From: a virus
IMG/VR virus record: IMGVR_UViG_3300033418_000001
Coordinates: 32,001 to 96,000 of that record
Length of the DNA stretch: 64,000 nucleotides
Direction: 5' to 3' (one strand)
Shown: positions 1-64,000 of the stretch, one piece after another
Position numbering within the stretch: position 1 is the first letter of the stretch
How the letters are laid out: the number at the start of each line of letters is the position of its first letter
Notes under the pieces: model-generated
Told to the model about the DNA's origin: nothing
The model's input: the letters and a program-made list of their open reading frames with translations, nothing else
Databases searched by the model: none
Translations under genes and position numbers: made by a program

Positions 1-923
1 ACCTCCACGATCACCGGGTTGCCGCCGTCCGCCGTGTTCAGACCTTCGAAGCGCATGTACTTCTCCGCAGCGAGTGCCGTCATGGCATCGACGCGGTTCT
101 GCGCGCTGTAGTTGTACACGAAGTCGAGAACGTCGCCGTCCACGCACAGCACCGGGGTGCCGATGGTGATGGTCTTGCCCGCCGTGTTGGTGGCGAGGGT
201 GACCGTCTTGGCCGTGGCGTCGATGGCGGTGACCCGGTGGGCCTTGCTGTTGAGCAGCGCCGCATCCGCACCCGCGAGACCGGTGATCGAGATGTAGCCG
301 CCGACACCGACAGCGAGGACCGACGCCGGGGGCGTGGCAAGCCACGTCAGGACCGTCGTGGCGCCCACCGTGACGCTTGTCGGCGCCGTGATGGTGTTGC
401 CCGTGGTCAGGGACGCGAGGGCGGTGACGCTGCCATCGTTGATCATCACCGAGCCTGCCGCCTCGTTCACCTTGTAGTCGTAGGGCGTGCTGTCGTTGGT
501 GTACGCGGTGAGCGTTTGCGGCGTGCCGCCGTTGCGCTTGACCACCAACGAGGACACGTTGATGTTCTTCAGCGGCGTGACCTTGCCATGGTAGAGCTTG
601 GCCGTTTCGTTGCCGGTGGTGACGTTGCCTGCGGCGACCTCGGTGACGCCACCCGTGAGGGCGTTGGCGAGACCGGTGGACGAGAAGTTCTCGATGGTCA
701 TCTGCAACGAGGACTTCAGTTCCGTGATCAGGCGCAGGTCGGTCGCGCGGTTGCCGGTTTGGGACTCCTTGTGTTCCAGAGTCGTCGCCGCGAGGCCGAG
801 CTTCAGCGCCGAGACGTTGCCCACGGGAATCAGACCCGCAGGCTTGCCCGAGGAATCCCGGGCGCCGATCAGAACGACACCCTGCCCCGAGAAGTAGAAG
901 TTGTTGCCGTCAAAGGTGGACAT
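1..923 (-). CDS. Major tail tube protein (3' end runs off window)
   Basis: My translation from ATG at 923: MSTFDGNNFYFSGQGVVLIGARDSSGKPAGLIPVGNVSALKLG...LEHKESQTGNRATD...YMRFEGLNTADG, a siphovirus tail-tube pattern; AGGAG RBS; open to window edge so absent from the ORF track. Confidence 0.8.
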   Translation of the reverse strand, partial: MSTFDGNNFYFSGQGVVLIGARDSSGKPAGLIPVGNVSALKLGLAATTLEHKESQTGNRATDLRLITELKSSLQMTIENFSSTGLANALTGGVTEVAAGNVTTGNETAKLYHGKVTPLKNINVSSLVVKRNGGTPQTLTAYTNDSTPYDYKVNEAAGSVMINDGSVTALASLTTGNTITAPTSVTVGATTVLTWLATPPASVLAVGVGGYISITGLAGADAALLNSKAHRVTAIDATAKTVTLATNTAGKTITIGTPVLCVDGDVLDFVYNYSAQNRVDAMTALAAEKYMRFEGLNTADGGNPVIVE

Positions 924-954
924 GAAAGCTCCTGTGCTTGGGTGGGGTCAGGGA

Positions 955-1929
955 TTACTGCTTGTTGAGCCAGTGCACGACGAGGGACTTCGACGCGAGG
1001 TTGGTCACCGACTTGATGCCGCCGGTCGCCGTGCCGCCCGCGAGCGTGGCACCCGAGACCGCCACGTTGGTCGAGGCTTCCACCAACGGGTAGATGTTGC
1101 CCTGCGCCGCGTCGAGCGGGTAGATGTGGCACACGTTGGTGATGGCCACGGCCCGCACCCCGAGGTTGCCGCGCTCGCGCTGCGCCTTGTTGATCGCGTT
1201 GGCCATGTACTGCGCCATCAGATCGTTGGTGCCGCCCACCGCCACGTCCGTGACGACGTTGACATCCGGCGTGGTCTTGACCGTGAACACGGTGCCGTTG
1301 ACGGTCAGCGTGTTGGTGTTGACCACCGAGACGGCGGTCGCCGACACGTCGGCGGTGTTGTTGTTCGTGACCGCCATGTTCGCGGAGTTGGTGACCGCCG
1401 GGGCGTTGCCCGCGCCGTCCATCACCGCCGTGATCGTGACCACGCCCGCATTCGCGGAAGCGACGACGAGCGGCGTGTTCTGGTACGAGCCGGTGTAGCG
1501 GTTCTCGTAGGCGTTGATCGCCGTGGCGAGCGCGAGGGCCATGGCGGTGTTGTCGCCCGCCGTGATCTTGACGTGGGTGAGGTCGGTCAGGTTGCCCGCC
1601 GCCTTCCACGTGTAGACCACGCCACCCACCGTCACGGTTTCGTCCGCGACCGGGTTGCCCGAGATGGTGATCGTGCCCGACGCCTTGGTGGACTGGATCG
1701 TGCAGTTGGCCACGTCGTTCGCCCACGCGCCGCCCGCATCCGTACCGACGATGACGGCGAGCAGCGTGTCTTCCGCCCGCATCGCCGCGATGTCCATCTT
1801 GGTACCCGCCGCCGCGCCTGCGACGTAGGAGATGGTGTAGCCCGAGAGTTCGCGGACGATCTTGGGGAGTTGGTCAACGGCGCCCGAACCACCCTTCATC
1901 AGTTGGGACGAAACGACTTCCTTGGTCAT
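955..1929 (-). CDS. Virion structural protein (Thr/Asn/Val-rich, beta-rich)
   Basis: 324 aa between tail terminator and tail tube; AGGAG RBS; internally repeated TxTVxGxVxTxK segments. Confidence 0.6.
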   Translation of the reverse strand: MTKEVVSSQLMKGGSGAVDQLPKIVRELSGYTISYVAGAAAGTKMDIAAMRAEDTLLAVIVGTDAGGAWANDVANCTIQSTKASGTITISGNPVADETVTVGGVVYTWKAAGNLTDLTHVKITAGDNTAMALALATAINAYENRYTGSYQNTPLVVASANAGVVTITAVMDGAGNAPAVTNSANMAVTNNNTADVSATAVSVVNTNTLTVNGTVFTVKTTPDVNVVTDVAVGGTNDLMAQYMANAINKAQRERGNLGVRAVAITNVCHIYPLDAAQGNIYPLVEASTNVAVSGATLAGGTATGGIKSVTNLASKSLVVHWLNKQ

Positions 1930-1981
1930 GGTGAAACTCCTGTGTGTTGGTCAGGTGGTCGGGTCAGGGGACCGCACGTGC

Positions 1982-2008
1982 ACTGTCGCACACGGGGGTG
2001 CCACCTAA
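1982..2008 (-). promoter_or_regulatory. Putative late promoter (TTAGGT-N15-GACAGT)
   Basis: Matches motif shared upstream of scaffold, portal, zeta polyprotein and spanin genes. Confidence 0.4.
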
Positions 2009-2031
2009 CAAAAACTTCCGAACGTCTTAGC

Positions 2032-2047
2032 GTGCAGATGTCTGCAA
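2032..2047. repeat. 16-bp palindrome copy 1 (intergenic)
   Basis: GTGCAGATGTCTGCAA. Confidence 0.95.
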
Positions 2048-2052
2048 ACGCT

Positions 2053-2388
2053 TCAGGCTTGCACCCACTTGCCTTCGCGGATGAAGCCATGGTCCCCCGT
2101 CTCGCGGCACAGGATCGACGGGGAGAGCGTCAACGGCTCCCACGACTCCACCTGCCACCGTGCCCCGGCGAGTGCCCCCGGGATGGCCCGGGTCTCGGGC
2201 AGATCGAACCACATGGCCCCGATGGTGCGCCACTCGCCGTCGATCTGCTTCCACAGGGTAGCCCCCGCGCGCAGCACATCAGGAACTCCGGCATAGCGTT
2301 CCGCGTTCGAAGGGATGTCGCGGTCGGGCGACCATTGGAACCACCGCAGTTGGTAGCCGCTGCCCAGATCGAGGTCGAAGGTGTCCAT
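2053..2388 (-). CDS. DUF6527-like hypothetical protein
   Basis: C-terminal PLTLSPSILC..GDHGFIREGKW motif; probable start MDTFDL. Confidence 0.55.
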   Translation of the reverse strand: MDTFDLDLGSGYQLRWFQWSPDRDIPSNAERYAGVPDVLRAGATLWKQIDGEWRTIGAMWFDLPETRAIPGALAGARWQVESWEPLTLSPSILCRETGDHGFIREGKWVQA

Positions 2389-2390
2389 GC

Positions 2391-2819
2391 TCAAGACGTG
2401 AGGATGATGGCCGTGGCCCACTGCTGCCGGTAGACGACAGCGTTGCCGATGGTCCCGGCGGGGCGCTCGCTGACGAAGCGCCACTTGTGGAACGAGGGGG
2501 AGGTCTGCAACCTGATCTGCTTGCGCGTCTCATCGAGGAGACGGGCCGCTTCGTTCTTTTGGTCGAGTCCACCAATGGCGTCGTTGGCGATGATGACCAA
2601 CACCGTGCAGGTCAGGTCCGCAGCCATGCCCTGACGCGAAGGGTCGAGCGAGTTGGCCGCGATACCACCGTAGACCACGCCCGCCATCGGGAACTTGGCA
2701 CCTTTCAGGGCAGCAATTAAGTCCTGCTCCGAGAGAACGCTGACGGTTTTCTCCGCGAACTCGGTTACTCGCATCACGCGAGTCATCAGGTCTTCCCAAC
2801 AGGCCACGGCGGTCGTCAT
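2391..2819 (-). CDS. Putative tail terminator/completion protein
   Basis: 142 aa; position between virion morphogenesis gene and tail tube. Confidence 0.55.
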   Translation of the reverse strand: MTTAVACWEDLMTRVMRVTEFAEKTVSVLSEQDLIAALKGAKFPMAGVVYGGIAANSLDPSRQGMAADLTCTVLVIIANDAIGGLDQKNEAARLLDETRKQIRLQTSPSFHKWRFVSERPAGTIGNAVVYRQQWATAIILTS

Positions 2820-2954
2820 AGTTGTCGATGCTCCTCAGACTGTTGACGATGGTAGGCCATGTCGTCGTACTGTGGTAGGCGTCACGGTTGCCGTACTCGT
2901 TCCACGTCCCCGAGGTGTCAGTCCACCCATGCAGGTGGAAGGTCGCCATGCCCA

Positions 2955-3410
2955 TCAGGCCAACCCCAGTGCCTCAGCCACGCGCTGCATCACGCGGGCT
3001 TCGAACAGTTCGATGTCGCTCTCCACCACGCCCAAGAACTCGCGCACCGGCAGGAACTTGGTGCCGTACTGGTGGAACTTGCCGTACTCCACGCCCTTCT
3101 CGTTCTCAGCCCCGGCCCTGATGGTGCGCTCGCCCGCCGGGTTGTCGTCGGTGAGTTGGATCGAGCGCCACAGCGTGCCGGTGTCGAAGAGGGTGCCCGT
3201 ACCGCCACCGCGTCGCCGCTTGATCGCTGCCTCGGAGGGAGGCCAGTGCTTGCCCTCGGGGTTCTTCTCCTCAAGGTAGCGCGCCCGGGTGTTGTTGAGG
3301 ATGATGCTCGCCGCCATGTCCAACACTTCTTCCACATCGAGAGCTTGATGCACGGTGTCCAACACCTGTTGGAGTTGGCCCGCGTCAATCTCGATGACAA
3401 GCGAAGTCAT
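2955..3410 (-). CDS. Phage virion morphogenesis / tail completion protein (Mu gpG-like)
   Basis: PEGKHWPPS...TLFDTGTLWRSI...YGKFHQYGT...PVREFLG motifs; start MTSLVIE. Confidence 0.8.
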   Translation of the reverse strand: MTSLVIEIDAGQLQQVLDTVHQALDVEEVLDMAASIILNNTRARYLEEKNPEGKHWPPSEAAIKRRRGGGTGTLFDTGTLWRSIQLTDDNPAGERTIRAGAENEKGVEYGKFHQYGTKFLPVREFLGVVESDIELFEARVMQRVAEALGLA

Positions 3411-4027
3411 GCGGCGTAGGGGGCGTAGCTGAAGGGCTGATTGCGAAGGTAGGGTTCCACGATCTTGGCGGTGACGTGCCACGCCATCTTCTGCGCTTCA
3501 TTGGCCGCGTTCATCACCGCCGAGTCCTGCGCGCCCGAGGGCTGCATCATCAGGTGCGGCAGGTAGGACAGCACGGCTTCCTGCAACCAGATCGGCGCCT
3601 TGTGCGTGCTGTCGAAGCCTGCGGTGTAGCCGACGTTGAGCCATGCCCCGAGGTGCGTCGATTCGATGTGCACGATGCCGCGCGTGGTGTCCACGAAGTA
3701 GTCGTCCGCCGACACCACCTCCGGCTCCGTTTGCAGCAGCGACCGGGAGATGGCGTTCTTGGTGACCACCAAGGGCACGTCGAGATGCACGAAGGCTTGG
3801 TTCAGGCGCAGCTTGAGCAGGCCATCCATGGGCTTCGGGAACAGCCCCTCCTGCGTGTAGAACAGGTCGGTGCGTGGCGTGGGTTCGAAGACCGTGTGCA
3901 GCATCCCCTGCAACACCACGTGCGCCGCGTTCAGCACCGAATCTACGGAGGCACGGACCTCAGCGATGTCTTGCAACGCCATGCGGGTAATCACGGCGTC
4001 GGTGTCGATGATCAGCTTGAGAGCCAT
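3407..4027 (-). CDS. Head-tail connector/adaptor protein
   Basis: DYFVDTTRGIV...VGYTAGF...PIWLQEAVL resembles gp6-like adaptors; position after capsid. Confidence 0.65.
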   Translation of the reverse strand: MALKLIIDTDAVITRMALQDIAEVRASVDSVLNAAHVVLQGMLHTVFEPTPRTDLFYTQEGLFPKPMDGLLKLRLNQAFVHLDVPLVVTKNAISRSLLQTEPEVVSADDYFVDTTRGIVHIESTHLGAWLNVGYTAGFDSTHKAPIWLQEAVLSYLPHLMMQPSGAQDSAVMNAANEAQKMAWHVTAKIVEPYLRNQPFSYAPYAA

Positions 4028-4041
4028 GCCCCCTCCTCAGT

Positions 4042-4057
4042 GTGCAGATGTCTGCAC
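4042..4057. repeat. 16-bp palindrome copy 2 (intergenic)
   Basis: GTGCAGATGTCTGCAC. Confidence 0.95.
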
Positions 4058-4059
4058 GT

Positions 4060-4485
4060 TCAGACCGTCACGCCCACGTCGTCGCCCTTGGCATCCTTGA
4101 GCCGCATGGCCCCGGTGTCGAGTTCGTCATCGTCGTTGGGATCGAGAGCGTCGTGCTGCTCTGCCGGGACACCACCACGGTCCTGCGTCGTCTTGGCGGT
4201 GTTGTCGGGCTTCTCGTCGGTGACCTCGGCATCGGTCTGCTTGAAGAAGCGGCGTCCCCAGTCGTCCGCGTAGGACAGGAAGCGACCGAGTTGGTCGCGG
4301 GGGATGGCGTACACCTTGGGGTTGCCTTCGCTGTCGCGCGAGTAGAAGACCTCCCGCTCCGGCGTCACGTAGGTGCTGCACCCGTTGACGAGACGGATGC
4401 GAACGTCGGGAGTCGGTTCCGGCTTGGCGGCGGCTTCCACCGGCTCCACCGTCACCTTGGGCGCTGTCGATTTGGTCACTGCCAT
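4060..4485 (-). CDS. Hypothetical protein in head module
   Basis: 141 aa with GAGGAG RBS, directly after capsid terminator. Confidence 0.6.
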   Translation of the reverse strand: MAVTKSTAPKVTVEPVEAAAKPEPTPDVRIRLVNGCSTYVTPEREVFYSRDSEGNPKVYAIPRDQLGRFLSYADDWGRRFFKQTDAEVTDEKPDNTAKTTQDRGGVPAEQHDALDPNDDDELDTGAMRLKDAKGDDVGVTV

Positions 4486-4515
4486 GTCGTGTTCTCCTCG
4501 TTTCCGGTCTGGGAA

Positions 4516-4548
4516 GAAAAAAAGCCCCCACCGCGAGGCAGGGGCTTC
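4516..4548 (-). terminator. Rho-independent terminator after major capsid gene
   Basis: GAAGCCCCTGCCTCGCGGTGGGGGCTTTTTTT on minus strand. Confidence 0.85.
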
Positions 4549-4591
4549 AGTTTCACACGGACCCAGACAGGGGTCAACTTCCGGCGGCGGC

Positions 4592-5527
4592 TTAACCGAT
4601 GTTGCTGTAGGTCACCACGGCATCGGTTTCCTCGATGGCGTTGGCGATCCGGCAGGTCAGCACGATGATGTAGACGCGCGAGCGGATGTCCTTGTCGAAC
4701 TCGATGGTGACCTTCCGTTGGATGCCGAAGATCAGGTTCATCGGGTCGCAGAACAGGCCGCGAGCGGCGGGCATCAGCGGCACGCCTTGGAGTTGCGAAC
4801 CCCATGCGTAGACCGGCCCGGTGCCTTGGAGCATCGAGTCGCCGAGCGCCGTCTGCCGGTTGGCATACGTGTCACGGTACTCGGTGTCGTTGTCCACCGA
4901 AACGAAGTGGGTCAGGCGACCACGGTTGCGGAGGTACTTGTCGGGCATCGCCTTCACGCCCGCCTTCAGCACGTCCTTGGAGATGGTCGCGCCACCCGCG
5001 TTGACGACGTGGGCCGTCGCCTGCTTCAGGTAGCCGTCCATCATGGCAAGGTACGCATCGCCGGAGGTGCTGTCGCCGAGCAGGAGCAGTTCTTCCAGAT
5101 CGAGCGCCGCACGTTCCGCGATGAGTTGCGTGATGGTCTCCATCAGGCCACCACCGGACTCGCCCATCGAGGCGTTGATGCTGCCGCGCTCGATGTTGTC
5201 TTCCATCACGTCGTAGGGAATCCAGACTTCCGCGATGGCTTCCTTGGTCGTCAGGGTGATCTGCGACAGGTCGGGCTTGCTGCGCTTGTTGGACGCGAGC
5301 GCCGTCGCCGAAGTGGCGGCGTTCATGATCCGCGAGCCGAAGCCGATCTTGTTGATCTTCCGCGTCGGCGCGTTCATCGTGACCACGCGGGCCGCGTTGA
5401 GGATCGTCGGGCTGTCGATCAGGGTACGGATGAAGGTGTCGGTCATCTCGGGGTTGAGAAGACCACCGTTGTTCGTCAGGTCGGACAGCGCGATGTCCGC
5501 CTTCTGAAGCAGTGCTTGATTGTCCAT
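4592..5527 (-). CDS. Major capsid protein (HK97 fold)
   Basis: 311 aa; GGLLNPE..DTFI, ERAALDLEELLLLGD, PMNLIFGIQRKVTIE; follows scaffold, followed by terminator. Confidence 0.9.
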   Translation of the reverse strand: MDNQALLQKADIALSDLTNNGGLLNPEMTDTFIRTLIDSPTILNAARVVTMNAPTRKINKIGFGSRIMNAATSATALASNKRSKPDLSQITLTTKEAIAEVWIPYDVMEDNIERGSINASMGESGGGLMETITQLIAERAALDLEELLLLGDSTSGDAYLAMMDGYLKQATAHVVNAGGATISKDVLKAGVKAMPDKYLRNRGRLTHFVSVDNDTEYRDTYANRQTALGDSMLQGTGPVYAWGSQLQGVPLMPAARGLFCDPMNLIFGIQRKVTIEFDKDIRSRVYIIVLTCRIANAIEETDAVVTYSNIG

Positions 5528-5564
5528 GGTGCTTTTGCTCCTGTCAGGGAAGTGGAGTGCGCTG

Positions 5565-7163
5565 TTACCGGCGCACAGCGGAAGCCGCAGCTTGCCGCTG
5601 CGCGTAAGACTTCTGTACCCGCACGTCCTTCTGGAAGGCCGTGTCGATGATGCCGAGGGATTCTTGCTTCTTCACCGGGGTGGCCGGTTGGCGGTCGTCG
5701 GCGGGGACGCCGCCGATCATGGTGCCGTTGGCCACGACGGCGGCAGTGGTCTCGGCCTTTTGGGCCGTCGCCTTGACGCTCGCCACTTCCGTGGCCAGAT
5801 CGCCAACGCTCTTCGTGATGAGCGCCATGTTCGCGGCCATCTCGGTGAGCATCTTCTGCACGTTCGCATCCATGGCCGGGATCGTAACAGCCGCGTCACC
5901 TTCCTGAGATGCGTCGTCCTTCTTCGCCGGGAAGGGCTTCTTCGGCGCAGCCGCCGGGGCCGCAGCCGCCGGAGCAGCGGCGGGCATCGCCTTGGCCGGT
6001 GCATTCGGGTCCGCCGGGACCGAGGGCGCCGCGTTGGCATCGGCGGCGGGCGCTGCCGCAGCCGGGGCCGAACCTTGGGCCGCAGCGTTCACCGTGGCCT
6101 TCTCGTCGGGCGTCATCTTGGTCCATGCGTCTTCGTCCACGCCCTCGGGCGCTTCGCTGCCATCGTCGCCTTCTTCCGCCGGGGGCATGGCGGCAGCGGC
6201 GGGCGCGGCGGGGGCCGCAGCGGCAGCAGGCGCAGCCGGAGCAGCAGCGGCAGGCGCCGGGGCGGCGGCAGCGGGCTTCTTCGGCGGGAACGCCTTCAGC
6301 AGCAGTTCCATGCGGCTCGCGTCGGCCTTCAGCACCTTGCCTTCACCACCGCACGCCTTGCACCCCTTGGTCTCGCACATCGGGCAGTCCACCGGGGCTT
6401 CGGCCTCGGCCTTGGCCACTGCCGCAGCGTCGAGCGCCGCCTGCGCGGCCATCTTGCGCTTCTTGCACGCCTTGGCCACGATGGCTTCGGCCTTGAACGC
6501 CACCTCGGGCAGAGCCTTGGTCAGGCGGTCCACGTAGCCGGTCAGGCGCGTGGCCTCCACCGCCGTCTGCATCGGGTCGGCGTCGGACTTGAGCGCCACT
6601 TCCGCGCCGTCGAGAGCTTCCGTGCGCGACGGCAGGAAGCCCATCTCCTCGTACAGCGATTCGAACGGCGTGCCCTTGACGATGGTCTCGGCGTCGAGGC
6701 CGGTCACCAGTGCGAGCATCCCGTCGTTCATCTTGACCACGACGGCATCCCCCGGCTCCGTGTCGCCTTGGGCGAACAGCACGGTCTCGTCATCGTTCTC
6801 GATGGCGTTGTCGGTGGTCACGCCGATGGCGGCAAGTTCCGCCTTGTCTTCGTCGGTGAGGTCGCCCTTCTCCACGACGATGCCCGCGAGCAGCACGGGC
6901 GCCGGGTCGGCGGGCTTCACTTCGGCGTCCTTGGCGACGATGACCTGACCACGCGATTGACGCGGCGTGTCGCCATCGGCCTTGAGGACGTTGCGGATGT
7001 CGCTCAGGTCGAGCTTGCCGCCGAGGTTGATCATGTCGGACTCCTGTTGGGGATGTTGCTTGACGATCTTGAAGGGGAGGCGATTGGCGCCGCGCGTCAC
7101 CAGACTGATGAACTCAGCGGTGCCGTTCTCCAACTTGTTCACTTCCAACTTGACGCGGGCCAT
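5565..7163 (-). CDS. Capsid scaffolding protein with N-terminal protease-like segment and Pro/Ala-rich linker
   Basis: Directly upstream of MCP; N-term EFISLVTRGANRLPFKIVK; CxxC-x3-CxxC; PAAA tracts; C-terminal coiled coil. Confidence 0.7.
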   Translation of the reverse strand: MARVKLEVNKLENGTAEFISLVTRGANRLPFKIVKQHPQQESDMINLGGKLDLSDIRNVLKADGDTPRQSRGQVIVAKDAEVKPADPAPVLLAGIVVEKGDLTDEDKAELAAIGVTTDNAIENDDETVLFAQGDTEPGDAVVVKMNDGMLALVTGLDAETIVKGTPFESLYEEMGFLPSRTEALDGAEVALKSDADPMQTAVEATRLTGYVDRLTKALPEVAFKAEAIVAKACKKRKMAAQAALDAAAVAKAEAEAPVDCPMCETKGCKACGGEGKVLKADASRMELLLKAFPPKKPAAAAPAPAAAAPAAPAAAAAPAAPAAAAMPPAEEGDDGSEAPEGVDEDAWTKMTPDEKATVNAAAQGSAPAAAAPAADANAAPSVPADPNAPAKAMPAAAPAAAAPAAAPKKPFPAKKDDASQEGDAAVTIPAMDANVQKMLTEMAANMALITKSVGDLATEVASVKATAQKAETTAAVVANGTMIGGVPADDRQPATPVKKQESLGIIDTAFQKDVRVQKSYAQRQAAASAVRR

Positions 7164-7185
7164 GGATTTCCTCAGCAGTGGGGCC

Positions 7186-7211
7186 ACTGTAGCAACGTGG
7201 CCCGCACCTGA
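7186..7211 (-). promoter_or_regulatory. Putative late promoter (TCAGGT-N14-TACAGT)
   Basis: Shared motif upstream of scaffold/capsid genes. Confidence 0.5.
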
Positions 7212-7215
7212 CAAC

Positions 7216-7231
7216 GTGCAGACATCTGCAA
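7216..7231. repeat. 16-bp palindrome copy 3 (intergenic)
   Basis: GTGCAGACATCTGCAA. Confidence 0.95.
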
Positions 7232-7233
7232 AA

Positions 7234-8709
7234 TCATCCGAACAAGTTGCGCTTCAGCACCATGAGCAGGTCGCCCTTGCGGGTGATCAGCTTGGCGATG
7301 AGGCGCACGCGCTTGGTTATCGGATCGAGGAACTTGGTGGTGCCGGTGTTGATCAGTTCGTCGGGCGTGGTGTGGTAGGTCTCGGTCAGCTTCTTGTACT
7401 GGCGCTGCCCCAGATCGAGAACCTTGGCCAAGCCCTCGTTGGCCTTGCCGCGCTCCATGGTCACTTCGACCGCGCCTTCCTTCTCGTTCCACGACACACC
7501 CTTGTACTGCGACCCCACCATGCCGAGCGTGAACTTGGGCAGCACGCCCGACACCTCGGACACCGCGCTGCTGTACGCGGCCTTCAGTTGCGGTGTGAGG
7601 TGGTCGGCCTTGTCGATGTTGGCCCGCATCAGTTCCTTGGCGCTGCCCACGTCGATCTTGCCCGCGCCGAGCTTGACCAACACCTCGATGTTGCCCGGGA
7701 CGTGGCGCAGCATGGGCGGCATCTTCTCCTTGTGGAACAGGGCGAAGTTGTCCGCCGTGCTGAAGGCGGAAATCTCGGGCCTGCGCTCCCAGTCCACAGC
7801 GGGCGAGTCGTGGGCGCCGATCATGTTCGATGCGAGCGTCACCCAGTCCTTGCCCATGCTCTTCTCCAACGTCGGGGCAAGGTGTTCGTTGAAGTATTGC
7901 TGCGACCACCGGGGGTGATCGTTGTCGAGGAAGTTGCGCGCCGGGGGCGTGAGGTAGCCCATGTCGTGCGTCGCCGCGACCACGCTCATCAGCAGGCGGT
8001 TGCCCGGGGTGTTCACGTTCATGGGCAGCACACCGAGGATTTCCTTGGCCATCAGGGCGTCCTGCCGCAGGTGGAAGCTGCCGTGGTCACCGAGCGTGCG
8101 CGATGCGGCCTCGTAGTCCTGCGCGATCACCATGCGGGCCAGTGCGTGTTGCAAGTGGCCTGCGTCCTCTGCCGACATGCCTGCGGCGAGCGCATCCACG
8201 TGCGCTGCGCCCACCAGTTCCTTGATCGCCTGTTGGTTGTCGGGCGGCAGGATGTGCGCGTAGCCCTTCACGTAGTCGTCCAACGTGGTGAAGGGCTTGT
8301 CGGGGCCGAGCAGTTCGTTCATGCGCGCGGGCACCGTGTTGCGCGGGTCAGCCAAGCCGTCCCGATGCTCGCGGGTCAGCTTGTTGAAGGCCGGGTTGCG
8401 CTCCATGATGTCCATCTTGCTGAAGTCGTCCATGGTGGCAGGGCCACCGGGCGCCGCAGTGAACTGCCCGCCGATCTGCGTGCCCTTCGGCTCCCTCGGG
8501 TGCGCTTGCTCGTTCCACCCTTCGGCCTTCTGCGTGCCCATGGGGATGCGCTGCGCCTCGGGCAGGTAGCCGTTGATCAGCCGCTTCATGGACTCGGGCA
8601 CCGCCTCCATGCTCTCGATGCCGCGACACTCGCCCACCAGTGGCCACGCCACCTCGGGTGGCATGTTGGGCGCCGCGACGCGCAGGTACGCACGCAGTTC
8701 AGGGTTCAT
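7234..8709 (-). CDS. Tagged putative virion cargo protein with HD phosphohydrolase domain
   Basis: Tag QKAEGWNEQAHPREPKGTQIGGQFT; DHGSFH...ATHDMGY...DHPRWS...AHD...AD HD-type motifs. Confidence 0.65.
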   Translation of the reverse strand: MNPELRAYLRVAAPNMPPEVAWPLVGECRGIESMEAVPESMKRLINGYLPEAQRIPMGTQKAEGWNEQAHPREPKGTQIGGQFTAAPGGPATMDDFSKMDIMERNPAFNKLTREHRDGLADPRNTVPARMNELLGPDKPFTTLDDYVKGYAHILPPDNQQAIKELVGAAHVDALAAGMSAEDAGHLQHALARMVIAQDYEAASRTLGDHGSFHLRQDALMAKEILGVLPMNVNTPGNRLLMSVVAATHDMGYLTPPARNFLDNDHPRWSQQYFNEHLAPTLEKSMGKDWVTLASNMIGAHDSPAVDWERRPEISAFSTADNFALFHKEKMPPMLRHVPGNIEVLVKLGAGKIDVGSAKELMRANIDKADHLTPQLKAAYSSAVSEVSGVLPKFTLGMVGSQYKGVSWNEKEGAVEVTMERGKANEGLAKVLDLGQRQYKKLTETYHTTPDELINTGTTKFLDPITKRVRLIAKLITRKGDLLMVLKRNLFG

Positions 8710-10547
8710 TGGTTCGCCTCCATGATCAGCCGCAGGTAGCGGTCGCGCCGCTTCTTGTCCTTCATGTGCATGATTGCCCCGATGACGCCCTCGCCCTTGG
8801 TCCTACCGAAGGAAGAGGCGGTCATCACGTCCATCATTACCCGCCGGGGCACCACCAAGCCCATGTACTGATGATTCCATGGGTCGGGCACCGTGTGGTC
8901 CACCATGCGCGAACCCTCACGGTTCCATGCGTGGGCAAGGGGGATGCCATGCTCCGTGACGATGCCCTCCACGTAGTCTACGCGAGGGCTGTCGGGCTTC
9001 AGCATCGACTCCACGATCACGTCCACGCTGTTGTTGTAGCAGCGGTGGGGCGTGCGGATGTCGTCGCTGCCGTTCACCTCCATGGGCTTGCCGTAGCGGT
9101 GCACGAAGTCGAGACGCGGGGCATTGCCGTCCACCGCCTCGATGATCTTGCCGAGCAGGCTCTTCACCGGCTCGTCTTCGCTCACGTTGCCAAGCCGCGA
9201 CACGATGGCCAACGTCGAGATGGCGTTCATGTGCGGCGACATGCCCTCGATGGGCGAACGGTTCTTGTCCTTCAGGTAGGCGAACTCATCGGGGGCGTCC
9301 GCCACAGCGTTTTCACTGGTGGTGAACCTGCCCCTCTCGTCGTGGTTGGGGTTGAACTTCTTCACCTTCACGCGCTTCACCGCCTTGCCCGTGTGCGTGC
9401 GCCACTCGGACAGTGCGCTCACCTGATAGCCCATGGCCTTCTTGCTGCGCGGAGCGAACTCCATCAACTGAATCTCTTCGCGCTTGGTCTGCCCCAGTGC
9501 AATGAGGTTGGAACTGAAGAACAGCGGGTCGAGTTGCTTGGTCACCGCTTCGCGCGCCGCGAGCCACTTCTTCAGGAACTCCTCACGCCGACGCTGTGCT
9601 TCCTCGGGCGTGGCATCCCGCTCCACCACCGCGAGGTTGCGATCCTTCAGCGTGTGCGTGACCTTCATGCCCTCAAGGTTCTTGCGCTCGCTCGCACTGG
9701 TGTTGTTGGTGCGCTTCCACTCCAACATCTCGTTGGTGAAGCCTGCGCCATACAACTCGATGACCTTGCTGTGCAGAGCTTCGTAAGCGCCGAAGGGCAC
9801 ATCCGTTCCCGGGTAGTTGCCCGCTCCGCTGCCGTAGTACAGCGCCATCTTCTCAAGGAAGCCGTCCTTGCGTGCCGTCTCCACCATCTGCTCTGTGGTG
9901 ATGTCCCCCGCCATGTAGTCGCGGGCGAGCAGCATCGCACTGTGGATGTCCTCGGCCACCTTCTTGTCCACGGCGAAGCTGATGGTGTCCGATGTGCCGC
10001 CGCCCAAGCCCACCCCAGAGGTCTGACTTAGCTCGTCGCGGGTCTTGAGGCCATGCTTGGCCACGTCGGTGGCCGCAGTGGTCACGTGGTACAGCTTGGG
10101 CGGCAACGGCTCATACGGACTCGATCCGTTGTTGCCATAGAAGCCGCGCGCCTTGGCCGTCTTCTCGTCAATGTCGCCCAAGGAGAGGGCTTCCGACGTT
10201 TGCCGCGTCCACTCGTTGTTGAGGGCACGCTTCTGCCGCATGGCGGCATCCACCCGATCCTGCAACTCAGGAGGTGCCTTGTCGTGGCTCAGGTACTCAT
10301 CGAGCAGGGCACGGTACTCGGCAGCGTTCTCCCCGGCGAAATCGGCCCGGGTCTGATCGTAGGCATGGGCGAACTGCCCGCCCTTGGGCGAGCCTGCGGG
10401 TTCGTGGTTGGGGTTGAACTTGAGGATTGCAGACATCTGCACACCCTCTTCGTCGTCCACGAAGGTCGCAGGCGTGTCCTGCCACGGCTGCGTCTTGTCG
10501 AAGGAGACCGAAGCGAAGAAGTCGTCCATCAGCGTGTCAGTCGTCAT
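8706..10547 (-). CDS. Two-module tagged polyprotein (ART-like domain + transglutaminase/papain-like domain)
   Basis: Tags ILKFNPNHEPAGSPKGGQFA and VKKFNPNHDERGRFT; LYHVT..GLK...ISFA...SEWR; RCYNNS...YVEG...AHAWN...VDHT; start MTTDTL. Confidence 0.6.
   Translation of the reverse strand: MTTDTLMDDFFASVSFDKTQPWQDTPATFVDDEEGVQMSAILKFNPNHEPAGSPKGGQFAHAYDQTRADFAGENAAEYRALLDEYLSHDKAPPELQDRVDAAMRQKRALNNEWTRQTSEALSLGDIDEKTAKARGFYGNNGSSPYEPLPPKLYHVTTAATDVAKHGLKTRDELSQTSGVGLGGGTSDTISFAVDKKVAEDIHSAMLLARDYMAGDITTEQMVETARKDGFLEKMALYYGSGAGNYPGTDVPFGAYEALHSKVIELYGAGFTNEMLEWKRTNNTSASERKNLEGMKVTHTLKDRNLAVVERDATPEEAQRRREEFLKKWLAAREAVTKQLDPLFFSSNLIALGQTKREEIQLMEFAPRSKKAMGYQVSALSEWRTHTGKAVKRVKVKKFNPNHDERGRFTTSENAVADAPDEFAYLKDKNRSPIEGMSPHMNAISTLAIVSRLGNVSEDEPVKSLLGKIIEAVDGNAPRLDFVHRYGKPMEVNGSDDIRTPHRCYNNSVDVIVESMLKPDSPRVDYVEGIVTEHGIPLAHAWNREGSRMVDHTVPDPWNHQYMGLVVPRRVMMDVMTASSFGRTKGEGVIGAIMHMKDKKRRDRYLRLIMEANQ
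10427..10442. repeat. 16-bp palindrome copy 4 (coding, VQMSA)
   Basis: TTGCAGACATCTGCAC. Confidence 0.95.
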
Positions 10548-13500
10548 GCTTCTTCCTCTTGGTCTTCTCCTTGCCCGCCCACCGCCCCCACACCGTGGGG
10601 TCGATGTAGCTGCCGAGAGCCACCATGCGCGTGTTGCCCAAGTGCTTGGACACCACGTCGCCCACGTGCACCCGGGCCTTGCGGTACTCGGCCTCGGTGG
10701 CAGGCTCGCCAATCTCCTTCAGCACCTTGAGCGCAGTGTACGTGCCATGCCACGTGCGAAAGTCCTTGGCCGAGAACGGTTGGCCCGTCACATCCTTCAG
10801 GTACTTGTTGACGCGCCCCTCGTTGGTGGCGAACAGCCGCTCGTCCTTGGTGGTGTGTCGCTTGCGGTTGCGAATGTACTGCGCGAGCAGCATGTCGTTC
10901 AACTCATGGCTCTGCATCACCGCGTGCTTGCCGGGGAAGTTGAAGGTGAGCTTAGTGCCCGACACCACCACGTGCCGATCCAACAGCGTGGACGCGCCGT
11001 AGGCTTTGCCCTTCTTCGTTTCGAACTCGTTCTCGCCGCCAACGCGGAAGCCCGTCTTCGACATCAGGCGCACTACTGCCGCCGTGTCCCGCTCCGCTTG
11101 CGTCTTCCCACTCAGCATGTCGTCGTGCGAGCGCCGCCGCAGCAACGGCATGGCCCCGTTGAAGTCCTTCAGGCGCGAGAACTTCTCCGCTGCGTTGCTG
11201 CCCATGGCCTCGGCGCTGTAGCGGTACTGCAACTTGCCATTGCGCGCAGTCCACGTGGCCTGCAACGGCTCCGTGGGGTCGGGGTTGAGGTGCACGTTGA
11301 TCGAGGCAGGCGGGATGGCCATGCCCTTGAGGCGTGCAGCTACCGGCTCCGGCACCTCGCTGTGATCGCCACCATAGCGCCACACCTTGTCATCGAAGTA
11401 CATGCCGGTGCCCTGCCGCCATTGAGCGAACTGGCCCCCCTTCGGCGTGCCCGCAGGCTCGCGTGGGTGCTTGCTCTCATCGAACTTGAAGGCACGGTAC
11501 GCATCGCCAATCTCGATGAAGTATTGCAGCGGCATGGTGAAGTCGCACTTCGTGACCTTGCCACGGTTCTCAGCAATGATGCGTCGAGCCACCCGTTCGA
11601 TTTCATAGGCTTGATCCGTTCCCTCTGCTCTGCGTCCGAGCGATTCCAGATGATCGAAGACGGCACGTTCGAACTGCTCCATGCCGACAAGCTGCATCGC
11701 CCGGTTCATCGCTTCCACGGTCGGCAGTTCGTCGTGCCCCTCTTGCTGCTTCGCGTTCTGGGCGGTCGTGAACCTGCCACGTGCGTCATGGAACGGGTTG
11801 AACTTGAGGATGGTCGAGAATTGATGCTTCTGGGTTCGCGCTTGGTCGGAAGTCGTTGCAGATGTCTGCAATCGAATGCGATCCAGATGCTCCTTGAACG
11901 CCCGCCGGATGGCCTCGGGGCTGAACCCGTGCCGGGGGAAGGTGGTCATCGGCACCGATGCCACGCGCTCTGACGTGTGGCTGTCGTCCCGCGCCGGGAA
12001 CGAGTACCACACCGAGGGGAAGTCCTTCTCGTCACCTGCACTGCGCCCCACCACGGGGGAGCCATAGGTGCTGCGGTCGCGGATGGTCTCGTACTCGCCG
12101 AAGTGCTTGCCCAAGGTCACCTTGTACAGCGACACGTGACTGCCGAGCGTGTAGCCGCGCTCCGGCTGTTCGAAGTCGTTCATGTCGTCATAGAAGCCCA
12201 CCACGCCATCGGCATTGCCTGCGTTCACGCCTTGGAGGCTGTTGTGCTTGCCGCTGTCGATGCGATAGACGAGGAACGATTCGCCGGGTTGGGGCACGTT
12301 CCATGAGCCGTCCGCGTTCTGCCGCTCCTCTTTGAAGCCGGGGCCGATGCCCGCCTTGTCCACGATGGGTGCAGGCGGGGGGAAGGCATCGCTGTACGCA
12401 GGGTGGTCCTTGGGCAGGTACCACCGGGGCACCTTCTCCCACTGCGGGTTGCGGTTGCGGTCGCCTTCCTTGGGCGGGCCTTGGAACTCGGCGTACTTGG
12501 GACTGGACCCCTTCATGTACATGAGGTCGTGGCGCGTGGGGTGCGACCACGGGTTGGCCGCGTTGGTGGTCCACCGGCCCCACTCGTCGCGCGGCTGCAT
12601 CTCGTCGTACTTCTTGGCCGTGGGGAAGCGCGTCAGGTACGACGGGTCGCCATAGCCCGGGGACTGCTTGAAGCCGTGCCGCTTGTACCACGCCACCAAC
12701 TGGGCCTTGGTGAGTCCCTTGCCCTTGGCCCCGGCGTCGGGGATGGGCTTGGCGTTCAAGTCGATGGCCACGCCATGCTCGTCCGCCATCTGGGTAATCT
12801 CGCGCATCAACTCGGAGGCTTCGCCCTTGCCCTTGCTGCCGTAGCTGATGATCGAGGACAGGTGCACCTGATCCATGCCCTGCCATGGCGACATGTCGAT
12901 GCCCACGTTGCGACGCAGGCGTTGCCGATCATCGAAGGGGTGCGCTTGCGAGCCTTCGATCCACTCCTGCATGAAGGCAGTGGCCTTCTCGGTGAAGCGC
13001 CCGGTCTTCGGGTCGTGGTTGGGGTTCATCTTGGTGATGGCCGTCACCAAGCCCTCCCCGTACTGGAACATGCGCTTGAAGCCATGGCGACGCTTGCGCT
13101 TCGGGCCTTGGGCAGCAGGCAGGCGTCCGCCACGGTCGAGGTCGGCCTGTGCGAGGTCTTCCTTCTTGGTGCGCGGTTGGCCGCGAGCGAAGGTGTCGTA
13201 CTCGTTGAAGTAGTGGTCGAAGATGCCCTTGATGGACTTGATCGAGGTGCGACCGCTCTCGCGGATTTCCTTCGGCTTGTCGTGGCTGTAGGTGGCCGCG
13301 AAGGCTTCGGCGAACCACTCCCGGTCGTTGACCGCCGCGTAGGTGGAGATAGCGGTCTCGCTGTCCACCTCCTGCCGCAGGCGTTGGGTGAGCAGCTTGC
13401 CATTGCGCTTGGTGCGCTTGCCGAGGTAGTCGAGTTCGCCCTGTTCGAACGCCTGCACGTGGTGGCCGAACTCATGCACGAAGATGCTGCCCACGGTGTC

Positions 13501-14106
13501 GTTGCCGAGGGGGTGGTAGCCCGCCTCCTCCGCTTCCCGCAACTCCATCAGCAGCGATCCGGCCCGGGTCACCGGGGTGGTCAGCAGGTCGTCACGATGG
13601 CGCCCATCGGTGATGAGGTTGCTGCCCATGTCGAAGTAGCGCGGGTTGAAGCGCATGTGCCCGTGTTCCATCGCCGCCCATGCCCCGGCGTGGTTGCCGG
13701 TGGCCGCGAACACACTGTCGGCAGTCTCCTGCATCCCGATGGTGTCGAGCGCCGCGAAGGCGTCGGGATGGCTGTTGGCCATGCGGTCGATCTGCGTGGC
13801 CACTTCGCGCAGGGCGAAGGGGTGCATCCACTCCATGTTGCGGAAGGTGAGATGCGGGTGAGCTTCCTGCAACGCCTTGACGATGGCGTAGGCCGACTTG
13901 CCTTGGTACTTGTCGGCGACGAGGCCGCGCAGGTCTTGCTCGCTCTCGTAGCGGTCCACTGCTTGGCGCAGTTCCGCTTCGGAGACACGCCGGAAGGCGC
14001 GTTCGAACGGGGAGTCTAGGGCAGCACCGCCATGGCCCGCGAAGGTGAAGCGCCCATCCTTCGGATCATGATTCGGGTTGTACTTGAGGACGGACTGCCA
14101 GTCCAT
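10537..14106 (-). CDS. Five-module tagged polyprotein: zincin metallopeptidase, GNAT acetyltransferase, unknown, short helical, DNA topoisomerase IB
   Basis: HEFGH...EWFAEAF; KGKGEASELM...LVAWYKRHGF; GFRVG...FPGK...KDFRTWHGT...LGNT...SYIDP; five tags; probable start MDWQSVLKYNPNH. Confidence 0.8.
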   Translation of the reverse strand: MDWQSVLKYNPNHDPKDGRFTFAGHGGAALDSPFERAFRRVSEAELRQAVDRYESEQDLRGLVADKYQGKSAYAIVKALQEAHPHLTFRNMEWMHPFALREVATQIDRMANSHPDAFAALDTIGMQETADSVFAATGNHAGAWAAMEHGHMRFNPRYFDMGSNLITDGRHRDDLLTTPVTRAGSLLMELREAEEAGYHPLGNDTVGSIFVHEFGHHVQAFEQGELDYLGKRTKRNGKLLTQRLRQEVDSETAISTYAAVNDREWFAEAFAATYSHDKPKEIRESGRTSIKSIKGIFDHYFNEYDTFARGQPRTKKEDLAQADLDRGGRLPAAQGPKRKRRHGFKRMFQYGEGLVTAITKMNPNHDPKTGRFTEKATAFMQEWIEGSQAHPFDDRQRLRRNVGIDMSPWQGMDQVHLSSIISYGSKGKGEASELMREITQMADEHGVAIDLNAKPIPDAGAKGKGLTKAQLVAWYKRHGFKQSPGYGDPSYLTRFPTAKKYDEMQPRDEWGRWTTNAANPWSHPTRHDLMYMKGSSPKYAEFQGPPKEGDRNRNPQWEKVPRWYLPKDHPAYSDAFPPPAPIVDKAGIGPGFKEERQNADGSWNVPQPGESFLVYRIDSGKHNSLQGVNAGNADGVVGFYDDMNDFEQPERGYTLGSHVSLYKVTLGKHFGEYETIRDRSTYGSPVVGRSAGDEKDFPSVWYSFPARDDSHTSERVASVPMTTFPRHGFSPEAIRRAFKEHLDRIRLQTSATTSDQARTQKHQFSTILKFNPFHDARGRFTTAQNAKQQEGHDELPTVEAMNRAMQLVGMEQFERAVFDHLESLGRRAEGTDQAYEIERVARRIIAENRGKVTKCDFTMPLQYFIEIGDAYRAFKFDESKHPREPAGTPKGGQFAQWRQGTGMYFDDKVWRYGGDHSEVPEPVAARLKGMAIPPASINVHLNPDPTEPLQATWTARNGKLQYRYSAEAMGSNAAEKFSRLKDFNGAMPLLRRRSHDDMLSGKTQAERDTAAVVRLMSKTGFRVGGENEFETKKGKAYGASTLLDRHVVVSGTKLTFNFPGKHAVMQSHELNDMLLAQYIRNRKRHTTKDERLFATNEGRVNKYLKDVTGQPFSAKDFRTWHGTYTALKVLKEIGEPATEAEYRKARVHVGDVVSKHLGNTRMVALGSYIDPTVWGRWAGKEKTKRKKHDD
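11856..11871. repeat. 16-bp palindrome copy 5 (coding, LQTSA)
   Basis: TTGCAGATGTCTGCAA. Confidence 0.95.
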
Positions 14107-14284
14107 AGGTCTTCCCACCGGGTTGGGGTTCGTAACGGACCCCATTATCGCCCGCAGCGGGGAACCTGTGATCGAACGAGTTCATCAGGATGGTGAGGGG
14201 GATGCCGTGAGGGAACGCCGCGCAGTTGAAGGTACCCCTTTGCAGATGTCTGCAACCCATGCACATGGGCACGCCACCGATCAT
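14066..14284 (-). CDS. Small Cys/His-rich protein
   Basis: CMGCRH...CAAFPHGIP..ILMNSFDHRFP..GDNGVRYEP, a pattern I associate with phage head-morphogenesis loci. Confidence 0.6.
   Translation of the reverse strand: MIGGVPMCMGCRHLQRGTFNCAAFPHGIPLTILMNSFDHRFPAAGDNGVRYEPQPGGKTYGLAVRPQVQPES
14240..14255. repeat. 16-bp palindrome copy 6 (coding, CRHLQ)
   Basis: TTGCAGATGTCTGCAA. Confidence 0.95.
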
Positions 14285-14871
14285 GACGTGGCCTCTTCCC
14301 ACAGCACCTTCTCCACGTAGCTGAAGCGATGGTTGTGGCCGAGGGAAGATTCGGTCACCGTGCCGCGCTTGATCACATGGCTGTGGCCATCGGCAGCGGA
14401 TGAGGTGCGCCCGCCGAGGAACTGGCCGTTGTCGTCGTAGGAGACGAAGAACTCATGGTCATGGCCATCGTCGGCCTTGGCCACAAGCCCGCTGATCACC
14501 GGGGGTAGTTCCACCGTCATGGTGGCCTTCTCCCGGGTGACGAGGGCTTCCATCGAGTAGCCGTTGATTTCGCCCTTCTTGATCATCGACCACACGCCCT
14601 TATCGGGGATGTGCATCCCCACCACCCATGACCCCTTGATGAAGTCGGGGTCGCCCTTGCGGGCGATGAAGGACTCGATGATGTAGGCGTTGACGAGCTT
14701 GTTGTTGTGCTGAAGGTCGATGCGATCCGTCTTGCGCTCGCGCATGAACTTGTAGGCCATCTGCTCGATGGCCGTCTCGGTCATGATGTCGCCGTCAGCA
14801 TCGGGGATGTTGGGCGCGTAGACCTCGGCCCACACCATCTGTTGGTCTTCCGACGCAAGCTTGAGGTCCAT
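14281..14871 (-). CDS. XkdF-like putative serine prohead protease
   Basis: VWAEVYAPNIPDADGD...IEQMAYKFM...IDLQH...IIESFIA...GSWVVG...WSMIKKGEINGYSME; His-rich C-terminus. Confidence 0.85.
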   Translation of the reverse strand: MDLKLASEDQQMVWAEVYAPNIPDADGDIMTETAIEQMAYKFMRERKTDRIDLQHNNKLVNAYIIESFIARKGDPDFIKGSWVVGMHIPDKGVWSMIKKGEINGYSMEALVTREKATMTVELPPVISGLVAKADDGHDHEFFVSYDDNGQFLGGRTSSAADGHSHVIKRGTVTESSLGHNHRFSYVEKVLWEEATS

Positions 14872-14873
14872 GG

Positions 14874-15578
14874 TCAGTCCCACCAGAGTCGCAGCACGGA
14901 ACCCTTCCACTGGCGCCCCGAGGGGACGAGAGCCTTCGGCCCGCCGCCATGGTACTTGTCCACGTCCTCTTGCGTGAGGAAGCGTTCCCCCGGCTTCACC
15001 ATGTCGATTTCATCGGCGCGCGTGCTGCGCTTGGCGAGCTTGGCGATTTCCTTCAGCGCCCGCTCCGGCCCATGCACGTAGACCACGGGCGACATCTCAC
15101 GCCCCGGGGACACCTTGATTTCGTCGTTCCACTTGGCGAGGAAGTTGGCGACGCGGTTGGTGTTGAAGGCGTTGTACCCGCCCGGGGTCGCCGTGCCCAT
15201 GGTGTTGCGGAAGGCATCGACCGACATCTCCTTCTCGGCCACGAAGCGCAGCTTGTGGGTACGGTACCCGTCGATGATGTCCCGCCGGTCCTTGAACTCG
15301 CGGTACATGCCACGCGGGTCAGTGGCGGGCTTGGGTTGCGCGGCGGCAAGCTGCCCTTCCGTGGACATGCCATTGCGCGGACCCATCTTCGGCGGGGCCG
15401 TGTTGAAGCCGAGGCCATCGTGGGTGTCCCCGGTAGATCGAGCGTGTTCCGCTGCCGGGTTGGCAGCGACCGGGCCTTCGAAGTCGGCAGCAGCGGCAGC
15501 GCCGCCGTTGCTCGTCGTGAAGCGACCATCCGGCCCGTGGTTGTGGTTGTACTTGCGGAGGCGGAAGAAGTAGTTCAT
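14874..15578 (-). CDS. Tagged hypothetical protein (putative internal virion protein)
   Basis: N-terminal LRKYNHNHGPDGRFTT. Confidence 0.7.
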   Translation of the reverse strand: MNYFFRLRKYNHNHGPDGRFTTSNGGAAAAADFEGPVAANPAAEHARSTGDTHDGLGFNTAPPKMGPRNGMSTEGQLAAAQPKPATDPRGMYREFKDRRDIIDGYRTHKLRFVAEKEMSVDAFRNTMGTATPGGYNAFNTNRVANFLAKWNDEIKVSPGREMSPVVYVHGPERALKEIAKLAKRSTRADEIDMVKPGERFLTQEDVDKYHGGGPKALVPSGRQWKGSVLRLWWD

Positions 15579-15590
15579 GGTCGCGCCCCC

Positions 15591-16424
15591 TTACCAACCC
15601 ATGGCGCGAAGCTTCTTCGCGTTCTTCTCCTGCGCGGGCGACATCTGCACCTTCTGCCACTTGTCGCCCATCTTGGCGTGCGTGATGTCGTGGGTGTAGA
15701 CCGAACCCATCTCGGTGTAGGTGCCGTAGACGGTGGCGAGGCGGATGTTGCCCTTCTTGTTGTCCTCCATGCGGGCTTCCCACCCGTTGCGGAGCTTGAT
15801 GCGCGTGCCGCGCTTGATGTCGTTGGCGTAGAGCGCCGCCGGGGCTTGGGTGCCCTGCGCGGTCTGCGTGGACGCGGAGTGGCCCTGCGTGCCCGACGTG
15901 AGGCCCGTGCTGCCCGAGGCGTTGTCGCCGTCCGTGGCCTTGTTCTCGCCCGAGCGCGGGCCACCGGCATCACCGATGGCGCCCACGTCGCCGCCCGAGG
16001 GCGTGCCCTTGTTCTCGCCCGAACGGGTGCCCCCGGCGTCCTGCCCCGTGATGGCGGCTGCGGAGGTCAGGGCGTCGTTCTGTTGGGAGACGGCGGGCGT
16101 GCCCGCGTTCTCGCCGCTGCGCGGGCCGGAGACCGAGCCACCGGGCTTCGGGCCACCTGCCGGGATGGCCTTGTTCTCACCGCTGCGCGTACCGCCTGCG
16201 TCCTGCCCGCTGACCGACGTGGCCGGGGCCGGAGCCATCTTCACCGGGTCGGTGCGCGGGTCGCCGCCACGATTGGCCGAGGTGCCTTGGCTCTCGCCGG
16301 AGCGCGGGCCTTGGACCGGGGGCTGCGCGTTCTTGCCCTCGGTGCCTGCGGGCATACCGGAAGCGAAGCGACCATCCTTGCCATGGTTGGGGTTGTACTT
16401 CAGGACTTGCGCGAACTTGGTCAT
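15591..16424 (-). CDS. Tagged low-complexity repeat protein with small C-terminal beta domain
   Basis: N-terminal VLKYNPNHGKDGRFAS; five G[PT]RSGE[NS] repeats. Confidence 0.7.
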   Translation of the reverse strand: MTKFAQVLKYNPNHGKDGRFASGMPAGTEGKNAQPPVQGPRSGESQGTSANRGGDPRTDPVKMAPAPATSVSGQDAGGTRSGENKAIPAGGPKPGGSVSGPRSGENAGTPAVSQQNDALTSAAAITGQDAGGTRSGENKGTPSGGDVGAIGDAGGPRSGENKATDGDNASGSTGLTSGTQGHSASTQTAQGTQAPAALYANDIKRGTRIKLRNGWEARMEDNKKGNIRLATVYGTYTEMGSVYTHDITHAKMGDKWQKVQMSPAQEKNAKKLRAMGW

Positions 16425-16453
16425 CTTCGTCTCCTCAACTTGGGAACCGCGAG

Positions 16454-16891
16454 TTACTTCAGGGGCTTACCGGCTCGATTCCACCGGTCGTTCAGGTCGT
16501 TCAATTCCTGCTTGTACTTGGCCCCGAGCGCGCGATCCGTCTGCGTCTTCGCCTTCTCGGGGGTCATGTCGATGCGGAACAACTGGTCTTCCAAGGTGCG
16601 CTTGCGATTCTGGTCCGCTTGGTACTCGATCTGAAGCAGCAACGCCTTCTGGGCGTCGTCCTGCTTCTTGGCCTGCGCCACCACCTCACCCTTCACCTGC
16701 TCCACCGCGTCGTTCTTCGCGTACTTGCGGTCGAAGGCTTCGACGGCGCCGAACGCCGAGGTCACCAAGCCCACCGCGATCCCGAAGAACCACACCAACC
16801 CCTTGACGTAGGGGTTGTCCCAGAGCCGTGCAGATGTCTGCAAATCGTCACCCATGGCGGTCATGGTAGCGTGGCCCTTGCCACCGATCAA
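16454..16891 (-). CDS. Membrane protein with coiled coil (holin/antiholin-like?)
   Basis: One hydrophobic helix GLVWFFGIAVGLVTSAFGAV then coiled coil; start uncertain. Confidence 0.45.
   Translation of the reverse strand: MIGGKGHATMTAMGDDLQTSARLWDNPYVKGLVWFFGIAVGLVTSAFGAVEAFDRKYAKNDAVEQVKGEVVAQAKKQDDAQKALLLQIEYQADQNRKRTLEDQLFRIDMTPEKAKTQTDRALGAKYKQELNDLNDRWNRAGKPLK
16828..16843. repeat. 16-bp palindrome copy 7 (coding, LQTSA)
   Basis: GTGCAGATGTCTGCAA. Confidence 0.95.
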
Positions 16892-18342
16892 TCAGGGTCC
16901 ACCAGTTCAGTCACGTCGTAGCCCTGCTCCCGCAGGAACGCCGCTATCTCGTCGTCAACGCCCGCTGCCACATCCACCTCGGTGATGCCCATCAGGGCCG
17001 CTGCCGCCAACCACTCCGTCAGCACATCCACCCATCGACCCCGACGTGCCCGCAGGGCGCGGATCAGCATCGACTTGCGGTAGTTGGTGAACACGAAGTC
17101 GAGGGCCGTTTGCAGGCGCCCCGCCTTCCTGCCGGTGTAATCGACACTGGCCCGCAGGCGTTCCGCCTCGGTGCGGTTGACGGCCAACGACATCTTCAGG
17201 CCATACGCATCGGAGGAGGCCGTGCCCGCCACCGGGTTGTACGCAACGTCCGCCATCTCCTGCGGCGGCAGGCCGGTGATCAGCGACAGCACCTCAGCCG
17301 GGTGCACCCCGGCCTCCTTGACCCACGTCCGCACCTCTTCCTCGGTGGCCTCGATGCCCAAGGTCTTGAAGGTCTCCACATCCACTTCGGACGGGGAGAA
17401 GTCGCCGGTCACATTCTCGGGGAAGGCGGCTTGGTAGCTTGGCGTGCGCCGGATGTCGGGCACCTCACCCACACGCACCAGTTGGCCACGGCAGTAGGGG
17501 TGGTAGGGCGGGATGTGCCACCCACGGTCCACGATGTCACGGGTGGACATCTCGCGCAGGGCTTCGACGCTCGCCTTGCTCTGCGACGGCCATGGTTGCA
17601 GCGTCTTCAGTTCCTCGGGGTTGTCGGTGCTGAGGGAGCGCAACAGCAAGCTGCGCGCATCGCTCACTTGGAACGTCTTGCCGTGCATCTCCTCGCACAC
17701 CGGACAGATGCGGTTGTCGAGTTGTTCGTTGATGGCGTACTCGGTCACGTCGAGCAGCGACGCCTCCTCGGTGAAGCCGAAGGCCGCGAGGCGCGTGGTG
17801 TGCAGGGCGCTGATCATCTGGATCATGCGCTGCGCCTCGTTGTTCACCGGGTTCTTGAACTCCACGTAGGGCTTGAGCAGCGTGGTGTCCTCGGCCTTGA
17901 ACAGCACGTTGCCTTCGGACTGCGCGAAGTTCGTACTCGGCTGCGACAGGTCGTACTCGCGGATCAGGGTGTACAGCTTGGCCCGCACCTGATCGCCCAC
18001 CGTGTTGACGATGGCGTTGGCGAAGCTTGCCGTGGTGCGCGCGGCGACGGACAGCAGTCGCTTGCTCTGCAATATCTTGGCGTCCTCGGCCTTGCCGCTC
18101 AGGCGCGACGCTCCGTACACCATCGAGGCGAGCGACACGTAGCGCACATAGTCCCGGGTGTGCCGGATGACGGGCGCCAAGTCGAGGTTGTCCACCATGC
18201 GCGTGGCCCCGAGGACATCGTTGCCCTTCAGGCGCAAATAGACAGAGGGCAAGATGTCTTCCGACACCTTGCCCCATGCCGCTGTGATGCGGGAAGAGAG
18301 CGAGGCTTCCAGTGACAGGAACGCCTCAAGTTTGACGCTCAT
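16888..18342 (-). CDS. MuF/SPP1 gp7-like head morphogenesis protein with C-terminal extension
   Basis: DNRICPVCEEMHGKTF...IPPYHPYCRG; directly after portal. Confidence 0.85.
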   Translation of the reverse strand: MSVKLEAFLSLEASLSSRITAAWGKVSEDILPSVYLRLKGNDVLGATRMVDNLDLAPVIRHTRDYVRYVSLASMVYGASRLSGKAEDAKILQSKRLLSVAARTTASFANAIVNTVGDQVRAKLYTLIREYDLSQPSTNFAQSEGNVLFKAEDTTLLKPYVEFKNPVNNEAQRMIQMISALHTTRLAAFGFTEEASLLDVTEYAINEQLDNRICPVCEEMHGKTFQVSDARSLLLRSLSTDNPEELKTLQPWPSQSKASVEALREMSTRDIVDRGWHIPPYHPYCRGQLVRVGEVPDIRRTPSYQAAFPENVTGDFSPSEVDVETFKTLGIEATEEEVRTWVKEAGVHPAEVLSLITGLPPQEMADVAYNPVAGTASSDAYGLKMSLAVNRTEAERLRASVDYTGRKAGRLQTALDFVFTNYRKSMLIRALRARRGRWVDVLTEWLAAAALMGITEVDVAAGVDDEIAAFLREQGYDVTELVDPD

Positions 18343-20633
18343 CAGTGCGAGTGATCCATCAGCCCAACGCAGCACCCCGCGAGTTCAGCGAGACCTTCAG
18401 CATCGAACGACGAACGCGCGAACGTGCTGTTGGCCAACACCGCATCGAACAGCTTGCGCTGCTCCTTGGGCAACGTCTCCACCTTCTGCACGATGGCACG
18501 CCGCAGTTCCTTGTCCATGCGCGGACCATCGCTCAGGCCAACCGCATTGGCCCATTGACCGGCGAGCAGCACGATGTCGTTGGACGTGAGGTCCGACTTC
18601 GTAACGGCTGACGACATCGCGCTGCTGCCCGTGCCCCCCGACGATGGAGTGCCTAGACCGGCAGAGAAGGGGTTCTTCGTCGGATCGCTTCCCTGCGCGT
18701 TGGGATCACCTCCTCCGAATGGCTTACCGGCTTGCGCCTCAGCCAAGGCTTGCTGTTGAGCTTGCGCCGCCGCCTCTGGATCGTAGGTAAGGCTGAGACC
18801 TGTGATCTGGTTGATCGTGTCGATGAGGTCTTCGGGCTTGATCTTGTCAGCCACCATCTCAAGCGACTTCAGTTGCAGGTCCACGTTCTTCAGAGTCGAA
18901 GGCAGTGACTTCAGGATGTACCGCTTTGCCCCGAGGGCACGGACGATGGTGTGGTTGATCTTTTCATCAAACTCCTTTCGTTCAGGGGCGAAGACTTGGG
19001 CCTCGGTCACCATCACCGCAGTGAGAGCCGTGGCGAAGTTGTAGTCGTCCGACTTGCCGAGGAAGATGGACGGGAGGCGGAAGGCGCCCCGCACATGGTT
19101 CTCGCACTTCTCATCGAACACTTGGAACATCGAGTCAGTGCCGTTGGCGCGGTTGTCGCCGAAGCGTTCCACGGTCACCTTCACCTGCCCTGCGCTGTCG
19201 AGCGAACCGGACGAGGACTGCGCCTCAACGACGGCTGCGCGATGCTTGTCCTTCAGATCGCCCCCCAGATACGCGAGGAGTTGATTCTTGACACTCTCGG
19301 CCAGTGCACCACCTTGAATGAAGATGATGGCCGGGGGCAGGCCACCGGCATCGAAGAAGTCCAGATTGAACTCCTCGGCCTTCCGTGACCCAAGGACAGC
19401 GGGGAGGTTGTTGATCCATCGCGGTATCCCGTAAGGTGTGGTGGCATCCTTGTCGCAGATGAAGTGCAACACCTCCGACGCGAGGTTCACCTTCTGCGTC
19501 CCATCGGCGTTGGTCAGGTTGGCGGGCCGCTCTGCGCCCGTGGCACTGGCAGGCCCGGGGGCCACGCCGTTGTCCATCTGCCGCTGCCGTTCCAGATCAC
19601 CCTTCAGCGTGAGCAGGGGCGTGCTGTCCTTGGCCTGCCCATGGGGAGCGCCCGGGTTGGGCAGAGGGAAGCCGGTCTGCCCCGGCGCATCGAGCCAACC
19701 GCCATCCTCGCGGCTCAGGCGACGCTCGCTGCCGAACTCCTTGTAGTAGATGTAGTTCGTGCCCACGCGCTGCACGTAGCGCCGCTCGCGCACCCAGATG
19801 TTGGCCTTGAAGGGCACGCCGTTGCGCTCGATGATCTTCTCCACCATCACCGGGTTGTCGAGCTTCACCAAGCGCATGGTGGAGGCATCGAGGTGGCGCA
19901 GGAAGACGATCTTGCCTTCTAGGTTGCGGATCACCTCAAGGTAGCCGTTGCCGGTCATCTCGATGTCCGCGCGCAGCTTGCGCCGCTGCGACACGAAGGA
20001 CTCGTTGGGGAACGGCTCCTTGAAGAACGCCTTGAGCATCGCCTTCTCGGCGAGGTCGGCAGGCGTCTCGGCGTTGGGGTCAGGCTCGCCCGTGGTAGGG
20101 TCCACTGCCATGGGTTCCTGCGGTTGCAGCGGGAACTCGGACGGCGGGTCCACGCCCAAGGTGGCATGGCGGGTCATGACCTTCGCTGCCGCTGCGGCTG
20201 CGGCCACCACGCCGGGGCCGACTTCCTTGGTCACCTTGACCTTGTTGGCTTGAACTAGGGCCGCTGCCGCCGCCGCACGTACCGTCGGGTCGGCAATGGT
20301 ATTGAAGTCCACCGGGGCGCCCTCCAAGGCCGGATGGGGCTGCGGTAGCTTGTCCTCCTTGTCCTGATCCTCGTCGGCAATCTCGTAGCCCGTGCCATCG
20401 ACGTTGGTCTCCATGGCATGGACGCACTGCATCAGGATGTTGTTGCGCGTGCACAGACGCTTCAGCACCAACGGGTTGAACGGCGGCATCAGCGCCGCGT
20501 TGGTCTTGGTGATTTCGTAGATCGAACTGAACTCGTCCTCCAACTCCAAGGTGTGTTGGATCACCACTTGGGTGTCGGACGCGATCTTGCGTCGGGCGAA
20601 GCTGATGCTTGAGCGGTTCTTGCGGACAGGCAT
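18342..20633 (-). CDS. Portal protein
   Basis: DIEMTGNGYLEVIRN...EVLHF...YGIPRW...NLDFFDAGGLP...VRGAFRLPSIFLGKSDDYNFATA; start MPVRKN. Confidence 0.9.
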   Translation of the reverse strand: MPVRKNRSSISFARRKIASDTQVVIQHTLELEDEFSSIYEITKTNAALMPPFNPLVLKRLCTRNNILMQCVHAMETNVDGTGYEIADEDQDKEDKLPQPHPALEGAPVDFNTIADPTVRAAAAAALVQANKVKVTKEVGPGVVAAAAAAAKVMTRHATLGVDPPSEFPLQPQEPMAVDPTTGEPDPNAETPADLAEKAMLKAFFKEPFPNESFVSQRRKLRADIEMTGNGYLEVIRNLEGKIVFLRHLDASTMRLVKLDNPVMVEKIIERNGVPFKANIWVRERRYVQRVGTNYIYYKEFGSERRLSREDGGWLDAPGQTGFPLPNPGAPHGQAKDSTPLLTLKGDLERQRQMDNGVAPGPASATGAERPANLTNADGTQKVNLASEVLHFICDKDATTPYGIPRWINNLPAVLGSRKAEEFNLDFFDAGGLPPAIIFIQGGALAESVKNQLLAYLGGDLKDKHRAAVVEAQSSSGSLDSAGQVKVTVERFGDNRANGTDSMFQVFDEKCENHVRGAFRLPSIFLGKSDDYNFATALTAVMVTEAQVFAPERKEFDEKINHTIVRALGAKRYILKSLPSTLKNVDLQLKSLEMVADKIKPEDLIDTINQITGLSLTYDPEAAAQAQQQALAEAQAGKPFGGGDPNAQGSDPTKNPFSAGLGTPSSGGTGSSAMSSAVTKSDLTSNDIVLLAGQWANAVGLSDGPRMDKELRRAIVQKVETLPKEQRKLFDAVLANSTFARSSFDAEGLAELAGCCVGLMDHSH

Positions 20634-20670
20634 GGATACTCCTCGATCAGCCTCGGTCACGGACGGGGTA

Positions 20671-20696
20671 AGGATAGCCTAGTGTGGCGCACCGGA
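20671..20696 (-). promoter_or_regulatory. Putative late promoter (TCCGGT-N14-TATCCT)
   Basis: Shared motif upstream of portal. Confidence 0.45.
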
Positions 20697-20701
20697 CTAC
20701 C

Positions 20702-20717
20702 GTGCAGACATCTGCAA
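20702..20717. repeat. 16-bp palindrome copy 8 (intergenic)
   Basis: GTGCAGACATCTGCAA. Confidence 0.95.
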
Positions 20718-20718
20718 A

Positions 20719-23073
20719 TCAGCCACACAAAGCCTTGTGCTTCTTCAGCGCCCCGAGGTTGGGGCCAATCTCGGTGTCCACGGTGAAGCGAAGCTGCGGC
20801 GCCCAACCCACCTCATGGAAGGGCAGGTTTTCCATCAATTCCTTGCGCTCCGTGGCGATCTGCTCCCAGTTGTCTTCGGGCACGTAGGACAGGAGTTGAT
20901 CATGCACCATGCCGAACACCGGGGCAATATCGAAGGTCTTCTGCTGCACCATCAGGCCCGTGGCCCACAGCGCCATGTCGGACAGGGTGGCCTGCACCGG
21001 GGAGTTGATCGACCGCCGCAGTTCCTTGGCCACCACCGCCTCTTCCCGGCTGCGGATCATGGGCAGGTGACGAATGCGCCCGAGCGGGGAGCGCACCATG
21101 CCGAACTTCCGCGCCCGGTACTTGTACTCCTTGTGCCACGGGATCAGGCCCGGGTACAGATCGAAGAAGGCATCACGGTTCTCCTCGGCCTCCTCCAAGG
21201 TCATGGCCACACCGTAGTTGCTGATGGCGTAGTTCATGAAGCCGTTGGCCCCCATGCCATAGATCAGGCCGAAGTTGCCCGCCTTGCCGAGGTAGCGAAT
21301 CTCTTCGAACAGGTGGGGGTCGGTCTCGGCCAGTGCGAGGAAGTCATCGAAGTCATACCCGGCGAGTCGTGCCGCCGTCACCGCGTGCAGGTCGATGCCG
21401 TGCATGTACGCAGCGATCATCGTCTCTTCGTTGGCGAGGCACGCCGCGATCTTCAGTTCGCCTTGCGAGTAGTCGTTGGAGAGGATGATGTAGCCGGGGG
21501 GCGCGATCACCGCGCGCCGCAACCGCTTGGCCCACTTGGTGTGCTTCGGGATGGTCTGGATTGCGGGGTCTTTGACCGACAGGCGACCGGTCACTGCGCC
21601 GCCTTCGGTCTCCACCTCGTCCATGCCCGAGAAGAGGAAGTAGTTGGGATGCCACCTGCCGTCCTCACGCAGGTGCGACAGGAAGCCCGTGACGTAGGTG
21701 CCGAGCGTCTTGGTAGCTGAGGTGTACTCGCTCAGGATCGACACCAGTGGCGCCGCCTTCGGGTGATCCTTGAACATCATGAGGTGTTCCATCGAGGTGG
21801 ACGGTGACTTGTCCTTCTCGGTGAACATCTTCGGCTTCAACCCGAGGTAGTTGGGGCTGAACATGAAGTCGATCAGCAGCGCCGCCTTGCCGAGGTTGAG
21901 CGTGCCGTCCTTCTTGGTGTGCTTGGCCACCAGTCTGCCGCCCAACACCTCCTTGGCTTCGCTCGTCAGGCGAGCGATGTCGGTCTCTATCTCGTCGCGC
22001 AACTCGCGGTAGTACGGCACGTCCACGCACCAACCCACGCGCTCCACGCGCTCGTAGGCCCGCGCTGCCGGGTGCAGGATGTTGGTGTAGAAGGTGGTGA
22101 GCTTCTTGTCCTTCAGTAGCTCGTCCTTCATCCGCTCCGAGGCTTGGTAGCAGGCGTCGGTGTCGCCGCCCGAATAGGTCAGGAAGTCGTCATCGGGCAC
22201 AAGGTCCATGCGCCCTTTGTCGTACTTCTGATTGAAGGCATCGTCGTACCCACCGATGTCGCTGAACAGCTTGGCGTGCACCGTGAGCGAGTTCGAACGG
22301 TTCTCATCGAGGATGCTGCCGACGATGGTGGTGTCGAAGTTGTAGTTGGTGCACTCGGTGATGCCCCAGTGCTTCGCAATCCAGTTGAGGTCGTACTTGA
22401 GGTTGGCCCCGCGCAGCTTGACCTTGGGGGAGGTGAGCAACCATTGAATCTGGTGCCACAGCCCCGCAAGACCGTCGCCTATGGTGTCGTTCACCTTCTC
22501 GCACGCACGGGTGCTGCGGAAGCGCACGACATCCGCCGCGCCCTTCTTGTACGTGATCTGAATGGACTCGATGTACGCCCCCAAGGCATAGGGGTCGAGG
22601 CCCAAGGTCTCGGTGTCGAGTGCCACCACGACAGGATGCTTCTGGGCGTTGATCCACGCGACGGCTTCGGTGAAGTCGTTGACGTAGCGGTACTTGCCCA
22701 CGGTGGGCAGGAAGTCGCCCGTGTTGACGAAGCGGCACGCGGCCACCACGTCCGTTTGCAGGTCCACGAACATCGCGTAGTCCACGTCGAGAATCGACGG
22801 TGAGTACGTGATCAATACGTGCCCACCCCCGGGCATGGGGAAGGGGCGATTGCGAAGGGACTTGATCGAGCGGTTCTTGGGGATCACCGCATGTGCAGCG
22901 AGGAGGGCAAGACCTTCGCCCCCCATGCACACCAGAACATCGCCCTCTTTGGTCTCGGGGAGCGTGTCCCCGATTTCGACTACCTCATGGTCCACCCCCG
23001 ACGCCGCTATGAGCGGGCCAAGCTTCTTCTTCAGGTACTCCCATGGTGGTCGGGTCCACAACTTCAACTTCAT
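20719..23073 (-). CDS. polA: DNA polymerase family A with 3'-5' exonuclease and degenerate N-terminal UDG-like domain
   Basis: ALDTETLG, NLKYD, YSGGD exonuclease motifs; VTGRLS, DYSQGEL, RYLGKAGNFGLIYG, NSPVQ, VHDQ. Confidence 0.95.
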   Translation of the reverse strand: MKLKLWTRPPWEYLKKKLGPLIAASGVDHEVVEIGDTLPETKEGDVLVCMGGEGLALLAAHAVIPKNRSIKSLRNRPFPMPGGGHVLITYSPSILDVDYAMFVDLQTDVVAACRFVNTGDFLPTVGKYRYVNDFTEAVAWINAQKHPVVVALDTETLGLDPYALGAYIESIQITYKKGAADVVRFRSTRACEKVNDTIGDGLAGLWHQIQWLLTSPKVKLRGANLKYDLNWIAKHWGITECTNYNFDTTIVGSILDENRSNSLTVHAKLFSDIGGYDDAFNQKYDKGRMDLVPDDDFLTYSGGDTDACYQASERMKDELLKDKKLTTFYTNILHPAARAYERVERVGWCVDVPYYRELRDEIETDIARLTSEAKEVLGGRLVAKHTKKDGTLNLGKAALLIDFMFSPNYLGLKPKMFTEKDKSPSTSMEHLMMFKDHPKAAPLVSILSEYTSATKTLGTYVTGFLSHLREDGRWHPNYFLFSGMDEVETEGGAVTGRLSVKDPAIQTIPKHTKWAKRLRRAVIAPPGYIILSNDYSQGELKIAACLANEETMIAAYMHGIDLHAVTAARLAGYDFDDFLALAETDPHLFEEIRYLGKAGNFGLIYGMGANGFMNYAISNYGVAMTLEEAEENRDAFFDLYPGLIPWHKEYKYRARKFGMVRSPLGRIRHLPMIRSREEAVVAKELRRSINSPVQATLSDMALWATGLMVQQKTFDIAPVFGMVHDQLLSYVPEDNWEQIATERKELMENLPFHEVGWAPQLRFTVDTEIGPNLGALKKHKALCG

Positions 23074-23503
23074 CGAGGCGGCTCCAATGCTTGTTCTTGA
23101 CCTCTCGCATCCACATGCCGCGAACCGAGGGGAGGATGGTGTCGTACAACGCCTTCTGCGACAAGTTGCTGAGGGTGGAGAGGGTGAGGCCGTTGGCCTT
23201 CGGGTCGATCAGGCTGAGGCTCAGTTCCTTCATGGCCTTGTCGTAGCTGACGACGACGCCGAGGTTCAGGCCGGTGATGGAGAACACGATGTAGGCATCG
23301 CCCGTGTGGATGGCCGAGGCTTCCACCTTGCACTTGAGGTCGAGTTCCGCCGAGGGGGCGAAGGGGTAGCCGAACTCGCCGTGGCCCTTGGCCGTGTAGG
23401 GGACATCCTTGCCGTTGCCGACGAGGAACAGCGAGAACTGCACCGCGTCCGCGAGCGGCATCAACATCTGCATCGCATCATACTGTTGCAGGGGCTTTGA
23501 CAT
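22985..23503 (-). CDS. Hypothetical protein
   Basis: 172 aa with host-like codon pattern; overlaps pol start. Confidence 0.5.
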   Translation of the reverse strand: MSKPLQQYDAMQMLMPLADAVQFSLFLVGNGKDVPYTAKGHGEFGYPFAPSAELDLKCKVEASAIHTGDAYIVFSITGLNLGVVVSYDKAMKELSLSLIDPKANGLTLSTLSNLSQKALYDTILPSVRGMWMREVKNKHWSRLDEVEVVDPTTMGVPEEEAWPAHSGVGGGP

Positions 23504-23732
23504 GCAGGCTCACTCCCTTGTTCATGAAGGACAGCACGAACTCGCCGAGGTCGATGCCGAGGTACCGGGCCGACAGCACCGCGCCGATGGCCTTCTTCTC
23601 CTTCTTGGTGCTGACGACGGTCCACTTCACCTTCTTGTCCGAGAGGCCGAGGAAGATGCCCTCCGTGCAGAAGGTGTCGCCGACTTGGAGAGCTTGCGCC
23701 TCCGCTTGCGTGAGGGGCAGGGCGATCTTCAT
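23478..23732 (-). CDS. Hypothetical protein
   Basis: Start MKIALP coupled to upstream stop. Confidence 0.55.
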   Translation of the reverse strand: MKIALPLTQAEAQALQVGDTFCTEGIFLGLSDKKVKWTVVSTKKEKKAIGAVLSARYLGIDLGEFVLSFMNKGVSLHVKAPATV

Positions 23733-24406
23733 GAGCAGAGTCCCTTCACCTTGTTGAACTTCGGCAGGGGCGTATCGAACTCGATGCCGCACCCGAGGAG
23801 GATGGCGCCCAACACCTTGTTGGCCGGGGCTTCGACGGTGCAGGGGTAGTGCCCCGACATGTACTTGAAATCGGGCTTGGCCTTGAGGGAGAGACCCTGA
23901 TCCGTGAGCTTGGCCACGGTGAGGGCGTCATCGAGAGCGGCCCCTTCCGCGCGCACCGAGAGTTGGACGCCTTCGACGCGCACCGCGATCTTGAGCTTGT
24001 CGGTCAGCGCCACGGCCACGTAGACCGAACCGGACGACGTGCCCTTGACCCTCTGGTACATGGCGCAGGCGTCGCGCAGGGGGATCACGTCGTTGGACGG
24101 TTCCGGTGCAGACATCTGCACGGGGTCCGAGGGCTTGACGTTGGCCGGGATGCCGCCCGCCTTCTTCTCGTTCTCGATTTCGGTCAGGACGAACAGCATG
24201 AACGAGTTCAGTTCCGCCTGCACCTGAGCCGGGGACGCGAGCCAGTTCATGACGAGCTTGTAGCCCTTGCTGCCGTGCCAGATGGTGAAGAAGTCGTCGC
24301 CCTCCTGCGTGGCGAGACCGAGAGCCTTACAGGTGGCGATACCGTGGGGGTCGCACCCGTAGTTGGTCAGGACGCTGAGGGACTTTTTCTTGAGGATCAG
24401 GGCCAT
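23729..24406 (-). CDS. Hypothetical protein
   Basis: Start MALILKK after CAAAGGAGTG RBS and sigma70 promoter. Confidence 0.7.
   Translation of the reverse strand: MALILKKKSLSVLTNYGCDPHGIATCKALGLATQEGDDFFTIWHGSKGYKLVMNWLASPAQVQAELNSFMLFVLTEIENEKKAGGIPANVKPSDPVQMSAPEPSNDVIPLRDACAMYQRVKGTSSGSVYVAVALTDKLKIAVRVEGVQLSVRAEGAALDDALTVAKLTDQGLSLKAKPDFKYMSGHYPCTVEAPANKVLGAILLGCGIEFDTPLPKFNKVKGLCS
24106..24121. repeat. 16-bp palindrome copy 9 (coding linker, VQMSA)
   Basis: GTGCAGACATCTGCAC. Confidence 0.95.
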
Positions 24407-24430
24407 GTGCACTCCTTTGCTGACAGCCTC

Positions 24431-24458
24431 ATTGTACCACAATCAGGGGGAGTGTCAA
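24431..24458 (-). promoter_or_regulatory. sigma70-type promoter
   Basis: TTGACA-N16-TACAAT with TG extension. Confidence 0.75.
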
Positions 24459-25246
24459 ACCGTCCCCCAGATGTTGCCGGTCATGGTGAAGGGCTTGATT
24501 TCCACCACCTCGCCGCTGTACTCCTTGGCGATCTTGTTCACGCGCAGGTCAGGGGCACGGCGCAACACCTCATCGAAGTCTCGCCCCGAGCCGGAGTAGG
24601 TCATCGCAGGCGCGCTGTGGTAGGACTTGGGCGCCTTCGCTCCGCGCACTGCGGTGATGTCGAAGTGCTTGGCCAACCAGTCGGCCTGCGCCGTGGTCTC
24701 CACCGCCTTCTCACAGTAGTGGCCACGCACGTAGGTGATCGCATCCTTGACACCGCCGAGCATCCTGACCAGTGCCGCGAGGACCATGCCGGTGCGCCCG
24801 TGGCCACCGATGCAGCCGACGTGCACCGACTTGCCCGCGACGATCTGATCGCAGAGCCATTCGATCATCAGCTTGAACTCGGTGACATCCTTGGGCACCG
24901 ACATGTCGCTGATCGGGAAGTAGATGAACTGGCGCGAGCCGTGCCACGGCCACGCTTGCGGGTCGTGTGCAGTGCCATGGTCGAGCGCCACGTAGATGTC
25001 GAGACCGGTGTGGATTGGATCACCGCACGCGCCACCGTACACGGTGTAGACCTGATCCTTGCCCGTGACCTCGATCAACAGGGGCGGGTGAGAGTGCGCG
25101 CACTTCTGGTAGCCCTTGTGCGCCTTGTGCACCTTGGGGGCCACGCTCGCATCGTATTCGAACCCGGTGTACACCGGGACACCATCCGCCGTCATGCTCG
25201 CATCGAACACGACGGGGAGAGTGTTGCTGCTGATCTTCTTGCCCAT
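24455..25246 (-). CDS. Protein tyrosine/dual-specificity-like phosphatase
   Basis: FPISDMSVP and HVGCIGGHGRTG (CX5R), AVET..Q; start MGKKISS. Confidence 0.85.
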   Translation of the reverse strand: MGKKISSNTLPVVFDASMTADGVPVYTGFEYDASVAPKVHKAHKGYQKCAHSHPPLLIEVTGKDQVYTVYGGACGDPIHTGLDIYVALDHGTAHDPQAWPWHGSRQFIYFPISDMSVPKDVTEFKLMIEWLCDQIVAGKSVHVGCIGGHGRTGMVLAALVRMLGGVKDAITYVRGHYCEKAVETTAQADWLAKHFDITAVRGAKAPKSYHSAPAMTYSGSGRDFDEVLRRAPDLRVNKIAKEYSGEVVEIKPFTMTGNIWGTV

Positions 25247-26259
25247 CACGCCGCCTTCCTTTCGATCACTTCCACCCACGTATCGGGCATCACGTAGAAC
25301 ACCTTCTTGCCCGCCGTCTTCGACTTGAGCATCTGAGCGGTCTTCAGGGTGCTGTAGCTTTGCACCGCGCCCGCCTTCTCCACCTTCACCCAATCCACCG
25401 TGGGGCCGAAGGCTTTCGGGAACAGACTGTCCGCGATGTTGACTATCGCCTTGGCTTGCGGCGTCACGTAGTGATCCTTGACCGGGTGGCAGTCCTTGAT
25501 CAGTTCCGGTATCTGGCCACTGCGCTGCACGTCGAGGATGGTCTTGATCTGGTGCGAATCGTAACCGTGGTAGGTCATCCCCTTGTTGAAGATGGGGCCG
25601 TTGTTGTGGCACAGCGCCCACGACACGTCGGTGGCCACCTCGGGGGTGATGTTGCCTTCGACCAGTTCAAGGAACACCTTGGCGATGTCGGCCCACGGGA
25701 TGCCACCGTACCCACCGGAGAAGCTTCCGTGGCGGAAGGTCCACTCGATGGCAGCAGCGTACTTGCCGAGCTTCATCGTCGGGGCGTTGTTGAGGAACAT
25801 CGACTTCGCCGCCATCGAAGACCCAGAGGAGTGCATCACGGCGTTGAAGTCCACGTAGTCGCTGCCCCACTTCGCCGCCGCCGACGCCTTGAAGGAAGAG
25901 TTGGCGTGCACGTGGCGCGACTCGCGCGAGATGATCAGGAGCAGGTAGTAGAAGAGGCGACGGGCCACATCGCTTGCCGCACCGAGGTAGAGCTTGCCGA
26001 GGGACAGCACGTCGGGCGGCAGCGGTTCATCCGGCCCGTACTGCCTGCACATCTCGGCCCACGCCGCGTTGCCCGCGTAGAACGTGAGGGCTTCGGACTC
26101 GGGGTGAACCAAAGAGCAGGAGGGCAGGTACGCTTGGCACGCCTTGACCGCATCCGAGAGGTCAACGTCCCGCATCGACTTGGCGAGGAAGAGGGGTTGC
26201 CCCTTCAGGTGCGCCAAGGTATTGGGCAGAACGTGGTAGGGGAGAATCAGCTTCGACAT
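25246..26259 (-). CDS. Conserved-looking hypothetical phage protein
   Basis: RESRH, GYGGIPWADIA, HNNGPIFNKG, ILDVQRSGQIP motifs; own promoter and RBS. Confidence 0.7.
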   Translation of the reverse strand: MSKLILPYHVLPNTLAHLKGQPLFLAKSMRDVDLSDAVKACQAYLPSCSLVHPESEALTFYAGNAAWAEMCRQYGPDEPLPPDVLSLGKLYLGAASDVARRLFYYLLLIISRESRHVHANSSFKASAAAKWGSDYVDFNAVMHSSGSSMAAKSMFLNNAPTMKLGKYAAAIEWTFRHGSFSGGYGGIPWADIAKVFLELVEGNITPEVATDVSWALCHNNGPIFNKGMTYHGYDSHQIKTILDVQRSGQIPELIKDCHPVKDHYVTPQAKAIVNIADSLFPKAFGPTVDWVKVEKAGAVQSYSTLKTAQMLKSKTAGKKVFYVMPDTWVEVIERKAA

Positions 26260-26288
26260 CTTTGGCACTCCTTTGCCGTCACAACCCC

Positions 26289-26317
26289 ACTATACGCTAG
26301 TGGCGGGAGACTGTCAA
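26289..26317 (-). promoter_or_regulatory. sigma70-type promoter
   Basis: TTGACA-N17-TATAGT. Confidence 0.75.
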
Positions 26318-26829
26318 CGGGGACTCAGGCCCAACCCGGTCGGCTGAAGACCCCGCCGCATCGCCCTGAGCTTGAGCCACGTCAAGTCCCACCGGGTGAA
26401 CGGGGGATCGTACTCGATCACGTACTGCTCCTGATCCTTGGTCTCGATGGCCTTGGCATGGTAGTTGGCCCGCACGTGCCCGATGGCGTTGGGGATGCCC
26501 ATGGCCTTGACGAGCAGCGCGAGGAACAGGCCCGTGCGCCCACGCCCGCCCATGCAACCGACGAACACCGCGTCCTTCGCCGCAAGGTGGTTCAGCACCA
26601 TCCACACCACCGCGTTGGTGCGGTGGAGGTCACGGGGCGTAGAGAAGTCGCCGATGGGCAACTCGATCATGGCGTCAGCCAACACCTCGGGGGCGAGCTT
26701 GACGCCCACGTAGCCGAAGGGCTTGTCGTAGTAGGGGCCACCGAAGACCACACGCCACGCGAACCCCATGGGGACGGGCATGGCCTTGGGCGGCATCTGG
26801 CTGCGTTGGAACTTGGGGTAGACCACCAC
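26314..26829 (-). CDS. Second PTP/DSP-like phosphatase
   Basis: PIGDFSTP, FVGCMGGRGRTG, AIETKDQ. Confidence 0.85.
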   Translation of the reverse strand: MVVYPKFQRSQMPPKAMPVPMGFAWRVVFGGPYYDKPFGYVGVKLAPEVLADAMIELPIGDFSTPRDLHRTNAVVWMVLNHLAAKDAVFVGCMGGRGRTGLFLALLVKAMGIPNAIGHVRANYHAKAIETKDQEQYVIEYDPPFTRWDLTWLKLRAMRRGLQPTGLGLSPR

Positions 26830-26843
26830 GGCACACTCCTTTG

Positions 26844-27245
26844 TCAGTACCGCGTTGACATCTTGCGGTTCTGTTCACACGTTGGGCACGGGATGCTCGA
26901 TGGGACCAGACCGGCGTCGCACTTCGTGCACCCCACACCATCACAATGCTCGCACTGATCGAAGACTCGCACTCGGTTGGTGTCCCGGCACGTCATGCAC
27001 CGGTAGTTCATCGCCTCTTCCAACGCGAGCAGTTCGCCCTCGATCACGATGCTGACTACTCTGTTGCCCTCCACCATGAAGATGAAGTCTTCGTACCTGC
27101 GGTTGCCATCAGGGTGCGTGCACCGTGCTGACAACCGAACCATGTCTTGTAGCTGTTCAAGTCCGACGCCCTTATCCTTTGCCCGCGAGACAAGGCTGAG
27201 TGGGATGAGGAAGCGTCGTTGACTTTGGGGGTCGGGGCTTGCCAT
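26844..27245 (-). CDS. Hypothetical protein with DnaJ-like Cys-rich zinc finger
   Basis: Four CxxC pairs in C-terminal half. Confidence 0.6.
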   Translation of the reverse strand: MASPDPQSQRRFLIPLSLVSRAKDKGVGLEQLQDMVRLSARCTHPDGNRRYEDFIFMVEGNRVVSIVIEGELLALEEAMNYRCMTCRDTNRVRVFDQCEHCDGVGCTKCDAGLVPSSIPCPTCEQNRKMSTRY

Positions 27246-27513
27246 ACAACTCCTCGCGCAAGATCACCAACGAGCGTGGTGCCTCGATGACGAGGCGGGG
27301 CAGAGCCGCCCCACCTTCTCGCGCTATTTTAGGCACACCACACGAAACATACACCCCCCGCATGATTTCGGTGGCCTTGAGGTCGGAGATGTCGAAGCTC
27401 TCGCCGTCGATCAACAGCCGCGCGTGCGAGTGCCCAGTCGAAGCGATCACCTTCACCGGGACGTGCCCGAAGTAGATCGTCTCTCCCACGTGGTAGCCGA
27501 GGATCAGTGCCAT
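27172..27513 (-). CDS. CsrA/RsmA-like protein
   Basis: MALILG..VGETIYFG N-terminus and RLVIEAPRSLVILREEL resemble CsrA (MLILTR..GE.I.IG...RIGI.AP..V.VHREE). Confidence 0.5.
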   Translation of the reverse strand: MALILGYHVGETIYFGHVPVKVIASTGHSHARLLIDGESFDISDLKATEIMRGVYVSCGVPKIAREGGAALPRLVIEAPRSLVILREELYGKPRPPKSTTLPHPTQPCLAGKG

Positions 27514-27514
27514 G

Positions 27515-27970
27515 TCATTTCACCTGTAGCAGTCGTTGTGCTGAAGCGGTGAGAACCCACGTGGACCCTCCCGGCAAACCCTTGCGGAACTCGGTGACCA
27601 CCACCAGTCCCTTGTAGCGCAGCACCGTGAGGTGCGAGGACACCTCGTTGGTATCGTACCCGGGCACCGGCTTCTTGTTGTGATTCACCTGTGCCGTGAT
27701 GTCGGCGGTACTCGCTGATCGTAACGCCGCGAGCGCCACCAAGCACTCCCACAATTTGGTGCCCTGCCGTGGCAGGGTCACGTCTTCCGGCTTCTCGCTG
27801 TGGTCGATGATCACGCTGCCAAGCTTGGTCTGTACCAATTTGTGCAGGCCACACAGGCATCGCAGGAACACGTCCTGATGCCCATATTCGAACCACGCCG
27901 ATTCCGAGCCGCACTTGGGACAAATCGCGCGCACCAAGACCCCTCCTTGGGGGTCCATGGTACCGCACAT
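27515..27970 (-). CDS. Zn-ribbon + winged-helix DNA-binding protein
   Basis: CPKC...CLCG; STADIT...EVSSHLTVLRYKGLV...GGSTW. Confidence 0.6.
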   Translation of the reverse strand: MCGTMDPQGGVLVRAICPKCGSESAWFEYGHQDVFLRCLCGLHKLVQTKLGSVIIDHSEKPEDVTLPRQGTKLWECLVALAALRSASTADITAQVNHNKKPVPGYDTNEVSSHLTVLRYKGLVVVTEFRKGLPGGSTWVLTASAQRLLQVK

Positions 27971-27986
27971 TTGCAGATGTCTGCAC
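27971..27986. repeat. 16-bp palindrome copy 10 (gene junction)
   Basis: TTGCAGATGTCTGCAC. Confidence 0.95.
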
Positions 27987-27988
27987 GG

Positions 27989-29977
27989 TCATGACAGGAG
28001 GGAGAGCGCCGCCGCGAGGGGCGAGAGGGCGTACTTGGCGCCGCCCTTCAGGGCGTCGGCACCCACCTCGGTCACGCAGTTGAGGGACACGATCTTCTTC
28101 TCGGCGACCACGGCCACCACCTCATCCTTGTTCTTCAGGAGAGCCGCGTGGTCCGCGACCACCATCGCGCCGTCATCGAGAGCCGCGAGGCCGGTCACCG
28201 AGTTGACGGTCGGCACCAGAGTGTAGCCCGCACCCTTGAGGGCCACGCCCGCTTCGAACCCGTTGCCGATCACCTTCACGCCCTTGAGCTTGAGGCTGAC
28301 GAGGGACATCACCTTGTCGGTCTTGTCGCTGTACGGGGCGCCCCAGAGCAGCGCGAGCGGTGCGCTCTCCGGTTCCACCGCCGCTTCGCGGAGGTCCACG
28401 ATCAGGTCGTCGGCCATCGCCGCGATCTTGGCCACCTCGGCTTCGAACTCAGCCACGCCGAGGGCGTAGGCCGGGATGACCACGCGCTTCGCGTTGGCCA
28501 CGTCGCTCGCCTTGGTCGCCACCTCGTAGTACCCGTAGTGGTCGCCGAGCAGCGAGAGGAAGTCCTTCACCGCGCCGCTCACGCCACCCACCATCTTCGG
28601 CTCCACGCCCACCCACACCGCGCCGCTTGCGCCGTCGAGGGCCACCGTGGTGCCCGCAGTGATCAGGCGGACCACACCGCTCGCATCCTTGAAGCTCCAC
28701 CCGTTGGAGGTCTTGTCCAACGCGCTGCAACCCACCACCGCCACCTTGTTGGCGCCGCGCGCCACCACCGCCGCGTGGGAGGTCATCCCGCCGCGAGCAG
28801 TGAAGATGCCGGAGGAGGCGAGCATCCCGCCGATGTCGTCGGGGTCGGTCTCTTGCGTGATCAGGATCACCGGGCCGTTGACCGCTTGGGTCATCGCATC
28901 CGCCGCACTGAACACCGCCTTGCCGATGGCCACGCCCGGGGAAGCCGCGATCCCGGTGGTCATCGGGGGGTTGGCCGCGAGCCACCCGGCATCGAGTGCC
29001 GGTTGCGCCGCCTTCATCAGGTCCGCCGCCGCGACACGCTTGATCGCATCCTCGGTGCTGATCAGCTTCTCGCTCACCAAGTCCACTGCGATCTTCACTG
29101 CCGCCTGCGCGGTGCGCTTGCCGTTGCGGGTCTGAAGGATGTAGAGCTTGCCGTCCTGCACGGTGAACTCGATGTCCTGCATGTCGCGGTTCATCGCCTC
29201 AAGCTTCTCCACGTACCCGCAGAGGTCGGCGTAGACACTCACGTTCCAATCGGCGAGAGAGGTGAGGGGCAGCGGGGTTCTGATCCCTGCCACCACGTCC
29301 TCACCTTGAGCGTTGACGAGGTATTCGCCGATCACCTCGTTCTCGCCGTTCGACGGGTTGCGCGAGAACAGCACACCAGTCGCCGACTTGTCGTTGAGGT
29401 TCCCGAACACCATGGCCTGCACAGTGACCGCAGTGCCGAGAGCATCCGAGATGCCGTACTCCTTGCGGTACGCCTTGGCGCGGTCGTTGTTCCACGACTT
29501 GAACACCGCGATGATCGCGCCGAAGAGTTGGTCATCGAGGTTGTCGGGGAGCGGAGCCTTCACCACGCTCGCGTACATCGAGCAGAGGCGGTCCCAACAG
29601 TTGGACGCGGCATCCTTGCCCAGTCGGTCCCACCACAGCGGGCCATTGGCCTCGGTCATGCCCACGTTCAGGATGGTGTCCATCATCCCCGGCATCGAGA
29701 ACTTCGAACCGGAGCGCACCGAGACGAGGGGCATCACGTTGTTGAAGTGAGAGGCGAGGTCCGACTTGATGGCCGGGATGGCGGTGTAGCGGACCCAGTT
29801 TTCGACCGGGGCCGGGTTCGCCATGTAGTCGCGGCACACGTCGGTGGTGATGATGCAGGCCGGGGGCACCGGGATGCCCGCCTGCGCCATCTTCCAGAGG
29901 TTGAAGCCCTTGCCGCCGAGGAGGTCCGAGGAGAACCCCGCATCGGGCGACTTCAGGGAAACGAGACGGTCAGCCAT
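27989..29977 (-). CDS. PPDK-like protein (ATP-grasp + phospho-His swivel domain, non-canonical C-terminus)
   Basis: LLGGKG, PLVSVRSG..SMPGMMDTILNVG, QAMVFGN, NAQGEDVVAGIRTP, DMQDIEFT, LQTRNGKRT, GGMTSHAAVVARG. Confidence 0.9.
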   Translation of the reverse strand: MADRLVSLKSPDAGFSSDLLGGKGFNLWKMAQAGIPVPPACIITTDVCRDYMANPAPVENWVRYTAIPAIKSDLASHFNNVMPLVSVRSGSKFSMPGMMDTILNVGMTEANGPLWWDRLGKDAASNCWDRLCSMYASVVKAPLPDNLDDQLFGAIIAVFKSWNNDRAKAYRKEYGISDALGTAVTVQAMVFGNLNDKSATGVLFSRNPSNGENEVIGEYLVNAQGEDVVAGIRTPLPLTSLADWNVSVYADLCGYVEKLEAMNRDMQDIEFTVQDGKLYILQTRNGKRTAQAAVKIAVDLVSEKLISTEDAIKRVAAADLMKAAQPALDAGWLAANPPMTTGIAASPGVAIGKAVFSAADAMTQAVNGPVILITQETDPDDIGGMLASSGIFTARGGMTSHAAVVARGANKVAVVGCSALDKTSNGWSFKDASGVVRLITAGTTVALDGASGAVWVGVEPKMVGGVSGAVKDFLSLLGDHYGYYEVATKASDVANAKRVVIPAYALGVAEFEAEVAKIAAMADDLIVDLREAAVEPESAPLALLWGAPYSDKTDKVMSLVSLKLKGVKVIGNGFEAGVALKGAGYTLVPTVNSVTGLAALDDGAMVVADHAALLKNKDEVVAVVAEKKIVSLNCVTEVGADALKGGAKYALSPLAAALSLLS

Positions 29978-30010
29978 TCAGCACTCCTTTGCGATTTGGC
30001 CTACAACGTC

Positions 30011-30039
30011 ATACTACCCCTTCGGGTACAGACTGTCAA
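30011..30039 (-). promoter_or_regulatory. sigma70-type promoter of PPDK-like gene
   Basis: TTGACA-N17-TAGTAT followed by CAAAGGAGTG. Confidence 0.75.
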
Positions 30040-30232
30040 GCATCTTGCGGCCCTTGTAGTACGAGGCGTACTGCGCCTTGTCCTCGGGCGTGCCGCCGAT
30101 GGTCTCGGGCGTCATGCCGTCGTTGTACAGGGCTTCCAAGGTCCAGTCCGACAGGGGCGCGTTGGCCGGGAACATGGCGTTGTCGCCAAGTCGGTCACGG
30201 GCCTCTGCGTAGGTCATCTTCGGGTCTGCCAT
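30014..30232 (-). CDS. Small hypothetical protein
   Basis: MADPKMTY..., GGAGG RBS, upstream TTGAGC-N17-TATGAT. Confidence 0.6.
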   Translation of the reverse strand: MADPKMTYAEARDRLGDNAMFPANAPLSDWTLEALYNDGMTPETIGGTPEDKAQYASYYKGRKMLDSLYPKG

Positions 30233-32544
30233 GCTACCTCCGTCCTCATCATACCACGGTAGGAAGGGATGCTCAATCCTTTGACGACAGGATGGGACTG
30301 CCGCCACCGAGAATGAAGCCGGTCCCAAGCTCCTCTTCGGTCTTGTCCGAGATGGGCATCAATGACGGCTTGGTAGGCGTCTCTTCCTTCTTGGCGGGTG
30401 TCCCAACTGCCAAGGAACTCGCCACGTCCGCGCCACTGGGAGATTTCGATTCCATGTCTCGCTCCTGCTTCCTGAACCTGCTTCTTGAGTTGAGTGCCCG
30501 GGTCGAACACGTACACGTCGGTGTGCCCTGAGTGCGGGACCATGGTGTGGAACTCCAACCCGGCCTCGCTGAACTTCGCGTGCACCGACTTCAGATCGGT
30601 GTCCGACACCTTCACCTTGTACATGGAGTCGGGTCCGTCCTTCTCCACCTTGAAGGGGATCACTGCCTTCTGATCGGCAAGCATACCCTTCATCGCTGCC
30701 GACAGCCTGATCTGATCGTAGGAGGCGTTACCATAGACGCGACCGAGCATCGTGTTCTCGGCCCCGTCACTCCACGCACCGACGCCACTCTCATGCTTCG
30801 AACGCAGATCAAGCAGCGCATCCACTTCCGTAGCAATCGCCACAACATCCTGATGGCGTGCCGCCCGTACCGCACCCTCCGCGCCTTTAACGTCCATGCC
30901 TTCATCGACGTTGGGGGAGACGAAGGAGACACCCTGACCATTGCCCGCGACAGTGAAGCGTCCCCGCTCATCGTGGTTGGGGTTGAACTTGCGAGCGCGC
31001 CCCTGATCGAGGTCCAACACCTGTGCGTCGATATGCACTGTGTTGTTCATCGCTTCGAACGCAACTCGATGGTGTCCGTCAAGGAGGTACATCTTGCCGC
31101 GATGCCGAGCAACCTGCACTGGCTTCGCGTTGACGTTCTTAAAGTTCTTCACAGCTTCGTGATGCACGACGTTCTGCGTGAAGATCAAGTCCCGTATCGC
31201 CACAACCTCAACGGGCTGTTGGGAGAAGAGAACGTCCCGGGAAGCCTTCTGCTCCTTTCCCGAGTCGGCGTTGATGTCGGTGCCCTGTAGCTGCATCAGG
31301 TCTTCGAAGAACGGCACCTTGGTGTACGGCACGTAGGTGGCGTCGGGGATGATGCTGCCGAGCGGCTTCACCTGCTTCGGGTCACTGAGCGGTCGCCTCT
31401 CCGGCTTGAGGTCGATGATCTTGCGGTCGAGGTCGGTGAACTCCGCGTTGCCCACGCCACCGGAGGCGAAGCGGCCCAACGCATCGTGGTGCGGGTTGAA
31501 CTTCAGCACCTCCATGTACTCGTCCGCCTTGCGCGACTTGCGGTAGTGCGGGTTCTCCTTGCGGTGGTCCACCACCAACACCGGAGGCTCAGGCCACTTC
31601 ACCATGTTGTGGTGGATGGTGTAGCCCTTGTTGAAGTAGCGCACCATCTTGTCGAAGTTGGCCTCGTTCTTGTAGTTGCCACCGTTCTGCCTGCCATCCG
31701 GCCCCGTGGTGCCCACGATCACGTCAGTGGGCACGTAGCGGCCCCCGGGCTGTAGCGCCCGCCGCGCCGAGCGCGTCGCCGCATCCTTCGGCGGCAGGAA
31801 CATGTAGGCGCCCTTCAGATCGAACCCGGCCTTCTTGAACGACAGGACGAGCGAGGTCTTGTCGCTCTTCAGCGTCATGTCCAACACCATGCTGATGCGG
31901 CTCACCCGGGCGTACTCGATCAACTGCTTGAAGATGTGGTCGCCCTCTTCGTGCCACAGCCCCGCGTCGGCGCCGTTCCACTCCCCATGGTTGACCTGCT
32001 TGGAGAGCATCGACTTGATTTCGTCGGGGTCAAGCACGAAGGACTTCTTAGAGCCTTCCTCGTTGTAGGCGAGACCCTTGAGTTGGCTCTTGCCTGAGCC
32101 GCCGCGACCACCGAGGACCGTGAGCATCGGAGTCTCGCCCTCCTTGGCCTTGAACTCGTCCATCCCCGGCACCCACTCACCCTTCTCGTTGGTGAAGCCG
32201 TTCTTCACCTTGTCCAACACCGCACGGTGCGCCTTCACCCTCTCGGGGAGGTAGTGCTTGCCGTCGTGGTTGCGGGTCCACACCAGATGGGTGGACATCC
32301 CCGCCTTCAGCTTCTCGGTGATGGCGCGGTCCAAGGCGTTGATCTTCGCCTGCTCCTCGGGCGTGAGGTCGTTGAACACCTCGGCCACCGACACGGGGCG
32401 GTTGAAGCTCTTGGCGAGAACCTGTGCCGACTGCGGCGACCACTGCTCCGTGGCCCCTGCCGTGCCCTTCGGGGCGAACTGTCCCCCCTTGGGGGAACCG
32501 GCGGGCTGATGGTTTGGGTTGTACTTGAGCAGGTGCAGGAACAT
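30214..32544 (-). CDS. Three-module tagged polyprotein: zeta-toxin-like P-loop kinase, ParB/Srx-like domain, unknown domain
   Basis: Tags LLKYNPNHQPAGSPKGGQFA, VLKFNPHHDALGRFA, ARKFNPNHDERGRFT; GGRGGSGKS..LDPDEIK..WHEEG..LDMT..GGRYVP; YLLDGHHRV. Confidence 0.8.
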   Translation of the reverse strand: MFLHLLKYNPNHQPAGSPKGGQFAPKGTAGATEQWSPQSAQVLAKSFNRPVSVAEVFNDLTPEEQAKINALDRAITEKLKAGMSTHLVWTRNHDGKHYLPERVKAHRAVLDKVKNGFTNEKGEWVPGMDEFKAKEGETPMLTVLGGRGGSGKSQLKGLAYNEEGSKKSFVLDPDEIKSMLSKQVNHGEWNGADAGLWHEEGDHIFKQLIEYARVSRISMVLDMTLKSDKTSLVLSFKKAGFDLKGAYMFLPPKDAATRSARRALQPGGRYVPTDVIVGTTGPDGRQNGGNYKNEANFDKMVRYFNKGYTIHHNMVKWPEPPVLVVDHRKENPHYRKSRKADEYMEVLKFNPHHDALGRFASGGVGNAEFTDLDRKIIDLKPERRPLSDPKQVKPLGSIIPDATYVPYTKVPFFEDLMQLQGTDINADSGKEQKASRDVLFSQQPVEVVAIRDLIFTQNVVHHEAVKNFKNVNAKPVQVARHRGKMYLLDGHHRVAFEAMNNTVHIDAQVLDLDQGRARKFNPNHDERGRFTVAGNGQGVSFVSPNVDEGMDVKGAEGAVRAARHQDVVAIATEVDALLDLRSKHESGVGAWSDGAENTMLGRVYGNASYDQIRLSAAMKGMLADQKAVIPFKVEKDGPDSMYKVKVSDTDLKSVHAKFSEAGLEFHTMVPHSGHTDVYVFDPGTQLKKQVQEAGARHGIEISQWRGRGEFLGSWDTRQEGRDAYQAVIDAHLGQDRRGAWDRLHSRWRQSHPVVKGLSIPSYRGMMRTEVAWQTRR

Positions 32545-32568
32545 GGAGACTCCCCCGTAGACCTGCCC

Positions 32569-32594
32569 ATTCTACGGGGGGATGGGGAACCTGA
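32569..32594 (-). promoter_or_regulatory. Putative late promoter (TCAGGT-N14-TAGAAT)
   Basis: Same motif as upstream of scaffold and portal. Confidence 0.5.
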
Positions 32595-32601
32595 CCAAGG
32601 C

Positions 32602-32617
32602 GTGCAGATGTCTGCAC
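32602..32617. repeat. 16-bp palindrome copy 11 (intergenic)
   Basis: GTGCAGATGTCTGCAC. Confidence 0.95.
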
Positions 32618-32618
32618 G

Positions 32619-32975
32619 CTAGGGTGCCTGTCCGGCGTCTCCGTTGGTGACGATGCGGGGGCGATCCACCGTGGGTGGGGTGGGGGCAGGCGCAGGCGCC
32701 GGGAAGGTCGGGGGGTTGGCCCGCACCCACGTCACCTTGCCACCCTCCGTGCCCTTGCTGCGCCAGATGCCCCACGCCGTGACGTACAGGCGGTCCTCGG
32801 GCGCCACCTCGTTCAGGAAGGCCGTCAGTTCGATCAGCTTGGCCGTGCGTCGCCGCAGCAGCGGCATGACGTTGGTGAGGAGTTCGATGGCCTCCGGCCC
32901 CTTCACCTTCTTCGCCTTCAGGCGAGCCTCCAAGTCCTTCATGGCCTTGTCGCCCGTCATCATCGTGATGCTCAT
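32619..32975 (-). CDS. Hypothetical protein
   Basis: Start MSITMM with AAGGAG RBS. Confidence 0.6.
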   Translation of the reverse strand: MSITMMTGDKAMKDLEARLKAKKVKGPEAIELLTNVMPLLRRRTAKLIELTAFLNEVAPEDRLYVTAWGIWRSKGTEGGKVTWVRANPPTFPAPAPAPTPPTVDRPRIVTNGDAGQAP

Positions 32976-32989
32976 GGTTCGCTCCTTGG

Positions 32990-33949
32990 TCAGAACAGCA
33001 CTTGGACTCGCGCCTTCATGCGGGCGTACTCTTCCGGCGACAGCACCGGGGACACCTTCTCGCCCGGGGCATCCTTGGCTTCTGCGGCGATCTGCTTCAG
33101 ATCGGCGTGCAGGGCGCCCTTGGGGGCCGAGAACGGTGACACCGGGGCGGGAGGCTGCGTGGGGTGGAGGTAGACGTGGGGGTTGTGCGTGGCTTGCCCC
33201 GAGGTCACCTTCTTCGCCAACGCCTTGAGCGCCGCCGCACCCGACGACACGTTGTCGCCCCACGGCAGACCGTAGTGGCCCGCGCAGATCGGGCCGTAGC
33301 CCACCGAGGTGGACTTCTCGTCGCTCAGACCCTTGTTGCAGAAGCAGCACTTGCCGTGCAGCTTGCCGTAGCTCGCCGCGACGCCTGCCGGGTCGGTGGC
33401 GAACGCCTTCAGGGCCGTCTTCACCTTGCCGAGGAACACGTCGTTCAGCGTCGGCTTCGGCTTGAAGGTGCCATCCGCGAAGATCGTGCCGTAGAACATG
33501 TTGGGGTAGCCCGTGTCGGACACCACCAAGATGTTCTCGGGGTTCTTCGCAGGCTTGAGGGCCATCTTCAGCCCGTCGTAGCTGATCTTGATCGACGGCT
33601 TCTTGAGGTGCACTGCCGCCGTGACGAAGAGAGCCTTGATCGCCGACATCTCGCCTTCCGAGGCGACCGGGGCAGGGCCGTTGTCGATGACCGGGGGCAG
33701 GCCCGCCACTGCCGCGAGAGCAGCGACCCCTGCGGCGGACAGCGGATTGGCGGCAGCGGCCTTCGCCTTGTCCACCATCTTCTGCGCCCAGAGGGCTTGC
33801 TTGTCGGACCACCCACCGTACTTGATGTGCCCGTCGCACAGCGAGAGGGCGAAGCCCTTGTCGCTCTCGGGCAGGTTGGGGAGCGCCGCCTGCAACTCAC
33901 ACAGCAGGGCGGGGTACGGGGTCTTGGGCTTGAACAGTTGGTAGGACAT
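32990..33949 (-). CDS. DUF6011-like zinc-binding domain protein
   Basis: CCFCNKGLSDEKSTSVGYGPICA. Confidence 0.7.
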   Translation of the reverse strand: MSYQLFKPKTPYPALLCELQAALPNLPESDKGFALSLCDGHIKYGGWSDKQALWAQKMVDKAKAAAANPLSAAGVAALAAVAGLPPVIDNGPAPVASEGEMSAIKALFVTAAVHLKKPSIKISYDGLKMALKPAKNPENILVVSDTGYPNMFYGTIFADGTFKPKPTLNDVFLGKVKTALKAFATDPAGVAASYGKLHGKCCFCNKGLSDEKSTSVGYGPICAGHYGLPWGDNVSSGAAALKALAKKVTSGQATHNPHVYLHPTQPPAPVSPFSAPKGALHADLKQIAAEAKDAPGEKVSPVLSPEEYARMKARVQVLF

Positions 33950-33979
33950 TTAGCACTCCTTTGCCATCACTACAACCCC

Positions 33980-34008
33980 ACTGTACTACAACGCCGGGAA
34001 ACTGTCAA
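33980..34008 (-). promoter_or_regulatory. sigma70-type promoter
   Basis: TTGACA-N17-TACAGT. Confidence 0.7.
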
Positions 34009-34156
34009 CCACCACTCTTGGGCAGGGGGCGGCAGATGGTGTTGCGGCAGGTCTCGCACACGAAGCGCAGCTTGCCCCCCATCTTCACGCTGTTGCCACT
34101 CCGCACCGGCATCATCTTCGAACACATGAAGCACTTGCTCTCCCTCTTGTCCAACG

Positions 34157-34525
34157 TCACGTCTTCTCTCCACTGGTCGCAATGGTCTCTGTGATCTTCG
34201 TCTTCGCCAAGCCGATCTGATGCAGTTCGTAGTGCACCGAGAGCTTGGCCCGCTGCTCTGGCGTCAGGAACGACGCGCAGTCCTTGATCATGGTCTCAGC
34301 TTGCTCCAAGGCTGACAAGATGCCCGCGAGGCATTCCGTCATCTCTTGGAGCCGCACCTTCATCGGGATGTAGACGACGCGCGACTTCGCGTCCTCCCAC
34401 GTGTGCCCCTGCACGCACACTCGGTAGATGGCAGGGAGCCGCCTCACCACCTGCCCCGCCTTGCCGCAGTAGGGGCAGTGGTCCGCGCCCTTCTGCGCGC
34501 CGGGTACTACTTCGATTTGCGCCAT
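34157..34525 (-). CDS. Hypothetical Zn-ribbon protein
   Basis: CPYC...CVQGHTW. Confidence 0.5.
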   Translation of the reverse strand: MAQIEVVPGAQKGADHCPYCGKAGQVVRRLPAIYRVCVQGHTWEDAKSRVVYIPMKVRLQEMTECLAGILSALEQAETMIKDCASFLTPEQRAKLSVHYELHQIGLAKTKITETIATSGEKT

Positions 34526-34791
34526 GGTCCCTTGGAGACGTTGGGTGCCGGGGGGACCACCTGCTCATCCGGCAGCGAGGCCACCGTGACCATGGGTTCC
34601 ACCGGGGGCCGATGCAGCACCGCCGTCTGCGCGGTCTTCTCCACCTTCTTGTCGAGGGCGTAGCCCACCTTCGACTTCTCGCGCAGCCAGATGGCGTTAC
34701 GCAGCCACGCCGAGCGCATCGACTCGTTGTTGGGGTAGACCTGCCACGACCGCTGCTCTAAATCCTTGTTCTTGCCGCGCTCCTTCGCCAT
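34507..34791 (-). CDS. Hypothetical protein
   Basis: Start MAKERG after AAGGAG. Confidence 0.5.
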   Translation of the reverse strand: MAKERGKNKDLEQRSWQVYPNNESMRSAWLRNAIWLREKSKVGYALDKKVEKTAQTAVLHRPPVEPMVTVASLPDEQVVPPAPNVSKGPWRKSK

Positions 34792-35173
34792 CACCACACT
34801 CCTTCGTTGACGAGCTTCTTGATGTACCACAGGTTGCCCAGTGCCACGCCGCCCCACAGGAGAGCGACGCCGGGTTGCTTGGCGACCGTCGCCCACAGGA
34901 TGGCATTGAGGAAGTACAGCAGTGCATTGAGTCCCAACGTGAGTCTCATGATCCCCTCCTTAGACCAACACCACTTCGATCACCCGAATCCCCACCGGAC
35001 CCTTCGCCTTCTGGATGCCGACAGTGATCGGGTACGCCTTCTTCGCTGCCTTGATGGCCTCCACCTCCGTGGGGAAGTCATCCTCCACCCGCTGCGCGGG
35101 GCGCCACACCCCGTTGATGCGAATCTCCACCACGAAGGCCGTCTTGCTCTCTTGGGCGCTCACTTGAGGCTCC

Positions 35174-35518
35174 TCACTCTTCCCATGGAGGCTTCGCCCC
35201 CGAGTCAACAACGGGTGCGACCGGGGTTGCAGATGTCTGCACAACCTTCGACCGCTTGTCCTTCTTGATCGGCTTGATCCTGACCATCAGACCGTAGGCC
35301 AACAGAGGCGACGACGGCCCGATGGAATCCGTGCGAAAGCGCAGGATCACCTCGGCCTTGCCCTCGATCACCATCATGTTGAGGGCATCGTAGCGACCCT
35401 TGCCCACACTCACCTTGCCGCCGCGAGGGCCGGTGCCGGTCACCCACATGGCCGAGAGCATCCGCTTGGTGTGCTTCGACTCGGCAATCAACTCCAACTC
35501 GGAGTGGGTGTACTTCAC
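35174..35518 (-). CDS. Hypothetical protein
   Basis: GTG start coupled to upstream stop. Confidence 0.5.
   Translation of the reverse strand: MKYTHSELELIAESKHTKRMLSAMWVTGTGPRGGKVSVGKGRYDALNMMVIEGKAEVILRFRTDSIGPSSPLLAYGLMVRIKPIKKDKRSKVVQTSATPVAPVVDSGAKPPWEE
35227..35242. repeat. 16-bp palindrome copy 12 (coding C-terminal tail, VQTSA)
   Basis: TTGCAGATGTCTGCAC. Confidence 0.95.
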
Positions 35519-35937
35519 GTCGGTTCCTTCGGCAGTTCCGGCTCCACCTTGTCGAAGCCGAACGCCTCGTAGAGGTCGGGTTCCAGAACACACTTGCCCG
35601 TCTTCATGATCTGCGACCGCAACGGCTCCATGATGCTCTCCCAGAAGTGCGCCTCACGCTTGGCCACGCACCACCGGCCCGTGGGGAACACACCCGGGGC
35701 CACCTCCGGTTGCCACCGCTCCTTCTGGTACTTGGTGGCCTCGATCACCGTGATGCCGAGCGCCATGTTGCGGCGGCACTGCGGGCACGGCTCCAAGCTG
35801 ATGATGGACTTCCGTTCCGCCTTGCGGCCCTTGTTGTACCCGAGGAGGCCGATGGTGCCGTCCTCGCTGCCGCACCAGAAGCACAGCCCGAGGGTGGGGT
35901 TGACCCCCTCCGTGGGGTGGAGAGTGATCCTGCTCAT
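35515..35937 (-). CDS. Hypothetical Cys-containing phage protein
   Basis: GVNPTLGLCFWCG...EPCPQC...PTGRW. Confidence 0.6.
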   Translation of the reverse strand: MSRITLHPTEGVNPTLGLCFWCGSEDGTIGLLGYNKGRKAERKSIISLEPCPQCRRNMALGITVIEATKYQKERWQPEVAPGVFPTGRWCVAKREAHFWESIMEPLRSQIMKTGKCVLEPDLYEAFGFDKVEPELPKEPT

Positions 35938-36299
35938 CCGAACATCCTTGGCATCGTGAGAACGAGTCCGGTGTTGCGCTCGATGCAGGCGCGCAAGTCG
36001 GAGTTGAAGATGTCCTTGTCCGAGGCGACGGTCTTGCACGTGAAGCCACCCTTGCCCCGGCGAATCGAGAGGAAGTCCACGTCGTACAAGTCGCTGCCGT
36101 TCAGGCGGATGACGATCTTGTTGATGCGAGGCCGCGACAGGTTGGAGGGGATGGAGAACTGCAACCCCCCGGGGGACGTGTCATTGGCGCTCAGGGCATA
36201 GACCTCCCGCGCCCCGAGCATCAGCCGCAACACCCTCATGCCGCCCAACTGCGCGAGGATGACGTTGCCGACGAAGTTCTTACTGGTCAGGTCGTTCAC
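35934..36299 (-). CDS. Hypothetical phage protein
   Basis: ILAQLGG..MLGA...DLYDVDF...IERNTGL. Confidence 0.6.
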   Translation of the reverse strand: MNDLTSKNFVGNVILAQLGGMRVLRLMLGAREVYALSANDTSPGGLQFSIPSNLSRPRINKIVIRLNGSDLYDVDFLSIRRGKGGFTCKTVASDKDIFNSDLRACIERNTGLVLTMPRMFG

Positions 36300-36478
36300 G
36301 CTGCCACCTTGCCGAGGAAGACGCGGACGTACCACTCGCCGAACCCGAGGGAGTAGACGCGCTCGCGGTTCGCGGCCCGCTTGAGGACGCTCGCCTTGTA
36401 GGCAGCGTAGTAGTCAACGAGCTTCGCGTCGGCGACCTCGTAGACCGGGAGGGGCGGGAACTTGAGGGCTTCGGCCAT
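36296..36478 (-). CDS. Hypothetical protein
   Basis: CAAAGGAGTG RBS and promoter upstream. Confidence 0.55.
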   Translation of the reverse strand: MAEALKFPPLPVYEVADAKLVDYYAAYKASVLKRAANRERVYSLGFGEWYVRVFLGKVAA

Positions 36479-36515
36479 GACGCACTCCTTTGCGGTGGGG
36501 AAGGACTACAGCCCC

Positions 36516-36544
36516 ATGATGCCCTACTCATGATGCAATGTCAA
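36516..36544 (-). promoter_or_regulatory. sigma70-type promoter
   Basis: TTGACA-N17-CATCAT. Confidence 0.55.
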
Positions 36545-36748
36545 TGGGGAACAAGCTGCCCGCCCTCGGCAGCGAAGTAGTCCAGTACCTCTGCCGCAAC
36601 ACAGGGCGGCATGTGCTGCTGCACCGGGGCACCATCCCACCACATGGTGTGCAGCCAGTCGCGGGCCTCTCGATCCAAGGGGACCAAGACCACCATGTGA
36701 TTGGACGGCTGATGCAGGGACATTCTCATGGGGGGATGATAGCCGAGC

Positions 36749-36764
36749 GTGCAGACATCTGCAC
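36749..36764. repeat. 16-bp palindrome copy 13 (intergenic)
   Basis: GTGCAGACATCTGCAC. Confidence 0.95.
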
Positions 36765-36779
36765 ACCCGGCTCAGGAGG

Positions 36780-37310
36780 TTAGCCCAACACCTTGAGGTA
36801 GTACCGGCGCTTCTTCTCAAGCTTGGCCAGTGCCGTCTTGGCGCGCTTGGCTTTGGTCTCCCACCGCTTGATCCCGGCCTCCACCAAGGCGAGCTTGCGT
36901 TGCCGTGGGTCCGCCACCGGGGCGGGCTTCTTCTCCGGTGCCTTCAGCTTGCCCGCGAGCCACCCCCGCTTCAGGGCTTCCTTGGTGAGCTTGATTTCCC
37001 ACCGGGCATGGTGCTTGGAGTGGGGCCGCTCGCCGGGGTTGGCGGCATACCAGAAGTAGTGGCTGAGTTCGTGGATCAGGTTCTTCCACCCGCGACTCGG
37101 GTTCACCGTCAGCACGCCGTTGCGGTACCAGTTGTAGCGGTTCCCCGTGCCGATGTGCACCTTGCCCGTGTAGGTCTCGCCCATGGCGTAGCGCCACAGG
37201 CGCCGTGCTGCCCGCTCCGCTTCGTGGGCCGTGAGGGGTGGCAGGGGATTGGGCCACAGAGGCGCGACCGGCTTGTGGATGTCGATGGGATCGTACTGTT
37301 TGACTGCCAT
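36780..37310 (-). CDS. Zincin-like (HExxH) protein
   Basis: LIHELSHY...PHSKHH. Confidence 0.6.
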   Translation of the reverse strand: MAVKQYDPIDIHKPVAPLWPNPLPPLTAHEAERAARRLWRYAMGETYTGKVHIGTGNRYNWYRNGVLTVNPSRGWKNLIHELSHYFWYAANPGERPHSKHHARWEIKLTKEALKRGWLAGKLKAPEKKPAPVADPRQRKLALVEAGIKRWETKAKRAKTALAKLEKKRRYYLKVLG

Positions 37311-37354
37311 GCTGCACTCCTTTGCTGTGTCACCGGGACCGCCCCGGCAGGGTC

Positions 37355-37383
37355 ATTATAACACAGCGTCAGGAGACTGTCAA
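37355..37383 (-). promoter_or_regulatory. Consensus sigma70 promoter
   Basis: TTGACA-N17-TATAAT. Confidence 0.85.
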
Positions 37384-39290
37384 GCGGCCTCTGATGCGTC
37401 CTCGGTCTCTCCGGTCTTCAACTTGTCCGGTTTCTTGATGGCTTCCTTGATCGAGTCGGGCACCATGATGAGCGGGATGTTGAAGCTGCCCCACACCTCG
37501 CGGCGCATGGTGAGACCGAACACCACCCCGGCCAGTGAGTCGGCGATGTCCTTGCTGCCCGTGGGCAAGTGGTCCACCTTGAACTTCTTGTTGAGAGTGT
37601 TCAGCACGAACTGCAACTCGCGCAGTTCCTTGAGCAGCTTCGGGTTCTGCGGTATGTCCACCCGCTTGTCGTAGATCGCCGCCTTCAGGAAGTCGTAGGG
37701 CGTGGTCTCCTTGTCCATGGAGGTCAGGCCCACCGAGTAGCCCTTCTGCCGCAGCAGTTGGATCGAGTCCACCGACTGGAAGGCGTCGAAGGTGACCCAC
37801 CGCAGGTTGAGGCCCAACGCCCGCACCATGTAGAGCAGGCGCCGCAGCTTGTAGAACAGAATCTCGCCGTTGCGCGGGGGCACCACCTCCAACGCCCCGT
37901 CGATGTAGATGTGGGGGAGCAGTTCCGAGATGCCGCCACCCCGGTCCATGGTCATGAAGCGGTCCACGTGCCCGATGGTGACCCCGGCGCTGTCTCCGCT
38001 CACCGCCAAGTCGATGTGGCAGAAGCGCGGCATCTCGGGGTTGATGAACGCATCGGGGATGATCTTCAATTCGCGCCGGTCGAAGTCGGTGTCGTCCCGG
38101 CTGAAGATCGACTTCCGCTTGATGAACACGCGGTTGATGGCCGCAGGGTCGGGGATGAAGGGCGACTTGGTGAGGTTGGACACGCCCGCGAGTTCGCGCA
38201 GCGCGTTGGTGGTGTCCTTCTCAAAGTCAACGCGGAAGTCCTCGGGGATGTGATCCACCAAGTGCTGATCTTCCGGCTCCACCTTCTCGCCCTCCTCAAG
38301 GATGCGCGGCTTGCGGAAGTCGTCGCCGATGAACACTCGGAACTTGCGCGTGCTGAACGCCTCGGGCTTGATGTCCCACACCCGCTTGTTGTAGACAAAG
38401 ATGGTCGGGTCTTTTTTCGCCTCTTCCTCTTTGATGTCGGTGAACTGCCCGGGGTACCGCTTAGACGAGACGAGGCACAGAATCCCCGGCATCTTGCCGC
38501 CGCTCAGGAAGCGAGACTTGCGGCGACGGGCGATGGAGTTGTAGACCTCGATGGCTTGGTTGTACGTGCCCGCGTCCACCGAGCGCGATGACTTCTCGAT
38601 CACCGCCATGTAGTTCAACTCGTCAATCAGCCCGCCGATCACGTTCTGCCCGATGGTGGCCATGGACGAACCGCTCACCGGCTTGACGATGATGCGGTTG
38701 GGGAAGTGCATCTCGCTGTCGAGTGAGTCATCGAAGGCGAAGTGCTGTTGGAAGTAGGGACTGCCCGCGATCATGGCCTTGAAGCGGGGGTAGTCCACCG
38801 TGCGCGCAAGCTTCTCGGTGATGTTCTGGAAGACGATGATCAACTCGTCGTTGACCGAGATGCCGTACAGCGCATGGGGGCTGCGCGTGATGGAGAGCAG
38901 GTACAACTGATACGCCGTGGTCCACAGCGCGACGGTGGTCTTCGCGGAGCCGATGCCCCCGGTGAACACCGCCTCAACGTACTTGCCACTGTTGCATTCG
39001 ACCACCTCGGGCAGCACCAAGTCGTACACCTGACCATGCAGGTTGAGGTAGTACGGGTCGAGCAGGAAGGTCTCCACGTCCACCGGGGGCACGCGGTAGG
39101 GCGACGCGGCGAACTGCAAATCACGCCCGGTGGCCTTGCCGATGTTGAGGAGCAAGCCTCGGAAGTATTCCTGCTGCTCGTCCTCTTCTTCCAACTCAAG
39201 GCCGATGGAGTACAACTCCTTGGCCGTGTCGTCGCCAAAGGCCACCCGCAGGAAGAGCAGGAAGTCCTCAGTGCTTACGGCTTGGCTCAT
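37380..39290 (-). CDS. terL: Terminase large subunit
   Basis: GGIGSAKT (Walker A), GLIDE (Walker B), LVSS, HIDLAVSGD, TFDAFQS, KVDH..TGSKDIADSLAG nuclease. Confidence 0.85.
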   Translation of the reverse strand: MSQAVSTEDFLLFLRVAFGDDTAKELYSIGLELEEEDEQQEYFRGLLLNIGKATGRDLQFAASPYRVPPVDVETFLLDPYYLNLHGQVYDLVLPEVVECNSGKYVEAVFTGGIGSAKTTVALWTTAYQLYLLSITRSPHALYGISVNDELIIVFQNITEKLARTVDYPRFKAMIAGSPYFQQHFAFDDSLDSEMHFPNRIIVKPVSGSSMATIGQNVIGGLIDELNYMAVIEKSSRSVDAGTYNQAIEVYNSIARRRKSRFLSGGKMPGILCLVSSKRYPGQFTDIKEEEAKKDPTIFVYNKRVWDIKPEAFSTRKFRVFIGDDFRKPRILEEGEKVEPEDQHLVDHIPEDFRVDFEKDTTNALRELAGVSNLTKSPFIPDPAAINRVFIKRKSIFSRDDTDFDRRELKIIPDAFINPEMPRFCHIDLAVSGDSAGVTIGHVDRFMTMDRGGGISELLPHIYIDGALEVVPPRNGEILFYKLRRLLYMVRALGLNLRWVTFDAFQSVDSIQLLRQKGYSVGLTSMDKETTPYDFLKAAIYDKRVDIPQNPKLLKELRELQFVLNTLNKKFKVDHLPTGSKDIADSLAGVVFGLTMRREVWGSFNIPLIMVPDSIKEAIKKPDKLKTGETEDASEAA

Positions 39291-39960
39291 CGCTCGCTTC
39301 GGCAGTGAACTTGCCCTCGATGATGGAGAACGCCCGGTTCAAGGCAGCGTCCACGCGGTTCGACTTGTTCATGGCCTCCTGCAAACGCTGCTGCGTGCGC
39401 GAGGCCAAGCCCTCGATCTGAAGCTTCTGCGGCACCTTGCGGAGCAGGCCGAGGTCCATCTGAAGGTCGGCGAGCTTGGTGTACAGGTTGCCGAGCAGTT
39501 CCACCTCGTAGCGCGTCTTGCGATCCAAGATGCCGGGGTGCAGGGTGTTCTCGGCGTGGATGGCCTTGGTCACCCGAGTCTGCTGCAACTCCACAAGCTT
39601 GGTCAGGTTCTCCAACACGTCCACCTTATCGGCGAACTCGGACAGGCGCGGCGCGGTGGGGTCCGCCATCAGGACCAGTTTGCCGATGAGGCAGTCCTTC
39701 TTGTAGCGCCCGAGCGTCTTGGCGATGGCGTTCATGGTGCTGCCGGTGAGCAGCTTCCAATCCAACTTGATCGTTCTGGCGATGGCTTCGCACGTCTCTC
39801 CGTTGAGGAGGCGGCTGTCCACCATGGCCATGCGCTCAGGGCCGAGCGTCTTCGTCAGGAGTGTGTGCGCGGGCTTCTTGGCCGTCCCACGGGTATGGGG
39901 AGGCTTCGTCTTCGCCTTTGCAGATGTCTGCACGGTCTTCGTGTGTACGCGCACCACCAT
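39268..39960 (-). CDS. Putative terminase small subunit
   Basis: Immediately upstream of terL; N-terminal HTH-like region plus helical oligomerisation region. Confidence 0.55.
   Translation of the reverse strand: MVVRVHTKTVQTSAKAKTKPPHTRGTAKKPAHTLLTKTLGPERMAMVDSRLLNGETCEAIARTIKLDWKLLTGSTMNAIAKTLGRYKKDCLIGKLVLMADPTAPRLSEFADKVDVLENLTKLVELQQTRVTKAIHAENTLHPGILDRKTRYEVELLGNLYTKLADLQMDLGLLRKVPQKLQIEGLASRTQQRLQEAMNKSNRVDAALNRAFSIIEGKFTAEASDEPSRKH
39918..39933. repeat. 16-bp palindrome copy 14 (coding N-terminal tail, VQTSA)
   Basis: TTGCAGATGTCTGCAC. Confidence 0.95.
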
Positions 39961-40036
39961 GTGCTGCTCCTGTCGGGCCAGTATAACAAGAGGGGGAGGC
40001 TGTCACACCTCCCCCTCGGGCCGCATGGTGGCCGGA

Positions 40037-40327
40037 TCAGATGCCGTTGCCGGGGAGCAGGCTTGCCTTCACTGCCCTCTTGACCCCCGCCACCTTCACC
40101 GTCTTGACGACCTTCTTGGGCGGTCCCGGCTTCACGGTCGGGGTCTCGTCCACGATCTTGAAGTCGCCTGCGTGCACGGCCTCCAACAGAGCCTTCAGCC
40201 CCTTGTCGCGCATCGCCACCGACGTGTAGCTCTCGGCGCCATCGGCGATGACCTTGCCGTTGCGCGACCGGATGCTCCACCGATGCCCCTTCTTCTTGTC
40301 CACGTACTTCACGATCTTCAGTGCCAT
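40037..40327 (-). CDS. YegP/DUF1508-like protein
   Basis: DKKKGHRWSIRSRNGKVIADGAESY. Confidence 0.7.
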   Translation of the reverse strand: MALKIVKYVDKKKGHRWSIRSRNGKVIADGAESYTSVAMRDKGLKALLEAVHAGDFKIVDETPTVKPGPPKKVVKTVKVAGVKRAVKASLLPGNGI

Positions 40328-40648
40328 GACTTCCACTCCTTTGAGGAACTACGAACGAGTGGGCCACACCATGTACGCTGCCGCCAACCACACTGCGGCA
40401 GTACCCGGCTTCTCCCACGCCACAAACAGCGCCGCCCCACCAAGCAACGACGCGACAAACACCTGAAGGAGGATGACCCTCTTCATCGGTAGTGCGTCAC
40501 CGTGACATCGCTCCACGGAACCATCTTCTTCTCCAAATGCCGCGCCTCGCGGTCGGAGTCCTTCGCCATCTTGCACATGGCAAAGATGAAAAGGTAGGCG
40601 AGGCCCACCCCGATGGCCACCAGTACCCACATGCCTGCGCTCATCCCG

Positions 40649-40831
40649 TCACTCCTCGTTGAAGACCTTCTCTTCGATTTGCTTGAGGATGGTCATCTGC
40701 TTGTCCGTGAGAACGGTACGCTCCTTCACCGACTCCAAGAACTCGCGCTCCCACGACGTGACGCCGTACTGGGAAGCCACCCCTTCGATTTCCGCCTCGA
40801 TCTTTTCCACCCGCTGCCTGACAGTCGCCAT
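40649..40831 (-). CDS. Hypothetical protein
   Basis: TSWEREFLESV...LTDKQ...IEEK. Confidence 0.55.
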   Translation of the reverse strand: MATVRQRVEKIEAEIEGVASQYGVTSWEREFLESVKERTVLTDKQMTILKQIEEKVFNEE

Positions 40832-40842
40832 CGTACCATCTC

Positions 40843-41262
40843 CTATGTCTGAAGTCCCATGGCCTGCTTGAGGGACTGTTGGAGAGCGAAGAAGGCTTGG
40901 CTGAACTTCTGATCGAACGCCATGGCGATGGCATCGGTGATGCCCCGGCCCATACGCTCCTTGATCACCGCCTCGATGACCGCTTGGTTCTGCGGCTCCT
41001 TGGCCCACTCGGTGACGACCTTGTGCGCCGTCTTCTCGATCAGCGGGGTGAGGATTTCCTGAATCAGCGGGGGCGCCTGCTTGGTGCCGCCCCCGTAGCG
41101 GTTGTCGTCGCGGACGGTGCGGACCTTGAACAGGATGTCGTTGACCGATGCCTCCACGATCTTCTTCAGATCGTCGTCGGACATCAGTTCGCCCATGGAG
41201 TCGCGGATGCGATCCTTGAGCTTCTGTTCGAACGTCTGGGGGATTGCAACTTCGTTGCTCAT
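40843..41262 (-). CDS. Hypothetical helical protein
   Basis: AAAGGAGTG RBS; start MSNEV. Confidence 0.6.
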   Translation of the reverse strand: MSNEVAIPQTFEQKLKDRIRDSMGELMSDDDLKKIVEASVNDILFKVRTVRDDNRYGGGTKQAPPLIQEILTPLIEKTAHKVVTEWAKEPQNQAVIEAVIKERMGRGITDAIAMAFDQKFSQAFFALQQSLKQAMGLQT

Positions 41263-41341
41263 GCTCACTCCTTTGAGGGGGAGGCGGCGGGACCGAAGCC
41301 CCGCCACCTGTACCACGGTACTGCGCGCAGCGAGTGCCCGG

Positions 41342-41818
41342 TTAGACCGGCTCGCCGAAGTTGATGACGCCGCCGACAGCGGTACCGGCGATGACTTCGA
41401 CCGTGCCGAGCAGCACGACCGGAACCACGCCCGCGCCCAGATCGGCGTCGGCAGTGCAGGTCACTTGGCCGGAGCCGAGCGGACCCACGGCGGCGACCGT
41501 GGCGCTGCCGTCACCGTTGTCGGTGACCGCGAGCAGGTCGGGACGGTCGGTGCCCCAAACCGGGACGCCTTCCACTTGGGCCGGATTTCCCTTCGCGTCA
41601 ACGAAGGAAGCGGTCGCGGCTACGCTCTTGTCGTCAGGCAGTTGCATGTTGAAGTCTCCTTGGAAGCGGACGCTAAACGTACCGAGGGAGAGCGTCCAAA
41701 CTCCCTTCGGCGGTACAGGCTTCGGAGGGGCATCGTCCTCCTCACAGCACCCACAGAAGACGAGGCAGAACAGCTTCCTCGCCCACCGGGCATACGACCC
41801 TGCTACTTTGATGGCCAT
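41342..41818 (-). CDS. Ig-like domain protein
   Basis: DAKGNPA...PVWGT...LAVTDNGDGSATVAAVGPLG...VTCTAD; start uncertain. Confidence 0.55.
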   Translation of the reverse strand: MAIKVAGSYARWARKLFCLVFCGCCEEDDAPPKPVPPKGVWTLSLGTFSVRFQGDFNMQLPDDKSVAATASFVDAKGNPAQVEGVPVWGTDRPDLLAVTDNGDGSATVAAVGPLGSGQVTCTADADLGAGVVPVVLLGTVEVIAGTAVGGVINFGEPV

Positions 41819-41968
41819 CAACCACCCTCCTTCACAAACTGGTGCCACTGCGCCACGTGGTGTTGGGCCTTCAGGTGATTCTGCTCCCCAAGCAGGCCCG
41901 CCCACGCCATCGCAAGCCATGACCGCTTGAGATGGAAGAAGACGGGAGCCTCCCGCCGGAAAGGTTGT

Positions 41969-42226
41969 CTACCTCGGGGCTTGGTTGGCATCGACCGGCA
42001 CCCCGTCAACGAACGTCTTGGTCTTGGGACCAACCATGGTGTGGCGGATGAAGCGCACGTGCCCGCAGTCCTTGGTGTCGATGATCTGCACCTTCTTCAG
42101 GGCTTCCGTGCACGTCAACACCGCCGCCTCCTCACTGTCCGCCACCACCCCGATCACCTCCGCGAAGGTGGCGTCGCCATCATTCACCTCATGCAGCAGG
42201 TGGACCTGCCAGTACCGCACACTCAT
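41969..42226 (-). CDS. Hypothetical protein
   Basis: GAGGA RBS; upstream TAAGGT-N14-TACACT. Confidence 0.5.
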   Translation of the reverse strand: MSVRYWQVHLLHEVNDGDATFAEVIGVVADSEEAAVLTCTEALKKVQIIDTKDCGHVRFIRHTMVGPKTKTFVDGVPVDANQAPR

Positions 42227-42270
42227 GGTCTATCCTCGATGGGTTGAAGTGTAATGCACAGGGTGCCACC

Positions 42271-42816
42271 TTACGTGACTTTTTCGTGATCCCGCTTCCA
42301 CCACTTCTCAGCGGCCTTCAGTTCCGCCGCCACGTGGAGCTTGATCTTCTCGGTGGCCGAGAGATGGCCCGCGCGACTGTTGCACACCTTGTGCGCGAGG
42401 AACAAGTTGGAGATGTGCGACGGCCCGCCATGGCCATGGGGCACCAGATGCTCCAACGACGCCGCCTCCTCGGTCACGTGCAAGCGGCAGAAGAAGCAGA
42501 GGTCACCATCCCGCTCGCGCACCGTGCGGATCACGGGCGATGCCTTCTTCGGTCGCGGTTGCTTGGTGCCGTTGACGGTGGGCAGCGCGGGCTTCCATGC
42601 GTGCTGATTGACGTAGGCACCCCACGCCTTCTCGGACTCCTGCGTGAAGGTCACGTGGCCCTTGGCGTTGCGATAGACGATGCTCGTCTTGCTGCCCGTG
42701 CGGAAGCGCAGCAGTTCCCACTCGTTGGTGGTCTGCAACACTTCGGCGCCCGCTGCCTTGAGGAAGGAGAGGAAACCGGGGAGCTTCTTGGAGAACGTGA
42801 CGACGTTGGTGAACAC
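42271..42816 (-). CDS. HNH endonuclease
   Basis: RDGDLCFFC...SLEHLVP..HGG..HISNLFLAH..CN. Confidence 0.85.
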   Translation of the reverse strand: MFTNVVTFSKKLPGFLSFLKAAGAEVLQTTNEWELLRFRTGSKTSIVYRNAKGHVTFTQESEKAWGAYVNQHAWKPALPTVNGTKQPRPKKASPVIRTVRERDGDLCFFCRLHVTEEAASLEHLVPHGHGGPSHISNLFLAHKVCNSRAGHLSATEKIKLHVAAELKAAEKWWKRDHEKVT

Positions 42817-42838
42817 AACCCACTCCTTTGTTGGTCGC

Positions 42839-42866
42839 ACTCTACCACGATGGGGGAGAACGTCAA
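42839..42866 (-). promoter_or_regulatory. sigma70-type promoter
   Basis: TTGACG-N16-TAGAGT followed by CAAAGGAGTG. Confidence 0.55.
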
Positions 42867-42874
42867 GAGGCGTA

Positions 42875-42905
42875 CAAAAAAAGGGGGAGTGATCAGCCCC
42901 CCTCC
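42875..42905 (-). terminator. Rho-independent terminator
   Basis: GGAGGGGGGCTGATCACTCCCCCTTTTTTT on minus strand. Confidence 0.75.
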
Positions 42906-42926
42906 CTGCTACGACCGCAAGAAGAC

Positions 42927-43382
42927 CTACGGCAGCGTCTTGGTGCCTGCCTTGAAGCGCGGGTTCATCGGCGTGACCGGCTTCGGCTGCGCTACGGATT
43001 CGAACACGAACGGGGGCGAGCTACGCACGCTGTCCACGTTGTTGAGGACGGACGACACCTCCACCCAGTAAGTGCCCACCGGGTAGGACGCCGTGAACTG
43101 GCAGGCCACCGTGCCCGGGGGGTTCGATGGGTCAGCAGTCGGGCCGGGGACCACCGCTACCCGCAGCAGGTACACCGCAGGGACAGTCGGCGGTCCCGAG
43201 GTGGCCCGGTACAGCGTGCAGTGCGTGGGCTGCGCCACCGGGGCGCCCATGCCGTCCACCAACGGGAAGGCGTCGGTGATGATCGTGCACACCGAGGGAG
43301 ATGCACAGATGTACTTGGTCTGCGCGTGCGCCATGGGCAGGGTGACCCACAGCATGACCATCAGGAGGAACAGTCGCTTCAT
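42927..43382 (-). CDS. Exported beta-sandwich protein (paralog of 49843..50277)
   Basis: Signal peptide ending AHA; CTII.D, PTHCTLYR, GTY. Confidence 0.65.
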   Translation of the reverse strand: MKRLFLLMVMLWVTLPMAHAQTKYICASPSVCTIITDAFPLVDGMGAPVAQPTHCTLYRATSGPPTVPAVYLLRVAVVPGPTADPSNPPGTVACQFTASYPVGTYWVEVSSVLNNVDSVRSSPPFVFESVAQPKPVTPMNPRFKAGTKTLP

Positions 43383-43560
43383 GGCTTCGTCTCTTCAGTG
43401 GTGGGAGCCTTGTCCTTCTTCAGGGACCGCAGCATCTTCTTGATCGACTCCCACAGGTTGCGGGCCTCTACCGGGTTGCGGCCTGCCCAGAAGCAGAACA
43501 ACCCGAAGAGGATGTGTGAAACCGTGATGGCGAGGATGCCGGTGAAGGTCATGGTGGCCC

Positions 43561-44319
43561 TCAGCAGTTGGCCGCGCCGCCTGCACCGCCGCTGCTCGAT
43601 CCGCCGCTGCCGCCCGTAGTGGTGCCTGCCCCACCGGACCCTGCGGAGACGTTGCCCGCGTTGCCGCCCGTGCACTCACGGCGCACGTTGTAGGAGTCGG
43701 TCACCGTCGTGGTGGTGAAGGAGCCGTTGCCGATCACGCCGTTGCCGCCGATGGTCATGTTGGGCTGCGGGGCTTGGATGTAGCTGCCAAGCTGCGCGTT
43801 GGAGTTGAAGCCCGCGATGCCAAGGTTGGACATGCCCGTGATGCCGCTCTGCGCGATGCCCGTGAAGGCGTTGTACGACGCGATGGTGGTGTCCGCGTTG
43901 TTGTTGCTCTGCGTGACGCCGAGGCGGTACCCGAAGTAGCCCGCTGCGATGTTGGTGATCGGCCCCGCGAACAGCGCCGCCCACTTGTAGGCGCGATCCG
44001 CATCGGACTCGGGCGGTACCGGCACCGGGGCTGCGGTGATGGGCATGGCGGGGATCGAGCGCCCACCCATGGCGAGCGCCATCACGGCGAGCGACCGGGT
44101 GTTGGGGTCTCCGGTCTCGGCGATCTTCTGCAACGCGAGGAAGCGCGACTCCTCGGCCCGGGCCTGCTCCTTGAAGGCTTCGACCTTGGCCCGCTCCACG
44201 GAGGCATACGCCTCGATCTGCGCCGCGTAGTTGGCGTTGACGGTGTTCGTCGCGCACCCCGTCATGGTGACGGAGAACGCCACCAACACGATGGCGCTGA
44301 TCAGCTTACTTGGTTGCAT
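43561..44319 (-). CDS. Lipoprotein with Gly-rich C-terminus
   Basis: Lipobox MTGC; coiled coil; GGS/GGA tail. Confidence 0.65.
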   Translation of the reverse strand: MQPSKLISAIVLVAFSVTMTGCATNTVNANYAAQIEAYASVERAKVEAFKEQARAEESRFLALQKIAETGDPNTRSLAVMALAMGGRSIPAMPITAAPVPVPPESDADRAYKWAALFAGPITNIAAGYFGYRLGVTQSNNNADTTIASYNAFTGIAQSGITGMSNLGIAGFNSNAQLGSYIQAPQPNMTIGGNGVIGNGSFTTTTVTDSYNVRRECTGGNAGNVSAGSGGAGTTTGGSGGSSSGGAGGAANC

Positions 44320-44587
44320 TCTTCTCTCCCAACAGACGTTGCCGCAACTTGATGGTCTCGATCAACTCGGCCTTGCCGTCCGCGCAGTCGCGGTACTTGA
44401 AGCCTTGGACCACCGCCCACCGCTCTACCTCATTGTGGCTTCCGCTCTTCAGTTGCTCCGGCTCCTCGCACGGGTACAACTTGGCTTGGCTGATCGGAGG
44501 CAGGTCCGACTCCCCAAGCTGCATTGATGACGCGCACCCGGCTAGGGTCAAGCCAACACTGAGCAGGGTCAGGAAGAGTTTGAGCAT
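44306..44587 (-). CDS. o-spanin (Rz1-like lipoprotein)
   Basis: Lipobox LAGC, Pro/Cys-containing, overlaps i-spanin out of frame. Confidence 0.7.
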   Translation of the reverse strand: MLKLFLTLLSVGLTLAGCASSMQLGESDLPPISQAKLYPCEEPEQLKSGSHNEVERWAVVQGFKYRDCADGKAELIETIKLRQRLLGEKNATK

Positions 44588-44849
44588 GTTGGGTCACCTC
44601 GGTCATGATGGCGGGCTTCTGCGCGTCGCGCTTGGTCTTGCGCTCCACGTACTTGATGACGACCTTTTCGACTTCGCGCTCGTAGACCTTGCGGAGTTCC
44701 GTTGCCGCCATCATGCGTTCCGCCTGTGCCGCGAGGTGCTTGTTGCCCTCGTAGGCCATGCCCTTCATGAAGGAGAGGCCACACGCCGCTGCGAAGGCGA
44801 GGGCCGCGATGATCCAAACGCCGAACGGGCCGAGAATGGGCGAGAACAT
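44430..44849 (-). CDS. i-spanin (Rz-like)
   Basis: N-terminal TM helix, coiled coil, C-terminal Cys; overlapped by lipoprotein gene. Confidence 0.7.
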   Translation of the reverse strand: MFSPILGPFGVWIIAALAFAAACGLSFMKGMAYEGNKHLAAQAERMMAATELRKVYEREVEKVVIKYVERKTKRDAQKPAIMTEVTQHAQTLPDPAQCWLDPSRVRVINAAWGVGPASDQPSQVVPVRGAGATEERKPQ

Positions 44850-44896
44850 GGAGCGAGCCTCCTGAGAAGCCCCATCTTAGCGGGAAGCGCCCCCTC

Positions 44897-45187
44897 CTAA
44901 CGCTTGGTGGACCGGTCCATCACGGCCCGGGCACGCCCATAGAGGGTGATGCCCTCGTAGCGGATGTAGTCGCGCAACTCGGGGCAGTGGGACGGCTCTT
45001 CGGTGCCGGTGGTGCATTGGCACTCATGGCGGTCCCGGTTGATGCAGTCCTCGCACTCCTTGCACCATGGACTGAAGAACTCCTCCACCCACCGCAGAAG
45101 GGAGCAGTCGCCGCCGAACTGGCGGTGGGGGAAGTCGTAGGCGGGGCAGGTGCAGACTACTTCGCCTGCTCTGGCCCGCCTGCTCAT
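44897..45187 (-). CDS. Cys-rich hypothetical protein
   Basis: CTCPAYDFPHR..GGDC...CKEC. Confidence 0.55.
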   Translation of the reverse strand: MSRRARAGEVVCTCPAYDFPHRQFGGDCSLLRWVEEFFSPWCKECEDCINRDRHECQCTTGTEEPSHCPELRDYIRYEGITLYGRARAVMDRSTKR

Positions 45188-45405
45188 ATCTTGTTCTCGT
45201 CCACCTTGTGGTCACCGCACCAGTCGGTGGAGAACACCGCCGGGTAGCCGTTCATGGTGGGCGCGTGCCTGCGGCAGCGACCGAACCCGGGCTTGGGCGT
45301 GGTAACGAGGTCACTCGTCTCTATCGCGGGTGCCTTCTCCACGTACCACATGCACGTCCTGCACTGCATCCCCTTGCTCCGGTGCTTCCACGGGTCTTCG
45401 CTCAT
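45184..45405 (-). CDS. Small Cys-rich protein
   Basis: CRTCMWY...GRCRRHAP...DWCGDH. Confidence 0.6.
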   Translation of the reverse strand: MSEDPWKHRSKGMQCRTCMWYVEKAPAIETSDLVTTPKPGFGRCRRHAPTMNGYPAVFSTDWCGDHKVDENKI

Positions 45406-45549
45406 CTCGATGCTCCTTTGTGGTCCGAGGGCGATCCACAGCGGCCACCCAACCGAACTGTTTTCGTCGCGCACGCCCGCCGATCTGAGCGGCCCGCCTA
45501 CGTCTACCTTCTGACGCGATGTCATTCTTGGTCTTCTCCGAAAGCATGG

Positions 45550-45882
45550 TCAGTTGGGCTTGATTTCCACCAACTTCCGGTTGTCGAAGGGGAACGCCTT
45601 CGCCAGTTGGATGGGGGACACCGCCTGCATGTAGCCCTCGGCGATCTTCAGCGGCGCCGGGAGGTGGCAGAGGATTTGCGACTTCGGCAGCATCAGGTCG
45701 GCGTCCTCGGCGGGGATCATGAAGTTGACGAAGCCGATGCGAATCTCCGGCCCCACCTGTTGGTACTGCAACACGCGCAGCTTGCTGAACACCACGCTGT
45801 CCTCGGTCTCAGCCACCATCTGGCCGATGCAGTCCGTCATGTTGTTCAGCTTGAACAGCAGCACTTCCTTCGTCCCACTCAT
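45550..45882 (-). CDS. Hypothetical Sm-like protein
   Basis: LLFKLNN..DCIG...; AAGGAGG RBS. Confidence 0.5.
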   Translation of the reverse strand: MSGTKEVLLFKLNNMTDCIGQMVAETEDSVVFSKLRVLQYQQVGPEIRIGFVNFMIPAEDADLMLPKSQILCHLPAPLKIAEGYMQAVSPIQLAKAFPFDNRKLVEIKPN

Positions 45883-46102
45883 CGTCGTCCTCCTTCGGTA
45901 ATCGCAACGCCTCTTCCCGGGAGATGCAGCCGCAGGAGAGAGACGCACCATGGCGCAGGATGTCTCCGCGCAGAGTTTCCACCGTGCCGCAGATGCAGCG
46001 ACAGACCCACAGCGCGTGCCCGTGGTATCGCTCTTCCGACAGCCAGATCACAAGCCACGCGCCAAACCTCTGGCGCGTCAGGTCTACCAACTTGCGGCTC
46101 AC
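45809..46102 (-). CDS. Homing-endonuclease-associated Zn-binding domain, apparently without nuclease
   Basis: DLTRQRFG...WVCRCICG...SCGC typical of HNH/AP2 homing endonuclease N-termini. Confidence 0.55.
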   Translation of the reverse strand: MSRKLVDLTRQRFGAWLVIWLSEERYHGHALWVCRCICGTVETLRGDILRHGASLSCGCISREEALRLPKEDDDEWDEGSAAVQAEQHDGLHRPDGG

Positions 46103-46671
46103 GGCGCGATGGTGAAGGACCACCCTGTAGGTGGCCTAGCGTTGTCCATCGGCCCGAGCAGCGCCCCCGACTTCGAATACACCTTGACGAGAACCTTGTG
46201 GGGCTTGTTGTCGTAGTAGGTATCGGGGATCACCCACTTCCACACGTTGACGTGCCCCGGGTAGGTCGGCGTGGGGACCACGGTGTAGACCGGCCCGACA
46301 CCATCCACCTGCAACGTGATCTTGTTCGACTTCTCCACCACACGACCGGAGATGTAGGAGCCGCCGATGGTGTTGGGGTTGGTCGGCGGACCCACGTCGA
46401 TCTTGCCGGTGAGGAAGTCCTGCGGCTTGGGCAGCTTGGACTTCAGCACGAACTCCAAGTACGGCACGTCCTGCGACCGCACGATGGAGTCCACCATGCC
46501 CTTGGTGTAGGTGACCGCCGTGCCCTGCTGCACGACATACCCATCAGGGAACGTCAGGGTCACATCACGCGGCTCCACCACCGTCAGGTTGGTGGGTGGC
46601 GGCAAGGTCTGCGGGTGCGCCTGTTGCGCGGCGAGGCCCAAGGCCAACACCGCGATCACTGATCCGATCAT
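46099..46671 (-). CDS. Exported protein
   Basis: Signal peptide, LPPPTNLTV, beta-rich. Confidence 0.55.
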   Translation of the reverse strand: MIGSVIAVLALGLAAQQAHPQTLPPPTNLTVVEPRDVTLTFPDGYVVQQGTAVTYTKGMVDSIVRSQDVPYLEFVLKSKLPKPQDFLTGKIDVGPPTNPNTIGGSYISGRVVEKSNKITLQVDGVGPVYTVVPTPTYPGHVNVWKWVIPDTYYDNKPHKVLVKVYSKSGALLGPMDNARPPTGWSFTIAP

Positions 46672-47096
46672 GGTTGCGTCTCCTTTGCAGATGTCTGCAA
46701 CACCGCGCCCTTGCGGTGAACGAGGTCAAGAAGCTCAGGGGTGGGTTCCTTCGTGCCCTCGGGCAACACCGCCATCAGGTAGTTGGCATCCACGGTGGTG
46801 TCCACGCGAGAGTCGAACTCGTACCCGGTCTGTGAAGTCAGCATCAGCCGCCGCGACTCCTCATCGAAGCCACGCACCCGATACCATACCCTAGCCTTGA
46901 TCAGGTGCAAGAGGAACTTGACCCTGCCCTGCTCGTCGGAGAAGTCCATCTTCCGCAACAGCACCGCACCATCGAACTCCCACCCTCTCGGATGTGGAGA
47001 AGCCCCCGGGGGGCCACCCTTCTCGGGCGGGGCGGGGGCTTCTGCCGGGGGCGTGACGGGCGGCTCGATCTTCTTACGGATGATCCGCACCGGCAT
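46668..47096 (-). CDS. Hypothetical protein
   Basis: GAGGAG RBS; coupled to neighbours. Confidence 0.55.
   Translation of the reverse strand: MPVRIIRKKIEPPVTPPAEAPAPPEKGGPPGASPHPRGWEFDGAVLLRKMDFSDEQGRVKFLLHLIKARVWYRVRGFDEESRRLMLTSQTGYEFDSRVDTTVDANYLMAVLPEGTKEPTPELLDLVHRKGAVLQTSAKETQP
46685..46700. repeat. 16-bp palindrome copy 15 (coding C-terminal tail, LQTSA)
   Basis: TTGCAGATGTCTGCAA. Confidence 0.95.
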
Positions 47097-47099
47097 GGC

Positions 47100-47960
47100 T
47101 CACTCCTCGGGGACGGTCACATCGAGCGTCACCTTGGGGAACGCCTGTTCCAGAGCCTTCAGGGTGTCGTCCAACTTCAGGTCCACCATCGCTTCGACCA
47201 TGGCCGCGATCTTCTCGGCCTTGGTGAGCTTCTTCGGCTTCGCCGCCGGTTCCGCCGGGGCATCCGCGCCGCCGATGGTCGGGATTTCGACCGAACCGCC
47301 GAGGTACCCGGTGGCGAGGTTGGTGATGGCCACCGAATCGTACTCGGTCTTGGTCTCGGCCTTGACCTTGGCGAGGGCTTCCTTGACGACTTCCTTCTGG
47401 TCCGACTTCAGCTTGAAGGTCATCGTGGTGAGCGTGCTGTCGCCCTCGGTCTCGGAGGCGTCCTTGCCGCCGGTCGCGGTCTTCTTCTTGACCGCATCGA
47501 GCAGTTGCACGTAGGTGAGCTTCTTCGCCTTGGCGACCCACGATTCGACGTTCTTCGCGGTGATGACCTTGGCGATGGCCGCGATCTTGGTCCAACCGAG
47601 ACCCTGCACCGCGCTGTACGGGATGCTCTTCTCGGTCAGGTTGCGGTAGATGTCGATCAGGTACATCGCCTTGCGGTAGTGCAGGGCGAACTTCTCGTTG
47701 CACAAGTCCTTGAAGGACTTGGCGTCGCCCAACCACTCCTCGGCGCCTTCCTCGCACTTGGCCTGAATCGTGGACAGTGCGCCCCCGAGCTTGAAGCTGT
47801 TCTGCTCGATGTCGTTGGACAGTTCTTCGACCAACGTGAACGCCTTCGCGGCGGTCAGGTTTTCGACCTCCTGCGCGGTAGCGAAGATCAGGTCGGCACT
47901 CGCCGCCTTCGCCTTCGTTCCCGCAGCGACCTTGCTTGCCACACCCTTTTTCGCTGCCAT
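47100..47960 (-). CDS. Lys/Ala-rich putative DNA-binding protein
   Basis: SFKDLCNEKFALHYRKAMYLI helical motif, GWTK; strong RBS and promoter. Confidence 0.6.
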   Translation of the reverse strand: MAAKKGVASKVAAGTKAKAASADLIFATAQEVENLTAAKAFTLVEELSNDIEQNSFKLGGALSTIQAKCEEGAEEWLGDAKSFKDLCNEKFALHYRKAMYLIDIYRNLTEKSIPYSAVQGLGWTKIAAIAKVITAKNVESWVAKAKKLTYVQLLDAVKKKTATGGKDASETEGDSTLTTMTFKLKSDQKEVVKEALAKVKAETKTEYDSVAITNLATGYLGGSVEIPTIGGADAPAEPAAKPKKLTKAEKIAAMVEAMVDLKLDDTLKALEQAFPKVTLDVTVPEE

Positions 47961-48003
47961 GTTCCACACTCCTTTGGTTGGACCCCTTACCGGGATCAAC
48001 TTC

Positions 48004-48031
48004 ATCTTACCACATTGACAACGGAGGTCAA
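48004..48031 (-). promoter_or_regulatory. sigma70-type promoter
   Basis: TTGACC-N16-TAAGAT. Confidence 0.55.
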
Positions 48032-48756
48032 GCGTTTTTTGCTTTGACCGCCGCCAGAACTTCCACCTGTGGCTTCGTCAGCGCCCCCGGGGGGAGCTTG
48101 TAGAGCGACGCCGCCATCTGGGCCAGAACGTAGGCGTCGGCCAGATTGTTGGTCGGCGCCTCGTACCCGTACTTCTTGAACACCTGCATCATCACCTGCT
48201 CCTTCTTCCCCACCCCCTTGCCGAGGATGAACTTCTTCAGGGCCGCAGGAGCTACCTCGTACAGCGCCACGTCACCGGAATTGAGGCACATCAGGACTGA
48301 CCGGACACTGGCCCCGAACTCCACCAAGGTGACGAGGGAGTGGGCGTTGGCGTACCCATACCCCTCGATGGCCACGGCCCTCGGATAATACTTGATCATG
48401 GCCTTGTTGACCGCCGCCCGCAGGTCCAAACAGCGTTGGGTCCGCTGCTTCATGGTGGCCGTCTTCGGCAGCGAGGGCAGGTTGATTTCGAAGTCCGCCA
48501 CCGTGCGCCACACCTTGTGGCTCTCGTCGTAGCTCAGGACCACCACCCCGGTGTCGGTGGACACGTCGAGGCCCATGACCGTGGTGAGGGTGGGAGTGAC
48601 GGGGTAGGAGTACGAGGATGCTTGGGGCGGCGATACCGTGGACCCTTGGGGGGTGAACCCGGGCATGTACGAAGTGAACGCCGTCATAGATGCCGGGGCA
48701 CCACCGCCCACCTGAAGAATCTGGGGCTTCATCTTCTTGATGATGTTGATCGGCAT
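48028..48756 (-). CDS. ruvC: RuvC-like Holliday junction resolvase
   Basis: MGLDVS..TG, VAIEGY, P.ALKKFILGKG..KKE, NLADAY. Confidence 0.85.
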   Translation of the reverse strand: MPINIIKKMKPQILQVGGGAPASMTAFTSYMPGFTPQGSTVSPPQASSYSYPVTPTLTTVMGLDVSTDTGVVVLSYDESHKVWRTVADFEINLPSLPKTATMKQRTQRCLDLRAAVNKAMIKYYPRAVAIEGYGYANAHSLVTLVEFGASVRSVLMCLNSGDVALYEVAPAALKKFILGKGVGKKEQVMMQVFKKYGYEAPTNNLADAYVLAQMAASLYKLPPGALTKPQVEVLAAVKAKNA

Positions 48757-49643
48757 CAGAGCTTCACCCCTGACGGGTACTTGCCGCTGAAGCACTGCTT
48801 CACCACCGGGCACGCCTGCGCTCGCTTGTCCATGTGGTTGGTGCAGATCACGTGCGGCAGCACGCCACCCTTGCGGAAGGTCTGCACCCGCTGCCCGAGT
48901 TCGAAGTATTGCTCCACCGCCTCGTCGTTGCGCTGCACCGAGAACTCCTTGAAGGGCAGCACCTTGCCATGGTCCGCGTTCATCTTGCCGAAGCCCTTGC
49001 TGATGTACAGGATGCGCGCATGGGTGAGGTCGATCTGCTCCTTCACCTCCTTGGAGGCAGCACGGTCGATCAACGCGAGGTAGACCTGAGAGCGAATGCG
49101 GTGCTTGGCCATGGGACCGGCGAGCTTGCCGAACTGGTCCTTGTCGATGCTCTTCGCTTCCACGATGGTGAGCTTCTTGTTGCCCATGTCCACGAAGAAG
49201 TCGATGCTGCCGCTGATCCCGGTGGCGGGGTCCACGAACTTCTCTTCGTGGTACTCCCAGTCGTGCTGACACAACTCGGACTTGGAGGTGTGCGGCAGCT
49301 TGGAGAAGTGCCGCTCCTCTTTGCACTTCTTGCACTTCCACATGCCGATCACGTCGTGGCGCAGCCACTTGTTGCGGCACAGGTCATGGAGGGCTTCCCC
49401 GTTGTCGAAGGCCACCTGCAACGCGGCGTTGATGTACTCGGGGGGAAGCTTCTGCTCAAGGACATCGAGCAGTGCGAACTGCCGAGGGCAGAAGCCCAAC
49501 TCGGAGTCCGTCACGGTGGAGACGTGCACCACCTTGTGCGACCGTGCTTCCCGCTTGCCCGCGAGCCGCACGTTGAGGAGTTCGACCAAGGACCGTTGGG
49601 ACAGGTGGTCGTCCTGTAGCCGCTTGAGGAACTTGAGCGCCAT
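48756..49643 (-). CDS. PD-(D/E)xK / Cas4-like exonuclease
   Basis: FCPR, G.ALH, ISGSIDF, IVEAKS, QVY, terminal CPV..QC. Confidence 0.75.
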   Translation of the reverse strand: MALKFLKRLQDDHLSQRSLVELLNVRLAGKREARSHKVVHVSTVTDSELGFCPRQFALLDVLEQKLPPEYINAALQVAFDNGEALHDLCRNKWLRHDVIGMWKCKKCKEERHFSKLPHTSKSELCQHDWEYHEEKFVDPATGISGSIDFFVDMGNKKLTIVEAKSIDKDQFGKLAGPMAKHRIRSQVYLALIDRAASKEVKEQIDLTHARILYISKGFGKMNADHGKVLPFKEFSVQRNDEAVEQYFELGQRVQTFRKGGVLPHVICTNHMDKRAQACPVVKQCFSGKYPSGVKL

Positions 49644-49846
49644 CAGTCCTCCGCGATGATGCGGCTCGCGCACACCACATCACCGTCCACGTTCTTGGTG
49701 GTGAGGGAGAAGAAGTCGTTCCACAGGTAGTGGCCCTCGTTCGAAATGTGGTACGCGATGGTGAGGCGGCGTTTGCAGATGTCTGCAAATGGGCACGCCT
49801 CACCGTCCCTGCACCGAGCGTAGTCGATGGGCAGGCGATGACTCAT
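49643..49846 (-). CDS. Small Cys-containing protein
   Basis: MSHRLPIDYARC..EACP...CKR; coupled start/stop. Confidence 0.5.
   Translation of the reverse strand: MSHRLPIDYARCRDGEACPFADICKRRLTIAYHISNEGHYLWNDFFSLTTKNVDGDVVCASRIIAED
49773..49788. repeat. 16-bp palindrome copy 16 (coding, ADICK)
   Basis: TTGCAGATGTCTGCAA. Confidence 0.95.
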
Positions 49847-50277
49847 TTCATCCTCAGCCCGGTCGGGGTCGGCGGCACGGTCGCCAGTGCCGTCACGATG
49901 TCCACGTTGAAGGGCAGGCTCACCGGACTGGTCCCCGCTAGGTTGGTGGCCGTCATGGTCATGGCGTAGGTGCCCGGGGAGAGGGTGGCCCGCACCGCGC
50001 ACGTCTTGGACCCTGCCGGGGCTGTGGGGTAGGGCGGCGGGGCCGGGAGGCAAGCGCCCTGCAACCCGACGATGGTCGAGGAGTCCACCGGGGGCGCCGT
50101 GGCCACCAAGGTGCCGTTGCGGTACAGCGTGCAGGACGTGGGCACCCCGGTGCTTGGGGTGTACGGGTCCGCCACGATGGTGCAGTCGGGGGTACACGTG
50201 CACTGCACGTTCTGCGCGAAGGCAGGCAGCGACACGACGATGGCAAACAGTCCGACGAGAAGCCAGAAGCGTTTCAT
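49843..50277 (-). CDS. Exported beta-sandwich (FN3-like) protein
   Basis: Signal peptide ending AFA; CTIVAD, PTSCTLYR, GTY..T.TATN.AG.S, PPTPTGL. Confidence 0.65.
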   Translation of the reverse strand: MKRFWLLVGLFAIVVSLPAFAQNVQCTCTPDCTIVADPYTPSTGVPTSCTLYRNGTLVATAPPVDSSTIVGLQGACLPAPPPYPTAPAGSKTCAVRATLSPGTYAMTMTATNLAGTSPVSLPFNVDIVTALATVPPTPTGLRMK

Positions 50278-50621
50278 GGTGAGTCTCCGTTGAGTTCATC
50301 GAACACGTACTTGGGCATCAGCACCCAATCGCCATTCACCTTCGGCTCTCCGCTGCCGTTGACGAAGGACAGGAACAGCAGGGGGTCGCATCCCAACTCG
50401 ATGGCCTCCTGCGTGATCTTGGTGAGCCACGCCAGTTGCAGGCTCGCCGAGGAGTGTAGCGTGGCCTTGGCCTCAGCGAGGTACTTCCCCTTCCGCATGT
50501 CCCCCTTGCGACCATCGAAGGCGCCGCTGCCGGGTTGCAGCTTGGCGCCATGGGCCTTGGCCACACGCTTCTCGCTGCGCTGCCCGTGCTTGCCGCCCCG
50601 ATTGAAGAGGGGGTTGGTCAC
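50274..50621 (-). CDS. PD-(D/E)xK resolvase-like nuclease
   Basis: SEKRVA...QPGSGA..KGD....LAEAK. Confidence 0.7.
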   Translation of the reverse strand: MTNPLFNRGGKHGQRSEKRVAKAHGAKLQPGSGAFDGRKGDMRKGKYLAEAKATLHSSASLQLAWLTKITQEAIELGCDPLLFLSFVNGSGEPKVNGDWVLMPKYVFDELNGDSP

Positions 50622-50811
50622 AGGTTGGGTTCCCGGTACGGCTCATAGCGGCGGTCGTGCAGCCACGTCACGCAGTCGGGGCACAACGCCTTGGCAGGAC
50701 CACCCACGGTGTCGAGAGCCTTGCGACAGCACAGGCACAGCACGAAGGCTTGGGTCACGATGGTGCCCGGGGCGCGCTCCTTCGCCATGGTGAGGCGGTA
50801 GTGCGGCGTCA

Positions 50812-51912
50812 TCATCCCAGTATCTCCCCCGTCTCCTTGTCGATCTTCGCCGTCACCGGAATCTTGTCGATCTTGGTGGCCATGGTGGTGACTGCCGCCT
50901 CGCACTTGCGCGCGAACTTCGCCTCGGCCCGGTACTCATCCTTGATCACGTCCAAGGTCTTGTACTCCTTGCCGAACAGTTCCCACGAAACCTTGCCCTT
51001 GATCAACTGCCCCTGCGCTTTGAGGAAGGACGCCACGGTGTTCCACGCTTCGACTTGACCCACGTCAAGATGCTCATGGGCGATCAGTGCTTGGTCGAAC
51101 TCAAAGCTGCGTCCGACGATAGGGCACTTGTACTTCTTCACGATCCCCGACACGTGGATGACGGCAGGCTTGTCCTTGCTCACCGACTCGATCATCACCT
51201 TCTTGCCATACAGGCGCAAGGTCAGCGACGACGCGAACTTGAGAGCGTTGCCGCCGCTGAACTTCTCGGGGTCGCCATGGGTCTTGCCAATCTCGTAGCG
51301 GGTCTGCGCGATGGCGACGAGCGCCGGGAGGTGGTCAAGCTTGCTCTCCCGGGACAGGGCCATGGTGGACTTGCGGACCATCTTGCTGACGATGGCCGCG
51401 CTGCCCGCCACGATCTGCTTCTCGGCCCCCGACACGATTTCGTTCTCGGTGACCATGGCCGACACGGAGTCCACCAACACCATGCCCACGTCCTTGGCGT
51501 AGAGGAAGGCTTCCACCGCATCGACCGCCTGCTCCGCGTTGTCGGGCTGCACGACAATGAGCCGCTTGGTGTCGAGGCCGAGGATGCTGCCCCAGTCGTT
51601 GTCCCATGCGTGTTCCGCGTCGATCAGCACGGCGGTCTCGCCCATGGTCTGCACCTGCCGCAGCGCAAGGTAGCCCTGCATCGACTTGGCCGATGACTCG
51701 GGGCCATAGACGACGCTCACCCGGCTGCGGGGGATACCACCCCCCGTGGCCAGATCGAGCGGGAAGATGCCGGTGGGGATGCGGGGAACCGGCTTGAACA
51801 CCCCACCCTTGGATGCGACCTGATCCCCGTGCTGCTTCTTCAGTTCCCCGAGAACCTTGTCCGACGCGAGCGAGCCTGCCTTAGTTGTCTTGAGACTGAC
51901 TGCCACCGTCAT
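50812..51912 (-). CDS. recA: RecA-like recombinase
   Basis: IPTGIFPLDLATGGGIP, YGPESSAKS, IDAEHA, LVDSV, GGNALKF. Confidence 0.95.
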   Translation of the reverse strand: MTVAVSLKTTKAGSLASDKVLGELKKQHGDQVASKGGVFKPVPRIPTGIFPLDLATGGGIPRSRVSVVYGPESSAKSMQGYLALRQVQTMGETAVLIDAEHAWDNDWGSILGLDTKRLIVVQPDNAEQAVDAVEAFLYAKDVGMVLVDSVSAMVTENEIVSGAEKQIVAGSAAIVSKMVRKSTMALSRESKLDHLPALVAIAQTRYEIGKTHGDPEKFSGGNALKFASSLTLRLYGKKVMIESVSKDKPAVIHVSGIVKKYKCPIVGRSFEFDQALIAHEHLDVGQVEAWNTVASFLKAQGQLIKGKVSWELFGKEYKTLDVIKDEYRAEAKFARKCEAAVTTMATKIDKIPVTAKIDKETGEILG

Positions 51913-52255
51913 GCTCCTCGGTCAGCGACGCCATGCGGGTGTCCACCCACGCCAAGCACTCCTCGTAGCAGGCGTCCACGCTCTCAGGGTCGCACGGCAT
52001 GTGGATGGAGACGCCCACCTTCACGCTGTTGAAGTCGCCGAGGTTGATGGTGCGCTGCGCCTGCACGCCGACGTTGGCGTAGACCTTGGGCACCTCGCGC
52101 AGGGGTTGCACGGTGGTCTTCACCACCTCGCTCCCTGTCTTGCTGTGCGCGACCGAAGTCTCCACGATCCCCGCCACCTGCGTCTTCTCGGAGATGACCT
52201 GCTTGGCCGTCTTCTTGTTGGGCACCGGCTTGGCCTTCTTGATGTTGATCGCCAT
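51881..52255 (-). CDS. Hypothetical phage protein
   Basis: TINLGDFNSVKVGV motif. Confidence 0.6.
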   Translation of the reverse strand: MAINIKKAKPVPNKKTAKQVISEKTQVAGIVETSVAHSKTGSEVVKTTVQPLREVPKVYANVGVQAQRTINLGDFNSVKVGVSIHMPCDPESVDACYEECLAWVDTRMASLTEEHDGGSQSQDN

Positions 52256-52689
52256 CACGCCGCCTTCTGCCACGTGGCCTTGATGCGGGACACGATTGCG
52301 GCCTGCTTGTCAGCGAACTTGGGGTCGGTGTAGTGCATCGCGCTGCGGTGGGTCACCAACCGCGAGACCTGATACACGTTCTTCGGGTGGTAGCGCCGAC
52401 GCTGCACGCCATCGGTGGTGCGCGGGATGAGCTTCTTGCGCTCCAAGTTGCGGATGGTCTCGGGGCTGCACCCCACTTCAGCAGCGAACTCGCTGATCAG
52501 CATGTAGTTCCTCACGACGCGCTCCCTGTTCTGCCACGGCTTGTTCTTCTTCCGCCACTCCCGGCACACCTTCAGATTCTTCTCCCGGTACTTGCGGTCC
52601 TCTTGGTACCGTTCCCTCCGGCGCTGCGCCACCTTTTCCTTGTTGGCTTGGTACCAGATTTGGAACTTGGTCAGTTGCTTCTTTGCCAT
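52255..52689 (-). CDS. MerR-type HTH protein
   Basis: ISEFAAEVGCSPETIRNLERKKLIP..RRRY. Confidence 0.75.
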   Translation of the reverse strand: MAKKQLTKFQIWYQANKEKVAQRRRERYQEDRKYREKNLKVCREWRKKNKPWQNRERVVRNYMLISEFAAEVGCSPETIRNLERKKLIPRTTDGVQRRRYHPKNVYQVSRLVTHRSAMHYTDPKFADKQAAIVSRIKATWQKAA

Positions 52690-52698
52690 CTTGGTCCT

Positions 52699-54072
52699 CT
52701 ACAGGTAGATCACCTCGCCCTTCAACTCAGAGGAGGTGTATTGCTTGAGACGGGCCTTGAAGTAGCCTTCCAGAATGGCGCTGTCAGTGTCCACGAAGTC
52801 CACGATCACCGGCTTGGGCTTGCCCGGGTACTCACGCAACACTCGCCCTGCGGCTTGGGTCACGTTAGCCCTCGGGGTCGCCAAGATCAGACAATCCCAC
52901 CATGGCACATCCGTTGCCTCACTGGTCATACCGTAGGTGCAGAAGACGAGGTGCTTGGTCTTCGCCACCTCAAGGTCGGCCTTCTTCATGCCACCCTTGT
53001 AGTATGCCATGTCACTGTCAGGCACTCCGGCCCGTTTGCACATCTCCCGCAGCATACCAAGGTGCTTGTCCTCTGCCAAGTCCGACATGACGATGGTCCA
53101 TCGTCCCTTCTTGTAGGCTTGCACAGCGGTGTTGACGATCATGGCATTGCGAATGCCGTCCTGCGCCATGGCCGTGATGATGTGCATCAGCTTGCCCGCC
53201 TCATGCGGCATCTGAATCCTGATCAGGTTGCCGTGCGAGTCCCGACGCATCACCCGGGGCAGCTTCCACCCGGTCATCTTGACCAACACCTTCGGCGGCA
53301 CCGGGATCAGCTTGGCCTTGACCCCCACCCTGCCGATGTGACCATGGAACACCCCGTCCTTGCCGTCGATGCGCTGCGGTGTGGCGCTGAAGCCGAGGCG
53401 TAGCTTGGTGGGGAACATGGCAGCGACCGTGCTGAAGGTCTCTGCGGCCATGTGGTGCACCTCATCGAAGATGACCAAGCCGAACTCGGACTTGTCGAAG
53501 TCGTACTCGCGCTGCGCGAGGGAGTGCACCATGGCCACCACGATGCCCCGGCCCTCCACCTCGCACTTGTTCTGTTGGATGATCCCCACCTTGGGCGCGG
53601 AGGGGAAGAACTTCGCCACCTCCTTGGGCCACGACGTGAGCAGGTCTTCCTTGGTGACGACGATCAGCGTCTTCACGCCTAGCTGCGCCGCGATGTTGAG
53701 AGCGCAGAAGGTCTTGCCGAAGCCCGTGGACGCTTCCACGATGTGCGAGTGGTCCGCCTTGAGCAGGGCCACCGACTCCTTGATGACGCGAGCTTGCTCC
53801 GTGTTGCGCGGGGAGAACGCAGGGGCACCCATGTCGATGGGCAGGCCCGCACTGCGCTTGTCCACCTCGGTGCCTCGCCAGTTCTGCACCATCTCGCGCG
53901 GCACGCCGATGAGCGGAGCCATGCCGAAGCCGAAGGCCACGGAAGCAGTGCCCGCCGTCGCCATGTTGTACGCCTCATCGAACCGGTTGATGCGGTTCAG
54001 CGAGTCGTGCATCTTCTGCGTGTGGTGGTACCACGCACAGGAGTCAACCAACAGGGGTTTGCCGTAGATCAT
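52699..54072 (-). CDS. Superfamily 2 (DExH) helicase
   Basis: STGFGKT, IFDEVHH, GFSATP.R.DG, QAAGRVLR. Confidence 0.9.
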   Translation of the reverse strand: MIYGKPLLVDSCAWYHHTQKMHDSLNRINRFDEAYNMATAGTASVAFGFGMAPLIGVPREMVQNWRGTEVDKRSAGLPIDMGAPAFSPRNTEQARVIKESVALLKADHSHIVEASTGFGKTFCALNIAAQLGVKTLIVVTKEDLLTSWPKEVAKFFPSAPKVGIIQQNKCEVEGRGIVVAMVHSLAQREYDFDKSEFGLVIFDEVHHMAAETFSTVAAMFPTKLRLGFSATPQRIDGKDGVFHGHIGRVGVKAKLIPVPPKVLVKMTGWKLPRVMRRDSHGNLIRIQMPHEAGKLMHIITAMAQDGIRNAMIVNTAVQAYKKGRWTIVMSDLAEDKHLGMLREMCKRAGVPDSDMAYYKGGMKKADLEVAKTKHLVFCTYGMTSEATDVPWWDCLILATPRANVTQAAGRVLREYPGKPKPVIVDFVDTDSAILEGYFKARLKQYTSSELKGEVIYL

Positions 54073-54428
54073 TCTCCCTTTCCCCAACGCTCGCTCACCA
54101 CTTCGTAGTAAAACTCTTCGGGGGTATCCCTCGGCGGATAACACCACACCGCAGAACGAGCAACCAACGCCCGGGCCTCTGCTTCGTCATGGTGGTTCTT
54201 CACCTTGGCCCGTACCAAAGTTTGCCGCACGATCTGGGACACCCTCTGCTGAGAGATGCCCCACTTGCGACCTAGCGCGGCGCAAGTCATGCCGCAGAGA
54301 TGGTCCAACGTGATCATCGCGTTGCGGCGCCGAACCGAAATACCGGTCTCCCATGGCTCCGCGTTGACGTTGATGACCTGCACGCTCACTCCTTTGAAGG
54401 TGGGGGGTTCCGGCCTGTATCGTTTCAT
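54069..54428 (-). CDS. sigma70 region-4-like HTH protein (candidate transcription factor)
   Basis: GMTCAALGRKWGISQQRVSQIV. Confidence 0.6.
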   Translation of the reverse strand: MKRYRPEPPTFKGVSVQVINVNAEPWETGISVRRRNAMITLDHLCGMTCAALGRKWGISQQRVSQIVRQTLVRAKVKNHHDEAEARALVARSAVWCYPPRDTPEEFYYEVVSERWGKGE

Positions 54429-54460
54429 CCGGCGTGGGCAAGTCCCAACCCCCCGTACTG

Positions 54461-55249
54461 CTACATGTGCTTCCCGGCCTCCGCATCCGCCGCTTCCGCG
54501 TCGGGTGCCGACTCGCTGCCGATGGGCTTGCCGCTACCGAAGCCCTTCGCGCGCAGTTCCTTGCCCGAGAGGAACACGATTTCCTTCTCGTAGTCGGCGG
54601 GGACGAAGACCGTGGTGGTCTTGCCGTCCTTGCCCTTGCGCGTGTACTGCTTTTGCAGCGCCGTGATGTTGCCCTTCTCTTCGAAGTCGAAGCTGCCCCC
54701 GACGTTGGGATCGCTGTCGTTGAGCCGCGAGATTTCGAAGGTGGCCCCGGCGAGGCCATCGCGCTTGGTCGCCATCTGTTGCAGCAGCTTGATGGTGTTC
54801 TTCTTCGCCACGTAGAGCTTCGGGGTGTCCTTGTAGACGCCCTTCTTCCCCTTGTAGGTGCGGTGGTCGATGATGGTCAGCACGCCGACGAGCGACGGGA
54901 AGTCACCACCTTCGCACAGCGGGCAGGGTTCCGACTCGGCGATGCAGACGAACTGCTCCCAGTCCCCGTTGACCTGCACGGAGTGTTCGCGGAACGTCAG
55001 GATGTCGAGCGTGCCATCGGGGAGCAGGTTGCCGTCCACGAAGGTCACACGGGCGGACTCGCCCTTGGGAATCCAGAACCGCCACATCCGGTTCTTCTCG
55101 GCGAAGTGCTTGTCGGCGTCCTTCTCGTACTGCTCCATCGCCGCCGTCGCTGCCTTGCCGCGCTTCGCCCAACTCGGGGTCTTGCTGCCGGTCGGGGACT
55201 TCTCTTGGGCCGCAGGCCCGGTCTTCTTTACGATTGCCATGATAGGCAT
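54461..55249 (-). CDS. Single-stranded DNA-binding protein
   Basis: RFWIPKGE..RVTFVD, EH...FVC...CPLC, acidic C-terminus; between primase and helicase. Confidence 0.7.
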   Translation of the reverse strand: MPIMAIVKKTGPAAQEKSPTGSKTPSWAKRGKAATAAMEQYEKDADKHFAEKNRMWRFWIPKGESARVTFVDGNLLPDGTLDILTFREHSVQVNGDWEQFVCIAESEPCPLCEGGDFPSLVGVLTIIDHRTYKGKKGVYKDTPKLYVAKKNTIKLLQQMATKRDGLAGATFEISRLNDSDPNVGGSFDFEEKGNITALQKQYTRKGKDGKTTTVFVPADYEKEIVFLSGKELRAKGFGSGKPIGSESAPDAEAADAEAGKHM

Positions 55250-55288
55250 CTCCTTCAGGTTTCAAAGTCGCCACGTAGGGCGCACGTC

Positions 55289-55317
55289 AATGTACAACGA
55301 TCAAACCACAGGGTCAA
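55289..55317 (-). promoter_or_regulatory. sigma70-type promoter
   Basis: TTGACC-N17-TACATT. Confidence 0.5.
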
Positions 55318-56257
55318 GCTTCACGAAAGGGTCCAATGCTTCTCGGATGCTCTCGGATGACATGTCGCCCGGGTCTTTGCTCCCCTCGGGCAACTGCACG
55401 CGCTGCGTGTCGGGCAGCATGTCGCGCAGGTGCCAGAAGACTTGCTCTCCCGCGAGGTCGCTGTCGGTCATCGCCAACACACCTGCGGCAAGCGAGATGG
55501 TCGCCATCTTGCGCTTGTTGATGGACGCCATGAAGATGGCGCACACGTTCTTGTAGTGCGGGTAGACCGCCGCCAGATCGAACGGGCCTTCCACCACGAC
55601 GAGAGGCTTCAGTGGGTTGATCCATGACTCGCCGTAGAGGACCACCGACGTGTTGTTGTTCCCGTTCCACACGAAGTCGTGGTACCGCTTGGCCGTCACG
55701 GAGCGCCCACGGAAGCCTGCCAGTTGCCCGCCGCGATGGCGGATCGGGAAGCAGACCATGCCACGCTTCTGGTCCCACCGCAGATCGAGCGCCCTGCACG
55801 TGGCCTCGGTGATGCGGCGCGTGATCAGGTAGGCCCGCGCCGGGGCCACGCTCCATGCGGGGGTGTAGTCGTCAAGGAACCACTCCGGCCATGGTTCGAA
55901 CACCTTGGTGTCACTGGTGTCCTTCCACTCATGGGGCATGTACCCAATCTCGTCTTCCTGCGCGACGATCTGCCGTGCCTTGGCGAAGTCGATGTCGGTC
56001 TTATCCCACCGCTTGGCATCGTGGTGCAACTCGATCAGAAGCTCGCTCAGGTCGCGCCCCTTGAGGCCGCAGGCGAAGCAGTTGTACCCGCTCTTGCCGT
56101 CCTCCACCACGTTGATGCCGAAGGACGGGTTGCTGTCGTGGCCGTGGGCATGGCGGGAGAAGGCGCCGGGGCAGCTTGCCTGCACCCACTCGCCTTCGTC
56201 CTTGGCGCCCTGTGACCCGAGCGCCGCCAGAAGCTCTACGATGCCCTGCCGATTCAC
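55301..56257 (-). CDS. DNA primase (Zn finger + TOPRIM)
   Basis: CP...H.DSNPSF...YNCFACG; VVEGPFD; DSDLAG; KDPGD; GTG start. Confidence 0.9.
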   Translation of the reverse strand: MNRQGIVELLAALGSQGAKDEGEWVQASCPGAFSRHAHGHDSNPSFGINVVEDGKSGYNCFACGLKGRDLSELLIELHHDAKRWDKTDIDFAKARQIVAQEDEIGYMPHEWKDTSDTKVFEPWPEWFLDDYTPAWSVAPARAYLITRRITEATCRALDLRWDQKRGMVCFPIRHRGGQLAGFRGRSVTAKRYHDFVWNGNNNTSVVLYGESWINPLKPLVVVEGPFDLAAVYPHYKNVCAIFMASINKRKMATISLAAGVLAMTDSDLAGEQVFWHLRDMLPDTQRVQLPEGSKDPGDMSSESIREALDPFVKLDPVV

Positions 56258-56646
56258 TGCTCGTCTTTTGCAGATGTCTGCACGGACCCGCCGATGGTCT
56301 TCACCGCGTCCAACTCGGTCTTGACGGGCGGGAACTCCACCTTCTCCACCCACAGCCACAACAGGTAGGCGCACGTCGCCGTCTTGTCCTCATGGCGAGG
56401 CTCCCACGACCGCAGGATCGACGCCACGTGCTTGTACGCCGCCTCGGCGCTGACGCCCTCCTTGGTGTAGAACAGCGTGCCCTGCGGCAGTCCTTCGAAG
56501 AACCACCGGTCCACGACCTTGCACCATGGGTCGGTGCCGTCGCAGAACCTTTCGGGGATGTCATCCGGCGGCAGCAGGGACCGCAACTCTTCCCCGTAGG
56601 CACCGAAGGCGCGAACCGCATCGGTGGTGACTCTTGGCATGAACAT
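56254..56646 (-). CDS. Hypothetical phage protein
   Basis: WFFEGL...SWEPRHEDK..TCAYL; CAAAGGAGTG RBS. Confidence 0.65.
   Translation of the reverse strand: MFMPRVTTDAVRAFGAYGEELRSLLPPDDIPERFCDGTDPWCKVVDRWFFEGLPQGTLFYTKEGVSAEAAYKHVASILRSWEPRHEDKTATCAYLLWLWVEKVEFPPVKTELDAVKTIGGSVQTSAKDEQ
56268..56283. repeat. 16-bp palindrome copy 17 (coding C-terminal tail, VQTSA)
   Basis: TTGCAGATGTCTGCAC. Confidence 0.95.
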
Positions 56647-56734
56647 CAGGCACTCCTTTGCTGACGATGGGATTGCCCCTTACGGGGGCAAGTCGCTTCT
56701 CCATGGCCACTTCACTGAAGACTCACTCTCCGAA

Positions 56735-57231
56735 GAGGGCTTGGTGGTATGCAGCGGTGGGGGAATCAGCAGTCCCGCATCCTCGGGTAGGCGGGGCATC
56801 AGCCCCTAACCACACTTCTAACCCTAAGACTCACCCTGTCTCGCGCTACCGGCATCCTTGTGGGACTCGATGTACCCACTAAGGAGGGCGTCTAGCTGCA
56901 CACTACCAAACCCACTTCGGAGAGCGGGGGGAGGCATCGTAGCTGATAGCCACCCCCACTCCGGTTTCCCCACGATCACTGAGCCTGAGACGAGAACGAT
57001 ATAAGACCGGTGTCCTGAGCCACTAGACGACCCCCCTGTGGTACGCGCTACGCCGCGCAGTGGCAGGAGGGGCGGGATTTGAACCCGCGTTTCCGATCAA
57101 GTTGTGGGCGAACTTGATCCTCAAAATCAGTGCCCACGTCCCAGTGTTCGTGCCTTACGATACCGATGTCTTGGCAATACGACAGTCAGTGACGACTACG
57201 CCAACGACAACGATAACGCTGCCAAGCCCTC
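56735..57231 (-). ncRNA. Putative ~500-nt structured RNA with circularly permuted tRNA-like domain (YrlA-like topology)
   Basis: Only long non-coding gap in the window; ends pair (GAGGGCTTGG/CCAAGCCCTC); internal T-arm+acceptor-CCA precedes acceptor 5' strand+D-arm. Confidence 0.7.
57005..57098 (-). ncRNA. Permuted tRNA-like module
   Basis: GATCGG-AAAC-GCGGG TTCAAAT CCCGC-CCCTCCT-G-CCA, 23-nt linker, AGGGGGG-TC-GTCTAGTGGCTCAGGAC-A-CCGGTC. Confidence 0.8.
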
Positions 57232-58002
57232 CTATGCCTTGAGCGGCGCGAGCAGGATCGCAACCACCTTGTCCGCGATCTTCTCGGTCACCGCTTCCGT
57301 TTCGTTCGCGCGCATCCGCGCCTGCTTGACCTCCACCATCAGGTCATCGACCACCTTGATGGCTTCGGCCTTTTGCAGCGCCGTGCACGCACCGCTTCGC
57401 TTGGTGATGGAGTTCTTCCCCACCACGATGTCCTTGTTCACCGCCGCCACCTGCGCCGGGTGCTTGTCCGTCGCCGGGGACATCTGCACCGGCACCGTGA
57501 CCTTCTCGGTCTTGGTGGTCTCGTCGGGGAACTTGGTCTCCCAGATGCCGACACCCAGATCGCCCGCCTTGACCCAGTGCTTGGTGGCATCGAGCGTCGG
57601 CATCTCGGCATACAGCGCCCGCAGACGCATCAGCCGCGCTTCCAGACCGAGCAGTTCATCCACCGGCAGGCCGGGGAGCAGCACGGTGCCGCGCCACATC
57701 ACGTCGCCCGTCGCCTTGCGATTGGTCGCGTTCTTCTGGTACTGAAGGTCTTCCGCCTTGGCGAAGATGTCGAGCGCGTAGGTGAGCGTGTCGAGGACCG
57801 TGGTGGTCACCGGCTTCTCTTCCCGCGCCGCCGCCTCGATGGCCGCGTTCTCGGGCGTGCCCTCGATCATGGTGAGGGACTTGCTGTGGCCTTCGAAGAA
57901 GTGACCGACGTTCTTGAACTTCTTCAGCGTGTCCTCGTACAGAGCATTCCACGCCCCGGTGGGCGTCTTCTCTGCGGCGAGCAGTTCGTGCAGCTTTGCC
58001 AT
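57232..58002 (-). CDS. Conserved coiled-coil protein adjacent to the ncRNA
   Basis: MAKLHELLAAEK...LPVDELLGLE...PTLD...ATDKHPAQV...QARMRAN; own promoter and RBS. Confidence 0.75.
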   Translation of the reverse strand: MAKLHELLAAEKTPTGAWNALYEDTLKKFKNVGHFFEGHSKSLTMIEGTPENAAIEAAAREEKPVTTTVLDTLTYALDIFAKAEDLQYQKNATNRKATGDVMWRGTVLLPGLPVDELLGLEARLMRLRALYAEMPTLDATKHWVKAGDLGVGIWETKFPDETTKTEKVTVPVQMSPATDKHPAQVAAVNKDIVVGKNSITKRSGACTALQKAEAIKVVDDLMVEVKQARMRANETEAVTEKIADKVVAILLAPLKA

Positions 58003-58042
58003 GGTTCTCACTCCTTTGGTTGGATGACGACAACGAGATGTG

Positions 58043-58070
58043 ATTCTACTACGTGTTTCCGAAGTGTCAA
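58043..58070 (-). promoter_or_regulatory. sigma70-type promoter of coiled-coil/ncRNA unit
   Basis: TTGACA-N16-TAGAAT. Confidence 0.75.
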
Positions 58071-58757
58071 CTACTCCTTCGGGGCAGGCAACTCGATGGG
58101 GGGCTTCTCCCCCTTCAGCACAGCAAGCCCAGTGCGAGACACGATGCTGCTGACGTAAGCCTCCACCTCGGTCTTGGCGTCCTCGGTGACCTTCTCCATG
58201 TGTTCTCCGAACTGCTCCGCGACGAACTTGACGGAGGAGGTTACACCATAGCCCGCCACCTCCAAGGCCATGAGGATTTCCTTCTTCGCCTTGGCCGACA
58301 GGCTAGTGCCCTCGATCATGGTCCGCACCTTGTCCAACCCCGCGTTGGTCTTGAGCAACGTCTTCTTCATCTCCACAGCGAACTGATCCTGCCGCCTCTC
58401 CGGTGGGGGCAAGCCCGGGATGTTGTAGTTGCCCTTCACGGCCAACAGAGTGCAGGGGGTGCCGCTGCCGACGTTGAGCGTGGAGATGAACGTGGCCCAC
58501 TGCGCCTCCGACATCTCCACCTCGGTGATGAGGCCGCGAGCGAAGTGCCAGTCCCGCGACAAGCTGCGATGCAACTCGCTGTGCTTGATTTCGATGCGGA
58601 TGGTGTTGTGGTGGGTGAAGTCGGAAGCGTACAACTGCGTTTGGCCACTCACCCGATGCGCGACGATCTGCGCGAAGGCCGGGTGCGTGGTCACCGTCTC
58701 CGACACCACGGAGGTGCCCTTCTCTGTGACGGGCTTCTCGATGGGCCGCATCGTCAC
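58071..58757 (-). CDS. Hypothetical phage protein
   Basis: HPAFAQI..HRVSG...LYASDF.H...EVEMSEAQWATFISTLNVGSGTPCTL. Confidence 0.7.
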   Translation of the reverse strand: MTMRPIEKPVTEKGTSVVSETVTTHPAFAQIVAHRVSGQTQLYASDFTHHNTIRIEIKHSELHRSLSRDWHFARGLITEVEMSEAQWATFISTLNVGSGTPCTLLAVKGNYNIPGLPPPERRQDQFAVEMKKTLLKTNAGLDKVRTMIEGTSLSAKAKKEILMALEVAGYGVTSSVKFVAEQFGEHMEKVTEDAKTEVEAYVSSIVSRTGLAVLKGEKPPIELPAPKE

Positions 58758-58947
58758 ACCACCCCTTCGTCAACCCACATCACGGTCTCCTCGGTCACCC
58801 GCTTGACGACGCGGACCTTCTTGAAGCCCTCCCGCACCTTCTTCTCCTTCGCGTAGCTGAGAGAGTCATCGAAGGTGGGGTACCACGGGCCGAGGTCGAA
58901 CCACACCCCGCTGCCGTTGGCTTGCGATTGGTACTTCGTCATCGTGG

Positions 58948-59262
58948 TCACAGCCGCATCTCCTTGAACACCAGAGTCCGCATGTCTTCCAAGTGGGCCT
59001 TGGTTGCCGCCAACTCGCCGCTGCTGCCGACACCAGAAGGCCGCACCCCCGAGTTCCACAACTCGGTGATCAGGGCTTCGGCCTCTTCGAAGGTCAGCGA
59101 CATCGAGGGGCGTGCGATGGTCTCGTTGGGTTCGATGGTTTCGAACACCAAGGTCTTGGCCACCGCCACCGTATCGGGGGAGGCGTGCGAGAACACCGTC
59201 AGTTCGAACGCCCGTCGCCGGATGTCCTTGTTGACCCAGAACTCCAAGCCTTGCCTGATCAT
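58948..59262 (-). CDS. Hypothetical protein
   Basis: LWNSGVRP...ATKAHLEDMRTLVF. Confidence 0.6.
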   Translation of the reverse strand: MIRQGLEFWVNKDIRRRAFELTVFSHASPDTVAVAKTLVFETIEPNETIARPSMSLTFEEAEALITELWNSGVRPSGVGSSGELAATKAHLEDMRTLVFKEMRL

Positions 59263-59444
59263 GTCTTCCTCTCACAGCGCCCCGCGAGGGGGCGCCACAG
59301 GTACCCAGTGACCCGCATCCATGCGGTCTGCGTCTCGCGGTGCTGCACCTTGCCGCAGTTCGCACAGCGCCGAACCGGCTCGCTCATGAACAACTGAGCG
59401 TTCGACCATCCCGGCGGGTGATACGGCTCCCACTTGTGCGCCAT

Positions 59445-59849
59445 CTACTTCTCGATGATGTCGATCTTGCGGGCGCCGTTCTCGATGGTGATGAACTCGG
59501 CGCTCTCGTTGGGGGTGAGGTACTTGTCCACGTCCGTGAGCGTGATCTTGGCCACCTCCCAGAAGACCTCGTTGCCGAGAGCCTTCTTCAGACCCATCAT
59601 GTTGTCGATCTTGCGGACCTTGGTGGCCTCGCTGAAGACCACGCTGTAGTCGGTGCCTTCGAACACGACCGGCTGCGACGGGTCTTGCTCCATGGCCTGC
59701 TCGCGCAGACCCTTGGTGAGCTTGTCGTACTCCTTGGTGATCGGCGCGAGCGCGTCGATCTGCTTCTTCAGTTCGATGATCCGGTCCACCGTCATCGCCG
59801 TGGCGGACTTGGGGGCGGCTTTGGTCTTGACCTTCAGGGAGACTGCCAT
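59445..59849 (-). CDS. Hypothetical coiled-coil protein
   Basis: CAAAGGAGTG RBS and promoter. Confidence 0.65.
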   Translation of the reverse strand: MAVSLKVKTKAAPKSATAMTVDRIIELKKQIDALAPITKEYDKLTKGLREQAMEQDPSQPVVFEGTDYSVVFSEATKVRKIDNMMGLKKALGNEVFWEVAKITLTDVDKYLTPNESAEFITIENGARKIDIIEK

Positions 59850-59886
59850 GGTTCACACTCCTTTGTCGTTGGGGTCCAACAGTTGC

Positions 59887-59914
59887 AATGTACCACGTTG
59901 TTTGGAAGTGTCAA
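59887..59914 (-). promoter_or_regulatory. sigma70-type promoter
   Basis: TTGACA-N16-TACATT. Confidence 0.65.
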
Positions 59915-60258
59915 GGGGCGTGAAGCCCTTGCACGTGGTGTTGCGGAACGGGAAGGACTTCAGGTTGGCCATGCCCTCCTTGTACGCGCACTCCCACCAC
60001 CAGATGTGGGGCATCTCCCATGACTCTTCTTCCCGGCGAAGATTGGCGCAGCGATGGCAAGCGTTCACTTGGCCTCCTTCAGGTGGTGCTTCCGCAACAT
60101 CCTGCCATTGGGGCAGATGCAGAAGTTGATGCGACCGACATGCCACCCGGCAGGCGACACTGCCCGCCCCGTAGTGTCGATCTTGCCCGTGTTGCCGCAC
60201 AAGGTACAGAGGCCCGTGCGCTCATCCGTGAACTCCTCTGCCCATTCCTTGGATGTGA

Positions 60259-60477
60259 TCATTTGGTCACCTCCGCTTCGATGCACTCGTCCGTGTCATC
60301 GAACGTCACGGTGTTGGGGTCGAAGCCCAGTTCCCGGCCCAGAACGTCCCACGCCTCCGACAATGGGTTGGGGTGGGGCACACTGCCATCACGCAGGTTG
60401 GTCATGGCCAAGGTGCGTTCCGCCGCCACATCAAGCTCCTTCTCTTGCTTCTCCGTCAGGTAGAACGTGCGCCTCAT
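60259..60477 (-). CDS. Hypothetical protein
   Basis: Coupled ORF; AWDVLGRELGFDP. Confidence 0.5.
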   Translation of the reverse strand: MRRTFYLTEKQEKELDVAAERTLAMTNLRDGSVPHPNPLSEAWDVLGRELGFDPNTVTFDDTDECIEAEVTK

Positions 60478-61529
60478 CGCGTCACCTCGTAGGTTGTCAC
60501 CACAACGCCCTTCTCACGGTGGCCACGACGATGCGCCTTGCGCCACCACTTGAGTCCGCCGCAGGTCATGCAGCGCCACTGATTCACGTCGTACTCGCGC
60601 CAGTCATGTTCATGGTTGTGTTCGCGCGTGGTCTTGTCGTGGCAGAAGTGGCCACGGCAGTCATGCTCGCGGCGCCACACCCCACCATGGCCGTACAGCT
60701 TCTTGAAGAGGGGCTTGGGGTCGAGCTTCAGGCGCACCACGCTGTGCCGCGTCAGGAGCGCCGTCTTGGCATGGATGAAGCCCTGCGCGGGGCCGATCTG
60801 ATCATCGAAGCGCACCTCGTTGGTCCGGTTGAGGAACAGCGTGAGGGCGATGATGTTGCGGAGGTCACCCGCCGCACTGGTGAACATCGGCGTGATGAGG
60901 TCATCCACGTCCTTGGCATACCAGTGTTCGAAGCCATGGTTGGCACGCAGCGCCACGCGCTCCGACTGAGGGAGCTTGTTGTAGCTGCTGCCCCAGAACA
61001 GCACGTCGATGCCGAGGCGGCTGACGCGCGCACGGTTGCACACGTCCAACTCCTGCTCGATGGTCATCGGTTGGTTGAGCGTGTAGGCCAACGGCATCAT
61101 CATGGCCTGACAGCCGAGCTTCTTCCGCATCTCGGCGTTCTCGGGGCCGTTCCACACCCGCGACAGCACGTAGGCCCGGGGGCCGTCGATGAAGTAGCCC
61201 ACCTCGGTGTCGCCCATGATGGGGTCGTGGGGGTTGTTGCCGCCGAGGGTTTCGAAGAAGCCGGGGTACGGCAGTTCGATGTACATCCTCGGGAAGCAGG
61301 GGATGGCGAACTCCTGATCGTGCGCGACGGCGATGGGATGGTCGCGGATCATCTCTGCCGCGTAGATCGCCGCCTTCTCATCGAGGACGAACTTCTTCGC
61401 CTCCCGCAGGTTGTTGCGGACGGCGAGGATCAGACGCTCCTCCTGCTTGTCGGGCCATGGGACCATCTTGGTCGCAAGGAACTCGTCAACGAGCAGGGGG
61501 CGGCGCTTGGGCTTCAGTCGGGTCTTCAT
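60474..61529 (-). CDS. Hypothetical protein with HxxRGH / WxxxHxRG motifs
   Basis: RREHDCRGHF...WWRKAHRRG C-terminal motif common in phage early proteins. Confidence 0.65.
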   Translation of the reverse strand: MKTRLKPKRRPLLVDEFLATKMVPWPDKQEERLILAVRNNLREAKKFVLDEKAAIYAAEMIRDHPIAVAHDQEFAIPCFPRMYIELPYPGFFETLGGNNPHDPIMGDTEVGYFIDGPRAYVLSRVWNGPENAEMRKKLGCQAMMMPLAYTLNQPMTIEQELDVCNRARVSRLGIDVLFWGSSYNKLPQSERVALRANHGFEHWYAKDVDDLITPMFTSAAGDLRNIIALTLFLNRTNEVRFDDQIGPAQGFIHAKTALLTRHSVVRLKLDPKPLFKKLYGHGGVWRREHDCRGHFCHDKTTREHNHEHDWREYDVNQWRCMTCGGLKWWRKAHRRGHREKGVVVTTYEVTR

Positions 61530-61532
61530 GCT

Positions 61533-61548
61533 TTGCAGATGTCTGCAC
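61533..61548. repeat. 16-bp palindrome copy 18 (coding C-terminus, ADICK)
   Basis: TTGCAGATGTCTGCAC. Confidence 0.95.
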
Positions 61549-61934
61549 GACGCCCCGCCAACGGGCGCTCAAGCACCACGATGAGCGGGTGGAAGCTGTC
61601 GTGATTGATCAGGCTGCGCCGCACCTCAGCGGCGTTCTTGTACCCGGTGTAGAACACCGTGTCGATCTTCTTGCCCCGCAGGTACACGTCGTAGGCTTTC
61701 ATCACTTCACCTCGCACACGTCGCCGAGCCTCACCATCTTCCACGGCGTCGGCTTGGCGTAGCCCTCGGGCAACGGCTCCAAGCATTCGTGGACCATGCC
61801 CATCATCATCGGGTTCTTCCACCCGCAGGCCGTGCACCGGGGGTAGCACTCGCCCCAGTGGTTCGTCCCGATCAGCGATTCGTGGCCGCACGTCGTGCAG
61901 CGGTATCGCTTCATGCTGTACTTGCCGGTGGTCT

Positions 61935-62132
61935 TCATGCTGCCTCCGTGCAGATGCCGTTGGCGATCAGGTCGCGGGCCGTGCGCCCGAACCACCCTTG
62001 GAGCCGCCAACACAGGCCGGTGTCGATCAGGTGTTGCCACGCTTCGATGACCTGCTCTTGGCTCTCGGCTTCGATGAAGCCCTCGGCAAGGCCGGTGGCA
62101 GTGAAGTCGTCCATCCGCGTCTTCGTCGTCAT
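61935..62132 (-). CDS. Small conserved phage protein
   Basis: AWQHLIDTGLCWRLQGWFGRTARDLI. Confidence 0.65.
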   Translation of the reverse strand: MTTKTRMDDFTATGLAEGFIEAESQEQVIEAWQHLIDTGLCWRLQGWFGRTARDLIANGICTEAA

Positions 62133-62374
62133 GTCAGTCTTCCTCCATGAACTCGGGGCTGCACTCGGGGGCCGGATTGAACGGGCCGATCAGTTCGCAC
62201 CCGCTCAGGTAGGGCCAGTCCTTGGCCATGGCATCGACCTCGGCCTTGCTGAAGAGCTTGCCGCACCGCGCGAAGGGCGACCACAGCGCGGGGTAGTCTG
62301 GGTTGACCAAGTATTGGTTGAACATGCCGCCGAGGCGGGGGTCTTTGATCAGGAACTTTTCCATGGTGCCCTCC

Positions 62375-62770
62375 TCAGTCCATCCGCGACATCGAGTAGG
62401 CGCGGAGGCCCGCGTCGCTCAGGACATCCGCGAACGCCGCTGCGTACTTCTCCTTGCGCTCCAAGGACTGATTGAAGTCCATCACCGAGATGATGTAGCC
62501 GCCCTCGTAGCTGTCGGCGCGACCGATCTTGTTGGCCTTGCACCAGTTCACGAAGTCGCCGCGAGCGGGGCGAATCTTGATCCACGCGAACCCGCACACC
62601 CCGTCCATGACCGGGGCGTACCGCTTGACCACCGGGGACGAGTCATTGAGGGGGTCGGCGTGCTGACAGACAACCATCGGGACCGGCTTCGCCGCACTGC
62701 CCGCCGCGAGACCGGCGTCACGCGCCTTGCGGTAGAGGTCGGCCATCGCTGCGTAGTTGGGTTTTCCCAT
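62375..62770 (-). CDS. Hypothetical phage protein
   Basis: GVCGFAWI...QSLERKEKYA.AFA.VL...SRMD. Confidence 0.65.
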   Translation of the reverse strand: MGKPNYAAMADLYRKARDAGLAAGSAAKPVPMVVCQHADPLNDSSPVVKRYAPVMDGVCGFAWIKIRPARGDFVNWCKANKIGRADSYEGGYIISVMDFNQSLERKEKYAAAFADVLSDAGLRAYSMSRMD

Positions 62771-62807
62771 GGTGCACTCCTTTGCGCGGGGGGAAGGGGA
62801 CAACCTC

Positions 62808-62835
62808 ATAGTACCACAGTGGGGGAGAATGTCAA
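62808..62835 (-). promoter_or_regulatory. sigma70-type promoter
   Basis: TTGACA-N16-TACTAT; near-duplicate of 63735..63762. Confidence 0.75.
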
Positions 62836-63212
62836 CTCTTTTTCTTGGGGCAGGCGCCGTCACTGAAGCGGTGGTCCTTCCAGTACGCCCCGCAGACGCA
62901 CTTCACCATGCTCTGCAACTTGGGGCCATCGGGCTTGTCGTCCCACTGGGGGAACCACACCCCGTCGAACTTGCTGCCCTCGATGAAGCGGTCAGCAGGG
63001 TCCATCAGTAGACCCCCTCGGCGTTGGAACCGTCCTCGTTGAGGCAGCGGACGATGGCCGCGTCGTTGAACCGGCGGCAGACGATGTAGAGCGCCGCCTT
63101 GTACTCGGCCCGCGCTTCCCTCACCCCGTAGCACTTCCGCTCCTTCTTGGAGCCATCGGGGAACTCCACCACGACGTTGAAGACCTTCAGCTTGCTCGCC
63201 ATGTCACCCTCC

Positions 63213-63698
63213 TCAGTCGCACATCCCGTAACCGTCGAGCCACGACACCATGCCGTCGCCGACTGCGATGTTGCTCGCGCCACGCGGCCAACGCAGGGCG
63301 CCGTAGGAAGAGCCGCCCGGGTACTTCGCGCGCACCGCCTTCTTGATCATGTCCGCGTCCCAGTCCGCCGGGAAGGCCGACAGGGGAGCGATGCAGTCCC
63401 AGTGCCCGCCGTAGGCTTCCATCACCTCGGGGCCGTTCCCAACGAGGGACCAGTCCACCAGATCGAGGGCGGGCTTGGCCGCAGGGGCGGGGGAGGGGGC
63501 GGGGTCGTCCATCACGGCCACGTTCCTGCCGTAGGCCCAGACCACGTTGCCCGCGTCGTCCTTGATGCCCACGCGGAGGTAGGACTTCTTGCCGTACCCG
63601 TCCGCCTTGGGGTAGTACCACTTCTCCCAGAAGCAGAGGCCGGAGAAGCCCACGTCGGACTTCCCGCGAACCACGGCGACCTTCGATCCCTTCAGCAT
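63213..63698 (-). CDS. Hypothetical protein
   Basis: Start MLKGSK after CAAAGGAGTG. Confidence 0.6.
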   Translation of the reverse strand: MLKGSKVAVVRGKSDVGFSGLCFWEKWYYPKADGYGKKSYLRVGIKDDAGNVVWAYGRNVAVMDDPAPSPAPAAKPALDLVDWSLVGNGPEVMEAYGGHWDCIAPLSAFPADWDADMIKKAVRAKYPGGSSYGALRWPRGASNIAVGDGMVSWLDGYGMCD

Positions 63699-63734
63699 TT
63701 CGCACTCCTTTGCGGTGGTGGGGGGGACAACCCC

Positions 63735-63762
63735 ATAGTACCACAACGGGGGAGAATGTCAA
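63735..63762 (-). promoter_or_regulatory. sigma70-type promoter
   Basis: TTGACA-N16-TACTAT. Confidence 0.75.
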
Positions 63763-63960
63763 CTACTTTGCAGATGTCTGCACGGGCATAACACGCAAGA
63801 AGCGGAGGTGGGCGTAGTCGTACCGGTCCACCGTGCCGTCATCCCACTTCACGTGGACACTGCTCTTGTCCACGGAGGAGACTTCCCCTCTGCGGTGGGG
63901 CCACCATGAGTCGTACACTCGCACCCCCTTCGTGAGGGGAATCAACCTTGGCCTCACCAC
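63763..63960 (-). CDS. Small SH3-like hypothetical protein
   Basis: GVRVYD....RGEV....VHVKWDDG. Confidence 0.5.
   Translation of the reverse strand: MVRPRLIPLTKGVRVYDSWWPHRRGEVSSVDKSSVHVKWDDGTVDRYDYAHLRFLRVMPVQTSAK
63768..63783. repeat. 16-bp palindrome copy 19 (coding C-terminus, VQTSAK)
   Basis: TTGCAGATGTCTGCAC. Confidence 0.95.
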
Positions 63961-64000
63961 GCCAACCCGGCGGGCTTGGTCTCCGCAGCGAGAGCCTTGA

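What the first reader, a model, noticed from the sequence alone, without database searches (positions are those of the whole stretch)
2032..63783. 19 invariant copies of a 16-bp palindrome tiling the whole phage segment
Seen: the 14-bp core TGCAGA(TG/CA)TCTGCA starts at 2033, 4043, 7217, 10428, 11857, 14241, 16829, 20703, 24107, 27972, 32603, 35228, 36750, 39919, 46686, 49774, 56269, 61534 and 63769. All are exact and all are flanked 5' by G/T and 3' by A/C (KTGCAGA-NN-TCTGCAM); 14 have one orientation of the central dinucleotide and 5 the other. A given 14-mer is expected about 0.0005 times in 64 kb under uniform composition. Gaps are 1.4-6.8 kb and copies never cluster. About 7 are intergenic. 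About 12 lie in genes, in different frames (QTSA, QMSA, ADICK, CRHLQ) and mostly in termini or linkers, so selection acts on the DNA. Inference: binding sites for a dimeric protein that coats or organises the whole genome (parS/matS/Noc-like segregation, compaction, ejection or protection), or dispersed stoperator-like sites. Candidate binders: the ParB-like module of the tagged polyprotein (30214..32544), the 47100..47960 protein, the wHTH at 27515..27970, or a host protein.
Basis: partly seen in the sequence, partly recalled or inferred. Interest (0 to 1): 0.87.

Follow-up and report, generated by a model that had tools for sequence, protein, structure and literature searches.

The report
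Genome-wide operator sites of a phage
A 108-kb phage carries 28 identical, evenly spaced 14-bp palindromes that are most likely docking sites for its own ParB/KorB-like DNA-binding protein; related phages of five or more host genera have the same arrangement, and I found no paper that describes it.

Summary
The window holds 19 exact copies of KTGCAGA-YR-TCTGCAM and the 108,443-bp phage genome holds 28. No copy has 1 or 2 mismatches, and shuffles expect 0. Spacing is far more even than random (CV 0.47 against 0.95, P=5e-5).

This is a trait of the lineage, not a quirk of one genome. All 10 related complete genomes tested (Stenotrophomonas DLP5, Rhodobacter RcZahn and RcTiptonus, Rhizobium TM16, Y1_11 and L338C, Vibrio SIO-2 and KarBoss, Pseudomonas SM1) and most of about 100 metagenomic loci carry 20-57 copies of their own variant. 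The usual form is TGCAAT-YR-ATTGCA.

One conserved protein of unknown family is the best candidate binder (window 47100-47960, minus strand):
- Its model is an all-helical HTH domain whose best structural matches include Noc, ParB, Spo0J and KorB DNA-binding domains.
- It has no CTPase domain.
- In many relatives the palindrome, in that genome's own variant, sits just upstream of the -35 box of this gene's promoter.

I read the sites as operators of a KorB-like or stoperator-like genome-wide regulator or coating protein. Binding and function are untested. I found no description of this in the literature I could search.

The parts
2033..2046 (.). site 1, TG centre; intergenic, 6 nt after a stop codon
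   Evidence: exact match; context
4043..4056 (.). site 2, TG centre; fills a 32-nt gap between two head-module genes (3 nt after the stop, 15 nt before the next start)
7217..7230 (.). site 3, CA centre; 3 nt after the stop of gene 7234-8709
10428..10441 (.). site 4, CA centre; intergenic, 95 nt after the stop of the 1202-aa TopIB-fusion gene
11857..11870 (.). site 5, TG centre; inside gene 10537-14145, read as LQTSA
14241..14254 (.). site 6, TG centre; intergenic, 26 nt after the stop of the prohead protease gene
16829..16842 (.). site 7, TG centre; inside gene 16454-16891 (codon 17, LQTSA)
20703..20716 (.). site 8, CA centre; 2 nt after the DNA polymerase I stop, 42 nt before the portal start
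24107..24120 (.). site 9, CA centre; inside gene 23729-24442 (VQMSA)
27972..27985 (.). site 10, TG centre; 3 nt after the stop of the PPDK-like gene and 1 nt before the next start codon
32603..32616 (.). site 11, TG centre; in a doubtful 67-aa ORF, otherwise intergenic
35228..35241 (.). site 12, TG centre; inside gene 35174-35593 (VQTSA)
36750..36763 (.). site 13, CA centre; intergenic (16 nt after a stop, 20 nt before a start)
39919..39932 (.). site 14, TG centre; codon 10 of the gene just upstream of and overlapping the large terminase gene (possible small terminase), VQTSA
46686..46699 (.). site 15, TG centre; near the C-terminus of the gene just downstream of the candidate binder gene (LQTSA). 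The closest relative, L357, has TGCAGA-TA-TCTGCA at a similar distance from its homologue (about 415 against 450 nt)
49774..49787 (.). site 16, TG centre; intergenic, 100 nt upstream of the Cas4-like exonuclease gene
56269..56282 (.). site 17, TG centre; in the first 31 codons of the longest primase ORF, in the odd frame, so possibly upstream of the true start
61534..61547 (.). site 18, TG centre; intergenic, 4 nt before a start codon
63769..63782 (.). site 19, TG centre; on the coding (-) strand it lies 6 nt upstream of a TTGACA -35 box (promoter-proximal site)
63735..63762 (-). sigma-70-like promoter (TTGACA, 17 nt, TACTAT) directly downstream of site 19. It shares its flank with a second such pair outside the window, at G000 104511
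47100..47960 (-). candidate binder gene: 286-aa all-helical protein (phrog_17202, no Pfam family). It has an HTH at residues 83-110 with invariant R96, K97 and Y100, a GWTK motif at 122-125, Lys/Ala-rich N-terminal residues and a helical C-terminal part
48004..48031 (-). promoter of the binder gene (TTGACC, 16 nt, TAAGAT), followed by the AAAGGAGTG ribosome-binding site. In this genome it has no palindrome upstream, unlike many relatives

Best explanation
The 28 palindromes are high-affinity binding sites (operators) for a homodimer of a phage-encoded helix-turn-helix protein, the 286-aa product of window 47100-47960 (minus strand). Its DNA-binding domain resembles those of ParB, Noc and KorB, but it has no ParB N-terminal CTPase domain. 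Each monomer would read one half-site, K-TGCAGA-Y. The central CA/TG step is probably read indirectly, through DNA bending.

Most likely mode of action, by analogy with KorB of plasmid RK2 and with phage stoperators: a few sites lie just upstream of -35 boxes and control those promoters directly. In many relatives that includes the protein's own promoter, which would give autoregulation. The majority of sites lie far from promoters, about every 4 kb in a genome transcribed in one direction, and hold tightly bound dimers that block or insulate transcription or nucleate further coating.

What is shown and what is inferred:
- Shown: the sites, their invariance, their even spacing, their evolution together with the lineage, the fold resemblance, and the promoter-adjacent operator in relatives.
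- Inferred: that this protein binds the sites, that it binds as a dimer, and what binding does.
For: 1. The sites are real, invariant and over-dispersed.
2. Dyad symmetry is kept while the arms change between phages: TGCAGA here and in the closest relative L357; TGCAAT in most; also TGCAAC, CGCAAT, GGCAAT, TCCAAT, GGAAAT, TGAACT, TGACAT and TGCAAA. TGCA-N6-TGCA is enriched only at spacing 6, with 348 copies against 21.7 at other spacings in 66 loci.
3. The flanks vary per half-site and do not co-vary between the two halves. Genic copies use the frame that avoids Cys codons. Selection therefore acts on the DNA, not on a peptide or a hairpin.
4. The protein is present in all genomes that have the motif, including the distant RcTiptonus and SM1. 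Samisti12, which has a related capsid protein but no homologue, has no such palindrome.
5. The model has mean pLDDT 80. The Foldseek top hits are Noc and ParB DNA-binding domains on DNA (prob 0.84-0.99, E 0.2-0.5). VIA-align gives Spo0J Z 7.4, ParB-parS Z 7.3 and KorB-operator Z 6.1.
6. The arrangement palindrome, 5-12 nt, TTGACA(AAC), -10 box precedes this gene in at least 17 loci, and in variant genomes the palindrome there is the variant form (L305, L334). In DLP5 and RcTiptonus it is the only promoter-adjacent site of 36 and 54.
7. The rare changes at the otherwise invariant R96, K97, A98 and Y100 occur in genomes whose outer half-site bases have changed (L344, L335/L337).
8. Promoter-proximal sites exist: 2 of 28 here and 14 of 57 in L338C.
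Against: - There is no binding experiment.
- The fold scores are moderate for a helical protein: the best VIA match is the unrelated Raf1 (Z 8.8), and the tool warns that Z below about 13 can be a common helical arrangement.
- There is no sequence-level link to ParB or KorB.
- Any core gene of the lineage shares the same presence/absence pattern. phrog_25619 is nearly as widespread, although its strand-plus-helix model is not a typical dimeric DNA reader.
- Residue-to-base covariation is not clean. K127 is changed in genomes with altered inner bases but also in L362 and L418, which keep TGCAAT. This phage's recognition helix is identical to that of relatives with other inner bases.
- In this genome the gene's own promoter has no palindrome.
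- A silencing role presumes a state in which the genome is kept quiet. This phage has no integrase, ParA or CI-type repressor, and its lifestyle is unknown.
Confidence: 0.5

Rival explanations
1. Same binder, different purpose. The protein nucleates at the sites and coats, bridges or compacts the whole phage chromosome, as a sequence-anchored nucleoid protein would (MatP-matS, Noc-NBS or histone-H1-like). This would serve replication or packaging compartments, protection from nucleases or host silencers, or tethering and segregation of an episomal prophage. Transcription control would be secondary.
For: Spacing is even in all eight genomes tested. Most sites are far from promoters. Distant homologues carry long Lys/Ala/Glu linkers and AKP-rich tails resembling histone H1, and this protein has a Lys/Ala-rich N-terminus. 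DLP5 lysogenises as a phagemid (PMC5834331, PMC7326821). There is no ParA or integrase here, so a partner-free tethering mechanism would be useful.
Against: This phage's protein has only short basic segments. No oligomerisation or bridging domain has been shown. Operators placed next to promoters argue for at least some regulatory role.
Confidence: 0.25
2. The sites are targets of an enzyme rather than of a passive binder. Candidates are site-specific nicking (as in T5 and some Pseudomonas phages), a site-specific modification, or Chi-like signals for the neighbouring exonuclease, RecA-like and helicase recombination module.
For: The candidate gene lies in the replication and recombination module next to a Cas4-like exonuclease and a RecA-like gene. 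Even, orientation-free coverage would suit a circularly permuted genome whose ends can fall anywhere (RcZahn is reported as permuted, PMC8601537). DLP3 DNA is modified (PMC7326821).
Against: The resistance of DLP3 DNA to 15 enzymes points to global, not site-specific, modification. No nuclease or methylase is conserved across the lineage apart from the exonuclease. Sites at fixed positions before -35 boxes are hard to explain by nicking. Nothing here can detect nicks.
Confidence: 0.1
3. A host protein, for example a nucleoid-associated or LacI-type factor, recognises the sites. The consensus TGCAAT-YR-ATTGCA resembles the generic LacI-family operator TGNAANCGNTTNCA (from memory).
For: A similar core (TGCAA-N4-TTGCA) is found in phages of Vibrio, Pseudomonas, Stenotrophomonas, Rhizobium and Rhodobacter.
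Against: Variant arms occur among close relatives and appear in the operator of the phage gene itself.
Confidence: 0.05
4. The element works in RNA, as a small hairpin that marks processing, pausing or termination points in the long one-directional transcripts.
For: The transcript can form a 5-bp stem with a tetraloop, -5.9 kcal/mol. Many copies sit just after stop codons.
Against: The flanks do not co-vary as pairs. There is no U-tract. About half the copies lie inside genes. The sequence itself, not only the pairing, is conserved across genera (TGCA). Both orientations occur although all genes lie on one strand.
Confidence: 0.04

Closest known systems
KorB and its OB operators on IncP plasmid RK2 (DNA-binding domain with operator: PDB 1r71; 8qa8)
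   Same: Palindromic sites of 13-16 bp are dispersed round a replicon. Some lie directly upstream of -35 boxes and others far from any promoter (RK2 site classes are from memory). The DNA-binding fold is related (Z 6.1 and 5.6), and the binder's own gene appears to be autoregulated.
   Different: KorB has a ParB N-terminal CTPase domain and partners (IncC, KorA). This protein has none, and the genome holds no ParB_N or ParA domain. There are 28 evenly spaced sites per 108 kb rather than 12, about half of them in coding sequence, and there is no detectable sequence similarity.
ParB-parS and Noc-NBS (PDB 6s6h, 4umk, 1vz0, 6y93, 7ol9)
   Same: These are the best structural matches of the model. 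Their sites are 14-16-bp palindromes bound by dimers, and Noc sites are scattered over a whole chromosome.
   Different: There is no CTP-binding domain and so no evidence for clamp sliding. There is no ParA and no membrane-targeting helix has been shown. The sites are not clustered near an origin.
Stoperators of Cluster A mycobacteriophages (L5 gp71)
   Same: Twenty to thirty-five near-identical sites are spread through a phage genome, often at gene junctions. Specificity differs between related phages. They are proposed to stop transcription genome-wide (from memory, and as discussed in PMC4351075).
   Different: Stoperators are asymmetric 13-mers oriented with transcription and bound by a monomeric immunity repressor. 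The sites here are dyad-symmetric, occur in both orientations, and the candidate binder is ParB-DBD-like.
The 17-bp repeat TGTTCGG-NNN-CCGAACA of Cluster O mycobacteriophages (PMC4351075)
   Same: It has more than 30 invariant dyad-symmetric copies throughout a phage genome with a variable centre. Many are at gene junctions and most are not at promoters. The binder and function are unknown, and a dimeric protein was predicted.
   Different: The phage lineage and the sequence are unrelated, the spacer is 3 bp, and no binder has been proposed. Here a candidate binder, an operator at its own promoter, and evolution of the specificity across genera are added.
Dispersed centromere or operator sites of plasmid prophages (N15 SopB/sopC-like repeats; P1 C1 operators) and phiC31 conserved inverted repeats (all from memory)
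   Same: Phage genomes carry multiple dispersed copies of a site for one phage-encoded DNA-binding protein. Relatives of this phage (DLP5) persist as episomes.
   Different: Those systems have 4-18 sites placed at regulatory regions and known partner proteins. Here there are 20-57 sites with statistically even spacing, many of them inside genes.

Membership tests
ParB/KorB/Noc superfamily | ParB-type helix-turn-helix DNA-binding domain (fold) | tested here: inconclusive
   The Foldseek top four hits are Noc and ParB DNA-binding domains on DNA (prob 0.84-0.99, but E 0.2-0.5). VIA-align gives Spo0J Z 7.4, ParB Z 7.3, KorB Z 6.1 and 5.6, SopB 4.2 and P1 ParB 4.1. The unrelated Raf1 scores Z 8.8, and the tool warns about helical proteins.
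ParB/KorB/Noc superfamily | Sequence membership (Pfam ParB/KorB HTH families, or similarity to solved ParB proteins) | tested here: not met
   None of the 36 homologues hits a ParB or KorB family at E<=1. phmmer and a profile search against PDB sequences find nothing relevant.
ParB/KorB/Noc superfamily | N-terminal ParB/Srx CTPase domain | tested here: not met
   PF02195 gives no match at E<=0.1 anywhere in the genome. The model has only about 35 disordered or helical residues before the HTH domain.
ParABS partition system | Partner ParA-type ATPase | tested here: not met
   PF13614 gives no match in the genome. Other ParA models were not tried.
ParB/KorB/Noc superfamily | Palindromic 13-16-bp cognate site bound by a dimer | tested here: met
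   The site is a 14-bp dyad (16 bp with the K/M flanks), and the arms change together across phages. Binding itself is not testable with these tools.
Stoperator system (Cluster A mycobacteriophages) | Asymmetric site with one orientation relative to transcription | tested here: not met
   The sites are dyad-symmetric. The centre orientation is 18 against 10 although nearly all genes are on one strand.
Stoperator system (Cluster A mycobacteriophages) | Dozens of near-identical sites through the genome, enriched at gene junctions | tested here: met
   There are 28 sites. By one search's cruder gene calls, 24-54% are not fully inside ORFs in the six genomes scored (29% in this one), against 10-13% non-coding DNA.
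KorB-type global regulon | Sites both directly upstream of -35 boxes and far from promoters; autoregulation of the binder gene | tested here: met
   Promoter-proximal sites are 2 of 28 here and 14 of 57 in L338C. The palindrome precedes the binder gene's promoter in DLP5, RcTiptonus, L338C and at least 17 metagenomic loci, but not in this genome. Regulation itself is not testable here.
Intrinsic terminator or RNA hairpin element | Pairing kept by covariation, followed by a U-tract | tested here: not met
   The flanks are complementary in 12 of 28 sites against 13.4 expected. There is no T-run. The hairpin is only -5.9 kcal/mol.
pac site of headful packaging | Site at which packaging series start | not testable with these tools
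   Indirect evidence only: RcF-cluster phages (RcTiptonus) are reported to have P1-type headful ends (PMC8601537), which implies (from memory) one defined pac start, yet RcTiptonus carries 54 copies.

The most novel reading that the evidence does not exclude
A broad clade of roughly 80-130-kb siphophages of Proteobacteria encodes a ParB-derived DNA reader that has no CTPase domain and often carries histone-H1-like tails. It docks on 20-57 evenly spaced sites and coats or insulates the whole viral chromosome. Site and protein specificities drift together, so each phage marks only its own DNA. This would be a virus-encoded, sequence-anchored chromatin or self-marking system rather than an ordinary repressor.
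Probability: 0.25. Interest if true: 0.8.

Novelty: new variant of a known kind. Interest (0 to 1): 0.68.

Why it matters
- Dispersed invariant palindromes have been noted in a few phage groups, and in Cluster O mycobacteriophages they remain unexplained. Here the same kind of feature appears across several genera with cultured members (DLP5, DLP3, Summit, SM1, SIO-2, VHS1, RcZahn, RcTiptonus, Rhizobium phages), with a named candidate binder and a clear prediction. The question therefore becomes testable in laboratory phages.
- If the protein is a ParB-type reader working without CTP, it would show how the ParB DNA-binding module has been reused for genome-wide control in viruses.
- The natural series of changed specificities (TGCAAT, TGCAGA, GGCAAT, TCCAAT and others) would be a ready-made data set on how a protein and its many sites change together.
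- On the practical side, the motif is a simple marker for recognising and sorting this phage clade in metagenomes.

Tried and rejected
- **Same motif elsewhere.** Scanning IMG/VR and 185,579 species genomes for this phage's exact word gave only scattered single copies, so there was no multi-copy relative and no host clue.
- **Literature.** Searches for eleven motif spellings found only primers and unrelated text. The DLP3 and RcZahn papers do not mention the repeat.
- **ParB module in 30214-32544.** Pfam shows a Zeta-toxin-like kinase instead.
- **wHTH at 27515-27970, the MerR-like protein at 52255-52689 and the 133-aa 'repressor' homologue at 26844-27245.** They are too narrowly distributed to explain a lineage-wide trait.
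- **phrog_25619 (51881-52273).** It is widely conserved, but its model is four strands plus a helix with only weak uS3-like matches.
- **The TopIB fusion protein as site-specific enzyme.** It is present only in this genome.
- **Orientation of the centre.** It shows no significant runs and no link to gene direction (hand-computed runs test data, z about -1.6).
- **Residue K127 as reader of base 5.** The link was promising in the first data set but was weakened by L362, L398 and L418 in the second.

Full report
**The observation**

The pattern TGCAGANNTCTGCA occurs at exactly the 19 stated positions, with 14 TG and 5 CA centres, and dinucleotide-preserving shuffles give none. Allowing two mismatches adds no copy, although chance alone would give about three. 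The window is bases 32001-96000 of a 108,443-bp virus record rated complete, which holds 28 copies. Across the genome the 12 arm positions show 0 mismatches 28 times, 1 or 2 mismatches never, and 3 mismatches 27 times, which is the chance level. Every copy is flanked by G/T and A/C. These flanks are complementary in only 12 of 28 sites against 13.4 expected, so they belong to each half-site (K-TGCAGA-Y) and not to a longer stem. Gaps run from 1.4 to 6.8 kb. The spacing CV is 0.47 against 0.95 for random placement (P=5e-5), and no simulation of 20,000 reached the observed minimum gap.

**Gene context**

Nearly all genes lie on the minus strand, yet both centre orientations occur (18 and 10). 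With GC3-filtered of the 28 sites are intergenic, seven of them 2-6 nt after a stop codon. Eleven of the 13 genic sites share the frame reading [VL]Q[MT]SA, which is the only frame without Cys codons. Six genomes scored with cruder calls show the same frame preference and a 2.5- to 4.5-fold excess outside ORFs. So the DNA word is what selection keeps, and it sits where it does the least harm to proteins.

**A trait of the lineage**

The nearest named phages by capsid protein are Stenotrophomonas DLP5, DLP3 and Summit, Rhodobacter RcZahn, Rhizobium RHph_TM16, RHph_Y1_11 and L338C, and the Vibrio SIO-2 group.
- DLP5 has 26 exact copies of TGCAAT-YR-ATTGCA.
- In eight genomes TGCA-N6-TGCA is enriched 10- to 30-fold, and only at spacing 6.
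- L338C has 47 exact copies of TGCAAC-NN-GTTGCA and KarBoss has TGCAATTAA[C/G]TGCA.
- Site positions are shared among the three Stenotrophomonas phages but not between genera.
- Spacing is more even than random in all eight genomes (CV 0.47-0.74).

**Which protein travels with the sites**

The genes shared by all eight genomes are capsid, protease, portal, PolA, TerL, primase, DnaB, an SF2 helicase, a RecA-like protein, a Cas4-like exonuclease, an AAA+ ATPase and two unknowns. One unknown, window 47100-47960 (phrog_17202), has about 470 homologues.

Using it as bait I fetched 66 IMG/VR loci and 80 metagenome loci. The 66 loci hold 348 TGCA-N6-TGCA words against 21.7 at other spacings. Most carry TGCAAT-(CA or TA)-ATTGCA. 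Others carry CGCAAT, GGCAAT, TCCAAT, GGAAAT, TGAACT, TGACAT, TGCACT or TGCAAC arms. The closest relative (74% identity, 4.8 kb) has two copies of TGCAGA-TA-TCTGCA.

Profile search finds distant homologues in Rhodobacter RcTiptonus and Pseudomonas SM1 and BHU-15 but not in Streptomyces Samisti12. RcTiptonus has 54 TGCAAT-CG-ATTGCA-type sites, SM1 has 33 TGCAAA-CG-CTTGCA-type sites, and Samisti12 has no such palindrome.

**What the protein looks like**

It matches no Pfam family and no PDB sequence. The AlphaFold model (pLDDT 80) is all-helical, with a helix-turn-helix at residues 83-110 (invariant R96, K97, Y100) followed by a GWTK motif.
- The four best Foldseek hits are Noc and ParB DNA-binding domains on their sites.
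- An independent all-against-representatives alignment gives Spo0J Z 7.4, ParB-parS Z 7.3 and KorB-operator Z 6.1, behind Raf1 at Z 8.8. These scores are moderate for a helical protein.
- There is no ParB N-terminal domain in the protein or anywhere in the genome, and no ParA, integrase or CI-type HTH.
- Distant homologues add a small N-terminal domain, Lys/Ala/Glu-rich linkers and AKP-rich tails like histone H1. This protein starts with a Lys/Ala-rich stretch.

**Links between this protein and the sites**

- In at least 17 loci the gene is preceded by palindrome, 5-12 nt, TTGACA(AAC), -10 box, ribosome-binding site. In variant genomes (L305, L334) the palindrome at that position is the variant form.
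- Under a strict promoter test, the only promoter-adjacent site in DLP5 (1 of 36) and in RcTiptonus (1 of 54) is the one before this gene. L338C has 14 of 57, one of them before this gene.
- The rare substitutions at R96, K97, A98 and Y100 occur in genomes whose outer bases have changed (L344, L335/L337). A second apparent coupling, K127 with base 5, did not hold fully in new data.
- In this genome the gene has a good promoter but no palindrome. Two other sites lie 6 nt upstream of TTGACATTC promoters.

**Interpretation**

The sites are best read as operators of a dimeric ParB/KorB-type HTH protein that works without CTP. The mix of a few promoter-proximal sites and many distal ones recalls KorB on RK2. 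The genome-wide, junction-biased spread recalls stoperators and the unexplained Cluster O repeat (PMC4351075). Even spacing in a genome transcribed in one direction fits roadblocks or insulation, but it fits site-nucleated coating or tethering of an episome equally well. DLP5 is reported as a phagemid lysogen and DLP3 DNA as modified. The RNA-hairpin, pac-site, host-factor and enzyme-target readings are less well supported, for the reasons given under the rival explanations. None of this has been tested by experiment.

**Earlier notes of this scan**

Two first-stage notes on overlapping windows recorded the same motif. They agree with this report and add nothing further.

Noticed in passing
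window 10537-14145 (-): A 1202-aa protein in the head-morphogenesis module has a C-terminal type IB topoisomerase catalytic domain (Pfam PF01028, 3.5e-26, residues 982-1175) and a weak bacterial TopIB N-domain match. tblastn finds no counterpart in DLP5, RcZahn, the Rhizobium phages or L338C, KarBoss and SIO-2. It may be a virion-carried topoisomerase.
   Followed up: partly
window 30214-32544 (-): A 776-aa protein has a Zeta-toxin-like P-loop kinase domain (PF06414, 4.4e-14), not a ParB module. PHROGs gives a weak 'minor head protein' match.
   Followed up: partly
window 24455-29977 (-): A conserved block holds a ThyX-like gene, a tyrosine-phosphatase-like gene and a PPDK-like gene (PPDK_N 3.5e-47). 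Since DLP3 DNA is reported to resist 15 restriction enzymes, this block could be a DNA-modification module.
   Followed up: no
whole genome, e.g. window 47967-47975: The word CAAAGGAGTG occurs 21 times (CAATGGAGTG 15 times in DLP5). It looks like an extended Shine-Dalgarno word placed before start codons.
   Followed up: partly
window 62835, 63762 and G000 96712, 104504, 105062 (- strand): Five copies of TTGACATTC suggest a small class of sigma-70-like promoters, and two of them have the palindrome 6 nt upstream. L338C has 22 copies of TTGACAAAGG-type promoters, and many relatives have TTGACAAAC.
   Followed up: partly
G000 1-200 and 108244-108443: Both record ends lie in a repetitive coding sequence with near-identical stretches. 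The assembly probably broke inside a repeat of a circular or permuted genome.
   Followed up: no
L336 (IMG/VR 3300025572_000001, 20.7 kb): There are 29 TGCAATTAATTGCA sites in 20.7 kb (14 per 10 kb), three to five times the usual density.
   Followed up: no
L338C genome (L275-L280): Besides 48 TGCA-N6-TGCA words there are 15 TGCA-N5-TGCA words, so a one-base-shorter spacer variant coexists with the main form.
   Followed up: no
window 48146-48756 (-): My GC3-filtered ORF list missed a gene here, between the exonuclease gene and the candidate binder gene. By position it matches the RuvC gene of DLP5.
   Followed up: no
window 42271-42840 (-): This is an HNH endonuclease gene (PF01844, 1.7e-5), and it is not part of the lineage core.
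   Followed up: no

What the first reader, a model, noticed from the sequence alone, without database searches (positions are those of the whole stretch)
10537..14106. Topoisomerase IB as terminal cargo of a five-module head-region polyprotein
Seen: the C-terminal ~290 aa keep the TopIB catalytic set (R in GFRVG, K in FPGK, R in KDFRTW, N in LGNT, Y in SYIDP), fused behind zincin, GNAT and two unknown modules, each introduced by a tag. TopIB is unusual in tailed phages, and more so in a morphogenesis operon. Inference: co-injected to relax, circularise or protect the entering genome, analogous to virion-packaged poxvirus TopIB aiding early transcription.
Basis: partly seen in the sequence, partly recalled or inferred. 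Interest (0 to 1): 0.72.

Follow-up and report, generated by a model that had tools for sequence, protein, structure and literature searches.

The report
Phage head cargo polyprotein ending in topoisomerase IB
An uncultured 108-kb phage encodes, among its head-building genes, a five-enzyme polyprotein whose last module is an intact DNA-relaxing enzyme (topoisomerase IB) followed by a small acidic partner peptide. It is probably loaded into the capsid and delivered with the DNA, a design I found in no paper but which recurs in many uncultured phages.

Summary
ORF 10537-14106(-) encodes 1189 aa and ends in a bacterial/poxvirus-type TopIB. It matches Pfam PF01028 (3.5e-26) and D. radiodurans TopIB 2f4q (5e-39), with R-K-R-N-Y intact.

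Five short tags delimit five modules:
- an anthrax-LF-like zincin;
- an AcrVA5-like mini-GNAT (pLDDT 96);
- a weakly ART/RES-like fold;
- a small helical domain;
- TopIB.

The gene lies between the XkdF prohead protease and the capsid gene. Packaging is not shown directly, but comparative evidence supports it:
- A distinct clade of at least 29 viral TopIBs (SH-aLRT 99) is mostly tag-prefixed or fused.
- Six members are fused to portal proteins and one shares an ORF with a weak MuF match.
- Other fusion partners are Acb1, ART, InPase and Zeta-toxin domains.
- None of 80 bacterial TopIBs carries a tag.

New here: a conserved acidic peptide starts 11 nt before the TopIB stop codon (10437-10547). 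It is present in 24 of 32 clade loci. A motif-plus-charge regex found it in 13 of 32 clade loci, 0 of 80 bacterial loci and 0 of 48 other viral loci.

The 16-bp palindrome is lineage-specific and not linked to TopIB.

What the enzyme does after delivery (relaxing phage DNA, host takeover, or counter-defence) is unresolved.

This scan has already reported head-module or portal-fused TopIB in at least 21 other genomes. I found no paper on it.

The parts
10537..14106 (-). Cargo polyprotein gene, 1189 aa from Met14 (the open frame reaches 14145)
14047..14085 (-). Tag 1 (K-YNPNHD..GRFT), 7 residues after Met14
13033..14046 (-). Module 1: zincin metallopeptidase, anthrax-LF-like; HEFGH at 13462-13476, third ligand E280
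   Evidence: ATLF 4.6e-5; PDB lethal factor 6.5e-4
12994..13032 (-). Tag 2
12613..12993 (-). Module 2: AcrVA5-like mini-GNAT acetyltransferase
   Evidence: AF2 pLDDT 96.3. Foldseek 6iuf AcrVA5 E 7.6e-5, TMt 0.81, rmsd 2.0 A, then GCN5/PCAF/TacT. Profile against PDB: 6iuf 6e-4. 662 relatives in the representative library across modules 2-4, most of the top 150 on module 2, many stand-alone at 130-160 aa
12571..12612 (-). Tag 3 (divergent form, QPRDEWGRW)
11806..12570 (-). Module 3: alpha/beta core with weak ART/RES-toxin-like fold (conserved VYR, NAGNA, YSFP)
   Evidence: AF2 core pLDDT about 90. VIA-align: MbcT Z 5.7, ParT Z 4.9, RES Z 4.8, diphtheria toxin Z 4.1. No Pfam hit
11770..11805 (-). 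Tag 4, in a low-confidence (disordered) linker
11473..11769 (-). Module 4: small helical bundle, no specific match
11428..11472 (-). Tag 5, long form (KHPREPAGTPKGGQF), directly before TopIB
10540..11427 (-). Module 5: type IB topoisomerase. Catalytic codons: R1034 11044-11046, K1073 10927-10929, R1130 10756-10758, N1171 10633-10635, Y1180 10606-10608
10437..10547 (-). Acidic partner peptide (37 aa, net charge about -8). Its ATG lies 11 nt before the TopIB stop. It forms the N-terminus of the next cargo ORF
10371..10421 (-). Tag separating the acidic peptide from the rest of the next cargo ORF (8706-10547)
14281..14910 (-). XkdF-type prohead serine protease gene, immediately upstream; candidate processing enzyme
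   Evidence: PF14550 1.6e-24; phrog_15223 3e-73

Best explanation
The gene encodes a phage-type polyvalent cargo polyprotein.

Shown: it has five modules (zincin, AcrVA5-like GNAT, an ART-like fold, a helical domain, TopIB). Each is preceded by one short linear tag that also heads other cargo ORFs of the same head operon. The TopIB has a complete active site.

Inferred:
- The tags load the protein into the procapsid and/or mark where it is cut into separate enzymes. The adjacent XkdF prohead protease is the likeliest processing enzyme, and the protein's own zincin is less likely.
- The pieces sit inside the capsid and leave with the DNA.
- The TopIB then acts as an ATP- and Mg-independent swivel on the entering genome, as the virion topoisomerase of poxviruses does for early transcription.
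- The translationally coupled acidic peptide keeps the enzyme off DNA until release.

Rough odds: active TopIB 0.85; virion cargo 0.7; tags as processing or loading signals 0.6; acidic peptide as inhibitor or chaperone 0.45; main substrate is phage rather than host DNA 0.4.
For: TopIB identity and pentad.

Head-module position: portal, MuF-like, two tagged ORFs, XkdF protease, this gene, two tagged ORFs, an untagged 549-aa ORF (5565-7214, possibly the scaffold), capsid.

Tags mark only cargo ORFs, not portal, MuF, protease, ORF 5565-7214 or capsid.

In relatives the tag sits directly before TopIB, whether TopIB stands alone (L004, L009, L011, L014) or is fused (L008, L010, L017-L020). 0 of 80 bacterial TopIBs have it.

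In-frame portal-TopIB fusions: L006, L013, L017, L019, L020 and P0007. L003 combines GNAT, TopIB and Acb1 with a weak MuF match (PF04233 7.2e-4, below the cut-off; phmmer against this phage's MuF-like protein 3e-31).

Neighbours of clade TopIB genes: Phage_Mu_F 11, portal 8, terminase 5, plus ART, InPase, NUDIX and 2H.

The clade of 29 viral TopIBs is separate from bacterial and giant-virus ones, SH-aLRT 99.

Acidic peptide: conserved in 24 of 32 clade loci. It occurs as a small ORF, as an in-frame tail, or as the N-terminus of the next ORF followed by a tag. The regex-plus-charge control gives 0 of 80 bacteria and 0 of 48 other viruses.

Tag 4 lies in a low-pLDDT linker. Polyproteins with up to 11 tags exist.
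Against: There is no proteomic or biochemical evidence of packaging, cleavage or relaxation for this or any relative.

No tag-like motif occurs in the capsid protein or ORF 5565-7214, so the prohead protease's specificity is unknown.

The acidic peptide's role rests on composition, coupling and conservation only; no complex was modelled here.

Co-fused modules (Acb1, AcrVA5-like GNAT, ART, Zeta toxin) are host- or defence-directed. This argues as well for a host target as for the phage genome.

The clade's groups were first defined on a FastTree and the trees are unrooted.
Confidence: 0.6

Rival explanations
1. The protein is packaged and injected, but the TopIB works on the host. Either it relaxes the chromosome to shut off host transcription or replication, or it defeats a topology-dependent defence. 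It would be one more host-directed effector of a polyvalent protein.
For: Fusion partners are host- or defence-directed: Acb1 anti-CBASS (P0006, L003, L015), ART-PolyVal/DRAT (P0003, P0008, P0009), Zeta toxin (L006), InPase (L019) and an AcrVA5-like GNAT in this protein. Iyer et al. 2017 (PMC5512222) read polyvalent proteins this way.
Against: No defence system is known to be countered by DNA relaxation. The portal-proximal position puts the enzyme beside the phage DNA end.
Confidence: 0.3
2. The protein is not cargo. It is a late cytoplasmic enzyme that relaxes replicating or concatemeric phage DNA for the packaging motor. On this reading the tags are only flexible linkers.
For: It would be co-expressed with terminase and head genes. 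Solo TopIBs of cultured phages lie outside head modules.
Against: In-frame fusions to portal place the domain in the particle. The tag is conserved at the extreme N-terminus of stand-alone cargo ORFs, where a linker has no purpose.
Confidence: 0.12
3. The module acts as a site-specific end-processing enzyme. It would attach covalently near a genome end to cap it or to join the ends, as in a TOPO-cloning-like circularisation, rather than act as a general swivel.
For: TopIB chemistry allows trapped 3'-phosphotyrosyl complexes near ends (established knowledge of vaccinia TopIB). No tyrosine integrase is found in the genome.
Against: No end sequence or cleavage site is known. The record has no terminal repeats. 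The palindrome is not shared by other TopIB phages.
Confidence: 0.07
4. The domain is a catalytically idle DNA clamp kept for structural or DNA-anchoring purposes at the portal.
For: SPP1 gp7 and other MuF proteins are structural head components (Iyer 2017). That they bind DNA at the portal is my recollection, not checked here.
Against: All five catalytic residues are invariant across 10 homologues at 32-95% identity to the query module.
Confidence: 0.05

Closest known systems
Phage-type polyvalent proteins (Iyer, Burroughs, Anand, de Souza, Aravind 2017, PMC5512222)
   Same: Many unrelated enzyme domains sit in one polypeptide. There is a zincin-like metallopeptidase related to lethal factor, plus GNAT and ART-type modules. 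The gene lies among late and virion genes next to MuF and portal. Packaging and injection are predicted.
   Different: TopIB is not among the domains named in that paper's main text; its only 'topoisomerase' hit is a reference title. The paper does not describe the recurring tag or the acidic partner.
Poxvirus virion-packaged TopIB (vaccinia)
   Same: It is a small type IB enzyme of the same poxvirus/bacterial subfamily, carried in the particle and acting at the start of infection (from my own knowledge of the field).
   Different: Here the fourth catalytic residue is Asn, as in bacterial enzymes, not His. The enzyme is delivered as part of a polyprotein. Packaging is inferred, not shown.
Deinococcus radiodurans TopIB (PDB 2f4q, 3m4a)
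   Same: Best solved relative: 5.1e-39 over 255 residues, same R-K-R-N-Y set, and an N-terminal domain.
   Different: Cellular TopIBs have no tag (0 of 80) and no acidic partner (0 of 80). They fall outside the phage clade.
T4 internal proteins and Alt with capsid-targeting sequence cut by the prohead protease
   Same: A short N-terminal peptide marks enzymes for the procapsid, with a head protease nearby (my own knowledge; Iyer 2017 summarises Alt).
   Different: The motif is unrelated and is repeated internally between modules. The protease is XkdF-type. No cleavage data exist.
Solo TopIB of jumbo phages (PaBG, Lu11, NCTB; Iyer et al. 2021, PMC7824862) and Bacteroides phage BS162P1
   Same: They are phage-encoded TopIBs.
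   Different: They share only 24-31% identity, are stand-alone genes, and are not in head modules (shown for BS162P1).

Membership tests
Type IB topoisomerase, poxvirus/bacterial subfamily | Catalytic core matches the family model above its curated threshold | tested here: met
   PF01028 92.4 bits against 23.7; 2f4q 5.1e-39
Type IB topoisomerase, poxvirus/bacterial subfamily | Catalytic pentad Arg-Lys-Arg-(His/Asn)-Tyr | tested here: met
   R1034, K1073, R1130, N1171 and Y1180 align with R137, K174, R239, N280 and Y289 of the 2f4q chain. That these are DraTopIB's catalytic residues is from my memory of the literature. They are invariant in A1.
Type IB topoisomerase, poxvirus/bacterial subfamily | Small N-terminal domain | tested here: inconclusive
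   PF21338 scores 20.3 bits, below the cut-off of 27. The 2f4q alignment starts at chain residue 39, and homologues score up to 50 bits.
Type IB topoisomerase, poxvirus/bacterial subfamily | Mg- and ATP-independent relaxation through a 3'-phosphotyrosyl intermediate | not testable with these tools
   Needs a relaxation assay.
Phage-type polyvalent proteins | Two or more unrelated effector domains in one polypeptide, including a zincin-like peptidase | tested here: met
   Zincin, GNAT, TopIB.
Phage-type polyvalent proteins | Encoded among late or virion genes beside MuF and portal | tested here: met
   relatives
Phage-type polyvalent proteins | Packaged in the head and injected | not testable with these tools
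   Only indirect: portal fusions and one ORF with a weak MuF match in relatives.
AcrVA5-like GNAT acetyltransferases | GNAT fold with the acetyl-CoA loop | tested here: met
   6iuf TMt 0.81, rmsd 2.0 A. A G-K-G-E-A loop is visible in the sequence. Pfam Acetyltransf_7 only 0.041.
AcrVA5-like GNAT acetyltransferases | Acetylates Cas12a to block it | not testable with these tools
   Only 21% identity; the target is unknown.
ADP-ribosyltransferase / RES-toxin fold (module 3) | ART-fold core with NAD-binding signature | tested here: inconclusive
   Z 4.1-5.7 to MbcT, ParT, RES and diphtheria toxin. No Foldseek hit below 1e-3. No Pfam hit.

The most novel reading that the evidence does not exclude
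Tailed phages carry a dedicated lineage of TopIB that is built into the capsid, either tag-loaded or fused to portal or MuF. It is held inactive by a co-translated acidic peptide and released with the genome. This lineage would be the undiscovered viral TopIB group that Forterre and Gadelle (2009, PMC2647321) postulated as the source of the patchy bacterial TopIBs.
Probability: 0.25. Interest if true: 0.8.

Novelty: new variant of a known kind. Interest (0 to 1): 0.62.

Why it matters
If the enzyme is packaged, tailed phages would share with poxviruses the habit of bringing their own swivelase into the cell. This would add DNA topology to the list of things phages control in the first seconds of infection.

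The cassette (tag, TopIB, acidic peptide) is small and can be tested in vitro.

The tag may be a general address label for loading foreign proteins into capsids, since it also heads GNAT, Zeta-toxin and other modules and occurs up to 11 times in one protein.

A phage TopIB clade also bears on the old question of where the scattered bacterial TopIBs came from.

Tried and rejected
- **Tag in the literature.** Two full-text motif searches found nothing relevant. No paper links TopIB to portal or capsid in phages.
- **Closest DNA and cultured relatives.** megablast of the gene against cultured phages gave no match. tblastn found only solo TopIBs.
- **Module 3.** ESM Atlas scores were at most 0.84, which is uninformative. 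Foldseek on modules 3-4 gave nothing below 1e-3.
- **Palindrome as a TopIB site: rejected.** TGCAGAYRTCTGCA occurs 19 times in the window against 0 expected. It sits mostly just upstream of gene starts. Among the 163 fetched loci it is shared only with L002.
- **Integrase.** None found in the genome.
- **Stenotrophomonas phage DLP_5** (capsid protein 62% identical). It has a ParB-like nuclease between portal and XkdF and no tags, so it is not a model for this cassette.
Full report
**Where it lies.** The window is bases 32001-96000 of a 108,443-bp IMG/VR virus record that CheckV rates complete. It is about 63% G+C. On the minus strand, searches show this gene order:
- portal (18342-20660);
- a MuF-like protein (16888-18375);
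- two small ORFs;
- an XkdF-type prohead serine protease (14281-14910; PF14550 1.6e-24);
- the ORF in question;
- three further ORFs;
- the major capsid protein (4592-5527; phrog_1623 1.7e-103).

By capsid protein, the nearest cultured phages are Stenotrophomonas phages DLP_5, DLP_3 and Summit at 61-62% identity.

**The observation.** The open frame 10537-14145 gives 1202 aa. Homologues start there, the Atlas record starts there, and a purine-rich stretch precedes it.

The C-terminal roughly 300 residues are a type IB topoisomerase. Pfam PF01028 scores 92.4 bits. D. radiodurans TopIB 2f4q matches at 5.1e-39 over residues 936-1190. R1034, K1073, R1130, N1171 and Y1180 align with R137, K174, R239, N280 and Y289 of that chain and are invariant in ten homologues. 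Asn at the fourth position is the bacterial form.

**The other modules.** Five tags lie at residues 21-33, 372-384, 512-525, 781-792 and 892-906 and cut the protein into five parts.
- Module 1 has HEFGH (224-228) and a downstream FAEAF glutamate. It matches anthrax lethal factor.
- Module 2 folds with pLDDT 96. Its best structural and profile match is the anti-CRISPR acetyltransferase AcrVA5 (6iuf: E 7.6e-5, TM 0.81 on the target, rmsd 2.0 A), followed by GCN5, PCAF and TacT. The representative search with modules 2-4 found 662 relatives. Most of the top hits cover module 2, many as stand-alone 130-160-aa proteins.
- Module 3 has a confident alpha/beta core. Its best matches are all ART-superfamily toxins (MbcT, ParT, RES, diphtheria toxin), but only at Z 4-6. 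I call it ART-like with low confidence.
- Module 4 is a small helical bundle with no specific match.

**The tags.** The same motif heads or divides five other ORFs of the window: 14874-15578, 15591-16424, 8706-10547, 7234-8709 and 30214-32544. It is absent from portal, MuF, protease, ORF 5565-7214 and capsid. A hybrid copy (KYNPNHQPAGSPKGGQF) shows that the short and long forms are one motif. The regex gives 11 hits against 1.4 in shuffles. Tag 4 lies in a low-confidence linker. Elsewhere, stand-alone GNAT homologues carry the tag at residues 8-11, and one 2764-aa protein carries 11 copies. I found no paper on the motif.

**Relatives of the TopIB.** A scan of IMG/VR found 103 loci. In the nearest ones (34-66% identity) the TopIB lies in large ORFs or in 310-400-aa ORFs. 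In most of them a tag lies directly before it. None of 80 bacterial TopIBs (at most 37% identity) has a tag.

Trees put 29-33 viral sequences on one side of a branch (FastTree 99; IQ-TREE SH-aLRT 99). They are separate from bacterial and AT-rich or giant-virus sequences. The trees are unrooted and the group was first defined on the FastTree.

Domain scans show TopIB fused in frame to portal proteins in L006 (with Zeta toxin), L013, L017, L019 (with InPase), L020 and P0007 (with a 2H phosphoesterase). In L003 it is joined to GNAT, Acb1 and a weak MuF match. It is also fused to Acb1 or 2H domains (P0006, L015, L018), to ART domains (P0003, P0008, P0009) and to others.

Among 102 neighbouring ORFs of 26 clade loci, the commonest families are Phage_Mu_F (11), portal (8), ADP-ribosyltransferase (6) and terminase (5). 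In L010 and L018, whose portals are close to this phage's, the TopIB ORF follows the portal gene directly. A portal's C-terminus faces the capsid interior (established structural knowledge), so these fusions place the enzyme in the particle.

Following a lead from earlier notes of this scan, I looked downstream. An ATG 11 nt before the TopIB stop opens the next ORF with a 37-residue acidic segment, then a tag, then the rest of that protein. The pattern is hydrophobic-acidic-acidic-F-F, then V-x-F/Y, then W-R, then an acidic run.

The same pattern follows TopIB in 24 of 32 clade loci, in one of three forms:
- a separate 39-83-aa ORF (L009, L013, L016, L019, L020, L021, L026, L038);
- the N-terminus of the next ORF followed by a tag (L002, L006, L010, L018);
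- an in-frame tail (L003, L015, P0005, P0006).

A motif-plus-charge test scores 13 of 32 in the clade, 0 of 80 in bacteria and 0 of 48 in other viruses. In-frame tails score 0 of 80 in bacteria. A unit that stands alone in some phages is joined through a tag in others. That is the best evidence here that tags separate independent products.

**How it most likely works.** My best reading is that the tags address the polyprotein to the procapsid and mark cuts, probably by the XkdF protease. The modules then travel with the DNA. The TopIB relaxes torsional stress on the incoming genome, or alters host supercoiling. The acidic peptide keeps it off DNA in the producing cell and in the capsid. Only the anatomy and the comparative pattern are shown; loading, cutting, activity and inhibition are inferred.

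**Comparison and novelty.** This is a phage-type polyvalent protein in the sense of Iyer et al. 2017. That paper's main text does not list TopIB, the tag or the acidic partner. Cultured phages have only solo, distant TopIBs. Forterre and Gadelle (2009) postulated an unknown viral TopIB group as the source of the bacterial enzymes, and this clade is a candidate. The scan has already reported head-module or portal-fused TopIB in at least 21 other genomes, so this window is one more, architecturally rich, example.

**The palindrome.** TGCAGAYRTCTGCA occurs 19 times against 0 expected. One copy is upstream of this gene, one is inside it, and one lies over the internal Met38 codon that precedes the next ORF's tag (that ORF starts at 10547). 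It is shared only with L002 and not with other TopIB phages. I see no link to the enzyme.

Noticed in passing
window 30214-32544 (-): A second tagged polyprotein lies far from the head module. It has a tag at residue 9, a Zeta-toxin kinase domain (PF06414 4.4e-14, residues 133-278), a tag at 350, a weak VapB-like match, and a tag at 521. Zeta toxin is also fused between portal and TopIB in L006.
   Followed up: partly
window 11857-11870, 10428-10441, 14241-14254: The genome-wide palindrome TGCAGAYRTCTGCA has one copy inside the polyprotein gene, about 20 codons before tag 4. Another copy overlaps the internal Met38 codon before the next ORF's tag, and another lies about 135 nt upstream of this gene's Met14 ATG. 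L002 also has two copies inside its polyprotein gene. This might mark internal promoters or old gene junctions.
   Followed up: partly
proteins P0037, P0091, P0086, P0013 (metagenomic homologues): Giant proteins of 1725-2764 aa carry 5-11 copies of the same tag. In P0037 the copies are about 170-470 residues apart, like beads on a string.
   Followed up: no
L163 (Stenotrophomonas phage DLP_5, 1892-3232): The nearest cultured relative has a ParB-like nuclease gene between portal and XkdF protease, and no tags. This position in the head module seems to be a slot for different cargo enzymes.
   Followed up: partly
window 7234-8709 (-): This 491-aa ORF has a long-form tag at residue 70 rather than at its N-terminus. 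It is strongly conserved in L002 and L011, and its function is unknown.
   Followed up: no

What the first reader, a model, noticed from the sequence alone, without database searches (positions are those of the whole stretch)
57005..57098. Circularly permuted tRNA-like element with an internal CCA
Seen on the minus strand: the 3' half comes first (ATCGG anticodon-stem strand, AAAC, T-arm GCGGG-TTCAAAT-CCCGC, CCCTCCT-G-CCA ending at 57061). A 23-nt linker follows, then the 5' half (AGGGGGG at 57037..57031, TC, D-arm GTCTAGTGGCTCAGGAC, A, CCGGT). Acceptor (7 bp, one G-U) and anticodon stems (CCGGTC/GATCGG) pair fully, but there is no anticodon loop: the stem opens into the rest of a long RNA. 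Knowledge: this T-acceptor-D order occurs in bacterial YrlA Y RNAs and two-piece tmRNAs. It lacks tmRNA hallmarks (no G3-U70, discriminator G, full D-stem), and no Ro60/TROVE gene is visible in the window. Inference: RNase P and 3' trimming could excise the linker to give a two-piece RNA with a free CCA, acting as a tRNA decoy against anticodon nucleases or a ligand for synthetases, EF-Tu or RelA.
Basis: partly seen in the sequence, partly recalled or inferred. Interest (0 to 1): 0.88.

Follow-up and report, generated by a model that had tools for sequence, protein, structure and literature searches.

The report
Phage tRNA-mimic RNA beside DUF7873
The flagged stretch is a real back-to-front tRNA look-alike with no anticodon loop; it is the core of a folded RNA that follows one unstudied phage gene (DUF7873) in many phages, so it probably marks an undescribed RNA-protein unit.

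Summary
On the minus strand, 57098-57005 reads anticodon-stem 3' strand, 4-nt variable loop, T arm, 7-nt acceptor 3' strand, G, CCA, 23-nt linker, acceptor 5' strand, D arm, anticodon-stem 5' strand.

It is not chance or decay. A covariance model built from 37 homologues finds the same module beside a DUF7873 gene in 75 of 78 distinct loci. Across the alignment 94.7% of cells pair, and all 22 pairs show changes on both sides.

The module sits in a larger RNA, about 310 nt conserved and about 560 nt here. This RNA starts at the DUF7873 stop codon and shares that gene's promoter. It has helices P1-P3 and three tracts with CGU every 6 nt.

It is not a YrlA member: 12 bits against a cut-off of 69, no TROVE gene, no Ro-binding motif. 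It is not a tmRNA or a true tRNA either. The phage has no tRNA genes. The module's core is closest to tRNA-Glu.

My best reading is a Ro60-independent, YrlA-like tRNA mimic that works with DUF7873 and is probably cut by RNase P. Binding, cleavage and function are all inferred.

This scan has found the same cassette before in over 100 other genomes. I found no paper and no Rfam family for it.

The parts
57232..58011 (-). DUF7873 gene (259 aa). It is the constant neighbour of the RNA and its presumed protein partner.
   Evidence: Pfam PF25283 at E 5.6e-62. There are 771 homologues, all named hypothetical. The AlphaFold model (pLDDT 74) has no clear PDB fold match.
58043..58070 (-). Sigma-70-type promoter (TTGACA, 16 nt, TAGAAT) for the DUF7873 + RNA unit.
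   Evidence: It matches 11 of 12 positions. It is the only promoter-like site in 56400-58300, and none lies between the gene and the RNA. This is a consensus match only.
57170..57226 (-). Helix P1 (CTTGGC 57226-57221 with GCCAAG 57175-57170). It encloses tract 1 (CGU every 6 nt, five repeats, 57218-57189) and a small hairpin.
   Evidence: The alignment of 31 homologues shows compensating variants read by eye: TTAGGCAA/TTGCCTAA, GTTGGC/GCCAAC, TCAAGGC/GCCTTGA, TAGGT/ACCTA. Column-wise counting failed because the register varies.
57153..57169 (-). Tract 2b, ACATCGGTATCGTAAGG. This is the conserved CGRTAKCGTRAGG motif between P1 and P2.
   Evidence: It is conserved in alignments A1 and segment A.
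57142..57152 (-). Helix P2, 5' strand (CACGA-A-CACTG). It pairs with 56981-56971.
   Evidence: The inner 5 pairs are 92.7% paired over 31 sequences, with CG/UA/GC/AU variants.
57005..57098 (-). Circularly permuted tRNA-like module (the finding): anticodon-stem 3' strand, variable loop, T arm, acceptor 3' strand, G-CCA, linker, acceptor 5' strand, D arm, anticodon-stem 5' strand.
   Evidence: Read. Covariation. Model R1 scores 83.5 bits, though the window is in the seed. The re-ordered halves give a cloverleaf. The core is nearest to E. coli tRNA-Glu.
57038..57060 (-). The 23-nt linker that closes the acceptor stem. It has an internal 6-bp hairpin. The predicted RNase P site lies between 57038 and 57037.
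   Evidence: Read. Linker length is 6-82 nt across 90 units, and positions 74-76 are CCA in 54, CCT in 16 and CCC in 9. Cleavage itself is inferred.
56987..57004 (-). Tract 3 (TTATAT-CGTTCT-CGTCTC), the conserved TATATCGTTAKCGTC motif just 3' of the module.
   Evidence: Alignments.
56971..56981 (-). Helix P2, 3' strand (CAGTG-A-TCGTG). It is followed by the conserved GGGAAACC (56970-56963).
56919..56962 (-). Helix P3 (GGAGTGGGGG with TCCCCCCGCTCTCC), capped by a hairpin that carries the conserved CAGSUACG loop motif.
   Evidence: The segment C alignment shows the stem varying and the loop core conserved. P3 pairing was read by eye and not counted.
56673..56928 (-). Window-specific 3' extension. 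It comprises a long hairpin (56928-56721) and a terminal GC hairpin (56691-56673) that lacks a U tract.
   Evidence: The hairpin appears in the MFE fold, and the whole 586 nt folds with z = -4.7. It also appears in the spurious MIR839 alignment. It is absent or much shorter in relatives.

Best explanation
Shown here:
- The element is the tRNA-shaped domain of a conserved structured RNA. The core is about 310 nt (57231-56919), and the RNA runs to about 560 nt in this phage.
- The RNA begins at the stop codon of a DUF7873 gene. The only promoter-like site for it is the one upstream of that gene.
- Gene plus RNA form a self-contained cassette that recurs in very different phages, often inside phage tRNA gene clusters.
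- The domain is a circular permutation of a tRNA, Glu-like in this clade. The acceptor stem is closed by a linker after N73-CCA. A 6-7 bp anticodon-type stem is fused into a junction (P2) of the larger RNA.

Inferred:
- The module folds into the tRNA L-shape and is handled by host tRNA enzymes.
- RNase P cuts between 57038 and 57037, and 3' trimming stops at CCA (57061), as was shown for M. smegmatis YrlA. This would give a two-piece RNA held together by the acceptor stem, the anticodon-type stem and P2.
- DUF7873 binds the rest of the RNA. The likeliest sites are the three tracts with CGU every 6 nt and the conserved P3 loop.
- The resulting particle presents an anticodon-less tRNA 'top half' as a handle or decoy for a factor that reads the acceptor/T-arm/elbow. 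It would thus be a Ro60-independent counterpart of the Ro60-YrlA system.
For: - Sequence anatomy was read directly.
- Covariation is strong: 94.7% of cells paired, 22 of 22 pairs changing on both sides, 0 of 500 shuffles reaching the observed values, and at most 53% paired in slid controls.
- Model R1 hits next to DUF7873 in 75 of 78 distinct loci that have at least 300 nt downstream. These include phages of Ralstonia, Klebsiella, Rhizobium, Vibrio, Arthrobacter, Rhodococcus and Gordonia.
- In five complete phage genomes the best R1 hits are the ones beside DUF7873.
- No other neighbouring gene is conserved across the loci.
- There is one promoter upstream of the gene and none before the RNA.
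- P2 is 92.7% paired with covariation, and P1 variants compensate.
- The 586-nt gap folds with z = -4.7.
- GenBank records leave a gap of roughly 440-700 nt after the gene that is unannotated or holds only tiny ORFs.
- Precedent exists for RNase P cleavage and a CCA end on a 7-bp closed acceptor stem (PMC4201824).
- CC is kept at positions 74-75 in 79 of 90 units.
- DUF7873 has an invariant arginine-rich stretch (ARMRAN).
Against: - I have no transcript, cleavage, binding or phenotype data.
- Co-location does not prove that the protein binds the RNA.
- The loci were gathered through homology to this window's DUF7873, so the 75 of 78 figure is not an unbiased rate. An earlier check in this scan reported a much lower rate with a cruder word-pattern test (note e1-2703945).
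- The DUF7873 model has only moderate confidence and no recognisable RNA-binding fold.
- CCA is encoded about as often in true tRNA genes of the same loci (57 of 84). Its retention may therefore reflect ancestry or ordinary processing rather than a special role.
- In many relatives the CC pairs with GG in a linker hairpin, which could hinder RNase P.
- Three loci lack a detectable module (L034, L072, L116).
Confidence: 0.55

Rival explanations
1. It is a cis-acting 3'-UTR element only. The tRNA-like fold is an RNase P processing signal and exonuclease block that defines and stabilises the 3' end of the DUF7873 mRNA, as in tRNA-linked mRNAs or the MALAT1/mascRNA arrangement. On this reading it has no function in trans and forms no particle.
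For: The RNA starts at the stop codon and shares the gene's promoter. There is no U-tract terminator in the region. Chen et al. proposed that the tRNA fold and CCA protect YrlA from exonucleases.
Against: A simple end-protection device would not need two tRNA-like units, three conserved hexamer-periodic tracts, P1-P3 and a conserved P3 loop spread over about 300 nt. In L083 the strongest unit lies upstream of the gene.
Confidence: 0.15
2. It is a genuine YrlA-type Y RNA that works with a Ro60/Rsr protein supplied by the host.
For: It has the same T arm, closed acceptor, D arm order as YrlA. The YrlA model touches the module at positions 30-81. Phage YrlA RNAs are known.
Against: RF02553 scores 12 bits against a gathering score of 69. 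The phage has no TROVE gene. No GNCGAA(N)G Ro-module motif occurs in 56650-57231. The constant neighbour is DUF7873, not Ro60. The host is unknown, so a host Ro60 cannot be excluded.
Confidence: 0.07
3. It is an acceptor-end decoy that does not depend on DUF7873. After RNase P cleavage and trimming, the free CCA end would soak up host defence toxins that modify or cut tRNA 3' ends, such as AbiE/MenT-type nucleotidyltransferases, CapRel-type pyrophosphokinases or acceptor-stem nucleases.
For: The tRNA 'top half' and N73-CC(A) are conserved while the anticodon loop is absent. The cassette often sits in phage tRNA clusters, which are thought to counter tRNA-directed defences.
Against: This rests entirely on inference. 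A stoichiometric decoy needs very high abundance. The strict linkage to DUF7873 and the extra RNA domains would be left unexplained.
Confidence: 0.12
4. It is a permuted tRNA gene that is matured into a real tRNA. The flanks would be removed and the outer ends joined, as in Cyanidioschyzon permuted tRNAs or a permuted intron-exon arrangement. RNase P and 3' processing would then open the acceptor end.
For: The 3' half precedes the 5' half. The acceptor region looks like a normal tRNA 3' end, spacer and 5' end. The phage has no tRNA genes of its own.
Against: The anticodon-type stem is 6-7 bp and runs straight into conserved non-loop sequence (tract 3, P2). No 7-nt anticodon loop or conserved anticodon can be assembled from the flanks. 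There is no group I intron or other ribozyme hit at E <= 10.
Confidence: 0.03
5. It is a two-piece tmRNA, or the decayed remains of two tandem tRNA genes.
For: The gene order resembles permuted ssrA genes. Tandem tRNAs can mimic the pattern, and R1 does give weaker hits at tRNA-tRNA junctions.
Against: ARAGORN, which detects permuted tmRNA, finds nothing in the window or the whole genome. No Rfam tmRNA family hit appears at E <= 10. G3-U70 occurs in 0 of 89 units. The D stem is complete. The reading frame through the tracts is not conserved (my reading). Decay is excluded by covariation across 37 and more homologues.
Confidence: 0.02

Closest known systems
YrlA (Y RNA-like A, Rfam RF02553), especially the Mycobacterium smegmatis form (Chen et al. 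2014, PMC4201824)
   Same: Both are tRNA-like domains in the order T arm, closed acceptor stem, D arm, with the anticodon-side stem opening into the rest of the RNA. Like the M. smegmatis form, this one has a 7-bp acceptor stem, and that form is cut by RNase P and carries CCA in vivo. Phage copies of YrlA exist.
   Different: This RNA is not found by the YrlA model (12 bits against 69). It has no Ro60 gene and no Ro-module motif. It is 3-5 times longer, with P1-P3 and hexamer-periodic tracts. It is linked to DUF7873. CCA is already encoded here, whereas CA is added in M. smegmatis. Many relatives carry two units, one of them Leu-like.
Two-piece (circularly permuted) tmRNA of alpha-proteobacteria, some beta-proteobacteria and cyanobacteria
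   Same: The acceptor 3' piece with T arm and CCA is encoded before the 5' piece. An intervening segment is removed to give a base-paired two-piece RNA.
   Different: This RNA has no G3-U70, no tag reading frame and a complete D stem. Neither ARAGORN nor the Rfam tmRNA models detect it.
Circularly permuted tRNA genes (Cyanidioschyzon merolae and some archaea); from general knowledge
   Same: The 3' half lies upstream of the 5' half, and the acceptor ends are joined by a short intervening sequence.
   Different: Those genes encode a complete tRNA with an anticodon loop, restored through a circular intermediate. Here no anticodon loop can be assembled.
tRNA-like 3' end elements (MALAT1 mascRNA, tymovirus TLS RF00233); from general knowledge
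   Same: [quoted passage not shown]
   Different: Those elements are not permuted and lie at the transcript's 3' end. The tymovirus TLS model gives only 18.9 bits against 40 here, driven by the T arm.

Membership tests
YrlA / Ro60 Y RNA (RF02553) | Scores at or above the Rfam gathering score of the YrlA covariance model | tested here: not met
   12 bits (E 1.19) over model positions 30-81 at window 57012-57089(-), against a gathering score of 69. It was not listed at all in the E <= 10 scan of the region.
YrlA / Ro60 Y RNA (RF02553) | Encoded beside, or in the same genome as, a Ro60/Rsr (TROVE) gene | tested here: not met
   PF05731 has no match at E <= 1 in the complete 108-kb phage record, and the control genomes rang correctly. 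The host genome is unknown.
YrlA / Ro60 Y RNA (RF02553) | Ro60-binding module carrying the conserved GNCGAA(N0-1)G motif | tested here: not met
   The motif does not occur on either strand within 56650-57231.
YrlA / Ro60 Y RNA (RF02553) | tRNA-like domain ordered T arm, closed acceptor stem, D arm | tested here: met
YrlA / Ro60 Y RNA (RF02553) | Physically bound by Ro60 | not testable with these tools
   This needs immunoprecipitation or gel shift.
tmRNA (two-piece) | Detected by ARAGORN or the Rfam tmRNA models | tested here: not met
   0 genes in the window and in the whole genome. No tmRNA family at E <= 10.
tmRNA (two-piece) | G3-U70 alanine identity pair | tested here: not met
   The window has G3-C70. 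The pair occurs in 0 of 89 related units.
tmRNA (two-piece) | Tag reading frame with resume codon and stop | tested here: inconclusive
   By eye I saw no conserved frame or stop through the tracts. I ran no formal search.
Canonical tRNA gene | Contiguous cloverleaf with a 7-nt anticodon loop | tested here: not met
   ARAGORN finds none. Rfam tRNA gives 16.7 bits against 29. Only the artificially re-ordered halves give a cloverleaf.
Permuted tRNA gene (Cyanidioschyzon type) | The outer ends together supply a complete anticodon loop and a processing motif | tested here: not met
   The stem is 6-7 bp and continues into conserved tract 3 and P2. No loop residues are conserved.
DUF7873-associated tRNA-mimic RNA (undescribed; named in earlier notes of this scan) | Permuted tRNA-like unit or units within about 700 nt of a DUF7873 gene on the same strand | tested here: met
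   The module starts 134 nt after the stop codon. The same arrangement holds in 75 of 78 loci.
DUF7873-associated tRNA-mimic RNA (undescribed; named in earlier notes of this scan) | Shared scaffold: P1 at the stop codon, hexamer-periodic CGU tracts, P2 closing the module, P3 with a CAGSUACG loop | tested here: met
   P2 was counted. P1 and P3 were read by eye.

The most novel reading that the evidence does not exclude
After RNase P cleavage and 3' trimming, the cassette yields a protein-bound, multi-piece RNA that displays one or two anticodon-less tRNAs with free CCA ends. The Leu-like units found in many relatives have A73 in 22 of 24 cases, and from general knowledge LeuRS does not read the anticodon. 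These units could therefore be aminoacylated. The phage would then carry a charged tRNA mimic that cannot decode. It could act as a sink for defence toxins that target tRNA acceptor ends, or as an amino-acid donor or sensor held on a DUF7873 scaffold.
Probability: 0.15. Interest if true: 0.85.

Novelty: new variant of a known kind. Interest (0 to 1): 0.62.

Why it matters
If DUF7873 and this RNA form a particle, it would be a second, Ro60-independent class of tRNA-mimic ribonucleoprotein. It is carried by many phages of Proteobacteria and Actinobacteria, including cultured jumbo phages, and often sits inside their tRNA gene clusters. That would give a function to a widespread domain of unknown function. 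It would also add a large structured RNA family that I did not find in Rfam. Finally, it would open a testable link between phage tRNA biology, host tRNA-processing enzymes and possibly tRNA-directed defence. Several cultured phage-host pairs carry the cassette, so ordinary experiments can test all of this.

Tried and rejected
- **Rfam:** the gathering scan of the window and of 12 related loci gave only true tRNAs. The E <= 10 scan of the region gave only sub-threshold noise.
- **DNA similarity:** blastn of the 586-nt gap against GenBank phages found no match. The family is too diverged for DNA search, and protein-guided retrieval worked instead.
- **Tertiary pairing:** I tested whether tract 2b pairs with the P3 loop. 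The mean longest complementary run was 5.0 nt for cognate pairs, 4.8 for non-cognate pairs and 4.7 for shuffled loops. The 9-bp match in the window therefore looks accidental, and I rejected the idea.
- **Leader or tag peptide in the tracts:** start codons and frames are not conserved across relatives (my reading). I rejected this reading.
- **Split group I intron flanks (permuted intron-exon idea):** there was no ribozyme hit and no anticodon-loop residues. I rejected this.
- **DUF7873 fold:** the Foldseek PDB search gave nothing at E <= 0.001. VIA-align gave a best Z of 8.2 on helical hairpins only. The atlas search returned only its own family. PHROGs had no family.
- **Literature:** searches for DUF7873, permuted tRNA plus phage, YrlA plus phage, RSL1 ORF270 and tRNA-like phage ncRNA found no description of this cassette.
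- **E. coli blastn with the Glu-like 5' half:** no match, because the query is short and the database is large. I replaced it with a local comparison.
Full report
**1. Observation**

The window is bases 32001-96000 of a 108,443-bp IMG/VR virus record that CheckV rates complete. I read the minus strand of 57400-56700 directly.
- GATCGG: 57098-57093
- AAAC: 57092-57089
- T arm: 57088-57072
- CCCTCCT: 57071-57065
- G: 57064
- CCA: 57063-57061
- 23-nt linker: 57060-57038
- AGGGGGG: 57037-57031
- TC, then the D arm: 57028-57012
- A, then CCGGTC: 57010-57005

The acceptor stem is 7 bp (with G4-U69) and the anticodon-type stem is 6 bp (one G-U). No anticodon loop is present.

ARAGORN finds no tRNA or tmRNA in the window or in the whole phage genome. 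Rfam finds nothing at gathering scores. At E <= 10 it gives only sub-threshold T-arm-driven matches: tRNA 16.7 bits against 29, and tymovirus TLS 18.9 against 40. When I join the 5' half to the 3' half with a 5-nt filler, ARAGORN draws a canonical 76-nt cloverleaf.

**2. Context**

The module lies in an ORF-free gap of about 585 nt. On one side is a 259-aa gene (57232-58011, minus strand) that matches Pfam DUF7873 at E 5.6e-62. On the other side are a small ORF and a primase gene, and a helicase follows.

A near-consensus sigma-70 promoter (TTGACA, 16 nt, TAGAAT) sits just upstream of DUF7873. No promoter-like site lies between the gene and the gap. The gap folds far better than shuffled sequence (z = -4.7).

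**3. Homologues**

DNA search found nothing, so I used the DUF7873 protein to fetch loci.
- IMG/VR gave 9 loci.
- GTDB genome contigs, all labelled MAGs, gave 10 loci.
- Metagenomes gave 80 loci.
- GenBank phages gave 75 records: Ralstonia phiRSL1, Klebsiella/Serratia jumbo phages, Rhizobium RHph phages, Vibrio, Gordonia, Arthrobacter and Rhodococcus phages, and cyanophages.

In the annotated records the gene is 'hypothetical'. It is followed by a gap of roughly 440-700 nt that is unannotated or holds only tiny ORFs, and it often lies inside a tRNA gene cluster.

A simple scan for 'T arm, 7-nt strand, N, linker, complementary 7-nt strand' found a permuted unit downstream of almost every copy. 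Many loci had two units 150-230 nt apart.

**4. Covariation**

I aligned 37 single-unit homologues (A4) and imposed the cloverleaf-derived structure.
- 94.7% of 814 cells are standard pairs, against 65.5% in shuffles.
- All 22 pairs change on both sides.
- 0 of 500 shuffles reach the observed values.
- Sliding the partners by 1-3 columns drops pairing to 38-53%.

The acceptor helix was selected by my scan, and the T stem partly so. The anticodon-type stem (86.5%) and the D stem (91.9%) were not selected.

**5. Linkage to DUF7873**

A covariance model built from A4 (R1) finds the module in loci that the scan had missed. In total it hits beside DUF7873 in 75 of 78 distinct loci that have at least 300 nt downstream.

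The three exceptions are as follows.
- In L034 an inserted small ORF displaces the RNA, which then starts just before the contig ends.
- L072 has no detectable module.
- L116, a Microcoleus phage, shows only a T-arm match.

Four actinophages whose DUF7873 is only 28-34% identical each carry two units. In five complete phage genomes the top R1 hits are the ones beside DUF7873. Weaker hits fall in tRNA clusters, where tRNA-tRNA junctions mimic the pattern.

No other gene around the window's copy recurs in the other loci. The conserved unit is therefore gene plus RNA. The sample was drawn through the protein, so it is not an unbiased estimate of the association.

**6. The larger RNA**

Segment alignments of 31 single-unit relatives show a shared scaffold. 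In order it contains:
- helix P1, starting at or next to the stop codon (window CTTGGC 57226-57221 with GCCAAG 57175-57170; variants compensate);
- tract 1, with CGU every 6 nt (five repeats, 57218-57189);
- a small hairpin, which occupies the place of the first tRNA-like unit in two-unit RNAs;
- the motif CGRTAKCGTRAGG;
- helix P2 (window 57152-57142 with 56981-56971), whose inner 5 pairs are 92.7% paired with covariation;
- the module itself;
- tract 3 (TATATCGTTAKCGTC);
- GGGAAACC;
- helix P3, capped by a loop with a conserved CAGSUACG core.

The window adds a lineage-specific extension of about 250 nt (56928-56673).

I tested one tertiary-pairing idea, tract 2b with the P3 loop. It failed against non-cognate and shuffled controls.

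**7. What kind of tRNA is copied**

I used 37 E. coli K-12 tRNAs fetched here and 84 phage tRNAs from the loci. I compared the D arm plus variable loop plus T arm of each unit with each tRNA.
- The window's unit and 17 others of its clade are closest to tRNA-Glu. They share UC-GUCUAG..GGC.CAGGAC-A and a 4-nt variable loop.
- The upstream unit of two-unit RNAs is closest to tRNA-Leu in 23 cases. The Klebsiella-phage copy shares 19-20 identical bases with E. coli tRNA-Leu genes.
- 22 of 24 Leu-like units have discriminator A.
- The other units are generic class I tRNAs.

This is a crude nearest-neighbour test on a limited reference set.

**8. Comparison with known families**

- **YrlA.** The topology is the same, and M. 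smegmatis YrlA is a precedent for RNase P cleavage and a CCA end. Membership fails: RF02553 gives 12 bits against 69, there is no TROVE gene, and there is no GNCGAA(N)G motif in the RNA.
- **tmRNA.** It is not detected. No unit has G3-U70 (0 of 89), and the D stem is complete.
- **Permuted tRNA genes.** No anticodon loop can be assembled from the flanks.
- **Decayed tandem tRNAs.** Covariation excludes this.

**9. The CCA**

Positions 74-76 are CCA in 54, CCT in 16 and CCC in 9 of 90 distinct units. Linkers come in two forms. Some are short and A/U-rich, mostly ending in U at position -1. Others are hairpins in which CC pairs with GG just before the 5' strand. In the window the CCA is unpaired and is followed by a separate 6-bp hairpin. 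True tRNA genes in the same loci encode CCA in 57 of 84 cases. The CCA therefore fits ordinary tRNA-type end processing but does not prove a special role.

**10. The protein**

DUF7873 has 771 or more homologues, all unnamed. An AlphaFold model built from a 33-sequence alignment has mean pLDDT 74. It shows helical hairpins and long beta hairpins. No PDB fold stands out, and the atlas returns only its own family. Invariant residues include an arginine-rich ARMRAN stretch. RNA binding is an inference.

**11. Mechanism**

- *Shown:* a conserved, covarying, tRNA-shaped domain inside a conserved RNA that is linked to DUF7873. The promoter scan points to one shared transcription unit.
- *Inferred from the YrlA precedent and tRNA enzymology:* the L-shaped fold, RNase P cleavage between 57038 and 57037, trimming to CCA at 57061, and a two-piece RNA.
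- *Inferred from linkage only:* a DUF7873-RNA particle.
- *Speculative:* the target is a factor that reads the acceptor/T-arm/elbow. A decoy for anticodon nucleases is unlikely without an anticodon loop.

**12. Prior notes and novelty**

Earlier notes of this scan describe the same cassette in more than 100 other genomes. They reached the same reading, and a later check priced the RNP claim low for lack of experimental data. Two first-reader notes on this same window already pointed to the promoter, the hexamer tracts and the long stem. I confirmed the promoter and the tracts.

I found no paper and no Rfam family for the RNA. I rate it a new variant of a known kind: a YrlA-like tRNA mimic with a different scaffold and a different presumed protein partner.

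Noticed in passing
window 57096-57118 (minus strand): A hairpin, ATCAAGTT/AACTTGAT, lies just upstream of the module and overlaps the first three bases (ATC) after the G of the anticodon-stem 3' strand GATCGG. L032 has the same hairpin. L001 has a compensated version (AACAAGG/CCTTGTT). This may be a subclade-specific alternative pairing with the base of the tRNA-like stem.
   Followed up: partly
window 56721-56928 and 56735-56744 (minus strand): The window-specific long hairpin reuses CTCTCC from the P3 3' strand. Its far side (CCAAGCCCTC) is complementary to the P1 5' strand region GAGGGCTTGG (57230-57221). The extension could therefore compete with both P1 and P3. Relatives have a much shorter hairpin here.
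   Followed up: partly
whole genome G000 (108,443 bp): The phage encodes no tRNA or tmRNA gene at all (ARAGORN). In many other phages, by contrast, the cassette sits inside a tRNA gene cluster.
   Followed up: yes
L026:4066-4189 (Ralstonia phage phiRSL1, between ORF269 and ORF268): The Rfam tRNA model hits at 41.3 bits over a span of 124 nt. No tRNA is annotated there. It may be an intron-containing or otherwise unusual tRNA.
   Followed up: no
W03 (Rhizobium phage RHph_TM30, NC_070966.1) 139495-139729: Two further R1 hits (48.1 and 39.5 bits) lie about 5 kb from the DUF7873 gene. I did not resolve whether they are extra permuted units or tRNA-tRNA junctions.
   Followed up: no
L034:885-935: Directly after the DUF7873 stop lies a lone tRNA 3'-half-like piece (T arm, acceptor strand, CCA). 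A small ORF follows it. Only then does the start of the RNA appear (P1 strand and tract 1 at about 1236), where the contig ends. It looks like an insertion into the cassette.
   Followed up: partly
window, whole: The heptamer GNCGAAG occurs 159 times, against 48 +/- 7 expected from shuffles. None of these copies lies in the RNA. Codon usage is the likely cause.
   Followed up: no
L083:1245-1343 (also L085, L086): In this lineage the strongest permuted unit (57 bits) lies upstream of the DUF7873 gene. A weaker one (27 bits) lies downstream. The order of gene and RNA is therefore not fixed.
   Followed up: partly
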